DNA of 64,000 nt from Mobula hypostoma (lineage: Eukaryota), in assembly GCF_963921235.1 (NCBI RefSeq), contig NC_086097.1, forward strand, positions 159,466,001-159,530,000, written 5' to 3'. A model generated the notes under the pieces. It made no database searches. It was given only the letters and a program-made list of their open reading frames with translations, and was not told where the DNA came from. Shown one piece after another: positions 1 to 64,000 of the stretch; position 1 is the stretch's first letter; each line of letters begins with the position of its first letter. The position numbers and the translations under genes were made by a program.

Positions 1-2563
1 TGTGCAAACTTCATACAGGCAGTCAGGAACCAGAAACCCTGGATCAATAGTTCAGTGCAAACAGTACTTATAACACGGCATCAAGCTTACATCACTGGCG
101 ATCAGCTGGAGCTCGAGAAAAGCAGCAATGATCTGCACAAAGCTATCAAGGCTGTGAAACAACAGTACGGGGACAAGACTGAGTCAAGATTCACAATGAA
201 TAGCACATGTGACTTGTGGCGAGGGCTGCGTACCATCGTAGACTTCAAAGCCAAACTTTGTGGTGCCGCCAACATCGTGGCCTCTCTCTCAGTCGCCTTT
301 ATGCTTGGTTCGACGTCGCTAACTCTGAGCCTCCGAGGAAAGCCACCGGTACACCCTGCAACGTGATCATCTCTGAGGCTGAGGTACACAGATGTTTCCA
401 ACGAGTGGACAGTCACAAGGCTGTGGGACCAGACAGCATCCCAGGGCAAGTATTCAGGATGTGCGCAGCACAACTGGCAGGTGTGTTTACTGACATTTTT
501 AATCTCTCCCTCTCCCAGTGTAGAGTGCCCTCCTGCTTTAAATTATTCACCATTGTCCCTGTACCAACAAAGACGAAGGTAACATGCCTAAACGACAGGT
601 GTCCTGTTCCACTCACCTCAATAATAAGCAAATGTTTTGAGAGGCCAGTTCAAGGGTTACATCTGCAGCTTGCTACCACCCAAACTGAACCCCATACAAT
701 TCGGCTACTGACACAACCGATCGACAGAGGACGCATTAGCCACTGCTCTACATACCATTCTTACACATCTGGAGAAGTAGGATGCTTATGTGAGAATGCT
801 GTTCTTGGACTACGGTTCATCATTCAACACCATAGTTCCATCCAGGCTCGACAAGGAGCTCGGAGACCTCGGCCTTGACCCTGCCTTGTGCAGCTGGATC
901 CTGGACTTCCTGTCAGATCGCCAGCAGGTGGTAAGAGTGGGCTCCCTCACTTCCACCCATGACTCTCGATACAGGAGCCCCTCAGGGCTGCTTACTGAGT
1001 CCCCTCCTTTACTCCCTGTATACCCATGACTGTGTTGCCACCCACAGCTCTAATCTGCTAATTAAATTTGCCGACAACACTACATTGATTGGGCTTATCT
1101 CGATCAATAACGAGGTGGTCTGCAGGGAAGAGAGTCATCTCTCTGACACAGTGGTGTCAAGAAAGCTACCTCTCCCTCAATATTGCAAAAACAAAGAAGC
1201 TGGTTGTGAATTACAGGAGGAATGGAGATGGGTTAACCCCTATTGACATCAATGGATCTGGGGTTGAGAGGGTAAACAGCTTTAAAGGAGGGAGGAGAAG
1301 ATGGTGGCGCGACACAGTGCGTGCGGCCTCTCCGGTGAAATGATATCGTATTTGTTAAATAGGGGTCATGCATAATCCTGATTTGATGGAGACGGACATG
1401 AGAAGCACAGAGGAACATCTGGAGAAACTTCTGAAATGCCCGGTTTGCTGCCGCTGCGATCGAGAATCTCCGGAGGGAAGGCTCCAAATCCTCGGCTTTG
1501 CCTGTTGCTGGTGGCCGGGGCTGGGATTGAAGTGCTTGGCAGAGATGGTGCTCGGTGCTCGGTGTCGGAGGGCTGGTCAGAGGCTCAAAGTTTTCGGATG
1601 GACTGAGAGTCGGACTGTGGTCGGGTGCTTCCAGGATGCTGCATCGGCAAGTTTGTGGTGCTGGAAGCTCATGGCAGGAAGAGTTTTCTTCCTTCTACCG
1701 TCTGCATGAGATGATGAGATTTTCGAGAGACTTTGAGACTTTCTTTACCGTGCCCATGGTCTGTTCTTCTATCAAATTACGGTATTACTTGCATTGTTGT
1801 AACTATATGTTATAATTATGTGGTTTTTGTCACTTTTTCAGTCTTGGTCTGTCTTGTGTTTCTGTGATATCACACTGGAGGAACATTGTATCATTTCTTA
1901 ATGCATGCATTACTAAATGACAATAAGAGAGGACTGCGTGTCCTCATAATCTAATCTAAAAAAAATGTTCCTTGGCAACCACATCACCAAGGATCTCACG
2001 TGGTCTGTCCACACCAGCTGTGTGGTGAAAAAGGCACAACAGCACCTCTTTCACCTCAAACGGTTGAGGACGTTTGGTTTGGGCCCCCAAGTCCTAAGAA
2101 CTTTCTACAAGGGGCACAATTGAGAGTATCCTGACTGGCTGCATTACTGCCTGCTATGGGATCTGTACCTCCCCTAATCACAGGACTCTGTAGTTGTTAA
2201 CTTCCCATAATTCAGGACATTTACAAGGACAGGTGTGTAAAAAGGACCCGTAGGATCATTGGGGACCCGAATCACCCCAACCATAATCTACTCCAGCTGC
2301 TACCATCCCAGAAGCGGTACCGCAGCATAAAAGCCAGGACCAACAGGCTCTCGGACAGCTTCTTCCACCAGGCCACCAGACTGATTAACTCACGCTAATT
2401 TGAGTGTACTCTATGTTAGATTGACTGTTCTATTTATTATAAATTCTGATAAATTACTATGATTACACATTGCACATTTAGACAGAGACGTAATGTAAAG
2501 ATTTTTACATCATATGTATGTGAAGGATGTAAAAAATAAAATGAATTCAATTCAATTTAATTC
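1..2563 (+). mobile_element. Rex-Babar clade LINE, degenerate RT and 3' end, interrupted at 1287-1965
   Basis: Motifs KAVGPDSIPG, PLTSIISKCFER, LFLDYGSSFNTI, GAPQGCLLSPLLY and IKFADN across frameshifted ORFs; coding resumes at 1966 (ttccttggc...) and ends in an (aattc)n-like tail. Confidence 0.9.
1287..1965 (+). mobile_element. ~670-bp non-autonomous retroposon, copy 1
   Basis: Starts gaagatggtggcg, ends atgacaataagag...taatctaatctaaaaaaaa; splits the Rex RT; homologous copies at 13373-13862 and 46205-46877. Confidence 0.85.
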
Positions 2564-2579
2564 AGGAGTTTACCTGGCT

Positions 2580-3040
2580 TCAAAGCTCCAAGTAAATTTA
2601 TTATCAAAGTACATATATGTCACCATATACAATTCTGAGACCCACTTTCTTGTGAGCATACTCTATAAATCCATAATCGAATAATAACCAACCTTAGAAT
2701 CAATAAACATTGCACCAACTTGTGCGTTCAATCAGTGTGCAAACACAAAAATAAAACAAGTAATAACAAAATAAATAAACAATAAATATCAACAACATGA
2801 GATAAAGGATCCTTGGAAATGAATTCATCTGATGTGGGATCACTTTAAAGATGGGGCAAATGAAGTTGACTGAAGTTCTCCCTTTGATGGCTGAGGAGTA
2901 ATAACTGTTTTTGAACCTGGTGGTTTGAGTCCAGAGGCTCCTGTACCTTCTCCCTGATGGCAACAATGAGAAGAGAGCCTGACCAGAGTGGTGGGAGGGG
3001 AGGGGTCATTGATGATGGATGTCACTTTCCTGCAACAATG
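2580..3040 (-). mobile_element. Rex-Babar LINE 3' fragment, probably continuous with 6701-7085
   Basis: LPSGRRYRSLWTQTTRFKNSYY C-terminal motif plus 3' UTR. Confidence 0.8.
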
Positions 3041-3069
3041 CTTTAATTAAACTGTTAATATTAGACAGT

Positions 3070-6000
3070 ACTGAGCAGATGCAACAGAAGCGATCCCATA
3101 CAGGTCTGGTGAAGAGCTTTAAAAAGCAAGAAGTTTTCAACAGGAGACATAGATTGGAGTACAATGCAGACACAACAGAAGTGTTTCCGTGCAGGTCGAG
3201 TGAAGAGCTTTAAAAACCCCGTCTCTATAAAAGAGAGATACCGTCTAGTGGAGCGGTCATCATGGGAGCGGTCGTCATTGGAGTAGTCTGAATCAGAGTA
3301 GTAAGGCTTTGGTAAACAAGGTTTCGTGAAGAGTAGGTAAAGGTGAAGTAGGTAGGTAAATTCATTCCTTATTTCTTAGTTCTTTTTTTTTTGAATTAAC
3401 TCTTGAGGGAATAGGGAGTATATCTGCAGAGCTGATGTTCTGTTCTGGGTGTCAGATGTTGGAATTCTGGGAGACCACTAGCCTCCCCAATGGCCACACT
3501 TGCATCAGTTGCATCGAGATGCAGCTCCTTAGAGACTGTGTTAGGGAACTAGAGCTGCAGCTCGATGACCTTCAGCTTGTTGGGGAAAGTGAAGCAGTGA
3601 TAGACAGGAGCTTCAGGGAGGTAATCACTCCAAGGCGACAGGAGACAAATAAAAGTGTGACTGGTAGGAGAGGGAAGGGAAAACATCCGATAATGGAGAG
3701 CACGCATGCGACCGTCCCCATAACAAAAAGTACTCTATTTGAGTATGGCTGGGGGTGGGGGGGTGGGGGGGTGGGGTGGAACCTGGCTGGGGGAAGAAGC
3801 AGTGGTCATGTCTCTCGCACTGAGTCTGACTCTGTGCACAGAAAGGTAGACAACTGGAGAGGATAGCAGCAATAACAGGGGACTCGATAGTTAGGGGGAC
3901 AGATAGGCGATTCTGTGGATGCAAAAAGGAAACCTGGATAGTAGTTTGCCTCTTAGGTGACAGTCTACGATGTTTCTGAACACATCCACAATATCCTGAA
4001 AAGGGAAGATGAGCAGCCAGAAGTTGTGATACATATTGGTTGGGAGCTTAACATCAAAGGACAGGCAGAAGACATAGGTGGCCGTGTGGCTCTGAGATTC
4101 AAAAGAGATTGCATTACAACTTTAGAAAGAGGTGCCACAGAGCCAGAGAATGATGAATCTTTGTGGGTGGAGTTAAGAAACTGCAAGGGTAAAAGAAATC
4201 ATTATGGGAATCACATATAGGCCTCCAATTAGTAGCCAAGATGTGGGGTCAGATTGCAAAGGGAGCTGAAAAAGGCATGTAATAAGGGTAATGACACAAT
4301 TGTAATAGGGGATTCAGTATGCAAGGGGATTGGGAAAATCAGGTTGGTGTCAGATCGCGAGAGGGAATTTGTTGAACGCCTGTGAAATGGCTTTTTAGAG
4401 CAGCTTGTGCTTGAGCCTACTAGGGGAAAGACCATCTTAGAATGGGTGTTGAGTAAAAATACAGATATTATTAGGGAGCTTAATGTAAAGGAACCCTTAG
4501 GAGGCAGTGATCACAGTATGATTGAATTCATACTGCAATTTGAGAGGGAGAAGCACAAGTCACATGTATTAGTATTGCAATGGAATAAAGAGAATTGCAG
4601 AGGCATGAGAAAGGAGCTTGCCCAGGTGGATTGGAGGAGGATAGTGGTGCGGATGATGGCAGAGCAGAGATGTCTGAAGTTTCCAGGAATAGTTCACATG
4701 GTGCAGGACAGATACATCCCACAGAAGATGACGTTCTCAAATGGCAGGGGTAGGCAACTATGGCTGCCAAGGGAAGTTAAAGACAAAATAAAAGCAAAAG
4801 GGAGAGCATATAATATAGAAAAAAAATAGTGGGAAGTTGGAGGATTGGGAAGCTTTTAAAATCCAACAAAAGGTTACTAAACAAGCTACAAGGGAAAGGA
4901 TGAAATATGAGGGCAATCTAGCCAATAATATAAAGCAGGATACCAAAAGAACTTTTTCAGTTATATAAAGAGTAAAAGTAAAAGGGAGGTTGGAGTTGAT
5001 ATTCGATCACTGGAAAATGATGCTGGTAACGTAGTAATGGGGGACGAAGAAATGGAGGATGAACTTAATGGGTACTTTGTGTCTGTCTTCACTGTGGAAG
5101 ACATGAGCAGTGTGCCAGAGGTTCATGAGTGCTATTACAATTACAAAGGAAAAAGTGCAAGGCAAACTCAAAGGTCTTAAGGTGGATAAGTCATCTGGAC
5201 CATATGGACTACATCCCAGTGTCCTGAGAGAGGTTGCTGAAGAGATAATGGATACTGGCATGGTCCCAGAGGACTGGAAGATTGCAAATGTCACTCCACT
5301 CTTTAAGAAAGGAGGAAGGCAAAAGAAAGGAAATTATAGGCCAGTTAGCCTAACCTCAGTGGTTGGGAAAATGTTGGAGCCTATTATTAAGGATAAGGGT
5401 TTGGGGTACTTGGAGACTAATGATAAAATAAGTCGAAGTCAGCATTGTTTCTGTAAAGAGAAGTGTTGCCTGACAAATATGTTAAGAGTTCTTTGAGGAA
5501 GTAACAAGCGGGGTGGGCAAAGGAAAGGCAGTGGCTGCCATTTATTTGAAGTTTCAAAAGGCATTTGATAAGGTACCACACATGAGGCTGCTTAACAACA
5601 TAAAATCCTATGGCATTACAGGAAAGATACTGGCATGGATAGGGGAATGGCTAACAGGCAGGAGGCAGCAAATAGGAATAAAGGGGGCATTTTCTGATTG
5701 GCTGCCAGTGACTAGTGGGGCCTCTCAAGGATCAGTATTGGGACCACTACTTTTCATTTGGATAATGGAATTGATTGCTTTGTGGCAAATTTTGCTGATG
5801 ATATAAAGATATGTGAAGGTGTAGGTAGTGCTGACAAGCAATGTGATTGCAGCAGGACTTAGACAAATTGGAAGAATGGGCAAAAATATGTCAGATGGAA
5901 TACAGTATTGGTAAATATACAATAATGCATTTTGGTAAAAGGAACAATAGTGCAGACTATTCAAATATTGGAGGTTCAGAGGGACTTAGGAGTCCTCATG

Positions 6001-6700
6001 AAAGACTCCCAGAAAGTTAATTTACAAGTTGAGTCTGTGGTAAAGGAGGAAAACTCAATGTTGGTATTTATTTTAAGGGGAATAGAATATAGAAGGAAGG
6101 AGATAATGTTGAACCTTTATAAGACACTAGTCAGGCCCCAGTTGGAATATTGGCAACAGTTTTGGGCCCTATATCTCAGAAATGATGTATTGTTATTGGA
6201 CAGAGTTCAGAGGAGGTCGACAAGGATAATTCTGGGAATAAAGGGGTTAGCGTGTGAGAAGCATTTGGCAGGTTTGGGTCTGTACTCATTGGAACTTAGA
6301 AGAATGCGGGGGATCTCATTGAAACCTACCGAATATTGAAAGGAGTAGATAGGATGGATGTGGAGAGGATGTTCCCTATGGAGCGAGTATCCAGAACTAA
6401 AGGCATTGCCTCAAAATTGAGTGGTGACCTTTTAAAACAGAGGTGAGGAGGAATTTTTTTTTTTAGCCAGAAAATAGTGCATCTAAAAAATGCTCTGCTA
6501 CAGACTGCATTGGAGGCCAAGACCGTGTGTATATTTAAACTGGAAGTTGATAGTTTCCTGATTGGTCAGGGCATCATAGGATATGGCGAGAAAGCAGGTG
6601 CGTGGGGTTCAATGAGATCTGGGATCACCCATGATGGAATGGTGGAGCAGACTCTATGGGCCAAAAGGCTTAATTTTGCTCATGTCTTATAGTCTTATGG
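3070..6700 (+). mobile_element. CR1 LINE, near full length but degenerate (5'UTR, ORF1, APE, RT, tail)
   Basis: ORF1 CxxC..CxxC with heptad leucines (3435) and GDSIVRG esterase motif (~3878); ORF2 motifs GGSDH, NYRPVSLTS, FQKAFDKVPH, QGSVLGP; tail tcttatagtcttatgg; internal deletion near 4040. Confidence 0.9.
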
Positions 6701-7085
6701 TTTAATATACACTCCATTTCACATCTAGAGAAATTTGTCAAAGTTTTAGGTGTTGTGTCAAATCTTTGCAAACTCCTAAGGAAGTAGTGGCACTTACGTG
6801 CCAGGCCCAAGACAGGCCTTCTGAAATAATAACACCAAGGAATTTCAAGTTGCTGACCCTCTTCACCTCCAATGAGGGCTGGCTCGTGGAGCTCTGGTTT
6901 CCTTTTCTTGAAGTCAATAATCAGCCTGTTGGTCTTGCTGACATTGAGTGAGAAATTGTTGTTATGGCACCACTCAACCAGATTTTCAATCTCCCTCCTA
7001 TATGCTGATTTGGCACCACCTTTGATTCAGGCTATGAGAATGGTGTTGTCAGTAAACTTGAATATGGCATTGGAGCTGTGCAGCA
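6701..7085 (-). mobile_element. Rex-Babar LINE RT fragment
   Basis: Minus strand reads ESAYRREIENLVEWCHNNNFSLNVSKT. Confidence 0.75.
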
Positions 7086-7512
7086 GCATCGCTAACAGTG
7101 TTACCCAAATGACATCTTACACCAATAACTTACTAGTGTTATTTATATTAGACTCTAGATTTATCTGTTTTATTTTACTCCAGTAATGTACAAATGGTAC
7201 ATTCATTATGTCTCTTTTAAATTGTATTTAAACATTCATGAGCAAAATAGTACGTTGGTAACAAAATGAGTTGCTGTACTGTGTGTCATTGTCAGATAAA
7301 CTGGGGATAGTGCAAGGTCCATTTTTATTCTCTCCCTGTCCCTAATATATTTTAATCTTACATTGCAGATGCAATGTCAGAATTTACTGAAGACTCATAA
7401 ATAGGAGCTTGAACTGCTGGTAAGGGAGCTATAAAACATCTTAGGACCACATCAAAATAATGCTGCAAATAGGATGGCAGATGGCAGATACAGTTGAATA
7501 TTAATTGTCAAG

Positions 7513-7593
7513 TCATAAGTGACAGCTGTGAAGGAAAGGGACTGGTGTGTACATTAACTGAACATTCACATCAGAATTCAAACATCCAGGATC
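7513..7593 (-). CDS. Predicted terminal coding exon of unidentified host gene (DPGCLNSDVNVQLMYTPVPFLHSCHL*)
   Basis: Acceptor ttgcacttacag|G, phase 0 matching the previous exon, TGA at 7513-7515, AATAAA on minus strand at 7324-7329. Confidence 0.55.
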   Translation of the reverse strand, partial: DPGCLNSDVNVQLMYTPVPFLHSCHL

Positions 7594-8208
7594 CTGTAAG
7601 TGCAACCATAGATGTGAAGAATCATAAAAATGATCAACAGTCTTTAAGCTTTATAAGCCTGGACAAAGAAAATTCAAGAGCACTGAGACTAAGATGGCAT
7701 CTTACAAGCCACGGGTATGCAGAATGTTCATTTTTCAGTGCACCAGGAACCCATATCCAATGTTAATAAAGTAAAACAAACATTTTAAAAACATTATTGT
7801 ATTTACAAATCATGTAGCTCATTGCCTACTTGTAAATAAATATGACTGTTGGTTTAGCCTGACTATAAGATGAGGGGAAGAAGGAGCGTGGAGGATAATG
7901 GCACATGAAGACCCACTAACATATGGAGGCAACGTGAGCAGCCACACTCACAGGGAAGAAGAATAAGGGCATTATTAAGCTGAAGATACAGTGCACAAGT
8001 ACTTTTAATCTGTGCTACAAGAAAAGAGATTTTTTAATATTGACTGAGAAGGTAGAATTTATGAAATATAACATATATTACACAGGAGTCCACAGCTATC
8101 AGTATCATTCACCCTTTGTTTCATTGAGAGTTAAAATTAAGTGGTTATAGGTTACGACCTTTTGATCCAATTTCTGCTGGTGAGTAATTACTCGGCACCA
8201 GTAATTAC

Positions 8209-8367
8209 CTCACCAGCAGATGACCTCTCCACATGCACAAAATATGATCCAGAAATTATAGCAGACTTGGGTGACAGTGAGCGGATGTGCCAGGTACAAT
8301 CTCCCAATGGTTGTATCTTTGTTAAAAAAAAAGGCCGAAACCCATCTAAAAGTATGTAAACACTGTC
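8209..8367 (-). CDS. Predicted internal exon, 159 nt, phase 0-0 (DSVYILLDG...ERSSAGE)
   Basis: Acceptor aag|GAC, donor GAG|gtaatt, open frame in non-repeat DNA. Confidence 0.65.
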
Positions 8368-8504
8368 CTTTTGCAATTTATATATAAAAAATTGTGGCAA
8401 ATTGGTTCAGAATTTAAATGTTACAGTGTTAGTTTCAGCACCTTTTGTAGGCAGCTTATGTGGCCTCTGATGTTTTATAGAAATTATTTGATTGCACTCC
8501 AGAG

Positions 8505-8818
8505 GGATGATAGAGAGGCAGTTAGCACAACACTTTACAACACCAGCAATTCCTTCCTGCCGTTATTTGTCAGGAGCTGGTATGTTCTCCCTGAGACTGT
8601 GTTGGCTTCCCTTGAATGCTCTGGTTTCCTCACACATTCCAAAGATGTATGGGTTAGGGTCAGTAGGTTGTGGGCAAGCTATATTGAAGCCAGAAGCATG
8701 GCAACATTTATGGGCTGCCCCCAGCCTAGCCTCAGACAGTGTTGGTCGCTGACACAGATGACGCATTTCACTACATGTTTTGATGTGCATGTGATAAATT
8801 AAGCAAGTCTTAATCTTG
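8505..8818 (+). mobile_element. V-SINE-type SINE, degenerate
   Basis: V-domain-like core tatgttctccctgagactg...tgctctggtttcctcacacattccaaagatg and a LINE-like tail. Confidence 0.7.
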
Positions 8819-10107
8819 ATTGTAGCTCAAATGAAGTTCTGGCAGTACTTAAGATGTTAGGAGAAAGTCTGAATTGTTGCACTACTTTTACAGCATTCAT
8901 GAAGTAAATGTGTAGAGCATTCTGCACATGAAATATGCTAGATGGATTTTGTATTAAATTTCAGGGAGAGAAGAACAGGTCCAAAGTGAGCTACTTTTAG
9001 TTTAAATAATGGAAACTATAAGTGTATGAAGTCATGGTCAATGAGAGTAAACTGCCAAATAAGTCAATGGGCCAGTTGGTTGAGAATTGGTATAAATATT
9101 GAAGGATCATTCAGCACACATAGAAAAATTCCAAGTGGAATGTCATGGTTAATTAGTGAATTGAAATAATTGTTAAACCGAGCTATAGTGAACAACTTTG
9201 TTCTGCATATAGATGTCATTTCACCACATCAGTGCATTGAGGCAATACAAGGAAAAATAATAACAGAATGTAATAAGGTACAAGGTCATAATGAGGTAGA
9301 TTGTGAGGTCAAGTGCCCATCTTATCATACAAGGGGACCGTTCAAAATTCTTATAAACAGTGGTTGGAAGTTGTCCTTGAGCAGGTTTCAAATTAAAAGT
9401 AAATTATGGACAGATACACAGATCAAGATATTGGACAGAATGTAGAAAATAGTGATAATGACTAAAAGATTAATAAGGAAATAAATGTACAAGATAAATC
9501 TAGCCAGAAATACACACACAGATCATCAAATAGTTAGAGCTGCAATTTATTTTAAACAATTTAATTCTTAAGTGACAGACTTATCCCTCTGTAACATCAA
9601 ATTATTTTTATTGATACATCCTTTTATTCCACATATTCAGCCTCATGTTCCTGAAATACTTTTCATCAATTAGAGTTATATCTTGCCTAAGGGAAGATGG
9701 CTGTGGTTGTTGGATGCCATTCACCTCATACCTAGGACATTTTTTTAACGTCCTTAAACTGACCATCCTCAACTCTAATGACTTGACTTAGTGTTCAGTG
9801 TCAATATAGTTGAGTCAATTCTAAACTCCCATTGTCTTTGCACTATCTACATACAGGGAACAAGTCAGAATTATATTGGAATAATTACTTACTAGATGCA
9901 CAGCACTAACAGCAGCAATTAGCTTAACACCATTCAGGAGTGATACTCATCCATTAAGTTAAACATTTATAAGCTCCACTATTAGTGAATCATGACTACA
10001 GTATGTAGCACTTACATTAAACATTGTAATTATTTACCAAGGTTTCTGTGATAAAACTTCCTAAACTATAATTTCTAATACTGAAACTCTTCTTTTCCTT
10101 CTTAAGA

Positions 10108-10870
10108 AGACCACAAGACCACAAGACATACTTAAGGAGCAGAATTTAGCCGTTCAACCCATCAAATCTGCTCCACTATTCAATCTTGGCTGATTTATTT
10201 CCCCTCTTAACTCCATTCTAATGCCTTCTCCCCATAACTTTTGATGCCCTTACCAATCAGAAACCTATCAACCTCAACTTTAAATATACTCAATGACCTG
10301 GCTCCTCGGCCATCTGTGGCAATGAATTCTACAGATTCACCTCCATCTGACTAAATAAATTACTCCTTATCTCTGTTCTGAAGATACATCCCTCCATTCT
10401 GTGGCTGTGCCCTCTAGTCCTAGACTCTCTGACTACTGGAAACATCCTTCCCACATCCACTCTATTAATGCCTCTCAATATTCAGTAGATTTTATCGGAT
10501 CTTCCCTCATTCAATTAAACTCCAGCAAGTACAGACCCAGAGCTATCAAACATTCCTCATACATAAACCCTTTTATTCCCAGGATCAGTTTTAGTAAACC
10601 TCCACTGGATCTTCCCCAATGCCAGCTAATCCGTTCTTAGCTTTGGGGTCCAAAAACTGCTCTCAATACTCCAAATTAGGTCTGACCAATGCTCTTTAAA
10701 ACCTTAACATTGCATACTTGTTTTAATATACCAGTCCTCTGGGAACGAATGCTAATATTGCATCCTTAATACTAACTCAGCCTGCAGCTTAACACTTAGG
10801 GAACCCTGCACAAGGATTCCCAAGTTCCTTTGCATCTCTGATTAGAAAATAGTCTCTGCCTTTTTTCCTT
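10108..10870 (-). mobile_element. CR1 3' fragment
   Basis: (gaccacaa)n tail at the left end; RT C-terminal sequence like the other CR1 copies. Confidence 0.8.
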
Positions 10871-11488
10871 CAATCAAAGTGCATAAGCATAGCCCGTGAG
10901 ATTGAGGATGATTTGATTCCAGTCCATTTCCATGTATTTTCCTGTGGTTAATGAGGCTAATATGGGTCTCCCAGACTCTACCAGCTCAGGGGAAGACGGT
11001 GTTCAATGGGCTAGTAAGTAGATTTTTGCAAGCTTTGGTTTATGCCACTTTCACGTTTTCACTGGACTTACATTTGCTCTTATTGAAAATTCTTTACTCT
11101 AATGCGGCAGTCAAGTGCTAAAAATATCCTAGGTCTCAATGAGGATGTCAATGAGAATATGTTTGAAGCCTTTACTCGGGAAATCTCTTGTCTTGACAGA
11201 GTTTAGACTACCTTCTGTGAGAGTCTGGTATTGAGCATGCAGATAGTGTGGTTCATACATCTGAGATAGTTGAACTTAGCTAGAGCCTTAAACTGTGGAC
11301 TGGTAAGAGGATCCAGACACTAGTTCATTTAACCTGCAGGTGAACTTGAAAGATTTTGTAGAATCATCATTGTGCTGCTCATCAGTCCTTTGAAGTACCC
11401 AACCATTCATGGTTCTCTCCAAGTTGCACATCATCTTCACTGGGACATATATGTCCATTTCTTCCCAAAGCAGTAAAAATTTCCTTAC

Positions 11489-11585
11489 ATAGGGTGTAAC
11501 TTTCCCACATAGCTCCAGTGTTTCAAGAGGATAGCATACAATTATTTTCTCAAAGGCAACCAGCATATTATTTTTAAGAAATAAT
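11489..11585 (-). CDS. Predicted internal exon, 97 nt, phase 2-0 (LFLKNNMLVAFEKIIVCYPLETLELCGKVTPY)
   Basis: Acceptor aatcag|A, donor TAT|gtaagg; phase-compatible on both sides. Confidence 0.65.
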
Positions 11586-12092
11586 CTGATTCCATAATAA
11601 AATATATATATAGTTCAGGAAGATGAAAACTTTCTTTGGACTTCCTTGCATTATGTTTCCTGCATATCAATGAGTTTCAATCAGACACTAATGAAACACT
11701 TTATAGAAAAGCCAATGAAGTAAAATGCTGAAATTTTGACTACACGGACAGTATTCACAAATTGACTGCCCATCATACAAGGTGCTGTGAAACACAGGCT
11801 GCTTAAATATGAAACTACAATCATGCTATAATGAAAATATAAAAACAGCTTGCATAGAAAGCAATGAAAACTGACAGTTTTGCTCCAGAAGATCTATTTT
11901 TTTCCCCATAAGTTTGTTTGTCAAGTATAAGGAAGAGTATCGCTCCACACTAAATTCATTTCTGAATATCACCTGGCTGTAAATTAAGGATTTATTGACT
12001 GTCTACAATATTGTGATACCCAGTTGCTTTGCCCATTTCATACATTTACACCAGAAGGGAATCTCAGTTGGGTTAAGTTAATTGATAATTAC

Positions 12093-12127
12093 CTCTCAAA
12101 AGATGAATACCAAAATGAGGCTTCAGT
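12093..12127 (-). CDS. Predicted internal exon, 35 nt, phase 0-2 (TEASFWYSSFER)
   Basis: Acceptor ttattag|ACT, donor GAG|gtaatt; AG|A forms Arg with the next exon. Confidence 0.5.
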
Positions 12128-12133
12128 CTAATA

Positions 12134-12723
12134 ACAGGAATTCTGCAGATGCTGGAAATTCAAGCAACATACATCAAAGATGCTGGTGAACGCAGCAGGC
12201 CAAGCAGCATCTATAGGAAGAGGCGGAGTCGACATTTCAGGCCGAGACCCTTCGTCAAGACTAACTGAAGGAAGAGTGAGTAAGGGATTTGAAAGCTGGA
12301 GGGGGAGGGGGAGATGCAAAATGATAGGAGAAGACAGGAGGGGGAGGGATAGAGCCGAGAGCTGGACAGGTGATAGGCAAAAGGGGATACGAGAGGATCA
12401 TGGGACAGGAGGTCCGGGAAGAAAGACGGAGGGGGGGTGACCCAGAGGATGGGCAAGAGGTATATTCAGAGGGACAGAGGGAGAAAAAGGAGAGTGAGAG
12501 AAAGAATGTGTGCATAAAAATGAGTAACAGATGGGGTACGAGGGGGAGGTGGGGCCTAGCGGAAGTTAGAGAAGTCAATGTTCATGCCATCAGGTTGGAG
12601 GCTACCCAGACGGAATATAAGGTGTTGTTCCTCCAACCTGAGTGTGGCTTCATCTTTACAGTAGAGGAGGCCGTGGATAGACATGTCAGAATGTGAATGG
12701 GATGTGGAATTAAAATGTGTGGC
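12134..12723 (-). mobile_element. Penelope-like element, 5'-truncated (GIY-YIG C-terminus and pLTR with tail)
   Basis: Near-identical to 54965-55564; TSD cagtc(t/a)aata at 12124-12133 and 12724-12733. Confidence 0.92.
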
Positions 12724-13372
12724 CAGTCAAATATAATCTAGAAATGTCATTCTCTTTACACCCCACCCTTTTGTTCTGGTGCTCACTACCACAAGGCACA
12801 GAAGACTTCCACCACAACAGATTTACTGCTGGAAGCTCTTCAAACTTTATTTCATATCCAAGTATTGGCTTACATGTTTTCTTCTTATGGGTCCCTACAT
12901 ATAGAGGTGTTGAGGGGAATGAGTGGGTTGATTGCTTGGCCAAAATAGTTGTTAACATTTCATCTGTGGATATACGAGTGGTGATTGATAAGTTTGTGGC
13001 CGAAGGTAGAAGGAGTCAATTTTAGAAAACCTTGCACATTTATTTTTCCTACATTTACACACTTAGTCCAGTGGTCATGGAACATACGGATCCCTGCTTT
13101 GTAGAAGTCGGCGTCTTGGACCTCCAGAAGTAGTCCACAGCTGGGGTGATTGGTAAATTCGTGGCCTAAGGTAGAAGGACATGAGTTATTAACTTGAAAC
13201 TTTCTGCATTTTCATTCAAAGAGTTGAACTGCACGTGCATGTAACGACAGCTGCATAACTCATGTCCTACTACCTAAGGCCAGGAACTTATCAATCAGCC
13301 CTGCTGTGGACAACTTCTACAAAGAAGGGATCTGTATGCTCTACGACCACTGAACTAAGTGTGTACATGTAG

Positions 13373-13862
13373 GATTAGATTAGGTTATTATGAGGACACA
13401 CAGCTCTCTTTTATTGTCATTTAGTAATGCATGCATTAAGAAATAATACAATATTCCTCCGATGTGATATCACAGAAACACAAGACAGACCAAGAGTGAA
13501 AAACTGACAAAAACCACATTATCATAACATATAGTTACAACAATGCAAGCAATACCATAACTTGATGAAGAACAGGCCATGGGCATGGTTAAAAAAAGTT
13601 CAAAGTCTCTCGAAAGTCCCACATCTCACGCAGATGGGAGAAGGACGAAAACTCTCCCCGCCATGCCCGACCACAATCCGATTCTGAGTCGACCGAAAAC
13701 TTCGAGCCTCCGACCAGCCCTCCGACACCAAGCACCGAGCACCATCTCTGCTGAGCACTTCAACCCCAGCCCCAGCCACCAGCAGCAGGCAAAGCCAAGG
13801 ATCTAGGGCCTTCACTCCGGAGATTCTCGTTCGCACAGTAGCAGCGGCAGCAAACCGGGCAT
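13373..13862 (-). mobile_element. ~670-bp non-autonomous retroposon, copy 2 (5'-truncated)
   Basis: Reverse complement of about 1437-1958. Confidence 0.85.
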
Positions 13863-13876
13863 GTTGAAAAGGGGAC

Positions 13877-14061
13877 ACACATAAAAGTTGCTGGTGAATG
13901 CAGCAGTCCAGGCAGCATTTTTCAGTTAGTCCTGACGAAGGGTCTCGGCCTGAAACGTCGACTGCACCTCTTCCTAGAGATGCTGCCTGGCCTGCTGCGT
14001 TCACCAGCAACTTTTATGTGTGTTGCTTGAATTTCCAGCATCTGCAGAATTCCTGTTGTTT
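13877..14061 (+). mobile_element. Mini fold-back Penelope pLTR insertion
   Basis: 16-bp perfect TSD atgttgaaaaggggac (13861-13876, 14062-14077); about 43-bp inverted arm followed by pLTR and tail. Confidence 0.88.
13928..13963 (+). ncRNA. Minimal type I hammerhead ribozyme motif, intact core
   Basis: AGTC-CTGACGA-(A)GGGT ctcg GCCT-GAAAC-GTC^GACT; stem I AGTC/GACT; predicted cut after 13959. Confidence 0.8.
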
Positions 14062-15205
14062 ATGTTGAAAAGGGGACTATGTTGAAAAATTTTCCTTTGC
14101 TACATCGACAACAGCATTGGCGCTGCTTCCTGTACGCATGCTGAGCTCGTTGATTTTATTAACTTTGCCTCCAACTTTCACCCTGCCCTCAAGTTTACCT
14201 GATCCATTTCTGCCACCTCCCTCCCCTTTCTAGATCTTTCTGTCTCTATCTCTGGAGACAGCTTATCTACTGATGTCTACCATAAGCCTACTGACTCTCA
14301 CAGCTATCTGGACTATTCCTCTCCTCACCCTGTCTCTTGGAAAAATGCCATCCCCTTTTCGCAATTCCTCCGTCTCCGCCGCATCTGCTCTCAGGATGAG
14401 GCTTTTCATTCCAGGACGAAGGAGATGTCCTCCTTTTTTAAAGAAAGGGGCTTCCCTTCCTCCACCATCAAATCTGCTCTCAAACGCATCTCCCTCATTT
14501 CACGCACATCCTCTCTCACTCCTTCCTCCCGCCATCCCACTAGGAATAGGGCTCCCCTGGTCCTCACCTACCACCCCACCAGCCTCCGGGTCCAACATAT
14601 AATTCTCCGTAACTTCCGCCACCTCCAATGGGATCCCACCACTAGGTACATCTTTCCCTCCCCCCGCCGCTCACACACACAGGAATCGCTCCCTATGCGA
14701 CTCCCTTGTCAATTTGTCCCTCCATCCCTCCCCAACAATCTCCCTCCTGGCACTTATCCTTGTAAGCGGAATAAGTGTTACACATGCCCTTACACTTCCT
14801 CCCTCACTACCATTCAGGGCCCCAGACAGTCCTTCCAGGTGAGGCGACACTTCACCTGTGAGTTGGCTGGGGTGATATATTGCGTCCGGTGCTCCCGATG
14901 TGGCCTTCTATATATTGGCGAGACCCAACGCAGACTGGGAGATCATTTTGCTGAACACCTACGCTCTGTCCACCAGAGAAAGCAGGATCTCCCAGTGGCC
15001 ACACATTTTAATTCCACGTCCCATTCTCATTCTGATATGAATATCCACGGCCTCCTCTACTGTAAAGATGAAGCCAGACTCAGGTTGGAGGAACAACACC
15101 TTATATTCCGTCTGGGTAACCTCCAAACTGATGGCATGAACATTGACTTCTCAAACTTCCGCTAATCCCCCACCTCCCCCTCGTACCCCATCCGTTATTT
15201 ATTTA

Positions 15206-18021
15206 CTCTATTGGGGGTATTCTATAGGCCCCCTGGTAGCAGCAGAGATACAGAGGAGCAGATTGGGAGGCAGATTTTGGAAAGGAACAAAAGTAACAGG
15301 GTTGTTATCATGGGTGACTTTAACTTCCCTAATATTGATTGGCACCTGATTAGTTCCAAGGATTTAGATGGGGCAGAGTTTGTTAAGTGTATCCAGGACG
15401 GATTCCTGTCACAGTATGTGGACAGGCCGACCAGGAGGAATGCCATACTAGATCTAGTACTAGGTAATGAACCAGGTCAGGTCACAGATCTCTCAGTGGG
15501 TGAGCATCTGGGGGACAGTGACCACCGCTCCCTGGCCTTTAGCATTATCATGAAAAAGGATAGAATCAGAGACGACAGGAAAATTTTTAATTGGGGAAAG
15601 GCAAATTATGAGGCTATAAGGCTAGAACTTGCGGGTGTGAATTGGGATGATGTTTTTGCAGGGAAATGTACTATGGACATGTGGTCGATGTTTAGAGATC
15701 TCTTTCAGGATGTTAGGGATAAATTTGTCCCGGTGAGGAAGATGAAGACTGGTAGGGTGAAGGAACCATGGGTGACAAATGAGGTGGAAAATCTAGTCAG
15801 GAGGAAGAAGGCAGCATACATGAGGTTTAGGAAGCAAGGATCAGCTGGGTCTATTGAGGAATATAGGGAAGCAAGAAAGGAGCTTAAGAAGGGGCTGAGA
15901 AGAGCAAGAAGGGGGCATGAGAAGGCCTTGGCGAGTAGGGTAAAGGAAAACCCCAAGGCATTCTTCAATTATGTGAAGAAAAAAAGGATGACAGGAGTGA
16001 AGGTAGGACAGATTAGAGATAAAGGTGGGAAGATGTGCCTGGAGGTTGTGGAAGTGAGTGAGGTCCTCAATGAATACTTCTCTTCGGTATTCACCAATGA
16101 GAGGGAACTTGATGGTGGTGAGGACACTATGAGTGAGGTTGATATTCTGGAGCATGTTGATATTAAGGGAGAGGAGGTGTTGGAGTTGTTAAAATACATT
16201 AGGACGGGTAAGTCCCTGGGACCTGACGGAATATTCCCGAGGTTGCTCCACGAGGTGAGGGAAGAGATTGCAGAGCCTCTGGCTAGGATCTTTATGTCCT
16301 CGTTGTTCACGGGAATGGTACCGGAGGATTGGAGGGAGGCGAATGTTGTCCCCTTGTTCAAAAAAGGTAGTAGGGATAGTACGAGGGGGAGGTGGGGCAA
16401 TAGTGGAAGTTTGATTAATTATCCCTGGGTAATTATAGACCAGAGAGCCTTATGTCTGTGGTGGGAAAGCTGTTGGAAAGGATTCTTAGAGATAGGATCT
16501 ATAGGCATTTGGAGAATCATGGTCTGATCAGGGACAGTCAGCATGGCTTTGTGAAGGGCAGATTGTGTCTAACAAGCCTGATAGGCAACAGGAATTCTGC
16601 AGATGCTGGAAATTCAAGCAACACACATAAAAGTTGCTGGTGAACGCAGCAGGCCAGGCAGCATCTCTAGGAAGAGGTGCAGTCGACGTTTCAGGCCGAG
16701 ACCCTTCGTCACGAAGGGTCTCAGCCTGAAATGTCGACTGCACCTCTTCCTAGAGATGCTGCCTGGCCTGCTGCGTTCACCAGCAACTTTTATGTGTGAA
16801 GCCTGTTAGAGTTCTTTGAGGAGGTGACCAGGCATATAGATGAGGGTAGTGCAGTGGATGTGATCTATATGGATTTTAGTAAGGCATTTGACAAGGTTCC
16901 ACATGGTAGGCTTATTCAGAAAGTTAGAAGGCATGGGATCCAGGGAAGTTTGGCCAGGTGGATTTAGAATTGGCTTGCCTGCAGAAGGCAGAGGGTGGTG
17001 GTGGAGGGAGTACATTCAGATTGGAGATTGTGACTAGTGGTGTCCCACAAGGATCTGTTCTGGGACCTCTACTTTTCATGATTTTTATTAACGACCTGGA
17101 TGTGGGGGTAGAAGGGTGGGTTGGCAAGTTTGCGGAAGACACAAAGGTTGTTGGTGTTGTAGATAGTGTTGAGGATTGTCAAAGATTGCAGAGAGACATT
17201 GATAGGATGCAGGAGTGAACTGAGAAGTGGCAGATGGAGTTCAACTCGGAGAAGTGTGAGGTGGTACACTTTGGAAGGACAAACTCCAAGGCAGAGTACA
17301 AAGTAAATGGCAGGATATTTGGTAGTGTGGAGGAGCAGAGGGATCTCGGGGTACATGTCCACAGATCCATGAAAGTTGCCTCACAGGTGGATAAGGTAGT
17401 TAAGAAAGCTCATGGGGTGTTAGCTTTCATAAGTCGAGGGACAGAGTTTGAGAGTCGCGATGTAATGATGCAGCTCTATAAAACTCTGGTTTGGCCACAC
17501 TTGGAGTACTGTGTCCAATTCTGGTCACCTCACTATAGGAAGGATGTGGAAGCATTTGAAAGGGTCCAGAGGAGATTTACCCGGATGCTGCCTGGTTTAG
17601 AAAGTATGCATTATGATCAGAGATTAAGGGAGCTAGGGCTTTACTCTTTGGAGAGAAGGAGAATGAGAGGAGACATGATAGAGGTGTACAAGATAGTAAG
17701 AGGAATAGATAGAGTGGATAGCCAGTGCCTCTTCACCAGGGCACCACTGCTCAATACAAGAGGACGTGGCTTTAAGGTAAGGGGTGGGAAGTTCAAGGAG
17801 GATATTAGAGGAATATTTTTTACTCAGAGAGTGGTTGGTGCGTGAAATGCACTGCCTGAGTCAGTGGTGGAGGCAGATACACTAGTGAAGTTTAAGAGAC
17901 TACTAGACAGGTATATGGAGGAATTTAAGTTGGGGGCTTATATGGGAGGCAGGGTTTGAGGGTCGGCACAACATTGTGGGCCGAAGGGCCTGTACTGTGC
18001 TGTACTGTTCTATGTTCTATG
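15206..18021 (+). mobile_element. CR1 LINE, 5'-truncated within APE, relatively young
   Basis: 438-aa open stretch (YRPP, GDFNFP, GDSDH, GPDG), [15 protein letters not shown], (tgttcta)n tail. Confidence 0.95.
16585..16798. mobile_element. Palindromic mini Penelope pLTR insertion inside CR1
   Basis: Arms about 16622-16708 and 16711-16797 are reverse complements; TSD aagcctg(a/t)tag at 16574-16584 and 16799-16809. Confidence 0.9.
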
Positions 18022-18278
18022 TTTATATACACACATTCTTTTTCTCTCTCTTCTTTTTCTCCCTCTATCCCTCTGACTATACCCCTTGCCCATCCTTTGG
18101 TTTTTCCCCTCCTCCCCCTTTTCTTTCTCCCTAGTCCTCCTGTCCCATGATCCTCTCATATCCCTTTTGCCAATCAACTGTCTAGTTCTTGGCTCCATCC
18201 CTCCCCCTCCTGTCTTCTCCTATCATTTCAAATCTCCCCCTCCCCCTCTCAAATCCCTTACTAGCTCTTCTTTCAGTT

Positions 18279-18314
18279 AGTCCTGACGAAGGCTCTCAGC
18301 CCGAAACGTCGACT
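18279..18314 (+). ncRNA. Minimal hammerhead motif, intact core with variant stem II
   Basis: AGTC CTGACGA aggctctcagccc GAAAC GTC GACT. Confidence 0.7.
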
Positions 18315-20054
18315 GTACCTCTTCCTAGAGATGCTGCCTGGCCTGCTGCGCTCACCAGCAACTTTTATGTGTGTTGTTTGAAAAATAAATGTGCTAGGTT
18401 TTCTAAAATTGATTCCTTCTACCTTAGGCCTCAAACTTATCAATCACACCTCATAAGTCTTCCACTTAGCAAATCAGAAGCTAAGGGGTTGGTAGGGTTA
18501 AGGATTAGGGGATTATGTCAAGACTTGTGGGATAATGGGCATAAGGGAGGACATCTTTACAGAATACATAAAACTGCTGGGTTGATGGGAGAAGGGGGTA
18601 AAATGAGAAGTGAAGGAATTATATTGATTTGACTTAGAATTAGGCATACTATGCTTCATTATTCCTTAGATCTTGTTGGAAAACATTACTCTGGGGTGTG
18701 TAGGTTTTGTCATCATTATGAAATGTTTGAAGACATAATATTATAGAGTGAAGCATATAAGGTGGATAGAAATCAAAATCAGGCTTCATTACTATCTTTG
18801 GGGTTGTTAGTTTACATTTAAAAACTTTAAGTTATGGAAGTGACTTTAATTTAATTCACAATATTGTATTTAATTATTTACAATTTTTAGGGCTGTTTGG
18901 GGTAATGTAGTTGTCATTTGATGAAAAACTAGTTGGGGTTTTGTTTCCCAGTTCTCAACACCACACTCCAGTCCAGTTGGTGGCGATAATGCACCTTTAA
19001 GTTGGACTGCCAGCTGCCATTAAAAGTCAGTGGAAGAAGACTTCCCTCACACCCAAGAGGATACATACATGGATAATATTTTACATCTTAAAGTACTTGT
19101 AGCAGAATGCCCCATTAAAGCAAATTAGTATCTACTCACCAGTTGATCATCTGTGACATTTTAAGTAGGACATTTTAAGGTACAATAAAACTCTGATATC
19201 CAGTCCACTTAGGGCTTTCGTAGAAATTGACTAGCAGAATCTCCAGAATATTGGATGTCACTCTCTTAAGGGAACAGCTGTGCTTAGGGAAGAATTAAAT
19301 TGCCTGTGCAAGATGTTGTATAATAATAGGCATACAATTTGGAATAGGTACCACTGGATCATTAACTTCCTTACCAGGAGACCACAGTCTGTGTGGATTG
19401 GAGGTAACACCCTCTCACTGACAATCAACACTGGCACACCTCAATGATATGTGGCTAGGCACAGCTCAAATGCCACCTATAAATTTACCAATGACACAAC
19501 TATTGTATGGAAGAATTTCAGATAGTGATGAGGAGGTGTACAGGAGTGAGATAGATCAGCTGGTTGAGTGGTGTCAAAGCAACAACATTGCACTCAACAT
19601 CAGTAACAGCAAGGAATTGATTGTGGACTTCAAGAAGGAGAACAAAAATGAAGGAAAATACTCCAGTCTTTATTGAGGTATCAGAAGTGGAAAGGGTGAG
19701 CAATTTCAAGTCCATGGGTGTTAATACATTCTGATGAAATATCCTGGGCCAAACATACTGATGTAATTACAAAGATGCATAACAGCATCTATTTTCATTG
19801 AGAGTTTGAGAGTAATTTGTACGTCACCAAAGACACTCGCAGATTTCCACAGAGGTGCTGTGATATTCAAACTGATTGCATCACCGTCTGATATGGAGGA
19901 GCCACTGCACAAGGTCGGAAGAAGCTGCAGAAAGTTGTGAAATAAGCCAGCTCCATCATGGACACTAGGCTCCCCAGCTTCCACATCATCAATGCTGCAC
20001 AACTTCATGTGTGTAACCCATTATAGCATGCCATGGGCACTAGTCTTCCCAGCA

Positions 20055-21338
20055 TGCATCACATTGAGCACGGGGCCCCCCAGGGCTGTGTGCTCAGTCC
20101 CTTACTGTTCACTCTGCTGACCTACGACTGTGCAGCAATACACAGCTCGAATCACATCATCAAGTTTGCCGATGGCACAACCTTGGAGGGTCTCATCAGC
20201 AAGAATGATGAGTCAGCATACAGAGAGGAGGTACAGAGCCAACAACCTGTCCCTGAATGTGGACAAAACAAAAGAGATCGTTGTTGACTTCAAGAGAGCA
20301 CGGAGCGACCACTCTCTGCTGAACATTAATGGCTCCTCCATTGAAATCGTTAAGAGAACCAAATTTCTTGGTGTTCACCTGGCGGAGAATCTCACCTGGT
20401 CCCTCAACACCAGCTCCATAGCCAGGAAAGCCCAGCAGCATCTCTACTTCCTGCGAAGGCTGAGAAAAGTCCATCTCCCACCCCTCATCCTCACCACATT
20501 CTACAGAGGATGTATCAAGAGTACCCTGAGTAGCTGCATCACTGCTTGGTTCGGGAATTGCATCGTCTCAAATCACTACACCCTGCAGCGGATAATGAGG
20601 TCAGCTGAGAAGATCATCGGGGTCTCTCTTCCCGCTATTGCAGACATTTACACCACACGCTACACCCACAAAGCTAACAGTATTGTGAAGGACCCCATGC
20701 ATCCCTCATACAAACTCTTCTCCCTCCTGCCATCTGGCAGAAGGTACCGAAGCATTCGGGCTCTCACGACCTGACTGTGCAACAGTTTCTTCCCCCAAGC
20801 CATCAGACTCCTCAATACTCAGAGTCTAGATAGACATCTACATCATTTATTATTATATTGTAATTTGTCCTCTACTGTGCCTAATATCTTGTTTATTAAT
20901 TATTGTACTGCCCAGCACTTTCCTGTGCAGGTCTTAAACACAAAATAATCTGCAGATGCTGGGATCAAAGCAACACTTACAGTATGCCGGAGGAACTCGG
21001 CAGGCCGGGCAGCATCAGTGGAAACGATGAATCGACATTTTGGGCCGGAACCTGACAATGTGTTCCGGCCCAAAATGTCGACTCATCGTTTCCACTGATG
21101 CTGCCCGGCCTGCTGAGTTCCTCTGGCATACTGTAAGTGTTCCGGTGCAGGTCTGTAGTCTAGTGCAGTTTTTATGTTGTTTTACGTAGTCTAGTGTAGC
21201 CTTGTGCTGTCTCACATAGTCTAGTGTAGTTTTGTGTTGTTTCATGTAGTACCAGGGTCCTGGAGGAACGTTTCACTTTTGCTGTGTACTGTACCAGAAG
21301 CTTATGATCGAAATGACAATAAACTTGACTTGACTTGA
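20055..21338 (+). mobile_element. Younger Rex-Babar LINE 3' part
   Basis: [37 protein letters not shown]; (cttga)n tail after atgacaataaa. Confidence 0.88.
20935..21140. mobile_element. Palindromic mini Penelope-related element (second subfamily)
   Basis: About 80-bp inverted arms; extra tail on the left arm; TSD tcc(t/g)gtgcaggtct at 20921-20934 and 21141-21154. Confidence 0.85.
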
Positions 21339-21434
21339 CCTTCAAACAGCAATGCCCCTAAAAGGCAGTATCCATCATTAAGGACATCCATCACCCCGGA
21401 GATGCGCTCTTCTCATTGTTACCATCAAAAAGGA

Positions 21435-22177
21435 TTCAAAGAACATTTATTATCAAAGATTTTAGAATACAACTCAGAGATTAGTCCTCCCACAGGCAGC
21501 CATGAAACAAAGGAACACCGTGGAAACCTTTGAAGAGAACATCAAACACCCAACGTATGAAAAAAGAACAAATTGTGTAAATAGCAGAATGCTAGCAGAC
21601 AACACATAGAATATCAAATATTAAACCTGGAGTACAGTAGTATTCAGTTTAGACCATAAGACCATAAGACAAAGGAGCAGAAGTCAGCCATTCGGCCCAT
21701 CGAGTCTGCGCCACCATTTTATCATGAGCTGATCCATTCTCTCATTTAGTCCCACTCCCCCGCCTTCTCACTGTAACCTTTGATGCCCTGGCTCCTCAGA
21801 TACTCAGTTTAGTTCAGTTTAGTGTCTTACTGCAGGCCACAAGGAAGCATTCTTCGCAGAAGTACCCCAGATTGCATTGATTATCCCAATTAAACTGTTT
21901 AAAAAAAATCAAATAAAGAGTAACCAGAATCCAGGAATACTTGCAACATGAACCCCAAACTTCCCCAAAATGAGTCCACAGCCTCTCTGATCAATCCTTG
22001 CAACGTGGATCCCAAGACTCATACACTTTCCTCGGATAGCAGCTAGTGAGAGGGAGAGGAAGACTAGTGAAGCACAGGCAGATGGACCCGAATACCCACC
22101 CGTCCTTTGCTCTTGTTCTCATTGACAACAATCTTGCTCGTAGTCTCAATTGTAGAAAATCAATGGAGCCAATCATG
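21435..22177 (-). mobile_element. Unclassified non-coding retroposon-like insert, containing a short CR1 3' end at 21653-21800
   Basis: Splits the Rex C-terminus; LINE-type tail attcaaagaacatttattatcaaag; the CR1 piece is flanked by ta(t/c)tcagtttag. Confidence 0.55.
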
Positions 22178-22612
22178 GAGGTACTGCAGCTTGAAGACAC
22201 ACACTCAACATTTCATGAACAGCTTCTTCCCCTCTGGCATCAGACTTCTGAATGGACAATGTACCCATGAACACTAGCTCAATGTTTTTTCCCCACTCTA
22301 TTTGCACTTCTTAGTGTATTTGATTTAATTTACTTCTTATTGTAATACATAGTTTTATTATTATGTATTGCAATGTAGTGGTGCTGCAAAATGACAAATT
22401 TCATGATATATGCTAATAATATTAAACCTGATTCTGATATCTATTCATTAAGAAAGGTAAAATGTGTAGGAACTCGGTAGGAATATAATTCTGCACAAAA
22501 TCCATGAAACTACCATCAATTGTCAAATGGAGATAGATCAAGTGACAATAGATTATTGCAACTTGGAAATGTTTTATACTTTATTTTTAAAAGTTGGGTC
22601 CCGACAAAGGGG

Positions 22613-22714
22613 ATTAGTCCTGACGAAGGGTCTCGGCCTGAAACGTGGACTGTACCTCTTCCTAGAGATGCTGCCTGGCCTGCTGCGTTCACCAGCAACT
22701 TTGACGTGTGTTGT
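22613..22714 (+). mobile_element. Short Penelope pLTR fragment with hammerhead (GTG at the cleavage triplet)
   Basis: ttagtcctgacgaagggtctcggcctgaaacgtggact... Confidence 0.85.
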
Positions 22715-23424
22715 TTATTGAATGTGACTTGTTTTTTGTTTAAAGTAGGCTCCTTGCTATTTTGACTATTTTGCACATGAATAGAAGCCAGAATGTAGTC
22801 CAAACACACAACCATTTTCAGTGGCATTCTCTTAACCATTTCTTGTTTGTAGTTTGATAATGATAGTTCTCTTGTCATTTCAATTTCAAACTAACATCAC
22901 AAGCCTGAAAAGTAAGTATTTTGAAGAAATTTTTTTTTGAAAATTGGTCTTTGATTGTTCCTTTAAATTGATAAATGTTATTGACTATGAATAATCTTGT
23001 GACTGATATCCATGTTGAAATCAGTTTCAATTTGAAGACTTATCAATGAGTTATAATTTTCAGTCAATATTCCTTGATAGCACTGTCTAAGCAGTTTACA
23101 TTCTTTGATGATGATTAAGGTGAAATTAATTGGGGGGTAATCAGTTCAATTGGAATTGTCATGGATTTTATGAACATATCTAGGTGATTTTCCACATTAT
23201 CAGGTCGATATCAGCATTGTAATTTTACTGAATCAGTGTGGCTGGAGGCCTTAAGATTATTGAATGGTTGTAGAAGCCAGTCTCATTCAGTAATATCCTC
23301 AGGGAAGGAAATCCATCACTTTTGTCTGAGTTATATGCAACAGAGCCTGAACAGAGTGCTCAATGATCAACTGCCCTTTGGAATGACCCAGAAATTTCTC
23401 TGGCTCAGGGAACAGTGAAAGATG

Positions 23425-23662
23425 GCAGCCCATTCTGTAAGAGACTCTGTACATCCTCCCTGTGCGATGTATGGGAATCTCTGGGTCCTCCTGTTTCCTT
23501 CCACAGTCCCAAGACATACTGGGCAGGTTAACTGATCATTGTAAATTGGCCCATGATTAGGTTGGGTTAATTGGATTTGTCAGGGGTTGCTGGGGTGGTG
23601 TAGTCTGACAGTTTGGAAGGACCAATTCTGTACTGCATTACTAAATTAAAAAAATACATAAA
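23425..23662 (+). mobile_element. V-SINE-type SINE, degenerate
   Basis: Core ctcctgtttccttccacagtcccaagacatac...ggttaactgatcattgtaaattg; A-rich tail. Confidence 0.65.
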
Positions 23663-23785
23663 ATGCATGTTGGCCAAACCAGCAGCATCCACATAACATG
23701 AACACTACTTAAACAACAATGCAATTATTCCATCTATTCTATTCCACAAAATATTAAAATAACCAGTGAATTTCTTTCCTTTTAC

Positions 23786-23889
23786 AGGAGGAAACATTTC
23801 CACCTCTAAAGTCAAAGCTTCCATATCATATTTAGAACCATACAACACAGGAAAAAGGTGTCTCTGAAGGTTCTCAATCATCATGGTCA
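23786..23889 (-). CDS. Predicted internal exon, phase 1-0 (MTMMIENLQRHLFPVLYGSKYDMEALTLEVEMFPP); donor uncertain
   Basis: Acceptor gatatacag|TG completes ATG with the upstream exon; donor CCT|gtaaaa, alternative GAG|gtggaa at 23804. Confidence 0.55.
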
Positions 23890-23909
23890 CTGTATATCAA
23901 GCAGTAGTA

Positions 23910-24437
23910 AATCAAGGCAACTGGACTTGCTGTGGTGTCTAGAAGACATTTCAACACTCATCCACAAGGCTTCTTCAACTCTGATCCATGGTGGGTAGCT
24001 TTCTGACTTGTAGAATCTATGAGTTGTTTAAAGGTATAGCAATCATGTGAGGGTCGTTAAAAGTCTTAGAGGTAATGAGGATGTCATTAGTCTTATCTTT
24101 GCATGAATGGAGATGTGAGCTGTTGTGGAGACACTGGGGTATAGGTGTTAGGACTACATTGTAAGTAGTTGATAGGTGGTGTCATACCCCACCTCCTCTG
24201 TTCTGGGTTATCAGCTACTTACAGTGCAGTTCTAACGTCTCTACACTGGCACTTCCACAAAAGTTCACACCTCCATTCATGCAAAGGTAAGACTAATGAC
24301 CCTCTCATTACCTTTATGACCCTTAACAATGCTCAGATGATTGCAATACCTTTAAACAACTACAGAGTTTATAAACCAGAAAACTAGGCACCATGGATCA
24401 GAATTGAAGAAGCCTCTTGGATGAGTGGTGATATGAC
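23910..24437. mobile_element. Old fold-back Penelope of a different family
   Basis: Diverged inverted arms about 23945-24173 and 24207-24437; minus strand reads NRGGGV*HHLSTTYNVVL (PLE C-terminus); decayed tgaagaagcc..ggatgag..gaaatgtc motif. Confidence 0.75.
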
Positions 24438-24913
24438 ACCAGGATCCACCATCAGAGGCCTGGTTGATCCCTACAGCCCCTTCTGCTGCACAGGATGACC
24501 ATAACAATGAGGATACATTTTACATATCCTTTCCATTGGTGTTGTTATGCTCTCAAACTGGGAATTCCACCTCTACCTCTATTAACACTTCTGCATTTCT
24601 TCTTGCAACACTTCAATTTGTACTACTATACTTGCACCTTTCTACTGTTTTGCACTTATGACTGTATTGTAACTATGTATACTGTTTCCCCTGTGAGCTA
24701 CATACAAATAATTTCATGATTCCTTGGTGTGCATACATAACAAAAAACTAATCAGAATTTGCAGGTAAAAAACAGGAAAACATTGGTATGTACTTCATGA
24801 AGCTTGGAAACTCCATTTACATAAATGAGACTAGTCTTGATGTGACAGGCATGACGTGGCAAGTTGAGTCATAAACTGTGCTCTACCCATTCAGCACAAA
24901 ATAATCCTGAATA

Positions 24914-25172
24914 GATAGATAGACATAGTTTATTGATCCTGAGGGAAATAGGGTTTTGTTACAGTTGCACCAACCAAGAATAGAGTATAAAAAGCAATAT
25001 AAACCATAAATAATTAAATAATATGTAAATTATGCCAGATGGAAATAAGTCCAGGACCAGCCTATTGGCTCAGAGTGTCTGACCCTCCAAGGGAGGAGTT
25101 GTAAAGTTTGATAGCCACAGGCAGGAATGGCTTCCTATGACGCTCAGTGTTGCATCTCGGTGGAATGAGTCT
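24914..25172 (-). mobile_element. Short 5'-truncated LINE 3' end (Rex/L2-like)
   Basis: (gata)n tail followed by tttattgatcc; TSD ctgaata at 24907-24913 and 25173-25179. Confidence 0.6.
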
Positions 25173-25334
25173 CTGAATACTGTTTGGATTCAGTGATGTG
25201 TGTATTGGTGGTGCAAATGATGCACTGGTGTCAGGCTTCTGCTGAACAATTTAATGAACACATTTTTCTTAGAAAGAGCATAGCTGAAGGTTCTCTCATG
25301 AACATGGACTAGAAAACACTGAAAAGAAAACTAA

Positions 25335-25518
25335 AATTACAGGTGCTGGAGAACTGAAATAAAGGCTGAAACGCTAGAGGTACCTAGCAGGTGAGTCTGT
25401 ATTTGTGGAGAGAGGAACATAGTCTTCGGTTATGATGGATCATTGACTGAAATGCTAACTCTGTTTCCCTACCATGCCAATTGTCTGCTGAGTAATTCCA
25501 GAATTTTTTGTATTTATA
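25335..25518. mobile_element. Ancient degenerate fold-back element resembling the mini Penelope palindromes
   Basis: acaggtgctgga...agcaggtgagtctgtatttgtggagagag vs ctctgtttccctaccatgc...tctgctgagtaattccag. Confidence 0.5.
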
Positions 25519-25691
25519 GTAGGAGCAAGTTAAATGTAATAGTGCTCAGTTCATAAAGGTCAAAAATAAACTATTTCTGGAAATATAAGCTAAAAATAGA
25601 AAATACTCAGTTGGACTCTAACTTTCTCTAGATTCTATCAAAAATCTCAGTGACCTTTCATAAGAATCTGAAACATACGTTCCATTTGTAC

Positions 25692-27361
25692 GACCACAAG
25701 ACTATAAAATAGGAGAAGAGTTAGGTCAATTGGCCTGTTGAATCTGCTCCACCATTCAATTAAGACTCTCAAATGTCAGCACATATTTTCATAGATAAGG
25801 GGCACAAAACTGCTCACAATACTCCAAATGCGGTCTGACCGGTGTCTGCAAAAAGCCTCAGCATCACATCCTTGCTTAATATTCTAGCCTTTTTGAAATG
25901 AATGCTAACATTGCATTTGTCTTCCTCACCGCTGACTCCACCTGCAAATTAAACCTCAAGAAATCCTGCACACGGAATCTCAAGACCTTTTGCACCACTG
26001 ATTTAAAAAAAAATTTCTCCCTGTTTAGGTAATAATCTATGCCTTTATTCCTTTTACCAAAGTGCATTCTCATACACTTTCCGACACTATATTCCATCTG
26101 CTATTCCTGGCACGTGGCACTGGGAGTAATCCAGAGATTACAACCTTGGTGGTCCTGTTCTTCAGCATTTTTCCTAATTCCTTATACTCACTGCTCAGGA
26201 CCTCTTCCACCTTTCTACCTATGTCATTGGTGCCAATGTGCACCATAACCTCTGGCTCCTCACCCATCCTGTTGAGAATCTTCGGTAGGCATTCTGAGAC
26301 AACTTGGACCCTAGCCCCTGAGAGGCAACACATCTTCCTAGCTTCCCTTTCGCAGCCACTGAATCGTTGTCTGTCCCTGTAATTATCGAGTCTCCTCTTA
26401 CTACCACTCTGCCTGACTTTACCCTTCCCTGCTGAGCCTCAGAGCTGGCTACAGTGCCAGTACCCTGGCTGTCACTGCTGTACTCTGATAGGTCATTCCC
26501 GCCAGGATTATCCAAAGGGGTATACTTGTTGCTGAGGAGAATGGCTACAAGGGAACCCTGCACTGACTGCTAACTTCTCTTACTTCTCTTGGTGGTCACC
26601 CATCTACTATCTGAAGCCTGCACTCAGGGTGTGTCTACCTCAGTAAAAGTTTCCTCCATGATGTTCTCAGCCACTTGGATGATCCTGATTCCATCCAGCT
26701 CTGGCTCCAGTTCCTTAACCTTATCAGTCAGGAGCTGAAGTTGGGTGCACTTCCTGCAGATGTAGTCATCAGGGAGACCCTTAAGTACCCTGAGATCCCG
26801 CATCTCACAGGACGTGCACTCCACTGCCTGAACTACCATTCTGTCTACACTTGTTATGCCTCCAACTTATCAAACTTAAAATTCTAGCCTACACCTGTTT
26901 TCATCCAAGCATATTGAGCCAAAGCCTAACCACTCTAACACTGACAACTCACACAATGGTCGTTCCACGCAAATCCTGCTTCTTTTTATTGGCCCTTGCT
27001 AATTAACTCTAGTTACCATTAACCTCAGCAATCTCCCCCCCCCCGCAGACAAATCCCAACAGACCCCGCTCGCTTTCTAAAACTGGCGCATAAATTCCAC
27101 AAGGAACTGTCTCCAGCTCAATCCGTAACCTCCCTCTCCACAGACAAGGTCCTATAGGCCATCGTGCCTTTTAAAACTGGCACATAAATTCCACAAGGAA
27201 CTGTCTCCAGCTCAATCTGTAACCTCCCTCTCCACAGACAAGGTCCTATAGGCCATCGTGCCTTTTAAAACTGGCACATAAATTCCACAGGAGCTGTCTG
27301 CAACTCACTTCATGATCTCCTGCTTTGAAGACGAGTCCTACAGGGCTGGCGTTTATAAAAC
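25692..27361 (-). mobile_element. Internally deleted CR1 (5'UTR and ORF1 fused to the ORF2 3' end)
   Basis: VECTSC..YICRKC zinc finger, RGDSII, VHIGTNDIG, ISGLLPVP; abrupt switch at about 26100 to MEYSVGKC of the RT C-terminus. Confidence 0.85.
27081..27361. repeat. 94-bp tandem repeat, about 3 units, in the CR1 5'UTR
   Basis: aactggc(g/a)cataaattccac starts at 27081, 27175 and 27269. Confidence 0.9.
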
Positions 27362-27778
27362 TTTTTTTTTATCTCTGTTGATGCTGATTATCCAGATGGG
27401 TATCTCCAGGATTTTCTATATACCCACTGAAAGACTACAATAATAGTGTTAGTTTGATAGGATTATGACTAATTTGGTTGCTGTCCTACTGTGTCAAAAC
27501 TCACTTGAGAGTTTGGGAAGGATCCTGAGGAAGTGGATCTGAGTTACGAGAGAAAGGGGAATGGGGAAAGGTAATTGAGGATGGGATGGGAGGATTTGAA
27601 AATATCTGATATTAAGAATGACACTCAAGATGGTGATTTGGAGCATTGGTGAGAGTGAAGTGCTTGGAAGAATGACAGCACATTGGGAAGCTGAGAAAAG
27701 CAACAGAGTAGGAGGCCTAAGAAGTCAGGGTGTGTGGGGGATATGAGAAATGCTTAGTTAATGAATCGTTTTGCTTAC

Positions 27779-27870
27779 TACTCCTGGGTGGACTAAAGAT
27801 GTTCCCAGAGGAACGTGGTCCAACTTCTCCTTCAAAGCTCCAAAAAGTGACAAGCAATGACATCACTTGG
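27779..27870 (-). CDS. Predicted internal exon, 92 nt, phase 2-1 (QVMSLLVTFWSFEGEVGPRSSGNIFSPPRS)
   Basis: Acceptor ttttcttgctacaaag|C, donor GTA|gtaagc. Confidence 0.65.
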
Positions 27871-28099
27871 CTTTGTAGCAAGAAAAGTAAGGTAAATTTT
27901 ATATAACCCATTCATAAATTACTGGCTTTTACAAGGAAAACTTAATATCTGATTTAGTATACTCTTTCAATTAACCAAAAGTTCCAATTCTATTATATTA
28001 TATAAACTCAAACATTCCAGTTTTCACAGCTGAAATATTTACTGTAATGCAATTCTCTCTTGGAAGTTTTGTACGACATTTTTTTTTGAAAATACTGAC

Positions 28100-28213
28100 T
28101 TCAGCAAGGGTTGTGGGAGCAATTCGTCACCACAATTATAACTGAAGAAATTGAAATGATGTATCACAACCATGGTAAATTCCTGAAATTTTTGCTGCTG
28201 TTGCTGGATTCTT
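28100..28213 (-). CDS. Predicted internal exon, 114 nt, phase 2-2 (RIQQQQQKFQEF...ELLPQPLL)
   Basis: Acceptor catacttcag|A, donor GAA|gtcagt; only one open frame. Confidence 0.65.
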
Positions 28214-28575
28214 CTGAAGTATGTCAAATATTTGATGAAACAAATAAAATACAGCTATCGTTATGTAGAATTTTTCATTGCCATTTTTTATTTAGAATCC
28301 ATCATTCACTGGCCATTATTATTAACACAATATTTGTTTTTACATTACTGTCAGAACAATTGAGCTGGCTTAGTATGCTTTAACTCTTAACTGGGCATTG
28401 TTGGCTTGTCCAGCATTTACTGCTCCCCAATAAAGTTTTGCTAAGCCACATCTGCAGTCTCTTTACAAGAAGTCCCAAGATTTAGGTCTGGCTGTGATGA
28501 AGATTCAGTGATATATATCCAAGTGTGAATTGGAGGGGAACTTGTGGATAGCAATGTTTCCACATTCCTCTATAT

Positions 28576-28700
28576 AAGGGTCTCGGCCCGAAACGTCGAC
28601 TGTACCTCTTCCTATAGATGCTGCCTGGCCTGCTGCGTTCACCAGTATTTTTTGTGTGTGTTGCTCGAATTTCCAGCATCTGCAGATTTCCTCGTGTTTG
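28576..28700 (+). mobile_element. Penelope pLTR 3' fragment with tail; hammerhead truncated
   Basis: aagggtctcggcccgaaacgtcgact...ccagcatctgcagatttcctcgtgtttg. Confidence 0.85.
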
Positions 28701-29229
28701 TGTGAATGTTTCCACATGACTGCTTCTCTTGTCTGACTTGCTGATAGAGGTTTGAAACATACTGTCTGAGTAACTACAGTACTTTGTTTTTATAAATGAT
28801 ACAGAATGTAGCCACTATCACTGGTGCTGGAGGCAGTGAATATTTAGACTGCTAGTAGAGGTGTGGGTAAAATGGTGTGTTTTGTCCTGGATAATAACGA
28901 ACATGTTAAGAGTTGTTAAGGCTGTATTCATCCAGGAAAATGGCAAATGTTTCATCACTCTCTTGATGCATCTAGGGGAAGGGGGGAAATGCCTTACTGC
29001 AATTAGACAAGCTGTGCATGATGTTCTCCAATGGGTCTGTCTATTGGTGAGTTCTCAGGTAGTTGTAGAAGTCAATCCCGGATTCAGATGTTCCATGGGA
29101 ATAAACCAGAATATTAGGCTGGATTCCCTTAAAGGAGATCGACTTTGTTTAACATGGGGAGGCGAAGCATTGGTAGCCACCACGTGGTTCACAATAGTTC
29201 GAGTTCAGGGTCCAGTGGCATGTGAGACC

Positions 29230-29470
29230 TTTAATGCTCCAGCCTTCCTCTGCCTTCTCTGCCATTGTGATGTGTTATCATCTTCTGCCAGCTCTGCTGC
29301 TGAGGTTTTGGTTGGATCACTTTCATCTGGAACCTCCTCCTCGACCTTACCGCCATGGGTGACCCTATCAGAAGCTAAGCGCCTGATGGCTAAACTCCAA
29401 ATGGCGTCGCTCTTGGGATCTCAGGAACTCACAAGCTTCTCCCCTACAATGTGGTGACAGTTCCGAGGGT
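29230..29470 (-). mobile_element. Probable RTE-clade LINE 5'UTR fragment
   Basis: tagggtcacccatggcggtaaggtc motif resembling RTE 5' ends; recognised from memory only. Confidence 0.4.
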
Positions 29471-29499
29471 GCAAGGAGTTGACGCATTCAATAAATGAT

Positions 29500-30350
29500 A
29501 CACAGTCTCTGTCCTGATCTCATCATTGTCGTATTTATCTGTTTGCTCCTCGTCAATGGTAACTTGTCCACCTTCACCCCTTCCTCTAGGAAGCTGATGC
29601 AATGGAAATCCATTGAATGTAAAGGGTAGGTGCTTCCATTCTCTCTTGTAGGAGGTGGTTATTGCCTGACACTTCTGTAATATAAAACTTACTTATCACT
29701 TACCAGCCCCTTCCAGAATGTTGCCTGGATTTTACTGAATGGGGGTATGGGCTGTTCTATTTGCTGAGAAGTCTCAAATAGAATGAACATTGTGAAATCT
29801 TGGTCATTGATGAAGCAGCTAAAAATGGTGTGGCCAGGAACACTACACTGTGGAACTCCTGCAGAAGCATCCAGAACTAGGTAAAAAATCTTCCAATAAT
29901 CACAGCCATTTCCTTTTGTATGAGGAATCAAGCCACTGGAGTTGTTTCCCCTTTTGACTTCACTTTTATCAAAGCACTTTGGTGCCATTTACAGTCAAAT
30001 AATGCCAAGACAATTCACTGGGACACAATTTCTTGAATTCACCTGTAGGTCCATGTTTTGCTGTTGATGTCTGGGTCCAAGTGGCCTTAGTGAAACCCAA
30101 ACCAAGCATCAGGGGTTAGGTTTTTGGTGAGTAAGTACCACTTGATAGCGTTATACCCTGGAATATACCCTGAGAAATTATTGATGATGGGTTCCACCTC
30201 TTTGTTGATGCTTGAGAGCAGACGAATAAGGCTGGTTTGGCTGTATCCTGCTTTTTGTGAATAGTACATTCCAGGGAAACTTTAACATTTCCTGGTCAAT
30301 TGCCAATGTCATTACTATACTAGGATAGCTGAATTGTGATTTAGTTCCAT
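29500..30350 (-). mobile_element. Very old CR1/L2-group RT remnant
   Basis: AGVPQCSVPGHTIFSCFIND. Confidence 0.55.
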
Positions 30351-30659
30351 AGCCTCTATACATTCCAGTTTATGTCAATATAGAGTATTGTCCAGCTGAT
30401 CTTTAAAACCCAAAAGAGCCACATTAGCCGCATATGTCTACGAACACTTAAATGATGAATATTACTAGAGTTCTTCATTATAATGACATCAGATCTCTGA
30501 AGATTATATACTGAAATAAATATTGCATAAGTAAATGTGGTATGGATAAATAAATCCATAAATTCAGAAGACTGAAGTGGTGAAATTATCAAAGTTAGAA
30601 GGTCTAAAGTATTTCACAGTATTAACCTTCAGTTAATAAAACAACAAGGGAGACAAATG

Positions 30660-33270
30660 ATATGTGAGTTAATCATCATTTCTTTTGCAAAATGGCTCGA
30701 GATGAGAAACAGTGAAGATTTGCTTCAACTCCACAGGGTGTTGGTAAAGCCACATGTGGAGTACTATGCACAGTTTTAGTTCCTTTACTTAAAAAAAGGG
30801 ATATTGTAAGATTGGAGACAGTCCAAAGGAGATCCACAAGCTAATTCCTGGGATGAGAGTGTTGTCCCTTTAAAAGAGGCTACAAGTCTGTGCTGATACT
30901 CATAGAAACATAGAAACATAGAAAATAGGTGCAGGAGTAGGCCATTCAGCCCTTCAAGCCTGCATCGCCGTTCAGTATGATCATGGCTGATCATCCAACT
31001 CAGAACCCTGTACCAGCCTTCCCTCCATACCCCCGATCCCTTTAGCCACAAAGGCCATATATAACTCCCTCTTAAATATAGCCAATGAACTGGCCTCAAT
31101 TGTTTCCTGTGGCAGAGAATTCCACAGATTCACTACTCTCTGTGTGAAGAAGTTTTTCCTAATCTCGGTCCTAAAAGGCTTCCCCTTTATCCTCAAACTG
31201 TGACCCCTCGTTCTGGACTTCGCCAACATCGGGAACAATCTTCTTGCATCTAGCCTGTCCAATCCCTTTAGGACTTTATACGTTTCAATCAGATCCCCCC
31301 TCAACCTTCTAAATTCCAACGAGTATAGGCCTAGTTCATCCAGTCTTTCATCATATGAAAGTCCTGCCATCCCAGAAATCAATCTGGTGAACCTTCTTTG
31401 TACTCCCTCTATGGCAAGGATGTCTTTCCTCAGATTAGGGGACCAAAACTGCACACAATACTCCAGGTGTGGTCTCACCAAGGCCTTGTACAACTGCAGT
31501 AGTACCTCCCTGCTCCTGTACTCGAGTCCTCTTGCTATAAATGCCAGCATACCATTTGCCTTTTTCACCGCCTGCTGTACCTGCATGCCCACTTTCAATG
31601 ACTGGTGTATAATGACACCCAGGTCTCATTGCACCTCCCCTTTTCCTAATCGGCCACCATTCAGATAATAATCTGTTTTCCTGTTTTTGCCACCAAAGTG
31701 GATAACCTCACATTTATCCACATTAAATTGCATCTGCCATGAATTTGCCCACTCACCTAACCTATCCAAGTCACCCTGCATCCTCTTAGCATCCTCCTCA
31801 CAGCTAACACTGCCACCCAGCTTCATGTCATCCGCAAACTTGGAGATGCTGCATTTAATTCCCTCATCCAAGTCATTAATATATATTGTAAACAACTGGG
31901 GTCCCAGCACTGAGCCTTGTGGTACCCCACTAGTCACTGCCTGCCATTCTGAAAAGGTCCCGTTTATTCTCACTCTTTGCTTCCTGTCTGCCAACCAATT
32001 CTCCATCCATATCAATACCTTACCCCCAATACCGTGTGCTTTAAGTTTGCACACTAATCTCCTATGTGGGACCTTGTCAAAAGCCTTTTGAAAATCCAAA
32101 TATACCACATCCACTGGTTCTCCCCTATCCACTCTGCTAGTTACATCCTCAAAAAATTCTATGAGATTCGTCAGACATGATTTTCCTTTCACAAATCCAT
32201 GTTGACTTTGTCCGATGATTTCACTGCTTTCCAAATGTGCTGTTATCACATCTTTGATAACTGACTCTAGCAGTTTCCCCACCACCAATGTTAGGCTAAC
32301 CGGTCTATAATTCCCTGACTTCTCTCTCCCTCCTTTTTTAAAAAGTGGGATTACATTAGCCACCCTCCAATCCTCAGGAACTAGTCCAGAATCTAAAGAG
32401 TTTAGAGAAATTATCACTAATGCATCCACTATTTCTTGGGCTACTTCCTTAAGCACTCTGGGATGCAGACCATCTGGCCCTGTGGATTTATCTGCCTTTA
32501 ATCCCTTCAATTTACCTAACACCACTTCCCTACTAACATGTATTTCCCTCAGTTCCTCCATCTCACTGGACCCTCTGTCCCCTACTATTTCTGGAAGATT
32601 ATTTATGTCCTCCTTAGTGAAGACAGAACCAAAGTAATTATTCAATTGGTCTGCCATGTCCTTGCTCCCCATAATCAATTCACCTGTTTCTGTCTGTAGG
32701 GGACCTACATTTGTCTTAATCAATCTTTTTTCTTTTCACATATCTATAAAAGCTTTTACAGTCAGTTTTTATGTTCCCTGCCAGTTTTCTCTCATAATCT
32801 TTTTTCCCCTTCCTAATTAAGCCCTTTGTCCTCCTCTGCTGAACTCTGAATTTCTCCCAGTCCTCAGGTGAGCCACTTTGGATTTTCATCAATGAGGGGT
32901 GACATAATTGATACAAGATCGTGAGGGAAAATCTACTCTCATATATAGATGCTGATGTGTTTTCACAAGTGTGATTGTCTCAAATGAGCAGACATTGTTA
33001 GAAGACTCCATTTAAAATGGTGGTATGAAGAAATTCCTTATTGAGAGAGTGGTGAATCTCTAAAATTCTCCACTCAGGAATACTGTGGTAGCCAGATCAT
33101 TAGACGTATTTAAGGAGGAGGTAGTTTTTTTTTGAAAGAGCAAGAAATGAAGGGCTAAAGGGAACTGATACAGAAGAGGAACTGAGACCAACATAGATTA
33201 TCTATGAACATATTGAGTGGTGGGGGAGGCTTGAGGAACAGAGTGGCCTACTCATAAATCTGCTCCTATT
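30660..33270 (+). mobile_element. Old CR1 3' fragment split by a young CR1
   Basis: ccacatgtggagtactatgcacag before the insertion; aatgaggggtgac and 3'UTR after 32878. Confidence 0.7.
30901..32877 (-). mobile_element. Young CR1, 5'-truncated, nearly intact RT
   Basis: 365-aa and 205-aa ORFs (YLDFQKAFD, GVPQGS, KFADD) separated by one in-frame TGA; (catagaaa)n tail. Confidence 0.95.
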
Positions 33271-33345
33271 GTGTTTTCTTTGGAGCTCTCCCTGCTGGTA
33301 AGGTGGGGCCATGGCAATTCAAGGCAGATGAACACGATAACTTAC

Positions 33346-33382
33346 ACAACTCTGTGTATCACACACAGACTAATTATTTCTT
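33346..33382 (-). CDS. Predicted internal exon, 37 nt, phase 1-2 (EEIISLCVIHRVV)
   Basis: Acceptor tttcttaatttctctcag, donor TGT|gtaagt. Confidence 0.55.
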
Positions 33383-36300
33383 CTGAGAGAAATTAAGAAA
33401 GATGCAACTTAGATCTGTAAATTCAATTGTATCATGCCACTTAATTCAGCACAAAGGTGTGTTACACTTAATTTCTGAACTCAGATTGCATCAAGTACTT
33501 TTATTCCCTATACAATGTTGCTTTGCCAGAAAAATCAGACTAGTGGTATTCATAATTGGGCATTCCAAGTACATCCATGCTTTTGAGATGATCAACACAA
33601 GGACAAATCCCATTCCTTAGACCTTGTCCCTTATTCTCCCTTCCAAATGCATTGCCTGGACTGACGGTTGATCTCAGCTTCTGATCCTTTTATTGGCAAC
33701 CCCAAACTCTCCTGTATTGCTAATCCATCCACCTATTCTTCAACTCTGCAAATGGAAACCTGATTTTTATGCTGTCCCTTAAGGTTTATCTCCAGCCAAG
33801 AAAAATAGTCTCACATAATCCCCCATAGATGTTAACCAGGCTTCCATTGCAGCACCTTTGGTAACTCCCTGCACATGGAGCACAGAAAGGGACATTTGTA
33901 ATAGCAATGTCGTAACACCCTAAGGCCTTGGACCCATAGGCGGTTTGCAGTAGAAGGCTCACAACATTGAAATGACTACATAGCAGCAACAGCCAAACCG
34001 ATGGCCGTGTGGCTGGCTCTGAAGCTGACCAGAGAAGGGTAAATTCAGGTAGAGAGATAGTCATAGGAGAATCAATAGTTAGGGGGTTGGACAGGAGATC
34101 CTATGCTGTGAAAGAGATGCCAGGATGGTGTGTTTGCTCAGGTGCTAAGGCGAAGGATGTCTCAGAATAGCTGCAGAATATTCTCAAGAGGGGCAGTGAA
34201 CAGCCAGAGGTCATGCTGAACCATGACAACAGTGACATAGGTAGCAAGGGAGAGGTGATGTGTGCAGTGCATTCACAGTGGGAGTTAGGGAACAAGCCGA
34301 AGAACAGGACCTACAAGGTAGTAATATTTGGATTACTCCCACTGCCACATCCTGGTCAAGGCAGGAAAAGGTTGAGAGTACAGATGAATAAGAGGCTGAG
34401 GAACTGGTGCAAAGGCTGGGTTTCAAATTGCTGGATAATTGGGATCTCTTCAGTGCAGGTACGACCTGTACAAAAAATATGGGATACACCTGAAGCCGAG
34501 GTGGACCAATATCCTCAGTCTGCTAGAGCTGTTTGGGAGAGATTAACCAAATTTAACAGGGGATGGAAACTGAGGTGAAAGGGCTGAGGATGGGGCAGAT
34601 GGTATACAAGTAGGTGCAGTGTGTAATGAGACTGTGAGGAAAGACAGGCAGACGATAGGGCAAAATTGCAGTCAGTGGGATGAGTTGAAGTATAACATTG
34701 AGGCAAAATTGAAAAGGAGAATGAATACAGGACTGAAGGTATTATATTTGAATGCATGCAGTATATGGAATAAGCTTAATGATCATGTAGGGCAGTTAGA
34801 AATTGGGAGGTATGATGTTGTGGGCATCACTGAGTCATGGTTGAAAGAAGATCATAGTTGGGAGCTTAACATCCAAGGACGCATATTCTATTGAAAGAAC
34901 AGGCAGGTAGGCAGAGGGAACTGGCCTCTGTTGTTAAAATCTGAAATCAAATCCTTAGAAAGAGGTGACATAGGATTAGAAGATGGAGAATCCTTGTGGG
35001 TAGAGTTAAGAAACTGCAAGGTTAAAAAGACCCTGATGGGAGTTATATACAGGCCTACGAGCAGGATGTGGGATATAAATTAAAATGGAGATAGAAAAGG
35101 CATGTAAAAAGGATAATGTCACAATACTCATGTGAGATTTCAATATGCATATAGATTGAGATAAATAGGTTGGTGCAGGATCATATGAGATGGAATTTGT
35201 AGAATGCCTACAAGGTAGCTTTTTAAAGCATCTTTTGGTTGAACCCAATAGGAGTAAGGTAAAGGAACCCTTAGGAAGCAGTGATCGTAAGATGATAGAA
35301 ATCACTGTGCAGTTTGATAGGGAGAGCACAAAGTCAAATATATCGATATTACAGTGGAATGAAGGGAATTACAGAGGCATGAGAGAGAAGCTGGCCAAAC
35401 TTGATTGGAAGGGGACATTTATGAGCATTTGGAGAGACATAATTTGATTAGGGATAGTCAGCATGGCTTTATCAAAGGCAGGCCATGCCTTACGAGCCTG
35501 ATTGAATTATTTGAGGATGTAACAAAGCACATTGATGAAGGTAGAGCAATGGATGTAGTATATATGGATTTCAGTAAGGCATTTGATAAGGTCCCCCATG
35601 CAAGGCTCATTCAGAAAGTAAGAGGGGGGTCTTCCGGTTAATATGGCGTTGGTTTAGTCGCTTAAAGCTGTCGCTCCGTTTTATTTCTTATCTCCGCACT
35701 TCTCCTTTCCTTTTTTTTCTCCAGACTGTTAACATTTTTTTTCCCTCCTGCCTGCGAGTACGTCTGTCTTACAATGGCTTCAAAGACCACCAAATCGGGG
35801 AAAAAAGAAGTTCCTATGGCTGGTTCCTCTGCCGAGATAGTTTCCATTTTGGAACAGCACCGACAAGATATAATATCCAAACTTAAGTCTGAAGTTAAGA
35901 CTTCTTTCGATTCATTGGAATCCAAATTAGATCAAATTAATTCCTAAGCAGAGGCTATGCCGAACGTCTTTCTGTTCTCGAGTCTGTTACCGATGATATA
36001 GAACGTCGCTTTCACGATTTGGAAACCACTTGCTCCAGCTTGAGGGATTATAACAGCAAGCTAATATCCAAAGTTATGAATCTGGAAGGTCGGAGCAGAT
36101 GTCAAAATCTACGAATCCTCAGCTTGCCGGAGGATTTTGAAAGTGGATCTGCAGTTGAATTTTTCTCTACTTTGTGAGATTTTTGGGTTGATATCTTCTG
36201 ACCCCACCCGAGTTAGAAAGAGCTCACCGTACTTTTACGCCTAAGCTGGAGCCGGGCCATAGTCCACGCCCAGTAATTCTCTGTTTTCATCGCTATAAGG

Positions 36301-38074
36301 TGAAAAACCTTTTGATTATGGAAGCATGTCCAAGAGGAAAGTTGGAATACAAGGGTCAATCCATCCATATTGTCGAGGATTATGCTCCCTAAGTTCTGAG
36401 TCTACGTGCCGAATATATAGGAGTTATGAAAGAGTTCTGCAATCGTGGACTCAGGCCCTATCTGCGTTTTCCAGCTCGTCTCCGAATAACTCTCGCTGCT
36501 GGAGAAAAAACGTGGTTTAATTCAGTTACAGAAGCTCAGAAATTCGAAAGTCTCCCTGCTACTTCCATTTCCTCAGATTCGGTTTGATTATTTAAAATTG
36601 TGGACAAGTACTTTTTTTTCTTTGTTTTTTTTCCCTGGTCTTTCTTTTTCAAGTCACTGAATTTTTTTCGTAGTTTCTTGCGGGTAGGTTACTGGGCAAA
36701 GTTTGTTTATATGTTTCTTAGTTCATATCTTTTCTTTTGGACTATTACTTTGAGTTAAGCTTAATACATTTTGGTGGAATGGTTTTTTTTCTCTCTAAGT
36801 ATAATTCTAATTTGTAGTGGGTAAGTTTTCTGGTTTTTGAATTGTTAACAAATGGAGCTTAGGTAGATGTTAAGAACCTGGAAGTTGGCTTTTGGGGTGG
36901 TTTTTTTTTGAAGAGCTTGCTGCTGATCTTCGGTAGCTTTCTTGTTGTGGGATGGGGGGGGTTGGGGTGGGTAGGGATCGCTATTGCCAATAGCTGTTAT
37001 AGAATCTTTAGTTATTCTTTGTTAATTAGGACATATTTCTGTCCTTCTCCATTTTCATTTTTTTGCCCCAGAGCTGTTGTTTGTTTCTTTGATTTTGCTG
37101 ATGCCTACTACTCTCCATGTTTTTTTAAATGACAATGGTTAGTCCATTGAATTTTATAAGCTGGAATGTTAAGGGATTGAACTATCCTGTTAAAAGAAGG
37201 AAGGTATGTTCACATCTTAAGCAGCTCAAAGCTGCAATTGTTTTTTTTGCAAGAAACACACATTCATAGTTCTGATAGTTTCCATCTCATGTCAAGGTGG
37301 GTGGGGCAGCACTTCCATTCTACTTTTACAGCTAAAGCTGGGGGGGGCGCAGGTGGAGGTCTCTATTCTATAAATCAAAATGATCCTTTTGAGCTTCACA
37401 ACAAAGTATCTGATACAAATGATCATTTTATTATTGTTTCTGGGAAATTGTATAATACTAGGGTAGTCTTGGCTAACCAGTATGCTCCCAATTCGGATGA
37501 TGTGGAGTTTTTTTGATCATTTTTTCTCTTTATTGCTTGACCTGAGCTTATATTCTCTTATATTGGGCAGTGATTTTAACTGTTGGTTAGATCCAGTTAT
37601 GGATCGATTGTCCTCTGTTCCTAGACTACCAAGTAAATCTGCTTTATCAATTCAGTCTTTCCTTTCTAATTATGGTATCTGTGATGTTTGGCGTTTTCTT
37701 CATCCAAGTGAGAGAGATTACACTTTTTTTTCACATGTCCATCATACTTTTACTAGAATTGATTATTTTTTAATCGATAATCTGCTGATTCCATCTGTTC
37801 GCTCTTGTGATTATCAGAGTATATTGAATTCAGATCATGCCCCAGTTACGCTGTCCATATTTCTTCCTGGTCTCCCTCAAATGAATAAACACTGGCGTTT
37901 TAATCTGACCCTGTTGTCGGATAATGATTTTATAAAATTTATGAAGGACCAAATAACTCTTTCTTTTAGATATTAACATGTCATCTGAAACCTCAACTCA
38001 GGTTGTCTGGGATGCCATGAAAGCATATATAAGGGGTCAAATAATTTCATATACTGTGAAATTGAAAAGAAATA

Positions 38075-38735
38075 CATAGAAACATAGAAAATAGGTGCAG
38101 GAGTAGGCCATTCGGTTCTTCGAGCCTGCACCGCCATTTATTATGATCATGGCTGATCATCCAACTCAGAACCCAGCCTTCCCTCCATACCCCCTGACCC
38201 CTGTAGCCACAAGGGCCATATCTAACTCCCTCTTAAACATAGCCAATGAACTGGCCTCAACAGTTTGCTGTGGCAGAGAATTCCACAGATTCACCACTCT
38301 CTGTGTGAAGAAGTTTTTCCTAATCTCGGTCCTAAAAGGCTTCCCCTCTATCCTCAAACTGTGACCCCTCGTTCTGGACCTCCCCAACATCGGGAACAAT
38401 CTTCCCGCATCTAGCCTGTCCAATCCCTTTAGGATCTTATACGTTTCAATCAGATCCCCCCTCAATCTTCTAAATTCCAACGAGTACAAGCCCAGTTCAT
38501 CCAGTCTTTCTTCATATGAAAGACCTGCCATCCCAGGAATCAATCTGGTGAACCTTCTTTGTACTCCCTCTATGGCAAAGATGTCTTTCCTCAGATTAGG
38601 GGACCAAAACTGCACACAATACTCCAGGTGTGGTCTCACCAAGACCTTGTACAACTGCAGTAGTACCTCCCTGCTCCTGTACTCGAATCCTCTCGCTATA
38701 AATGCCAGCATACCGTTCGCCTTTTTCACCGCCTG
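38075..38735 (-). mobile_element. Young CR1 3' fragment inside L1 ORF2
   Basis: 187-aa intact RT C-terminus, close to 30981-31598; atac duplicated at the flanks. Confidence 0.93.
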
Positions 38736-41243
38736 ATACCTATACAGAGCGATTAGATCTTGTCAATCAAATTAAAGCAACCGACCAACTATATGCTCAG
38801 ACCAAAAATCCAGAACTGTACAAGAAGCGAGTGGAACTTCAAACTAAGTTTGACCTTATTTCCACTCATCCAGTTGAATGCCAACTTCTCGAAAGTAAGA
38901 GCCGGTTTTGTATTCATGGTGATAAATCTGGTAAATTTTTAGTCAATCAACTAAGACGCTCTAAAGCTAAACAACAAATTACTAAAATTTGAATTGGAAA
39001 TTACCTTGAGTCATTCTGAAATCAATGATACATTTAAGAATTATTATTCTTGACTCTATTCCTCTGAATCTTTAAATGATAGCATTTCTGTTGAGCATTT
39101 CTTAAATGGTTTAAGTATTCCTTCACTTTCTCCTAATCCCAAAGCAAAACTCAATGAGCCATTATCATTAGAGGAAATATCTTTAGCCATTTCTGCACTG
39201 CGGTCTGGTAAATCTCCTGGACCTGATGAGTTCTCTGAAAAATTCTATAAATCATTTTCCTCACTGCTTTTGTCTCAATTAACGTTATTTTTTTCTGATT
39301 CGCTTAAACATGGTCAATTGCCAGCATCATGTAATGAGGCAAGTTCATTCTTTCAGCGAAAAAAGGCAAAGACCCAACAGAGTGTTCCTCGTTTTGGCTG
39401 ATTTCTTTGTTTTACGTTGATGTTAAAATTTTGGCTAAAGTTTTGGCTCGTAGATTGGAGAACATTGTACCCTCAATTATTTGTGAAGATCAAAATGGTT
39501 TTATTAAAAATCGCCTCCCCTTTTTTAATATACAGTGTCCATTTAGTATCTTGTATTCACCTTCAATTGGTACGCCTGAATGTGTCATCTCTCTTGACGC
39601 GGAAAAAGTGTTTGATCGTGAGGAGTAGAATTATCTTTTGCGGTTTTCGAAAAATTTGACTTTGGACAAAGTTTTATTACATGGATTAAATTGCTATATT
39701 CATGTCCCACTGCCTCTGTTTTGACCAACTCTCAGCAATCCCAACCTTTTAACCTTAAATGTGGCACCTGGCACGGGTGCCTTGTAAATCCCTTACTTTT
39801 TGATCTGGCCATAGAGCCATTGGTGATTGCATTTCGTAGCTGCGTTGAATTGATGGGGATTTGGAAGTGGGGGTGTTGAGCATAAAGTTTCTCTTTATGC
39901 CGGTGATCTTTTACTTTTTAGATCAAATCCAACTACCTCCTTACCCCCAATGTTTTCACTACTTTAGCCAGCTTTCCTGATACAAATTTAATTTACTCAA
40001 GAGCGAACTCTTCCTAATTAACAGAGAAGCACAAATATTAGCATTTCATAACCTCCTTGTTAAAGTAGTATATAATCAATTCACTTACCTCGGTATTACT
40101 GTAACAAGGAGCACATTTTGCGAGAAAATTTTTCTAATCTTTTAAATCATACAAAACAGGGTTTGGTACACTGGTCACCTCTGTCCATGTCTCTGGTAGG
40201 TCGAACTAATGTTGTTAAGATGTATATCCTTCCCAAATTTTTATACTTATTCCAATCTTTACCAATTTTTATTTCAAAAACTTTTTTTGATTTGTTAGAT
40301 TCTATTATTTTGTCCTATCTATGGAAAGGCAAATGTTCCAGACTTAATAAAGTTCACCTTCAAAAACCTAAAAGGGAAAGTGGTATGGCCTTACCCAATT
40401 TTTGTTTTTATTACTGGGCAGCCAATATTTGTTGCCCTACTTTTTGGTCTTTCTTTTATAATCAGTCTGACTGCCCAAAATGGATGGCAATGGAGTTGAA
40501 CTTCCATAAGATTTCTCCATTTCCTCACTTCTTGGATCCGCACTTGCTTGTCATTTGCCTAAACTTATTGCTAATCTTCTCATTAGACATACTCTGAGAA
40601 TATGGGTTCAGTTCAGAAAATATTATGGTCTTTATGGTTTCTCCCTCTCTAGTCCTATCTTTCATAATCATCTTTTCTGACCTTCTATGCAAGACTAAAC
40701 ATTTCATGATTGGTACAGAAAAGGCATCAAGCATTTTGAAGATTTTTTCAGAGACAATTGTTTTGCAACTTTTGAACTATTGTCTGCAAAGTTTAATCTA
40801 CCTAATACTCACTTCTTTAGATATCTTCAAATTAGACATTTTATTAACCATTTTATACCAAATTTTCCTGAGATGCCTGGAAAAAGTGTTGTGGACTTGT
40901 TTCTTTGTATAAACCCATTGGGTTAAAGTTTAATATCTACTATTCATGATAAGTTAGTGACCTTGAGGCTTTTGATAAAATTAGAACTGCCTGGGAGCAT
41001 GATTTAAATACTTCTCTATCCGATGAGGTTTGGGATTCAATCCTTAAGTCAGTTAACTCAACCTCTTTATGTGCTCGCCACTGCCTTTTGCAGTTCAAGG
41101 TTGTACACAGGGCTCCTATGTCTAAAACCAAATTATCGCGGTTCTATTCTGATATTAGTCCCTTTTCAGACAAGTGTATATTGAGCGATGCTTCTCTTAT
41201 CCACGTGTATTAGGCTTGTCCTCGTTTGGAGAGATGTCTTTTT

Positions 41244-43746
41244 TTTCTTTTTCAATCTTTTCAGTTTATAATAATAAACATAACATGGTAATTGTACAAA
41301 GTTATTGAGGATACATTGTTAGAATTAGCATAAGTAATTATAAAGCCAGTTGACACTTAAATGATAGAACTCCCAATCATATAGGATACAGATGAACAAT
41401 ATAAAACAAAGAAAAATATCTAAAAAATCACGAAAAAGGAAAAAAAAATTATAACCCCCCCTAAAAAAACTAATCTAAACAGAATTAATCAACTAAACTG
41501 AAAAAAAGGCATGAGCTTTTATGTAACATCATAAAAAAAAGAGGAAACCTTCGTGTCGATGACTCCATTCCTCTCAACCAATATTACAAAGAAATAAAAT
41601 AAGTTTGGAAAAGGTCAAATTACGTCATATGAAAATGTTGAATAAATGGCCTCCAGGTCTTTTCGAATTTAATAGAGGGATCATAAACAACATTTCTAAT
41701 TTTTTCCAAATTTAAACACGGCATAGTTTGAGAGAACCAATGAAATGTGGTAGGAGGATTACTCTCTTTCCAATTCGGCAAAATGGATCTTCTAGCCATT
41801 AAAGTAAGAAATGCAATTATCCGACGAGCTGGAAAGGTTAAATAATTTGATTCTATCATTGGTAACCCAAAAATAGCAGTAATTGTGTGAGGTTGTAAGT
41901 CAATATTCAAAACAGTTGAGATAATATCAAAAATATCTTTCCAATATTTTTTCAACAAAGGGCATAACCAAAACATATGAGTTAAAGAAGCTAACTCGGA
42001 ATGACATCTATCACATATAGGATTTATATAACAGTAATAACGAGCTCATTTATCTTTAAACATATGAGCCCTGTGCACTACTTTAAACTGTATCAATGCA
42101 TGTTTAGCACATATAGAGGATGAATTAACTAATGAAAGAATTTTTTCCCATTTTTCAATTGGTACAGTGATCTTAAGTTCTCTTTCCCAATTAGTCTTAA
42201 TTTTATTAGATACATCAGGACATAAATTCATAATTGTATTATAAATAATTGCTACACCTTTCTGAAAAAGATTTAAATCTAAACTTTTTTCCAAAATATC
42301 CATTGAATATAAATTTGGAAAATTAGGAGAAACAGTATTTAAAAAGTTTCTAACCTGTAGATATCTAAAAAAGTGAGATCTAGGCAAATTATATTTATTA
42401 GATATTTGTTCGAAGGACATCAAACAATTATCCAAAAATAAATCACGAAATCGTACTATACCTTTGATTTTCCAATCTAAATATGCTTGGTCCATAGTGG
42501 AAGGTTGAAAAAAGAAATTAGATATAATAGGACTAGCTAAAATAAATTGGTTCAACCCAAAAAATTTTCAAAATTGAAACCATATACATAAAGTATGTTT
42601 AACTATTGGGTTATTCATTTGTTTATACAATTTAGAAAGAGTAAAAGGAAACAAAGTCCTTAAAATGAAAACCCTTGTAAAGAATTACATTCGATTTTAG
42701 CAACTAGGTTAGAGAAGGTATTACCTCAAATTATCTCTGTGGACCAAACAGGATTTATTAAAAACCGGTATTCATCTTTTAATATCAGGAGGTTAATGAA
42801 TATTGTTTATACTCCTTCACTTAACACTTCGGAATGTATTATTTCATTAGATGCTGAGAAAGCTTTCGATAGAGTTGAATGTCCATATTTATTTAGTGTG
42901 TTCAAGAAATTAAATTTTAGTCCGATATTTATATCTTGGATTAAGTTGTTATATCATACTCCTGTAGCTTCAGTTTGTACTAATAATCAAAGATCTCCCT
43001 TTTTGTTGTCTATCTCAGGGTACTAGGCAAGGATGCCCTCTTAGTCCCTTATTATTTGATATTGCCCTTGAACCTTTAGCAATTGCCATCCGAGACTCGC
43101 CTAACATTTTTGGTATTACCCGTGGAAATGAAATACATAAATTATCATTATATGCAGATGACTTGTTATTATATATCTCTAATCAGGGGAAATCAATTCC
43201 TGTTATTTTATCTTTGTTGGCTCAATTTAGTAACTTTCCTGGTTATAACTTGAACCTTAATAAGAGTGAACTATTTCCGCTAAATAAGCAGGTTCCTATT
43301 AATGGATGTCTATCATTTAAACTGGTTACTGACTCTTTTACATATTTAGGGGTTAAAATCAGGAAAAAGCATAAAGATTTATTTAAAGCTTTTTTTTACC
43401 TTTAATTGATCAGATTAAACTTTTGTTTACTAAATGATCATCAATGTTTTTGTCACTGATCGGTCAGATCAATGCTATCAAGATGATTATTTTGCCTAAA
43501 TTTTTATACGTATTTCAAACGGTACCAACTTTTATTCCAAAATCCTTTTTTGATAATGTTGATTCAAAAATTTCCTCATATATATGGAAGAACAAAAACC
43601 CTAGGTTAGGTAAAAGACATTTACAGAAATCTAAAAAAGAGGTTGGGGGTTAGTGCTCCCAAATCTTAGATCTTACTATTGGGCAATTAACATTCGATAT
43701 TTAAAATTTTGGTTATGGGACTTGGAAATTTTAAATTCACATTGAC
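41244..43746 (-). mobile_element. Second L1 with a 5' inversion, inserted in the first L1
   Basis: Minus-strand 3' part 41244 to about 42692 plus plus-strand RT part about 42693-43715; TSD agatgtcttttt at 41232-41243 and 43747-43758. Confidence 0.9.
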
Positions 43747-45733
43747 AGATGTCTTTTTAATTTTATCCCATATCCTTAATTACCACTTAGAACCTAACCC
43801 TTTGATTGCTCTTTTTAGCATTTTGGGTGAAGTTGACATGCGTTTGAGTCTGACTAAAAGGCAAACATTGTCTTTTGACTCTCTCTTGGCCAGACGTTTA
43901 GTTCTTCTTAGGTAACCCACCCACTCATGCTCAATGGCTTAGAGACATTATGTCTTGCTTAGACCTTGAAAGGATTCATTATTCTCTTCTTAATTCAGAC
44001 ATAAAGTTCCATAAGGCGTGGGGACCTTTTCTTGATTATTTTCATAACCCCTCTTTAGATTAAAGGTTTATCTTCCTTTTTCTTTCAGTGATTTAGTCCC
44101 TTACATCCAGCTTTCTTTTCTGGTTAACTTTTATGTTTTATTTTAATGATGTGAAATATGTTATAGTTTAGGTAGTAGGCAATACACTTTTTTATATTCA
44201 CAGCTCTGTGGTGACAAAAGTTCTGATGAACTTTTCTTTATATTGTAATAGTTGGCTTGGAGTGCGTAGTGGGAGCGTGGGGTGGAAATTAACTTTATAT
44301 GATTTTATTTTGGGTGCTTTTTCTTTACTGTTATGAATTGTACATCAGACACGTTGGTTTTGCACTGTATAAATCTCCTTTTTGTTGGTGGCTTTTTTTT
44401 GTTCCAATGTAGAAATTCATTAAAAAAATTAATAAAAAAGTAAGGGGGCATGGGATACAAGGAGTCCTTGCTTTGTGGATCCAGAATTGGGTTGTCCATA
44501 GAAGGCAAAGGGTGGTTGTAGATGGTTCATGTTCTGCATGTAGGTCAGTGACCAGTGGTGTTCCACAGGGACCTGTTCTGGGACCCCTCCTCTTTATGAG
44601 TTTTATAGATGACCTGGATGAAGAAGTAGAAGAGTGGGTTAGTAAGTTTGCCAATGACGCAAAGGTTGACGGTGTTATGGAAAGTCTGGAGGGTTGTCAG
44701 AGGTTACAGCGGAACACTGATAGGACACAGAACTGGGCTGAGAAGTGGCAGCTGGAGTTCAACCCGGATAAGTGTGAAGTGGTTAATTTTGGTAGGTCAA
44801 ATTTGAAGACAGAATATAGTATTAATGGTAAGACTCTTGGAAATGTGGAGGGTCAGAGAGATCCTGGGACATTCAAAGCTACTGAGCAGTTTTGCTGTAT
44901 TGCTAACATTCATTAACCATGGGATTGATTTCAAGAGCTCTGAAGTCATGTTACAGCTGTAGGAGACCTTGGTCAGATCTACTTGAAGTACTGTGTTCAG
45001 TTTTGGTCACCTCACTACAGGAAGGATGTGGATACTATAAAGTGCAGAGGAGATATACAAGGATGTTGGCTGGATTGGAGAGTGTGCTTATGAGAATAGG
45101 TTGAGTGAACTTGGCCTTTTCTCCTTGGAGCAATGGAGGATGAGAGGTGACCTGATAGAGCGGTATACGATGATGAGAGGCGTTGATCATGTGGATAGAG
45201 GGCTGAAAGGGCTAACATAAGGGGGCATAGTTTTAAGGTTCTTGGAAGTAGTTTCAGATGGGATGCCAGGGGTAAGTTTTTCATACAGAGAGGCAGGTGC
45301 GTGAAATGCACTGCCAGCGACGGTGGTAACGATCGTACAATAGAGTATTTTAAGAGACTCTTAGAAAGGCGCATGGAGCTTAGAAAAATAGAAGACTATG
45401 TAGTCGGTAAATCCTAGGCAATTGCTAGAATAGGTTACATGGTTGGCACAACATTGTGGGCTGAAGGGCTTATAATATGCTGTAGATTTCTATGTTCTAT
45501 GTTCTATGACACTGGAAAAGGATGATAGCAGAAGAGCAGTGGCTGGACTTTCTAGGGGCAATTCAGAAAATTCATGAAAGACACACACCAAGGATGAAGA
45601 AGTATTCTAAAGGGAGGATAAGGCAACTGTGGCTGACAAGGGAAGTAAAAAATGGTATTAAATCAAGAGAGTGCGCATAATATAGCAAAAACTAGTGGGA
45701 AATTGAAGGATTGGGAAGCTTTTAAAAAACAAC

Positions 45734-47045
45734 TGTAACACTCAGGGCTATTGGCTCGTGTTTGTCTCGGAGAAACCCCGTCCACCTGCCAAACCGTGTC
45801 TCACGTTTGCGTAGTTGCTGTGTAATGCACCCTGGTACAAACTCACACATAGAATATCAGACAGCACACAATGTATGATTTACAGATTGCACTTTATAAA
45901 TCTTACTGGAACTATGTAATTAATAGAGATACAATATAAAAGGAAAGTAAAAGGCACCAAACTTATCAGAATTCAACCATTTTGTGCACAACCGTTGGAG
46001 CTCAATTAACGGGGTCTTCTTTCCACCATTCGATCTCCTCTGACCTCCTCGACCTCCTCGACCCGCCACCTGGGACCAACCATGGTGGTCGACCAGAGCG
46101 CGCCCAGCACGTCCTTCCTCTTTGGTTCTCCTCCCTAAAGGCCCACACGCTGACTCAGGTTCCCATACATACAGATAGAATAACATAGCTTCAATTGGTT
46201 AGTTTTTTTTAGATTAGGTTATGAAGACACTCAGTCCTCGTTTATTGTCATTTAGAAATGCATGCATTAAGAAATGATACAATGTTCTTCCAGAGTGATA
46301 TCACAAAAAAAACAGGGCGAACCAAAGACTAACACTGACAAGACCACATAATTATAGCATATAGTTACAACAGTGCAAAGCAATACTGTAATTTGATAAA
46401 GAGAAGACCATTGGAACGGTAAAAAAAAGTCTCAAAGTTCTGATCAACTCCCGATAGTCCCGTTAGCAGGTGGCAAAAGGGAGAAACTCTCCCTACCATA
46501 AACCTCCAGGCACTGACAACTGCTGATGCATTGGAAGCACCTGACCACAGCCGACTCTGAGTCCGTCCGAAAAATTCGAGCCTCCAACCAGCCCTCCGAC
46601 ACCGAGCACCGAGCGCCATCCTCTGCCAAGCGCTTTCACCCACCCCGGCCGCCGAGCAACAAGCAAAGCTGAGGACTTGGGGCCTTCTCCTCTGGAGATT
46701 CTGGATCACAGTAGCAGCGGCAGTGAAAAAGGCATTTCAGAAGTTTCTCCAGATGTTCCTCTGTGCTCTCACGTCTGTCTTCATCAAATCAGGTTTGTGC
46801 ACGGCACCCTACTTGACAGATAACAGATATCATTCCGGAGTGACCGCTGCACGCCGCATCGTGCTGCCATCTTCTCATAGTTCCTCCGTTATCTATGACT
46901 ATAACCAAAACATTTCAGCTACAGAGAACATAACCTCATAGTTAACATTACAAAGAAGCCATTTCATTACAACACTTCAGAGAGGCCATTTTATAATTAG
47001 CAGTTAACAGTTAACATTACAGTTAATATTACTGGGAACCCTACG
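45734..47045 (-). mobile_element. Probable solo LTR (about 640 bp net), split by a retroposon
   Basis: Non-coding insert in CR1 bounded by tgtaac... and ...ccctacg; imperfect 4-bp TSD caac/cac. Confidence 0.55.
46205..46877 (-). mobile_element. ~670-bp non-autonomous retroposon, copy 3 (full length)
   Basis: Homologous to 1287-1965; TSD tagtt at 46200-46204 and 46878-46882. Confidence 0.87.
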
Positions 47046-48736
47046 CACAAAAGGCAACTAAAAAGCCATAAGGAGGGAAAATATGAAATATGAAGGTAAG
47101 ATAGCCAATAAAATAAGATACCAAAAGTTTTTTAGAGGTATGAAAAATAAAAGAAAATCGAGAGTGGATAATGAACCACTGGAAATTGACACCAGAGAGG
47201 TAGTAATGGGAGACAAAGAAATTGCAGATGAATATTTAATAAGTATTTTGTGTCAGCCTTTATGGTGAAAGACACTATTAACATGCTATAGATTCGAGTG
47301 TGTTAAGGTGCAGAATGAGTGTAGTTTCTATTACTAAGGAGAAGATGCCTGAGAAGCTGAAAAGTCTGAAGTTAGGCAAGTTATATGGACCAGATTGACT
47401 GCAACCACGGTTCTAAAAAAGTAGGTGAAGGGATTGTGGAGGCATTAGTAATGATCTTTCATGAATCACTAGAGTCAAGAATCGAGAGGATTGAAAAATT
47501 GCAAATGTCACTCCCCTCTTTGAGAAGGGAGGGAGGCAGAAGCAATGAAATTATAGGCCAATTAGACTTACAGCAGTGGTTGGGAAGATGTTGGAATTCA
47601 ATGATAAAGATGAGGTTTCAGGGTACTTGGAGACACATGATACAATAGGCCAAAGTCAGCATGGTTTCCTTCAAGGGAAATCTTGTATGACAAATCTGTT
47701 GAAATTCTTTGAGGACGTAACAGGCAGGAAAGACAAAGGAGAATCAGTGGACATTGTCTACTTGGATTTTCAGAATGCCTTTGACAAGTTACCACACACA
47801 AGGCTGCTTAACAATTTAAGGGCCCACAGTATTACTGGAAAGATACTAGCATGGATAGAAGATTGGCTGACTGGCAGCAGGCAAAAAGTGGTAAAAAAGG
47901 AAGACTATTCTGGTTGGCTGCTGGTGACTAGTGGTATTCTGCAGCAGTCAGTATTGGGACTGCTTATTTTCACATTATATGTCAATGATTTTGATGATGG
48001 ATTAATGGCTTTGTGGCCAATTTAGCAGACAATATATAAATAGAAGAAGGGGTAGGTAATGTTGAGGATCAGGGAGTCTTCAGAAGCACTTGTACAGATT
48101 GGGAGAATGAACAAAGAAATGGCAGAATATAGTGTAGGGAAGTGTATGGTCATGCACTTTGCAAGAAGGAATAAAGGTGTAAACAATTTTCTGCACAGCG
48201 AGAAACTTCAAAATTCAAAGTTGCAAAAAGGACTTGAAAGTCTTCATGCAGGATTCCCTAAGGTTAATATGCACATTGAGTTAGTGGTAACAAAGGCAAG
48301 TGTACTGTTAGCAGTCATTTTGAGAAGTCTAGAATATAAAAGCAAGGATATAATGCTGAGGCTTTAAGAGGTATTGGTCTGACCACACTTCAAAGGTTCA
48401 AAACTTCATTTTATTATCAATGTATGCACGCAGAATGCAACTCTGAAATTTTTCTTCTCCAGATAGCCACAGAATGCAGAAAACTATATAAGTAGTTGAA
48501 AAATAGGCACCAACCTACACCCACCATGAAAAAACAGAAACTCAGAAACCCCAAACATCCCCAACCCCTCCCTCATACAAAATCTAACAGATCACCCAAA
48601 CCCCCATCCTACCAATCTGCAACAAGAAAGAATGGGAGCGAACACAAGAAAAAAACATAGAACTAAAATAGGCCAATATGAACTCCAGTTTAATCCATAC
48701 ATCTCAGAACTTTGGTAACATCTCTGAGAGCATCGA

Positions 48737-48928
48737 GACCCAGCGGCTCCTCCAAAGGCAGCAACTCGAGCCAGCAGCCCCTCCGAGGGCAGGAACTCGA
48801 GCCAGCGGCTCCTCCGAGGGCAGGAACTCGAGCCAGCGGCTCCTCCGAGAGCAGGAACTCAAGCCAGCGGCTCCTCCGAGGGCAGGAACTTGAGCCAGCG
48901 GCTCCTCCGAGGACAGTAACTTCAGCCA
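48737..48928. repeat. 31-bp GC-rich minisatellite, about 6 units, within an unclassified insert (about 48390-49000)
   Basis: gagccagcggctcctccgagggcaggaactc at 48768, 48799, 48830, 48861 and 48892. Confidence 0.92.
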
Positions 48929-50084
48929 GTGGCCTTCCAAGGTCAGCGACTACAGAAGGCTGCCTGCAAAGTCAAAACCTTCATGCTGACAATAGAGCTG
49001 TTCTTTCTGAAGGGGAATTGAAAACCAGCACTTCGCACAAGGGATAATGGAAATCCAAAAGTTTTGTCCACCAAGCACAGTGGTATTCACACTTTCAGTG
49101 CTGAGACTGAGATTTGTCTTTTATTAGTCTATCAAAAGCTAAGGTTGTCATCAAAGATTACGTGGCATGGAAAACCTAATGAGTTCCTACTGGTCTTATT
49201 GCCTAAGATTAATAAAAGACAAGGTGATATGGCAAAAGGGAATATTTTAATGATTAAACAAAACAGGAACTAGCATCTGCAGTCAGAGTGGTGGAATCAT
49301 TTAATGAGAAAATGGGCATTCCAAGAAAGGGATACTGTAACCTTTCTAAATGGAGAGTGGCCTAATCACTACTAATCCTCTTGTCATCTCTTATGAACTG
49401 CTATAGATTAATGTTAGTTTTTCAAAGCTAAAAAATCTCATCATTGCAGAAAGAAGCAGTAAATAGACATTTATGATATAGGGCAAAAGCGACATTTATG
49501 CCCAGTTTCCAGTGACTTGGACAAGATGCAGGGGTTAGGGCTTATTCTGTCCTCTCAGCCAGCGAGGAGCAAATAATGAATGAAATTCTAAAGAGGAAAT
49601 GACAGCGATAATTATCAGCAAACCTCAGTGCTTCTTTCTTTTTTGAAACTTTGTTTGGTCATCTACGTATATCTGATAAAGATAATGAGATTTTTAGCTT
49701 TATTTCTATGCTGCCCACTGGCACTAAGATAAGATGAAAAACTCTTCACATCCACAGAAGGAATTATCCAACTTGCCACATCGCAACTACTGGAATGTGA
49801 AACTAGTTTTTCCGGATTAACCTCAATTCATAATTCACCCATCAAAAAGCAATGAATGAAAGTAATAGGGCAAAAATCACTTCACAAAGGTGGAAAAATT
49901 GTAAAATAAATGAAAAATAGAAGAGGAAAGTAGGTAGAAGTGCCGTCATTAGACCAATTTGGGTACAAGTTAGTCCATGGGAGCTTTCTACCTAACATGG
50001 TCACAAAAATCAAAAGTTTTTTTTTCCTGCTCTAGTTTCCATACAAACTCATTTATATATAATTGGAAGGAAAATTTTCTACAG

Positions 50085-51507
50085 GCCGGTGTTGTGGACC
50101 CTCTAAATATATTCCTTTCTATCATTCACATGCTTTCAACCTCAACAACTTCCAATTCCCTGGACATGACTGCCTCATTTTCACATGGATGACCAGTCCC
50201 TATACACTTCAATCCCCTATCAAGAAGGCCTTAAAACTCTCCATTTCTTTCTCAACAAAAGACCCAAGTAGTTCCTCTCTATCACCATCCTCCTCTGAAA
50301 GAACTAATCTTCTCCCACAACAATTTCTCCTTTTGCTCCTCCCACTTTCTCCAATCTCAAAGGGGAGCATGGGTACCCACATAGGCCCCAGCTATGCCTG
50401 CCTTTTTGTTAGCTGAATAGAACAATACATGTTCTGAGCATCGCCTGGTAATGCTCCCCAACTCTTCCTGTGCTACATTGACAACTGTAGTGATGCTGCT
50501 TCATACACCCATGATGGCTCGTCAGTTTTATCTTTTATATTGCCTCCAACTTCCACCCTGCCCTTAAATTCACTTGGTTCATTTCTGACACTTCTTTCTC
50601 TTTTCTCCATCTCTCAGTCTCGATCACAAGAGACAACCTGTCTACCGACATCTTTAATAAACCTGCCAATTTCCATGGCTATCTTGATTATACCTCTTCC
50701 CAATCTGTCTCCTGTAAAAATGCTATTCTCTTTTCACATTTTCTTTGATTCTGCCACATCTGTTCCCAGGTTGAGGATTTCCTTTCCAAGACATCAGAGA
50801 TGTCATGGTTCTTCAAAGAAAGGGGTTTCCCTTCCTTCAGCATTGATACTGTCCTCATCTGCACCTCCCCCATTCCCTAGATATTCATGTTAGCCCCGTC
50901 TTCCTGCCACCTTAAGAGGGATCTTTTCTCACCCACCATCCTGTGAGCATCAGCATCTAACACATCATCCTTTGCAACTTCCGCCATCTCCAACAGGACC
51001 CTAACACCAAGCACATCTTTACCTCCCCCCCACTCTCTTTTTTTCTGTAGAGATCAGTCCCTCCCTGATTCCCTTGTCCATTTGTCCCTCTCCACTAATC
51101 TCCCTCCTCACACATATCCCTGCAACTGACAAACGTGTAACACCTGCCCATTCACCTCCTCCCTCACCTCCATTCAGGGCCCTAAACAGCCCTTTGGGTG
51201 AGGTAACACTTCACCTGTGAATCTATCGGATATTGTCCATTGTATCCAGATGCGGCCTTCGCTATATTGGTGGAACATGTCATAAGTTGGGGGAGCACTT
51301 TGTCAAGCACCTTCACTCCATCCGCCAGAAGAGGAATTTCCTGGTGGCCAACCATTTTAATTCTTATCCCCATTCACGTTCCAACATGGCGATCTATAGC
51401 CTCCTCTTTTGCCATGATGAAGTCACTTTCAGGGCGGAGGAGCAACACCTTATATTCCTTCTAGGTAGCCTCCAACCTGTTGGCATGAATATCAATATCT
51501 CCTTCTG
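50085..51507 (+). mobile_element. Old Penelope-like element (RT and GIY-YIG), degenerate
   Basis: MDDQSLYTSIP, GSMGTHIGPSYACLFV, YIDN, CGLRYIGGT, EEQHLIF. Confidence 0.88.
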
Positions 51508-51509
51508 GT

Positions 51510-51709
51510 CAGATGTGTGAAATTTGTTGCTATGTGCAGCTGTGGAGACAAGGTCATTGGGTGTATTTAAGGCAGAGATTGATAGGTTCTTAATTGGACA
51601 TGGCGTCAAAGGTTACGGGGAAGAGGCCAGTAACTGGGGTTGAGGAGGAGAAAGCAGTCCCAATGGGCCAGATGGCCTAATTCTGCTCCTATGTCTTATG
51701 GTCTTATGA
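51510..51709 (+). mobile_element. CR1 3' end
   Basis: tcttatggtcttatg tail. Confidence 0.75.
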
Positions 51710-51829
51710 TCACAGAACAAAAGCGGGAAAGAAACATTTTTTTTTCAGACAGAGGAAAGCAACCAACTATGACTTATTTGTTGAGAAATGGGTTATAGTA
51801 TAAAATAAATTATTACAAAGGAGAGCTAC

Positions 51830-51854
51830 CTTTCAAACTACTTCCAAATATAAC
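51830..51854 (-). CDS. Possible 25-nt micro-exon, phase 0-1 (VIFGSSLK)
   Basis: Acceptor ctgcttatag, donor AAG|gtagct; bridges the phases of its neighbours. Confidence 0.35.
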
Positions 51855-53438
51855 CTATAAGCAGTAATTAGTTTTTGAAAATACTAGAATAGATACATAC
51901 ATAAGCACTGCTATCTGAGAAAGTAGCAATTTATCAGCTCACAGTGGGAGGCCACAAGAAATCAGTTTTTTGAAAACTGACGTGATCATGATAAACACTG
52001 GTCAAATGTGCTGACAATAAGGCTATAGTAATTGGACCCCACTGAAATCCGCGGAATGAGATCAAGAAAGGTTCCAGACATGTTATTTGCCATTTAGCAT
52101 GTCAAAAACGGTCAGAACCATATTTATTCTGTCAATCAATACTTGAATATTTGTGTATTCAGAGAGTCAGCTTTATGCAACTGTAAAAAGGATGTTTTGG
52201 GTTTTGCCCTTTGATGCTTTTAGAATTTCAATGAGAACAACCATGTGCTAACAAAGATGTTGAAACAGTCAGAGGTGGTCTTTTCAGTTTAGTGGTGTTT
52301 CAATTCTAAAAGTAATTCTGTGGAACTATTGGTTAACACAAAATATTTAAATAAACTATAGAATTGTAACGACTCTAATTATACTTAATTATCTGTTCTC
52401 TTTGTATTTAAAGGATTTTAAAAATTCAATGTAATTTCAGTTAAGAGATACTTTCAACATGCTTGCTTGTGCTAAATCATCATCAGGTTTATTACTTCTG
52501 CCATACAGTATGTTGTGCAATTTGCTGTTATCCTGCAGGAGCACAGTGAAAAGATATAAAGCATACTAGAAGTTACCGTAAATAATTAAGTAGCGCAGAA
52601 GAGGATTGTTCATGGATCGTTCAGAAATCTGATGGTGGAGGAAAAAATCTGTTCCTAGAATGTTGAATGTGGGTTTTCAGGCTCCTTCCTGCATGTGAAG
52701 AGGTCATGTCCCAGATGGTGAGGGTTCTTGATAGTGGCTGCTTCCTTCTTGAGGCACTGCATTTTAATGATGTCCTTGATGGTGGGAAGGTATCTAGTGA
52801 TGGAGATACCTGAGTCTAAACCCTCTGCATCCTTTGATGAGATTCACAGATCCTGCACAGTGAAGTCTCTGTTCAAAGTGATGATGCAAGCAATCAGAAT
52901 GACCTTCACCATCGTCATCATCAGGTACCGTGCCCAGTTTGAGCTTTGACTGCCATGGCCCACACTCTCTTGTTTCAGTTCAAGTGGATCAATTCTTTGG
53001 TATTCCTTTCCAGTTCTCTGGCTGCTGTCTCCATCATCATTTGTTTTTGCCTTCCTTTTGCTTTCTTCCCTTCAACCTTTCCCATAATTACTATGCATTC
53101 TAACTCCTCTTTCCTAATCACACGTCCAATGAAGTTACGTTGCCTTTTCATGATCTCATACATTATCTCTCTTTTTGTACTTGCTCTGTTCATGCCATCC
53201 TCGTTAGATATTCATTTCATCCATGATATTCTTTGCAAAAACGACATCTCTGCTGCTTCAATTCGTTTCCTCGTGTTACTAGATATTGTCCAACATTCTG
53301 ATCCATATAACATAACTGGACAAACATAACATTTCAGTACTCTGAGGCAGGTTGTCATGCCTAGTTTAGTATTGGTCAACACACATCAAAGTTGCTGGTG
53401 AACGCAGCAGGCCAAGCAGCATCTATAGGAAGAGGCGC

Positions 53439-53474
53439 AGTCGACATTTCAGGCCGAGACCCTTCGTCAGGACT
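53439..53474 (-). ncRNA. Minimal hammerhead motif, GAAAT variant
   Basis: Minus strand AGTC CTGACGA agggtctcggcct GAAAT GTC GACT. Confidence 0.6.
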
Positions 53475-55433
53475 AACTGAAGGAAGAGTGAGTAAGGGAT
53501 TTGAAAGCTGGAGGGGGAGGGGGAGATGCAAAATGATAGGAGAAGACAGGAGGGGGAGGGATAGAGCCGAGAGCTGGACAGGTGATAGGCAAAAGGGGAG
53601 ACGAGAGGATCATGGGACAGGAGGTCCGGGAAGAAAGATGGGGGGGGGTGACCCAGAGGATGGGCAAGAGGTATATTCAGAGGGACAGAGGGAGAAAAAG
53701 GAGAGTGAGAGAAAGAATGTGTGCATAAAAATGAGTAACAGATGGGGTACGAGGGGGAGGTGGGGCCTAGCGGAAGTTAGAGAAGTCAATGTTCATGCCA
53801 TCAGGTTGGAGGCTACCCAGACAGAATATAAGGTGTTGTTCCTCCAACCTGAGTGTGGCTTCATCTTTACAGTAGAGGAGGCCGTGGATAGAAATGTCAG
53901 AATGGGAATGGGATGTGGAATTAAAATGTGTGGCCACTGGGAGATCCTGCTTTCTCTGGCGGACAGAGCGTAGATGTTCAGCAAAGCGGTCTCCCAGTCT
54001 GCGTCGGGTCTCACCAATATATAAAAGGCCACATCGGGAGCACCGGACGCAGTATATCACCCTAGTCGACTCACAGGTGAAGTGATGCCTCACCTGGAAG
54101 GACTGTTTGGGGCCCTGAATGGTGGTAAGGGAGGAAGTGTAAGGGCATGTGTAGCACTTGTTCCGCTTACACGGATAAGTGCCAGGAGGGAGATCAGTGG
54201 GGAGGGATGGGGGGGACGAATGGACAAGGGAGTTGTGTAGGGAGCGATCCCTGCGGAATGCAGAGAGAGGGGGGGAGGGAAAGATGTACTTAGTGGTGGG
54301 ATCCCGTTGGAGGTGGCGGAAGTTACGGAGAATAATATGTTGGACCCGGAGGCTGGTGGGGTGGTAGGTGAGGACCAGGGGAACCCTATTCCTAGTGGGG
54401 TGGTGGGAGGATGGAGTGAGAGCAGATGTACGTGAAATGGGGGAGATGCATTTAAGAGCGGAGTTGATAGTGGAGGAAGGGAAGCCCCTTTCTTTAAAAA
54501 ATGAAGACATCTCCCTCGTCCTAGAATGAAAAGCCTCATCCTGAGAGCAGATGCGGCGGAGAAGGAGGAATTGCGAGAAGGGGATGGCGTTTTTGCAAGA
54601 GACAGGGTGAGAAGAGGAATAGTCCAGATAGCTGTGAGAGTCAGTAGGCTTATAGGCTCCCTACACAACTCCCTTGTCCATTCGTCCCCCCCATCCCTCC
54701 CCACTGATCTCCCTCCTGGCACTTATCCGTGTAAGCGGAACAAGTGCTACACATGCCCTTACACTTCCTCCCTTACCACCATTCAGGGCCCCAAACAGTC
54801 CTTCCAGGTGAGGCATCACTTCACCTGTGAGTCGACTAGGGTGATATACTGCGTCCGGTGCTCCCGATGTGGCCTTTTATATATTGGTGAGACCCGACGC
54901 AGACTGGGAGACCGCTTTGCTGAACATCTACGCTCTGTCCGCCAGAGAAAGCAGGATCTCCCAGTGGCCACACATTTTAATTCCACATCCCATTCCCATT
55001 CTGACATTTCTATCCACGGCCTCCTCTACTGTAAAGATGAAGCCACACTCAGGTTGGAGGAACAACACCTTATATTCCGTCTAGGTAGCCTCCAACCTGA
55101 TGGCATGAACATTGACTTCTCTAACTTCCGCTAGGCCCCACCTCCCCCTCGTACCCCATCTGTTACTCATTTTTATGCACACATTCTTTCTCTCACTCTC
55201 CTTTTTCTCCCTCTGTCCCTCTGAATATACCTCTTGCCCATCCTCTGGGTCACCCCCCCCCCCAACTTGTCTTTCTTCCCGGACCTCCTGTCCCATGATC
55301 CTCTCGTATCCCCTTTTGCCTATCACCTGTCCAGCTCTCGGCTCTATCCCTCCCCCTCCTGTCTTCTCCTATCATTTTGCATCTCCCCCTCCCCCTCCAG
55401 CTTTCAAATCCCTTACTCACTCTTCCTTCAGTT

Positions 55434-55469
55434 AGTCCTGACGAAGGGTCTCGGCCTGAAACGTCGACT
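55434..55469 (+). ncRNA. Minimal type I hammerhead motif, intact core
   Basis: AGTC CTGACGA agggtctcggcct GAAAC GTC^GACT; predicted cut after 55465. Confidence 0.8.
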
Positions 55470-57789
55470 GCGCCTCTTCATATAGATGCTGCTTGGCCTG
55501 CTGCGTTCACCAGCAACTTTGATGTGTGTTGCTTGAATTTCCAGCATCTGCAGAATTCCTGTTGTTAGTATTGGTCAGTATACTCTTCATTCTCGTAAAG
55601 GTGTCTTTTGCCATCGCTGGTCTTCTTTTGATGTCCATGTCGCACCTGCCATCTGATGTCACCCAGCTTCCTAAGTTGCTAAAGTTCTGTACTTGTTTCA
55701 TGTCTTCCCCATTTACTTTCAGCCTGCAGATAGGATTCTCCTTCTTTTTGGATATGACCAGACATTCTGTCTTTTTGCAATTGATAGAAAGACAGATTTT
55801 TGCACTTTCTTCAACAACTATACCAATTAAGTTTTGTAGTTCTTCCTCCGTACTTGCAATTAATACAGTGTCATCCACACATCTGAAATTATTGATGTTT
55901 TCACCACCAACTTGAATTCCCAAGATGTCTCTTATTTTTTGTAATATTGTTTCACTGTACACATTAAACAAATCAGGGGAGAAAACATACCCTTGTCTAA
56001 CGCTTCTCTTGATTTTCGTAAACTGACTCACTTCTCCATCTATTCTTACAGCGGCAGTTTGTTCCCAGTACAGATTTCTGATTAGGCGGAGGTCTTTTGA
56101 ACCTACATCTAGAGTTTCCTGTAATATTTCAAATAACTTTATTGTGTTTCACTTTATCACATGCTTTTGTGTAGTTGATAAAACAAACAAATCTTTTTTC
56201 ACTTGAATAGCTCATTCTGATAGTATCCTTAACATCAATATTGCGTTTCTTGTACCTTTGTCTTTCACAAAACCACATTGTTCTTTACCTATTTCAGCTT
56301 GTATCTTACTTTTAGCTCTTGTCATCAAAATTCTTAGAGTATCTTACTGATATGACTCATTAAACTTATGGTCCTATGTAATTCACATTCTATTGCTCCT
56401 GCTTTCTTAGGAAGAGTGATAAATACTGATTTTTTCATCTCTTCTGGTACTATTCCAGTCTCATAAATGACATTGATTAAATCAGTAAATTTTTCAATTC
56501 CATAATCTTCAAGAGCGATAATTTGTTCTATTACTAATTCATCAGGACCCGCTGCCTTTTCTTTCTTCATCTTATTTATTGAATTACAAACTTCAGATTT
56601 TAAAATACTTGGACCTTCAATTTTCTTCTTAATTTCTGTTTTTTTGCCTCGACCGTCTTCAAACAATTCCTGAATATACTCAGTCCATCTGTTCATAATC
56701 TCATCTTTTGCCATGATAATAGTACCGTCCTTTGTTTTCAAACATCCACCTGAAGAACAAAAGGGCTTTTTTACCAGTGATCTTCTTGATTTGTTGGTGT
56801 ACCCTTTTTGGATCAGTAATAGGGATTCTTTCTATTTGCTCACATTCCTGGTTTAACCATTCTTCTTTGGCTTTTTGACATAAGCTTTTAATTTTTTTTA
56901 ATCTAAGAACTTATTTTCCATAGGATTTGCTTTCTTCCATTAGATTTTTGGTTTCATCTGTCATCCATTTATTCTTTGTGCTTTTTTCTTTTTTTAGGAA
57001 TCACTGACTTTGTTGATTCTATCAAGGCATCCTTCATTTCTACATGATTGCTATCATCTTCAACAGATTCTATTTCTAGACTTTGAAATCTATTCCTTAC
57101 TTCAATTGTAAATTTTTGTCTTAAGTTTTCTTCTTTAATTAATTGCGAGTAGTCAAGGGGTTGTTCAGGTTTTTGCTTCTTTAGTTTTTGAAGTTTTACT
57201 TTTACGTGACATATTACTGTGTTATGGTCACTATTACAGTCTGCTCCTGGATATGTTTTGCATTGAGTCACTGAGTTTCTAAATCTTGGGTTTATATTAA
57301 TAAAGTCAATTTGATTTCCGGTGCTATCACCTGGACTTTTCCAGGTCCACAAGCATCTTGAATACAGAAAAATTCTATGAAGAGCTTGAACAAGCACAGG
57401 ATGGATGTATAGTTATTGTCATTGGAGATCTAAGTGCTAAAGTAGGACAAGGTGCTGATGGAAATATCATAGGAAAATTTGGACTGGGGAAAGAAATGAA
57501 AGAGGTGAGAAATGGGAGAGTGGTGCAAGATGAATAATCAGGTCATTATGAATCTTCACCACACATCTGTTGAAACTTGCAACTCTTTGATGATATGCCA
57601 TATGTTAACCCCTTGAAGTCCTGTTGCATTTACACTTTTTTCATATATATACTGAACTCTTTTCATAATAGATACAGCAAATACAAACATTTTTCTGCAT
57701 ACATTCTGCATACAAACATTTCTCTGCATTCATTATAGCATCAGTTCAATGCATTTTCTTACAAATCATCAAAGCCACTCGTTTTTGTC

Positions 57790-59390
57790 CTTAACCAAGA
57801 GGCCTTGAATATCTATTGTGGTCCTTCCCCATGGAACGTGTGTGGTGTCTGCAACAACCCTCAGCGCATCCATCATCATGTATTCTGTCCTTTAGAATAC
57901 TTCATTCAGAAGCAGCCACTTATGGACATCCCTTTGCTCTTGAAGACCAACGGATTTCAGACAGATCCAAAGTCTTTCAAACTTCGAGCTGGTCTGGCTA
58001 AAGGGGCGTATTGTTGAAATAGGGGATAGACAGTGAGTCATTTCATCTATACTGCAACCATCTCAAGAGCAACTTGGCATTGAGACATTGACTGCATATG
58101 AAGACTATGACCAAGAGTCCCTTCTCACTGCCATACCTATAAGGTTTTTCTGTTTGTTTATGAACACAGGAGAAGCATTCTGCTCAATTTCTTTGCTAGT
58201 TCTCATGGGTAACCAACCCTAAGGTTCTCTGGGATATTGCCTGATGGCCTTGTGATTAAAGGTGGTTAACTGCAGAAACTTTTCTATATTGGACAGGTGG
58301 TATAGCAAGATCTAACTGAATGGAACATTACATGGCAACAAGGCCAGGCTCATCCTTTGCTGCCCTGGGGACAGGAGGGACCTCATCATGTAGAGATGAT
58401 TGGTGTGTACATACTCAGGCACCTTGCGTAGTTTGGTGCAGCTACACACCCAGCTCCATAGAACCATTGTGCAACCCTGCCAGTAAGCCATCACTTCTGG
58501 AAGTTTTACTCATGTCATTGAACAGATGGAGTTTGTCAGTGGTTAGTCTATACCCTCCCATTTGCTGTCATTTGGAAGTTCCAGGAGCTTGTGTGCTATC
58601 TATGGGCTGTCTGACATACCAACCAGCACAGAAGGATTTGCAAATCTACAACATGTCCAGTTCAGAGGATGTTATGGTGTCACCTCTTCCTTAAGGCTAT
58701 GTATCGCAGATATCTTAGTGTGAAGATTTTTGGAGAAGTCACAAAAACAATTTTCTTCGATGGGGTAGAATCTGGATTGGAAGTTGATCATGAGCATTCC
58801 AGGGACATGAGCAGATCTGTCTGCTTTTTACATCTTGAAATTCTCCTGAGCATCTACTCCCATTGACTGCAGCAGCAGTAGATTCTACAGTTTTCTGGAG
58901 TTGAGATATCTCCTTCAACTCAGTTTTCTGACAACTTTGAGGATGAAGAATCTCTTGATGTGAGCTCCGATTGTTTTCCACTAGTGTTATCGTTCTTCAT
59001 GGTTCTCAAAGCCGCATAATGCCTCTTCAGGTCCTTGATGTTTTCTGTGGCCAGCATTTTGTTATTCATCTTCCATATCCTTCTCTGAGTCTTTGATCTT
59101 CCAGAAAGAAGCAGTGGTCAGAGAAGAACATCAGGAAAACGTTAGCAGATCAGACTGTGAGCACTTTGGACACAAAGAGAAAGTCCATCCTAGAGCAAAC
59201 TAATCACTTGGCCAAGAACAGGCAAATTGCCATGACAAAGGGTTGCTGAAGATGCTGCAAACATGTAGTTGAATTTTCTGGTCAGAACAGCTGGGGAGAC
59301 AATGCCAACAGTGGTGAGAGCTGCTAAAGGACAGCCAGTCATTTGTTCTTCATCAGGGTGTACACATTGAATAGATGGAGCAGTGAGTTT
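57790..59390 (+). mobile_element. Highly degenerate LINE remnant (possibly Ingi/Vingi or RTE-X)
   Basis: Only faint APE/RT-like fragments and more balanced composition than the flanks. Confidence 0.3.
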
Positions 59391-59527
59391 CTATACATTG
59401 CACCTGCCACTGACAACCTTTCTGACTACAAATGATGGTGAAGTTGCTCCGGTCTTCTGTGGTTCATCTGAAATCACACATCCAATGTTAAAATCTTCCA
59501 CAATCCAATGCTATCTTTCTCACTTAC

Positions 59528-59575
59528 TGTTAAGTATGAAGAAATGTTTGCAATTTCCTTGTAATTATTGCATGT
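59528..59575 (-). CDS. Predicted internal exon, 48 nt, phase 0-0 (TCNNYKEIANISSYLT)
   Basis: Acceptor ctttgtgatttcccag, donor ACA|gtaagt; single open frame. Confidence 0.5.
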
Positions 59576-60229
59576 CTGGGAAATCACAAAGTACATCTAC
59601 AAATTTGCTGTGCTTCACGGACCAGGCATGCTCTTGTAATAAGCCATTACATAAACCTTTACTCCAGCTGACTATTTTTCAGTTACCAAGGCGGCAATTC
59701 ATTTTGCCTTGATTTCTCCATGGGGTTGTATGAAGACTTTGTGAAGACTATTTACATATAAAGGAATTGCTTTCGATGATTATATTAGTGGGTAATTGTC
59801 TGACAGCAGCCTTTGTATGCAATGGTGAATTGAACATATAATTGATATTTGATTAATTTTATTAGCATGGTCTGGAGTTGTCTATAGATTTCCCATTTTA
59901 AAATATCATTTAAGCAGTAATTGTCTGAAGGCACGTGGACTGAATTGTAACAGAGGATGCACAGAGACAGTTCAGCTCTTTCCAATTTAGCTTTTTTTAC
60001 TACTTAAGCATTAAATTAAAATGTTTTAAAACAATGTGAAAGTTAGAATCCAGTTAATGAATCTTGGAATCTGGGACTGAAGGATAGTTTCACCTTTGGT
60101 ACCCATTTCTTTAATATTTGTAGAATCTGGGAATGATTTTTCACTTATGGTCTTTCTTCCAACGGTCAAAATCTCATGATTTTCATTTGTGCATCTTCTT
60201 TGCCTTTCACAATTAAAATGCCTCGGTTA

Positions 60230-60680
60230 GGCATTAGGTGGTAATGAAGAGCAGAGGGACCTTGGTGACACTGAATGAGGCAGCACAGGAAGAAAAATAT
60301 TCTTTCCTTCATTAGTCAGAGCCTATTAGCAGTAAAGTAATGCTACAATTTTATAAAACATTGACCAGGTCACGGCTAGAAATATATAGTGTGCAGTTCT
60401 GGTCACTGCACTCGAGGAAGGATATCACGGCACTGAGAAAGTACAAAGGTTTTGCCAGAGTATTACCTGGGATTGAACCTTTTCAGCTATGAGGAGGGAG
60501 TGGATAGGCGGGGTTTGTTTTTCTTGGAGAGGCACTGTTGGAGCGGGGACCAGAAGGAGATATACAAAATTATGAGGATTATAGGTAGGACAATTTTCTC
60601 CATAACAGAGGTATCTAAAACTAGAAAACATAGGCTAATAGATAAAAATCTTAGTGGGGATCTAGTGAACAATCTTTTCA
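60230..60680 (+). mobile_element. Old CR1 RT C-terminal remnant
   Basis: gagcagagggaccttgg, gtgtgcagttctggtcac, KEIYKIMR. Confidence 0.7.
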
Positions 60681-61154
60681 ATGGAGATTACACACTCATA
60701 GAAGAAGATACATTACACTAGTCACCTGTTAAACAGACCTTCATGGTTTGATGGCAAATCTGGCAAAAATCCACAGCAGGTAACTCAAAGAAACAAAGTC
60801 TGTGAAAATTAATATGCATGAGGAACTTCACTTAGATGGATCTATCCTGTAAAGAATTGCTGTTTTCTATACATTCCCCACAAAGGGAAATTATGCTTCT
60901 TCTTCAGCTCATCTAATCAATGCTGCAGCAGATGATGAATAAATTTGCAATAACAATCCTTTCCATTTGAAATAAATTGAGAGGTAGAAATTCTGAACTT
61001 AATGCTTCCATTCGTCATGGCACTCTGAATACCAGACCTACTAAAATGGCCAATCTTCTCTCAAAAAATACTCCAGAATGCAGAGTTGAAGCCCTAAGGT
61101 TCTCACTAAGTGTTTTGCCATCTCATTTTTATGAAATGACTATGTGACTCAAAA

Positions 61155-61450
61155 TAGAAACATAGAAAACTTATAGTACAATACAGGCCCTTCTGCCCAC
61201 AAAGCTGTGCCGAACATGTCCATACCTTAGAACTACCTAGGCTTTACCCATAGCCCTCTGTTTTACTAAGCACCATGTACCCATCCAGGAGTCTGGTAAA
61301 ATACCCTATTGTTTCCGCCTCCACCACCACTGCCAGCAGCCCATTCCACGCACTCACCACTCTGCATAAAAAACTTATCCCTTTCATCTCCTCTGTACCT
61401 ACTTACAAGCACCTTAAAACTATGCACTTGCGTGCTAGCCATTTCAGCCC
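61155..61450 (-). mobile_element. CR1 3' end
   Basis: atagaaacatagaaa tail. Confidence 0.75.
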
Positions 61451-61565
61451 TGACTCTGAATCAATATTGTTTTTTATCCAGTTGAAGCAGCTGTAATAAG
61501 AAAACGGTTGAAAATCCAGGGAAGCAAGCAATGTCTGTGGACTCCACTGGAAGATGGAGTTAAAA

Positions 61566-62060
61566 GACCATGAAACATGGAGCAGAAGTAGGACTTTCAA
61601 CCCATTGAGTCTGCTCCACCATTTCATCATGGCTGATCCCAGATCCCACTCAACCCCATACACCTGCCTTCTCGCCCTATCCTTTGATCCCTTGACCAAT
61701 CAGTGTTCCACAGATACACTACTCTTTGACTAAAAAAACTTCACCTTACCTCTGTTCTAAAAGGTTGCCTCTCAATTTTGAGGCTATGCCCTCTAGTTCT
61801 TGATACTCCCACCTTAGGAAACATCCTCTCCACATCCACTCTATCTAGTTCTTTCAACATTCGGTAGTTTTGAAAGAGGTCCCTCTGCATTCTTCTAAGT
61901 TCAAGTGAGTACAGCTCCAAAGCTGCCAACACTCCTCATATATTAACCCCTTCATTCCAAGAATCATCATCATGAACCTCCTTTGGACTATCTCCAATGA
62001 TAACATATCTGGGGCCCAAAACTGTCGACAATACTTCAAGTGTAGCCTGACTAGAGTGGC
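61566..62060 (-). mobile_element. CR1 3' fragment
   Basis: LYSLELRRMQRD..SRTRGHSLKI. Confidence 0.8.
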
Positions 62061-62379
62061 GATCAGCAATTCACAGTATTCGCGCAGTGTTTGATGGGAC
62101 CATTCTAAGCCAGGGGAAATTATAACAGGGCAAATAATGAGTTTCCAATATTGCCAAAATACAAAAATCCAAAGAAATGAAGGAATGATAAAACAAAATG
62201 TTTCTAAATATGAATTCTGATTAGGAATCTGTTGTAAATATGAATAATATTAGTTTTTAAGCATTTATAAAATTAGTTAAATTCATCCTCAGTTGTACGT
62301 GCTAAACGCACAACATAATGGCAGTGTGGACCCTTTGGTTTCTTTTAAGCTGTGTTTCAGTTCTACTGATTTAACTGCT

Positions 62380-63192
62380 ATAAGATGGCAGCATGCTTGT
62401 TTACAGTGGCCTTTCTGGGTCCAAACAAAGCTGTATTTATTCATACTTTAATTTTTTTTATCATTGCAAGATACTACCCAATATTCAGAACATCAAGTAC
62501 AGCAGGTCTACCTCACGAGTGAGTTGCGCGGTAACAGAGGAGCTGGACTTGTTGTGGTCCATGTTGCCACCTGCTACAGGAAGGTACCAGAGGCGGTCTG
62601 CAAAGGAGGTGCATGGTCCAACAAATGGTGCAAATGATGGTCTTGGATGTTTTTCTTGCGATCGTAAGACTCTGTTCGACATTAGTAAAGCAGAACACTG
62701 CAAATCCGGTTCACTGATTCATTGGGGAGAGCGGAGATGGGGGAAGCTGTGAGGGCCCGGTTGTTGCGTGGACCAGGCCCTCATGCCATGGGTCACCTGT
62801 TGTAGCTGCCCAGAGAAGGAGAGGTGTGGAGTGGTGGGCATCCATTCTGGTTTGGGGTCAGGCCCCTCCCATTGGTATTGCCTTCCAGTATTGACTCGTT
62901 GGAAGACAAGCTGAACTTCGTTCATCTGTGGCTGCACTAGTGGGTGATGATTGAACTGCTGCTAGCCTGTTCTTGCTAATAACATTCAATGCACCATCAA
63001 TCTACAGGACATGACACTCAGGGATATTGTTATTATGTTTTGTGACTGTACATCTGCTCCAATCGCAATTATATGTGCCTTGTGTCGTGTATGACTATTG
63101 GTATTGTGTTTGACACTTTGACCCTGAAGGAATGCTGTCTGAAAGGATTTGTGGGTATTCATCCATGGTGAATGACATTTAAACTTGATCTT
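62380..63192 (+). mobile_element. Internally deleted Rex-like non-autonomous element
   Basis: 5' aagatggc, LEDKL-like APE start remnant, Rex-type 3' end atgacatttaaacttgatctt. Confidence 0.5.
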
Positions 63193-64000
63193 ACGTGAAA
63201 TGAACTATTGGAAGTATAACATAGAGGACTGCAGAGAAGCTAAGAAAACCATGTTCACTCAATGAATTTTGGTGTTTGTTACTCATTGTCTGACAGGATT
63301 GTGGGGGCAGAAACTCTTGCCACTTTTAAACATAAGTTGATGAACATGTGAAAAGCCATAATACATGGGGCTAAGGAGAAAGGGCTGAGTAATGACAATT
63401 ATTTGAATTCCCTATTTGGCTTGCATGGAAACAGTGGGCCAAATAGCCGCATTCTGTGTTGTAAGCATCTTTGGTATCATGGATATATTAATGTATTGCA
63501 CATTTAGGACACTGAACTAAGAAACATCTCTCTGGAGGGTTACTGGGGATTACTGATCTGCCTGATGTCACATAAAAATAATAGGTCTTCCTTAAAATGT
63601 CCAGAAATGTTCTTGCTACCACAAGTCACAATTGATCATGGCTATGAATAATTCATTATCTTCATTGACAGTAAATTCATTATGTTAATTATGAGGCAAC
63701 TAAACTCTTCTAAAATATTGTTCACTACTGCAGTCACCACAATCCAAGAGCCCCATTTTCTAAACCTAAACTGTGACTGATGCCAACTGTAACAGGTTTG
63801 TGCTTTACAAATAAATCACATTTTGACAACCATAACCTTAGTGACTGTTCTTTAGCCGAGACACTGAATGTCAGCTGGTGATTTGACTGTATTTTCACTT
63901 GTTCTACTGCACTTAATTCCCAGTAAGACTCTCTTGGAGCATAATCCATGCCCCCAGGGATGCTGAGCTACTTCCACTGTTTCCAAAGTTAAACATAACA

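What the first reader, a model, noticed from the sequence alone, without database searches (positions are those of the whole stretch)
7513..59575. Hidden minus-strand host gene of ten short exons threading the TE field
Seen: GT-AG exons 59528-59575, 51830-51854, 33346-33382, 28100-28213, 27779-27870, 23786-23889, 12093-12127, 11489-11585, 8209-8367 and 7513-7593 lie only in unique DNA. They join in phase to 792 nt: TCNNYKEIANISSYLTVIFGSSLKEEIISLCVIHRVVRIQQQQQKFQEFTMVVIHHFNFFSYNCGDELLPQPLLNQVMSLLVTFWSFEGEVGPRSSGNIFSPPRSMTMMIENLQRHLFPVLYGSKYDMEALTLEVEMFPPTEASFWYSSFERLFLKNNMLVAFEKIIVCYPLETLELCGKVTPYDSVYILLDGFRPFFLTKIQPLGDCTWHIRSLSPKSAIISGSYFVHVERSSAGEDPGCLNSDVNVQLMYTPVPFLHSCHL*. I do not recognise the protein, so it may be uncharacterised. 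The shortest exons are the least certain, and others may be missing.
Basis: inference. Interest (0 to 1): 0.7.

Follow-up and report, generated by a model that had tools for sequence, protein, structure and literature searches.

The report
Unidentified gene broken by a transposon
The hidden exons most likely belong to the tail end of a real but unidentified protein gene in a cartilaginous fish, and a jumping element has landed inside one of its coding exons, so the gene is probably dead or survives only by splicing around the insertion.

Summary
The ten AG..GT segments exist and join in phase as stated, but that alone is weak: 66 minus-strand and 81 plus-strand candidate exons of like quality lie in the same low-repeat DNA, and the peptide's composition looks intronic. 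(1) The '35-nt exon 7' is the stump of a 271-nt exon split by a 5'-truncated Penelope retroelement with a 10-bp target duplication. With the insert removed, the frame stays open for 79 more codons up to an acceptor (chance about 1%). Best reading: the 3' part (344 or more codons) of a recently disabled gene. No homologue was found. A resemblance to the GREB1 C-terminal region is recalled only; phage TAGT profiles did not support it. Rival: the gene lives through an in-frame, transposon-made intron.

The parts
59528..59575 (-). candidate exon 1 (48 nt, phase 0-0); not the first exon of the gene; uncertain
   Evidence: AG/GT, scores 8.2/6.8; many equal candidates nearby
51830..51854 (-). candidate exon 2 (25 nt, phase 0-1); uncertain
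33346..33382 (-). candidate exon 3 (37 nt, phase 1-2); uncertain
28100..28213 (-). exon 4 (114 nt, phase 2-2)
   Evidence: AG-free zone 41 nt, GT donor
27779..27870 (-). exon 5 (92 nt, phase 2-1), 229-nt intron after exon 4
   Evidence: AG-free zone 51 nt; AAG acceptor
23773..23781 (-). broken donor AAG|GAAAGA: consensus at all seven variable positions, GA for GT at 23778-23777
   Evidence: 7-position score 6.4 against 0.5-3.4 for the eight other donors; 15 of 22,220 flank positions reach it
12973..18455 (.). DNA transposon with terminal inverted repeats and TA duplication (mariner-like, name recalled), holding nested Penelope and CR1 pieces; sits 9 nt before the exon 7 acceptor
   Evidence: inverted match 12973-13065 / 18366-18455, 86%; 6 mismatches in 56; ends
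12725..12963 (-).
   Evidence: open 79 codons in the frame of the 3' part; acceptor 6.4, internal donor 8.0
12134..12723 (-). 5'-truncated Penelope-like retroelement inside exon 7 (insert plus one duplicate = 600 nt)
   Evidence: 10 mismatches in 592 against the copy at 54965-55564, whose frame has a GIY-YIG match, E 7e-4, under the curated cut-off
12724..12733 (-). upstream copy of the 10-bp target duplication, TATTTGACTG (Leu codon TTG in frame)
12093..12127 (-).
11489..11585 (-). exon 8 (97 nt, phase 2-0)
   Evidence: AG-free zone 44 nt
8209..8367 (-). exon 9 (159 nt, phase 0-0), weak AAG acceptor; predicted three beta strands
   Evidence: AG-free zone 74 nt; single-sequence model pLDDT 65
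7513..7593 (-). last coding exon with TGA
   Evidence: acceptor 7.9, AG-free zone 48 nt
7169..7512 (-). candidate 3' UTR with ATTAAA at 7356 and AATAAA at 7329 and 7174
   Evidence: motif match only

Best explanation
The window holds the last ten or so exons (344 or more codons) of a fast-evolving, unannotated protein gene on the minus strand, now disabled in this assembly. Shown: a 5'-truncated Penelope-like element sits between two in-frame halves of one open frame, with a 10-bp target duplication; unspliced read-through stops at codon 84; the donor that would fit that exon's phase reads GA. Inferred: the element inserted by target-primed reverse transcription into coding exon 7; the element's own acceptors, which score higher than the two that keep the frame, lead into a stop, so most transcripts would be truncated and removed by nonsense-mediated decay; the GT-to-GA change and the TTG-to-TAG change are early neutral decay. 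An older mariner-like insertion next to the exon 7 acceptor was tolerated. The order of the two young lesions is not known. The protein was soluble (highest 19-residue hydropathy 1.5), with a beta-rich end; my best guess at its kin, from memory only and at about 0.25, is a very divergent relative of the GREB1 C-terminal region, that is a glycosyltransferase-like scaffold with worn catalytic motifs.
For: Target duplication fixes the register without choice; 4 of 6 other copies of the family tested also have 9-16 bp duplications, and the same rebuild restores an RTE frame at 53366/55577 (192+53 codons) as a positive control. Open frame of 79 codons: 0.7% by stop rate, 159 of 15,836 flank positions empirically. 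Near-perfect donor at the required phase: 0.018 expected in the 26 possible positions. Long AG-free zones. Only 7 of 42 donor-acceptor pairings round the insert keep the frame, all through the two weakest of the six acceptors tested (3.9 and 2.4 against 4.6-7.4). Damage expected from neutral decay since insertion (0.4-0.8 nonsense, 0.3-0.6 splice-site hits) fits the one splice hit seen.
Against: No homologue in any search, although earlier notes suggest ray gene models are in these collections. Composition and codon-position bias are intron-like. Branch-point motif not enriched (1 of 8). None of the eight unchanged donors has both -1G and +5G, which by recalled human figures most real donors do. 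Exons 5 and 9 have AAG acceptors. All other exons are free of stops and frameshifts, which fits a living gene as well. Splice scores come from recalled generic frequencies, not from this species. The two probabilities were computed after I saw the sites.
Confidence: 0.52

Rival explanations
1. The gene is alive and splices round the insertion. Either a new intron runs from the exonic donor at 12766 to the AG made in the downstream duplicate, removing the element and 13 codons in frame; or the reader's path is used (exon 6 donor at 23785 to the same AG), dropping about 80 residues. The TTG-to-TAG and GT-to-GA changes would then be compensatory.
For: Both paths are open and in phase. The donor at 12766 is the strongest in the model (8.0). 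No stop or frameshift in the other exons.
Against: The AGs at 12151 and 12142 (6.6, 6.7) lie upstream of the rescuing AG (3.9) and lead to the TAG in frame; before the T-to-A change they would have been open, so that change harms the simplest rescue. The donor at 23785 is the weakest (1.4).
Confidence: 0.22
3. The gene is intact in the species; this assembly shows one null haplotype or an assembly error at the donor.
For: The insertion is young (10 of 592 mismatches to a sister copy); the GA could be a single-base error or variant.
Against: About 0.85% per copy at 7e-10 per generation (PMC10587355, passages read; a shark rate, wide interval) is of the order of ten million generations, long for a segregating null; the duplicate has already diverged.
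Confidence: 0.08

Closest known systems
Unitary pseudogenes made by retroelement insertion into a coding exon (concept recalled)
   Same: Exon-intron structure kept, one large insertion with a target duplication, one broken splice donor, otherwise open exons.
   Different: The working orthologue is not identified, and an in-frame splicing route round the insertion still exists on paper.
Intron gain by intronization of exon parts or by transposon insertion (PMC3488318, passages read)
   Same: A GT in the old exon and an AG at the insertion's far end could excise the element in frame.
   Different: The AG comes from a point change in the target duplication, not from the element; stronger acceptors in the element compete; no transcript shows it. 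The review reports no apparent gain in conserved parts of mammalian genes but many in fast-evolving parts.
GREB1 / GREB1L C-terminal region (Pfam PF20691 TAGT and PF20267 GREB1_C; names confirmed)
   Same: By eye and from memory only: short blocks of the window's peptide fall in the order and spacing I recall for that region (LQRH in exon 6, SFWYSSF in the exon 7 stump, FLK in exon 8, RPFFLT in exon 9).
   Different: No tool supports it: phage TAGT profiles score the peptide like shuffles; no Pfam hit on single exons. By my recalled alignment it would carry a 50-residue insert and a 60-residue tail, and lack the intron that GREB1L has at c.5608+1 (PMC7349314, table read). So it is not GREB1 or GREB1L itself.
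Penelope-like elements with GIY-YIG endonuclease (PMC8557442, abstract start seen in the search listing)
   Same: The insert is the 3' end of such an element: end of the endonuclease frame plus terminal repeat, 5'-truncated.
   Different: Nothing unusual in the element itself; only its landing site matters.

Membership tests
Disabled (unitary) pseudogene | Former coding exons with splice signals and one reading frame | tested here: met
   Frame open over 344 codons once the insert is removed and the exon 6 end is placed at the broken donor; independent tests; composition test neutral.
Disabled (unitary) pseudogene | Disabling lesions | tested here: met
   Insertion with stop at codon 84 on read-through; GA donor; 35 of 42 pairings stop or shift.
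Disabled (unitary) pseudogene | No functional transcript | tested here: inconclusive
   Only three contig sets of uncertain kind were available; they do not decide it.
Disabled (unitary) pseudogene | Intact orthologue in relatives and no working copy elsewhere in the genome | not testable with these tools
   No genome is held for this window; no eukaryotic genomes can be searched; protein searches were blank.
GREB1 / GREB1L family | TAGT glycosyltransferase domain | tested here: inconclusive
   Profiles of 52 and 54 phage or bacterial TAGT proteins: 769 of 3000 and 908 of 3000 shuffles score as high. These are distant from animal GREB1 and only the second half of the domain could lie in the window.
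GREB1 / GREB1L family | GREB1_C domain (PF20267) | tested here: inconclusive
   No Pfam family at E up to 10 for 15 single-exon or single-frame pieces; the spliced peptide could not be scanned, and no prokaryotic member was found in 101 genomes to build a profile.
GREB1 / GREB1L family | N-terminal zinc-binding region and permuted SF2 helicase (PMC7968844, passages read) | not testable with these tools
   Would lie upstream of the window.
GREB1 / GREB1L family | Shared intron positions, e.g. GREB1L c.5608+1 | tested here: inconclusive
   Position from the table; the comparison rests on a recalled alignment, by which it is not shared.
Penelope-like element (the insert) | GIY-YIG endonuclease at the end of the frame, 5' truncation, target duplication | tested here: met
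   98% identical to the end of the copy with a GIY-YIG match (E 7e-4, 20.3 bits, cut-off 22.6); truncation point; duplication.
Cyclic-nucleotide-binding domain proteins (HCN, CNG, SLC9C types) | cNMP-binding domain | tested here: inconclusive
   Profile of 46 bacterial domains: score -2.0, 395 of 2000 shuffles as high; -1.9 for the corrected peptide. No eukaryotic profile was available.

The most novel reading that the evidence does not exclude
A vertebrate gene that databases do not list, possibly a third and very divergent GREB1-type glycosyltransferase-like gene, has survived a Penelope insertion in a coding exon by gaining a new spliceosomal intron whose acceptor arose by one point change in the target duplication. 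This would be a dated case of retroelement-made intron gain in a slowly evolving vertebrate.
Probability: 0.12. Interest if true: 0.78.

Novelty: new member of a known kind. Interest (0 to 1): 0.42.

Why it matters
If dead, it is a datable gene loss in a ray lineage of a gene that the searches here could not name, and the intact copy in sharks or skates would be a new vertebrate protein to describe. If alive, it shows a retroelement insertion in a coding exon turned into an intron. Either way it shows that gene models read from sequence in such genomes can be paths round lesions, and that removing young insertions at their target duplications recovers the true exons.

Tried and rejected
RNA: no RNA holder was listed for 7200-12200; three runs of the same species label, kind guessed, held next to none of the words. 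Laid on 18460-38070 they were swamped by repeats, the tables were cut, no exon junction was among the 15 joints shown of 764, and the bin with exons 4-5 had depth 0.27, 0, 0; this is no evidence on expression. Homologues: exon 9 against 1.84 billion representatives gave 5 hits at E up to 0.001, all multi-stretch matches in repetitive proteins, rejected. ESM Atlas: nothing for two pieces. PDB sequences: 0, 2 chance and 0 hits. Metagenomes: 0 of 184 and 2 of 561 stretches; the two are 8-residue pattern matches with no second exon, rejected. Folds: exon 9 model gave no match at Z 5 or more in 48,161 chains, best 4.3; the 79-residue model had pLDDT 37 and was not searched. Family guesses by eye: cyclic-nucleotide-binding domain (not supported), C2 or PLAT domain (not tested, dropped as pattern-seeing), TAGT (not supported). 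A missing exon in intron 6: 12 candidates with the needed phases, none persuasive. Plus-strand gene: the joined exons have 11-16 stops in each antisense frame. Print: no paper on a third GREB1 paralogue or on this locus appeared in the listings; the original TAGT paper is not held; the alignment in the supplement of PMC7968844 is a picture and could not be seen. Earlier notes: none near the window or by sequence.
Full report
Setting. The window is 41% GC, CpG-poor and about one third self-repeated. Its long frames are retroelement pieces: endonuclease and reverse-transcriptase domains and a GIY-YIG domain. Earlier notes on the same genome call it a ray (unchecked AI notes). No whole genome is held, so nothing outside the window could be read.

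The observation. The other two frames have 19-20 stops and the antisense frames 11-16. Eight of nine donors rank in the top 2-10% of all GT sites; the exon 6 donor ranks at 31%; acceptors range from the top 3% to 68% (matrices from recalled generic frequencies). This does not by itself beat chance. In 20,559 low-repeat bases 66 minus-strand and 81 plus-strand candidate exons pass the same thresholds. The peptide's composition (p 0.33), codon asymmetry (p 0.35) and G1-G2 excess (p 0.06) do not differ from intronic open frames. One signal does stand out: 5 of 8 acceptors have AG-free zones of 40 nt or more, against 11-19% of scored background AGs (p 0.0006-0.007), while a branch-point motif is not enriched (1 of 8).

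The repeat at 12128-12725 ends on the G of the exon 7 acceptor. It is the 3' end of a Penelope-like element, 5'-truncated, with 10 mismatches in 592 to the copy at 54965-55564. It is flanked by a 10-bp duplication with one mismatch, TATTTGACTG upstream and TATTAGACTG downstream. Four of six other copies tested also have duplications of 9-16 bp, and rebuilding the empty site of one of them restores an RTE frame of 192+53 codons, a positive control. The chance is 0.7% by stop rate and 159 of 15,836 flank positions empirically. The rebuilt exon is 271 nt, phase 1 to 2. Just before its acceptor a mariner-like element (name recalled; inverted ends 86% alike, TA duplication) fills 12973-18455 and carries further insertions.

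The second lesion. A phase-1 exon 7 needs a phase-1 donor. Seven bases further, in phase 1, lies AAG|GAAAGA, which matches the consensus at all seven variable positions (6.4 against 0.5-3.4 for the other eight donors) but has GA for GT. Such a site is expected 0.018 times in the 26 possible positions. With both lesions read through, the model has exons of 48, 25, 37, 114, 92, 111, 271, 97, 159 and 81 nt and 344 codons without a stop. Both probabilities were computed after the sites were seen, so they are guides, not formal tests.

Dead or alive. Unspliced read-through stops at codon 84. Of 42 pairings of seven donors and six acceptors round the insert, 7 keep the frame, all through the AGs before 12127 or 12120, which score 3.9 and 2.4; the element's own acceptors score 4.6-7.4 and lie upstream. 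The two nearest, 12151 and 12142, are in frame with phase-0 donors but run into the TAG of the downstream duplicate. By the usual first-AG rule (established knowledge) the transcript would be truncated and degraded. Neutral decay since the insertion predicts 0.4-0.8 nonsense changes and 0.3-0.6 splice-site hits; one splice hit and no other stop or frameshift is seen. That fits a young pseudogene and does not exclude a living gene. At a shark rate of 7e-10 per generation (PMC10587355, passages read) the insertion is of the order of ten million generations old, so probably fixed (inference; the interval is wide and the source copy is unknown).

What the protein is. Not established. The spliced peptide could be tested only against profiles built here. 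It has no transmembrane stretch; exon 9 folds to three strands with no clear structural match. A cyclic-nucleotide-binding reading, seen by eye, failed against 46 bacterial domains. A second reading by eye, the C-terminal region of GREB1 (TAGT glycosyltransferase followed by GREB1_C), rests on recalled sequence: several short blocks fall in the recalled order and spacing. GREB1's layout and wide eukaryotic spread are from PMC7968844 and PMC6163654 (passages read), the GREB1L intron from PMC7349314 (passages and tables read); a preprint (10.1101/2024.03.30.587279, passages read) names only greb1 and greb1L as paralogues. Two phage TAGT profiles gave no support, and GREB1_C could not be tested on the whole peptide. 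Since the first guess by eye felt equally good and failed, I give this one about 0.25.

Verdict. Most likely it is the 3' part of an unidentified, fast-evolving gene disabled by a Penelope insertion in exon 7 and a broken exon 6 donor (0.52). Less likely it lives through a new intron or exon shortening (0.22), is a null haplotype (0.08), or is no gene (0.18). Exons 1-3 are unproven. Known kind of event, unnamed gene; interest 0.42.

Noticed in passing
window 53366-55577: Penelope copy with inverted terminal parts (53377-54245 / 54656-55531, 98.5%) and a 13-bp target duplication; it splits an RTE-type reverse-transcriptase frame that reopens for 192+53 codons when the site is rebuilt.
   Followed up: yes
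window 12973-18455: Stack of nested insertions in a mariner-like element: a LINE piece, Penelope end fragments with 16-bp and 11-bp duplications, and a Penelope copy (9-bp duplication at 14082/18378) itself split by a CR1-type element.
   Followed up: partly
window 35666-43250 (+): Decayed L1/Tx1-like element (name recalled): ORF1-like pieces, an endonuclease piece with a Pfam match at 37467-37973, later RT pieces; interrupted at 38074-38735 by a CR1 end 93% identical to 30908-31574.
   Followed up: partly
window 27073-27307 and 48740-48933: Tandem arrays: 94 bp x 2.5 (95%) and 31 bp x 6.3 (90%).
   Followed up: no
window 29208-29420 (-): Acidic 71-residue open frame with a weak Pfam match (HHV-1_VABD, E 7e-4, under cut-off); probably chance or a retroelement remnant.
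   Followed up: no
window 7516-7524 (-): The peptide ends in CHL, which fits the recalled loose pattern of a peroxisomal targeting signal; untested.
   Followed up: no
window 27505-27716 (-): A high-scoring AG..GT candidate just after exon 5 (scores up to 9.6 and 9.1) with a low-complexity, pyrimidine-rich frame; not part of the model.
   Followed up: no
L142:1462-3188, L156:84-2358, L208:994-3485: Viral contigs with two TAGT-type glycosyltransferase genes side by side after a ParB-like gene (names by eye); fetched only to build a profile.
   Followed up: no

Follow-up and report, generated by a model that had tools for sequence, protein, structure and literature searches.

The 64-kb window, which is the whole stretch of DNA analysed here, contains six full and three half copies of a putative minimal hammerhead ribozyme motif (min-HHR), together with insertions of a Penelope-like element (PLE) family and neighbouring elements. 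The features are listed below by their position in the window.

12130..12725, minus strand: 5'-truncated PLE end with endonuclease C-terminus, 3' UTR, min-HHR and tail
12227-12262, minus strand: min-HHR, 3 mismatches (C3>U, C15.2>U and a change at 1.5)
13876..14062, plus strand: short PLE insertion with an inverted tail-less stub (~13876-13918), a hammerhead and a 3' end with tail
13928..13963, plus strand: min-HHR, 0 mismatches, unmutated; predicted cut after 13959
14085..15204, plus strand: 5'-truncated PLE body with the C-terminal part of the RT, CX4CxxC linker and GIY-YIG endonuclease
15205..18021, plus strand: LINE insertion, endonuclease domain by Pfam; splits the PLE 3' UTR
16586..16798, no single strand: inverted pair of PLE 3' ends within the LINE, both cut inside the 5' core
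18022..18376, plus strand: 3' UTR remainder of the 14085 element, holding a min-HHR; tail-less end
18279-18314, plus strand: min-HHR, 3 mismatches, stem II damaged, C11.1
20945..21141, no single strand: two inverted arms from a sister subfamily (~74% identical), decayed and cut off within stem II
22614..22713, plus strand: solo PLE 3' end with min-HHR; tail-less
22616-22651, plus strand: min-HHR, 1 mismatch, C17>G at the cut site
28576..28698, plus strand: solo PLE 3' end that begins at the extra A and has no 5' core; C11.1; tail; 13-bp flanking direct repeat
53377..55566, no single strand: single inverted PLE insertion with a 13-bp flanking direct repeat
53439..53474, minus strand: min-HHR in the minus arm of that insertion, 1 mismatch, C15.2>U (AUGU)
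55434..55469, plus strand: min-HHR in its plus arm, 0 mismatches, unmutated; predicted cut after 55465
55532..55566, plus strand: optional PLE tail, ~34 nt, predicted to form a stem-loop with the preceding sequence

The motif copies were located by a Hamming scan of the window with the 13928 copy (37 nt) as query. The scan recovered all six full sites, four on the plus strand and two on the minus strand, that a preliminary description of this DNA had reported. The 36-nt consensus given there was exact in the copies at 13928 and 55434, whereas those at 53439, 12227, 22616 and 18279 deviate from it. Unmutated copies thus number two of six; the other four carry damage in the core or in a stem, and at 18279 two changes in stem II and loop II break the usual register. 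In the 13928 copy the parts are stem I (AGUC/GACU), the core CUGACGA, an extra A, stem II (GGGU/GCCU) and GAA-ACGU-C; helix I comprises 4 bp plus one G-U pair. The extra A after CUGACGA and a stem III of ACGU only are present as described earlier. Positions 15.2-16.2 read ACGU in six of nine arms and AUGU, a CpG transition, in three, with no helix III loop. Pair 10.1-11.1 is G-U in seven of the nine arms and G-C in two, as well as in the sister subfamily. The type I core (CUGANGA ... GAAA ... UH) is intact in 13928, 55434, 53439 and 18279 and broken in 12227 (C3U) and 22616 (C17G). The truncated halves noted at 16681-16740 and 28576 were found to be real by the Hamming scan and alignment, which placed half motifs without the 5' core at 16681 (minus), 16711 (plus) and 28576 (plus). 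The pattern CTGAYGA-gap-GAAAC matched four times in the window vs. 0.67 expected, a count reached by 0 of 100 shuffles, and the full min-HHR descriptor matched three times in the window and never in 200 dinucleotide shuffles. An Rfam search of the window at gathering score gave 0 matches, as did a motif scan of viral contigs.

The motif lies ~300 nt behind a GIY-YIG ORF in three of the six copies, namely 55434 (304 nt from ORF stop to C3), 53439 and, across the LINE, 18279; the 12227 copy also follows an endonuclease end. The YIDD region of the 14085..15204 body has decayed, and an open frame spans 14203-15165. The best protein match of the window ORF came from zebra shark (63%, E 1e-114), and tblastn with full-length RT+EN relatives covered 14044-15174 and 54654-53773. 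Homologs of the ORF carry PF00078 and PF01541. Direct Pfam GIY-YIG scores, at 20.3 and 21.2 bits, fell just short of the cut-off of 22.6, and no Pfam GIY-YIG match came from the 14203 frame. The cysteine linker in the window frames reads CKRNKCYTC (CX4CxxC), and its residues C161, C166 and C169 are invariant or nearly so in 24 proteins. Passages of PMC8557442 give a CX2-5CxxC-type linker between RT and EN as the mark of Neptune/Nematis. Judged from its linker and from relatives with the Acropora Neptune motif, the window element is likely a Neptune-clade EN+ PLE.

Each insertion was also examined for its ends and flanks. The 13876..14062 insertion has a 16-bp direct repeat on both flanks, which is likely a target-site duplication. 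Given this repeat and the inverted stub, the idea that the 14085 element has its 5' pLTR in the 13928 copy was rejected. The 12130, 22614 and 14085 insertions showed no target-site duplication >7 nt. The LINE, presumably CR1-like, holds the 16586..16798 pair (halves 16681 and 16711), in which only the minus arm has the tail. In the 53377..55566 insertion the arms are 98.5% identical over 876 nt; the minus arm (54660-53377) contains the RT thumb and endonuclease and ends without a tail at 53377, and the plus arm (54656-55566) contains the endonuclease. The sister pair at 20945..21141 has a different loop II, C11.1, a tail on one arm and a 10-bp flanking repeat. Two 3' end points, ~34 nt apart, occur among the window copies and correspond to the PLE tail, which sits on exactly one arm in all four inverted pairs of the window family and sister subfamily. 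The Fig. 2 legend of PMC8557442 shows that inverted pairs with the tail on one arm are known from PLEs. Self-BLAST found no tandem units in the window, nor did the window contain a 5' pLTR or an insertion with two same-strand motifs. The 4.35/4.34-kb spacing of 13928, 18279 and 22616 was considered as a tandem array and rejected because the intervening sequence is unrelated. The window copies are not natural partners; they are separate insertions or opposite-strand arms of one insertion.

Related ORF loci were searched with the core only and no stem requirement. The motif was present behind 31 of 63 loci, these being the loci with at least 200 nt downstream, compared to a mean of 0.07 and a maximum of 1 in shuffles; the search itself demanded the core letters. 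The extra A, pair 10.1-11.1 and pair 10.3-11.3 were found in all 23 distinct relative motifs. Stem I pairs 2.1-1.1, 2.2-1.2 and 2.3-1.3 formed in 21, 21 and 20 of the 23, in several pair types, and a fourth pair in only 9. Positions 15.2-16.2 were self-complementary in 21 of 23 (CG, UA and UG types), while N7 was A in 10, C in 10, G in 2 and U in 1. C occupied 11.1 in all 23 relatives; U does so in seven of nine window arms and ~79% of the depth of run X1, the genome-wide run. In an alignment of 16 motifs, 96% of cells were paired with 49 double-sided changes (0 of 500 shuffles; slid controls 25–40%), although the rows were hand-chosen and 14 came from a stem-requiring search, so this count leans towards structure. 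At one locus (L027), a 936-codon frame is flanked by a pair of motifs on the same strand, 3,152 nt from each other. Stems I and II covary in relatives. The reading given in the preliminary description, a minimal, dimer-type hammerhead in Penelope pLTRs, is supported, because the motif lies behind a PLE RT/GIY-YIG ORF, with the PLE tail and inverted arms, and covaries among relatives.

The inferences drawn there on the inserted nucleotide, the palindromic stem III and folding as a dimer are not new. Cervera & De la Pena (2014; PMC4209133) defined the same motif, the min-HHR of metazoan PLEs; their account already has a palindromic stem III without a loop, an additional base following A9 and the proposed dimer. 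Like those min-HHRs, the window motif is type I, has CUGANGA with one extra base and G10.1 opening stem II, shows GAAA-CGU-C without loop III and a helix I of 4–5 bp, and lies in the 3' repeat of 5'-truncated copies and in opposite-strand pairs, with a dimer proposed. The Acropora digitifera Neptune motif (PMC4209133, Fig. S3) equals the motif of related loci L007-L075 in stems and core. The window family differs from the published families in its sequence, and the species in Fig. S3 and Table S1 include no cartilaginous fish. Its stem II of 4 bp is short for the min-HHR group and equal to that of Acropora. G10.1-U11.1 is the majority form here and strict G-C the rarer one, in contrast to the published C11.1 consensus. 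U11.1 was rejected as a new variant since G-U is present in published rows (Fig. S3): cichlid, Latimeria (1), Xenopus (1), Lottia, Ixodes (2), Schistosoma (1) and Clonorchis (1). Canonical, tertiary-stabilised type I hammerheads are recognised by a closed helix III with a loop, a 6-bp helix I with a loop 1-loop 2 contact and an Rfam match; unlike these, the window motif has no loop III, no helix I extension in its flanks and 0 Rfam matches. Animal non-LTR retrozymes, reported in one chondrichthyan genome, also have type I hammerheads from PLE pLTRs (bioRxiv 10.64898/2026.07.22.740005). The window motif shares this origin, but retrozymes are tandem non-coding units, whereas the window copies come from an ORF-bearing element, as single or inverted ends.

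Two further systems bear on cleavage. As relayed in passages of the review PMC6765202, Lunse, Weinberg and Breaker (RNA Biol 14:1499) described PLE hammerheads with short stem III that cleave as dimers. The window family resembles these in its palindromic, extremely short stem III, its type I form and its PLE linkage; the dimer cleavage reported there is predicted here. In Anolis carolinensis, the motif of the Poseidon element PAc cleaves only with PLE protein, according to portions of Frangieh et al. (2024; PMC11167929). PAc as described there also carries its hammerhead ~85–100 nt before its far 3' end, and has two end points marking off an optional 30–40 nt tail in a predicted stem-loop. 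The differences lie in the clade (Poseidon without a cysteine linker vs. a window ORF with one), in the start codon that overlaps the PAc hammerhead where the window family reads AAG, and in the AC-rich PAc start region compared to the GU-rich ends of the window family on the sense strand. Protein-assisted cleavage is demonstrated for PAc and would be a prediction for the window family.

Folding predictions were made with ViennaRNA. The double hammerhead was predicted at −11.5 kcal/mol vs. −22.0 kcal/mol for two monomers, and a mispaired rod dimer at −30.3 kcal/mol, in a model without tertiary, Mg2+ or protein terms. The same order, double hammerhead less stable than two monomers, was predicted in 21 of 21 evaluable relatives. 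The proposal that two copies form a double hammerhead is published in principle, but the window copies are not natural partners and the double form is not the most stable predicted fold. Its low predicted stability would be fitting for the published weak or protein-assisted cleavage; in Schistosoma, min-HHR dimers and trimers cleave weakly and the monomer does not (PMC4209133). For the extra A of 13928, the bulged register was predicted at 0.96 vs. 0.02 for pairing with U11.1, which ruled out the latter. In the monomer fold, core G5-G8 pairs with C15.2-C17. This rod as a conserved switch was ruled out, since N7 varies and the predicted fold of 8 of 23 relatives leaves the core unpaired. Cleavage by a monomer, in a fold that dispenses with stem III pairing between molecules, is very improbable: ACGU is unable to close a hairpin, the palindrome is kept in relatives with compensatory CG/UA change, the single Schistosoma min-HHR was inactive, and the predicted monomer fold hides the core. 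Nothing observed here speaks in its favour; the Anolis study, in the portions cited, does not separate monomer from dimer.

Genome-wide decay was followed in run X1, which contained 101,647 contig pieces of the family, a figure that is not a copy number. The top two loose-end counts shown fell at the stem I ends (582 before 55434 and 590 behind 55470). All 10 variant rows inside the motif were transitions, at five CpG sites, and the flanks had non-CpG variants at ~18–39%. Catalytic sites decayed at 5.9% (G8>A), 7.0% (C17>U) and 9.2% (G16.2>A), and the loop II CpG at 9.1 and 11.1%. Catalytic CpG sites thus decay about as fast as loop CpGs, about neutrally, as in passive decay of copies. Such decay speaks against the idea that dispersed single and half copies in host transcripts are active, pairing across kilobases in cis or with PLE RNA in trans so as to cut host RNAs; the damage to four of six full copies and the unfavourable predicted pairing speak against it too. 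The family is nevertheless very abundant, three plus-strand copies (13928, 18279, 22616) lie ~4.3 kb apart, and the substrate side GAAACGUC-GACU is intact in the halves 16681 (minus) and 28576 (plus) and in the stem-II-damaged 18279; even so, we consider such activity highly unlikely. Equally doubtful is a bolder version, in which whole and half copies would form a genome-wide cut-site set, with PLE RNA, aided by PLE protein, pairing in trans with host transcripts that carry this substrate side and cleaving them, and with the rod of the monomer, whose core pairs with CGUC, serving as an off-state until protein is made; it arises because the target would be defined only by a 4-bp palindrome and a 4–5-bp stem I. 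Were dispersed copies cut in trans, a transposon relic would have become a signal for host RNA processing; no observation here suggests this.

We consider it likely that the motif is a minimal type I hammerhead in the pLTR of a likely Neptune PLE, which is predicted to cut after GUC only when two motifs pair, probably weakly or with help from protein, in intact tandem source transcripts, and that the window copies are likely inert leftovers. On a transcript of the form pLTR-ORF-pLTR, one motif would supply its 5' half (AGUC, CUGACGA, extra A, stem II, GAAAC) and another its 3' half (GU, C17, GACU). Joined by a common ACGU helix of 4 bp and by swapping both stems I, the partners would build two active sites, and these would trim the lengthy precursor. 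Because reverse transcription would begin 66 or ~100 nt past the cut site on its downstream side, a 5'-truncated new insertion would in most cases carry one motif or half. Selection would keep the motif only in transposing lineages. Counting against this reading are the predicted instability of the double hammerhead, U11.1 in most window arms, the fourth stem I pair formed in only 9 of 23 relatives, the sub-threshold Pfam scores, the Anolis findings on core mutants and RNA-seq ends (PMC11167929), and Naiad PLEs, which thrive without canonical hammerheads (PMC8557442). In X1, rare short tandem joints were observed outside the window.

A clearly less probable explanation is that this lineage keeps a hammerhead-derived structure for a non-catalytic role, such as protein binding, packaging or setting where reverse transcription begins, or that cleavage in vivo is marginal and the dimer reaction an in-vitro curiosity. 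It draws on the unfavourable double hammerhead predicted for the window motif and its relatives and on the spread of U11.1 in the window family. The cited portions of the Anolis study add that core mutants had no effect on insertion in vitro and that no RNA-seq reads start or end at the cut site (PMC11167929). Passages of PMC8557442 call the function of PLE hammerheads unclear and suggest that the motif may simply parasitise PLEs. Against it, conservation between invertebrate relatives and the window family covers C3, U4, G5, A6, G8, A9, G12, A13 and A14 as well as the self-complementary pair 15.2-16.2, with N7 free, although the search required core letters, and G10.1-U11.1 also occurs in published families. 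In X1, C7>U (15.4%) exceeds G8>A (5.9%) even though decay is uniform across the other CpGs, which is what propagation of the tolerated change alone would produce.

The window motif adds one more family, probably from a cartilaginous fish, to a motif class known since 2014. Its practical value would lie only in test material for what PLE hammerheads do in vivo, for which this genome offers naturally occurring C11.1 and U11.1 as well as C7 and U7 forms, along with partial tandems and many halves.

A scan with the 13928 copy recovered the motif at all six sites where the preliminary description had placed it (copies are named by start position and strand). Mismatches to that copy over 37 nt numbered 0 for 13928+ and 55434+, 1 for 22616+ and 53439-, and 3 for 18279+ and 12227-. 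The truncated halves it had mentioned were also found, as three copies without the 5' core (16681-, 16711+ and 28576+). The plain core pattern matched four times in the window versus 0.67 expected, and a descriptor including the stems matched three times, its same form giving no match in 200 dinucleotide shuffles. Rfam at its gathering score gave no match in the window. The motif is a genuine feature, correctly identified as a hammerhead, and it belongs to the already described class of minimal type I hammerheads (min-HHR).

Positions follow the conventional hammerhead numbering, applied as in PMC4209133. Stem I consists of AGUC and GACU plus one G-U pair, and the core (C3–A9) is followed by the single extra A that had been noted after CUGACGA. 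Stem II is formed by GGGU and GCCY around CUCG, with G12 A13 A14, A15.1 C15.2 G16.2 U16.1 and C17 on its 3' side. Stem III is only ACGU, as first read, being loopless and self-complementary, and cannot be closed by a monomer. The pyrimidine-rich flanks on both sides leave stem I unextended, so nothing points to a loop-loop contact. Individual copies carried C15.2>U (53439), C3>U with C15.2>U (12227), G at cut position 17 (22616) or two changes shifting stem II out of register (18279).

According to PMC4209133, min-HHRs are defined by removal of loop III, are marked by the extra base, G10.1-C11.1 and the palindrome, and are present in fish Xena, Poseidon and Neptune elements. U11.1 was considered as a novelty and ruled out, G-U at 10.1-11.1 being already present in several rows printed there. 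The dimer model is restated in a review (PMC6765202) and in PMC6155905, and retrozymes have been reported in one chondrichthyan (2026 preprint, bioRxiv 10.64898/2026.07.22.740005). No printed min-HHR sequence from a shark or ray Penelope-like element (PLE) was found in literature searches or in supplement file 2 of PMC4209133; Lunse et al. and the preprint supplements may hold one.

At 55434 and 53439 a GIY-YIG frame stops about 300 nt upstream of the motif, and the same holds at 18279 once a LINE insertion is disregarded; the 12227 motif also follows an endonuclease end. Two frames scored just under the Pfam GIY-YIG cut-off and the third had no match. Of 1151 candidates among longer proteins, 101 passed E 1e-10. 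The best match was a zebra shark protein (63%); two bamboo shark proteins matched part of the query at 62–64%, and the others were mostly unnamed, RT-bearing and roughly 30–50% identical. These matches make a cartilaginous fish the likely host. The linker CKRNKCYTC agrees with CX2-5CxxC, a motif shared by the Neptune and Nematis clades (PMC8557442). The zebra shark gene model (P0001) extends through its pLTR, the PLE repeat carrying the motif, and its last residues match one frame of the hammerhead-region translation in the window; that element therefore likely bears the same motif, with P0001 a repeat read-through.

Nine arms represented seven insertions, all copies in the window being 5' truncated. 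Direct repeats of 16, 13, 13, 10 and 7 bp flanked five insertions, and three had no flanking direct repeat longer than 7 nt. No insertion within the window held two same-strand motifs. Copies terminated either 66 or about 100 nt downstream of the predicted cut, and the extra 34 nt occurred on one arm only in 4/4 inverted pairs (13876, 16586, 53377 and, in a sister family, 20945). This tail and inverted-arm pattern is a PLE trait (PMC8557442) attributed to two internal reverse-transcription start sites (PMC11167929). Further repeats were as follows.

15205-18021: LINE insertion of 2.8 kb between the GIY-YIG frame and the 18279 motif
20945-21141: sister subfamily, inverted pair; loop II differs, position 11.1 is C, and the two arms are cut short inside stem II
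23947-24435: end of a second, unrelated, decayed PLE, inverted pair; minus arm core 23978-23945, plus arm near 24404-24440
50179-51505: PLE remnant, frameshifted and older, sharing about 70% identity with the main family and extending over more of the RT

The 23947-24435 pair retains remains of its own min-HHR, with C3>U in both arms, and is likely a Xena/Poseidon-type relic because its stems and loop resemble Takifugu, cichlid and snake rows (Fig. S3, PMC4209133). The 3' UTR and hammerhead are absent from the 50179-51505 remnant. Across 14085-18376, a PLE is split by the LINE, which carries a later inverted PLE insertion; activity of the family therefore both preceded and followed the LINE insertion. 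A MITE-like, 330-nt imperfect palindrome at 13047-13374, with an inverted partial copy nearby (18366-18455), was searched for a hammerhead core and none was found.

Of 545 metagenome stretches encoding a relative, the best 80 were used to assess conservation, and 63 of these had at least 200 nt downstream of the match. The core was present within 600 nt downstream on the sense strand, with no stems required, in 31/63 loci, versus a shuffle mean of 0.07. Among the 23 distinct motifs from these 80 stretches, counts of which are not independent events because many loci are related copies, the extra base was A and pair 10.1-11.1 was G-C in all 23. Pairs 10.2-10.4 were kept in 22–23, stem I pairs 1-3 in 20–21 and pair 4 in only 9, while 15.2-16.2 was self-complementary in 21 (CG 18, UA 2, UG 1). 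Metagenome loci among these match the Acropora Neptune motif printed in PMC4209133. Covariation of stems I and II, on which the dimer reading had been staked, was borne out when 16 motifs were aligned (14 hand-picked from 37 stem-requiring scan matches, together with 2 from the window): 96% of cells were paired with 49 double-sided changes, versus 66% and 16 in shuffles and 25–40% paired in slid controls. In locus L027 a 936-codon frame lies between two motifs spaced by 3,152 nt, an arrangement that would offer the motif a partner in cis. Relatives with long open frames had a min-HHR just upstream of the frame (L027:269, L027:3421, L030:323 and L055:338); in L030 the core CUGAUGA itself contains the first ATG, reminiscent of Anolis PAc, where hammerhead and start codon overlap. 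Minus-strand hammerheads at L034:2030 and L048:1014 belong to other repeat families and have longer palindromic stems III (8 and 6 nt).

Contigs of sequencing run X1 contained 96% of query words and gave 101,647 aligned pieces, which is not a copy number and in which not all differences are counted. There were 40 variant rows at 3% or above; the 10 in the motif were each a transition at one of five CpG sites, and the flanks held several non-CpG variants at about 18–39%. The highest loose-end counts shown fell before 55434 and behind 55470, the stem I ends, so other subfamilies share the motif island but have different surroundings. Depth-weighted decay, subject to reference bias and contig weighting, was 5.9% at G8, 7.9% at C15.2, 9.2% at G16.2 and 7.0% at C17, near the 9.1 and 11.1% of the loop II CpG. 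These similar rates suggest that inserted copies are under little selection. C7>U was an outlier at 15.4%, as expected of a tolerated change carried by a source element. The U11.1 share was about 79% in both X1 and run X9 (possibly RNA), under the same bias and weighting. On 55330-55600, rare contigs returned from 55468-55472 to 55434-55435, repeating the motif on itself, and others returned from 55524-55566 to 55438-55466 as partial tandems, all at low depths. From these joints, same-strand motif pairs about 35–100 nt apart exist elsewhere in the X1 genome.

A double hammerhead would have both stems I swapped between molecules and ACGU paired with ACGU. ViennaRNA predicted −11.5 kcal/mol for this form versus −22.0 for two monomers, and −30.3 for a mispaired rod dimer; AUGU copies would reach only about −7. 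The active dimer was predicted to be less stable than two monomers in 21/21 relatives evaluated. Cleavage is not excluded by these values, as tertiary contacts, Mg2+ and protein lie outside the model. The predicted energies argue against spontaneous pairing of scattered copies, and activity of the dispersed copies is very improbable. Cleavage by the monomer is equally improbable: in its predicted fold G5-G8 are masked by pairing with C15.2-C17, and in Schistosoma min-HHR dimers and trimers cleave weakly and the monomer does not (PMC4209133). The Anolis motif cleaves only with the PLE protein, its core mutants leave insertion unaffected and RNA-seq is without cleaved ends (PMC11167929). A mainly non-catalytic role is unlikely, though less remote. 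The predicted energies agree with the published Schistosoma and Anolis cleavage behavior. The motif probably acts through slow or protein-assisted dimer cleavage in transcripts of tandem source elements, and the copies in the window would be passengers.
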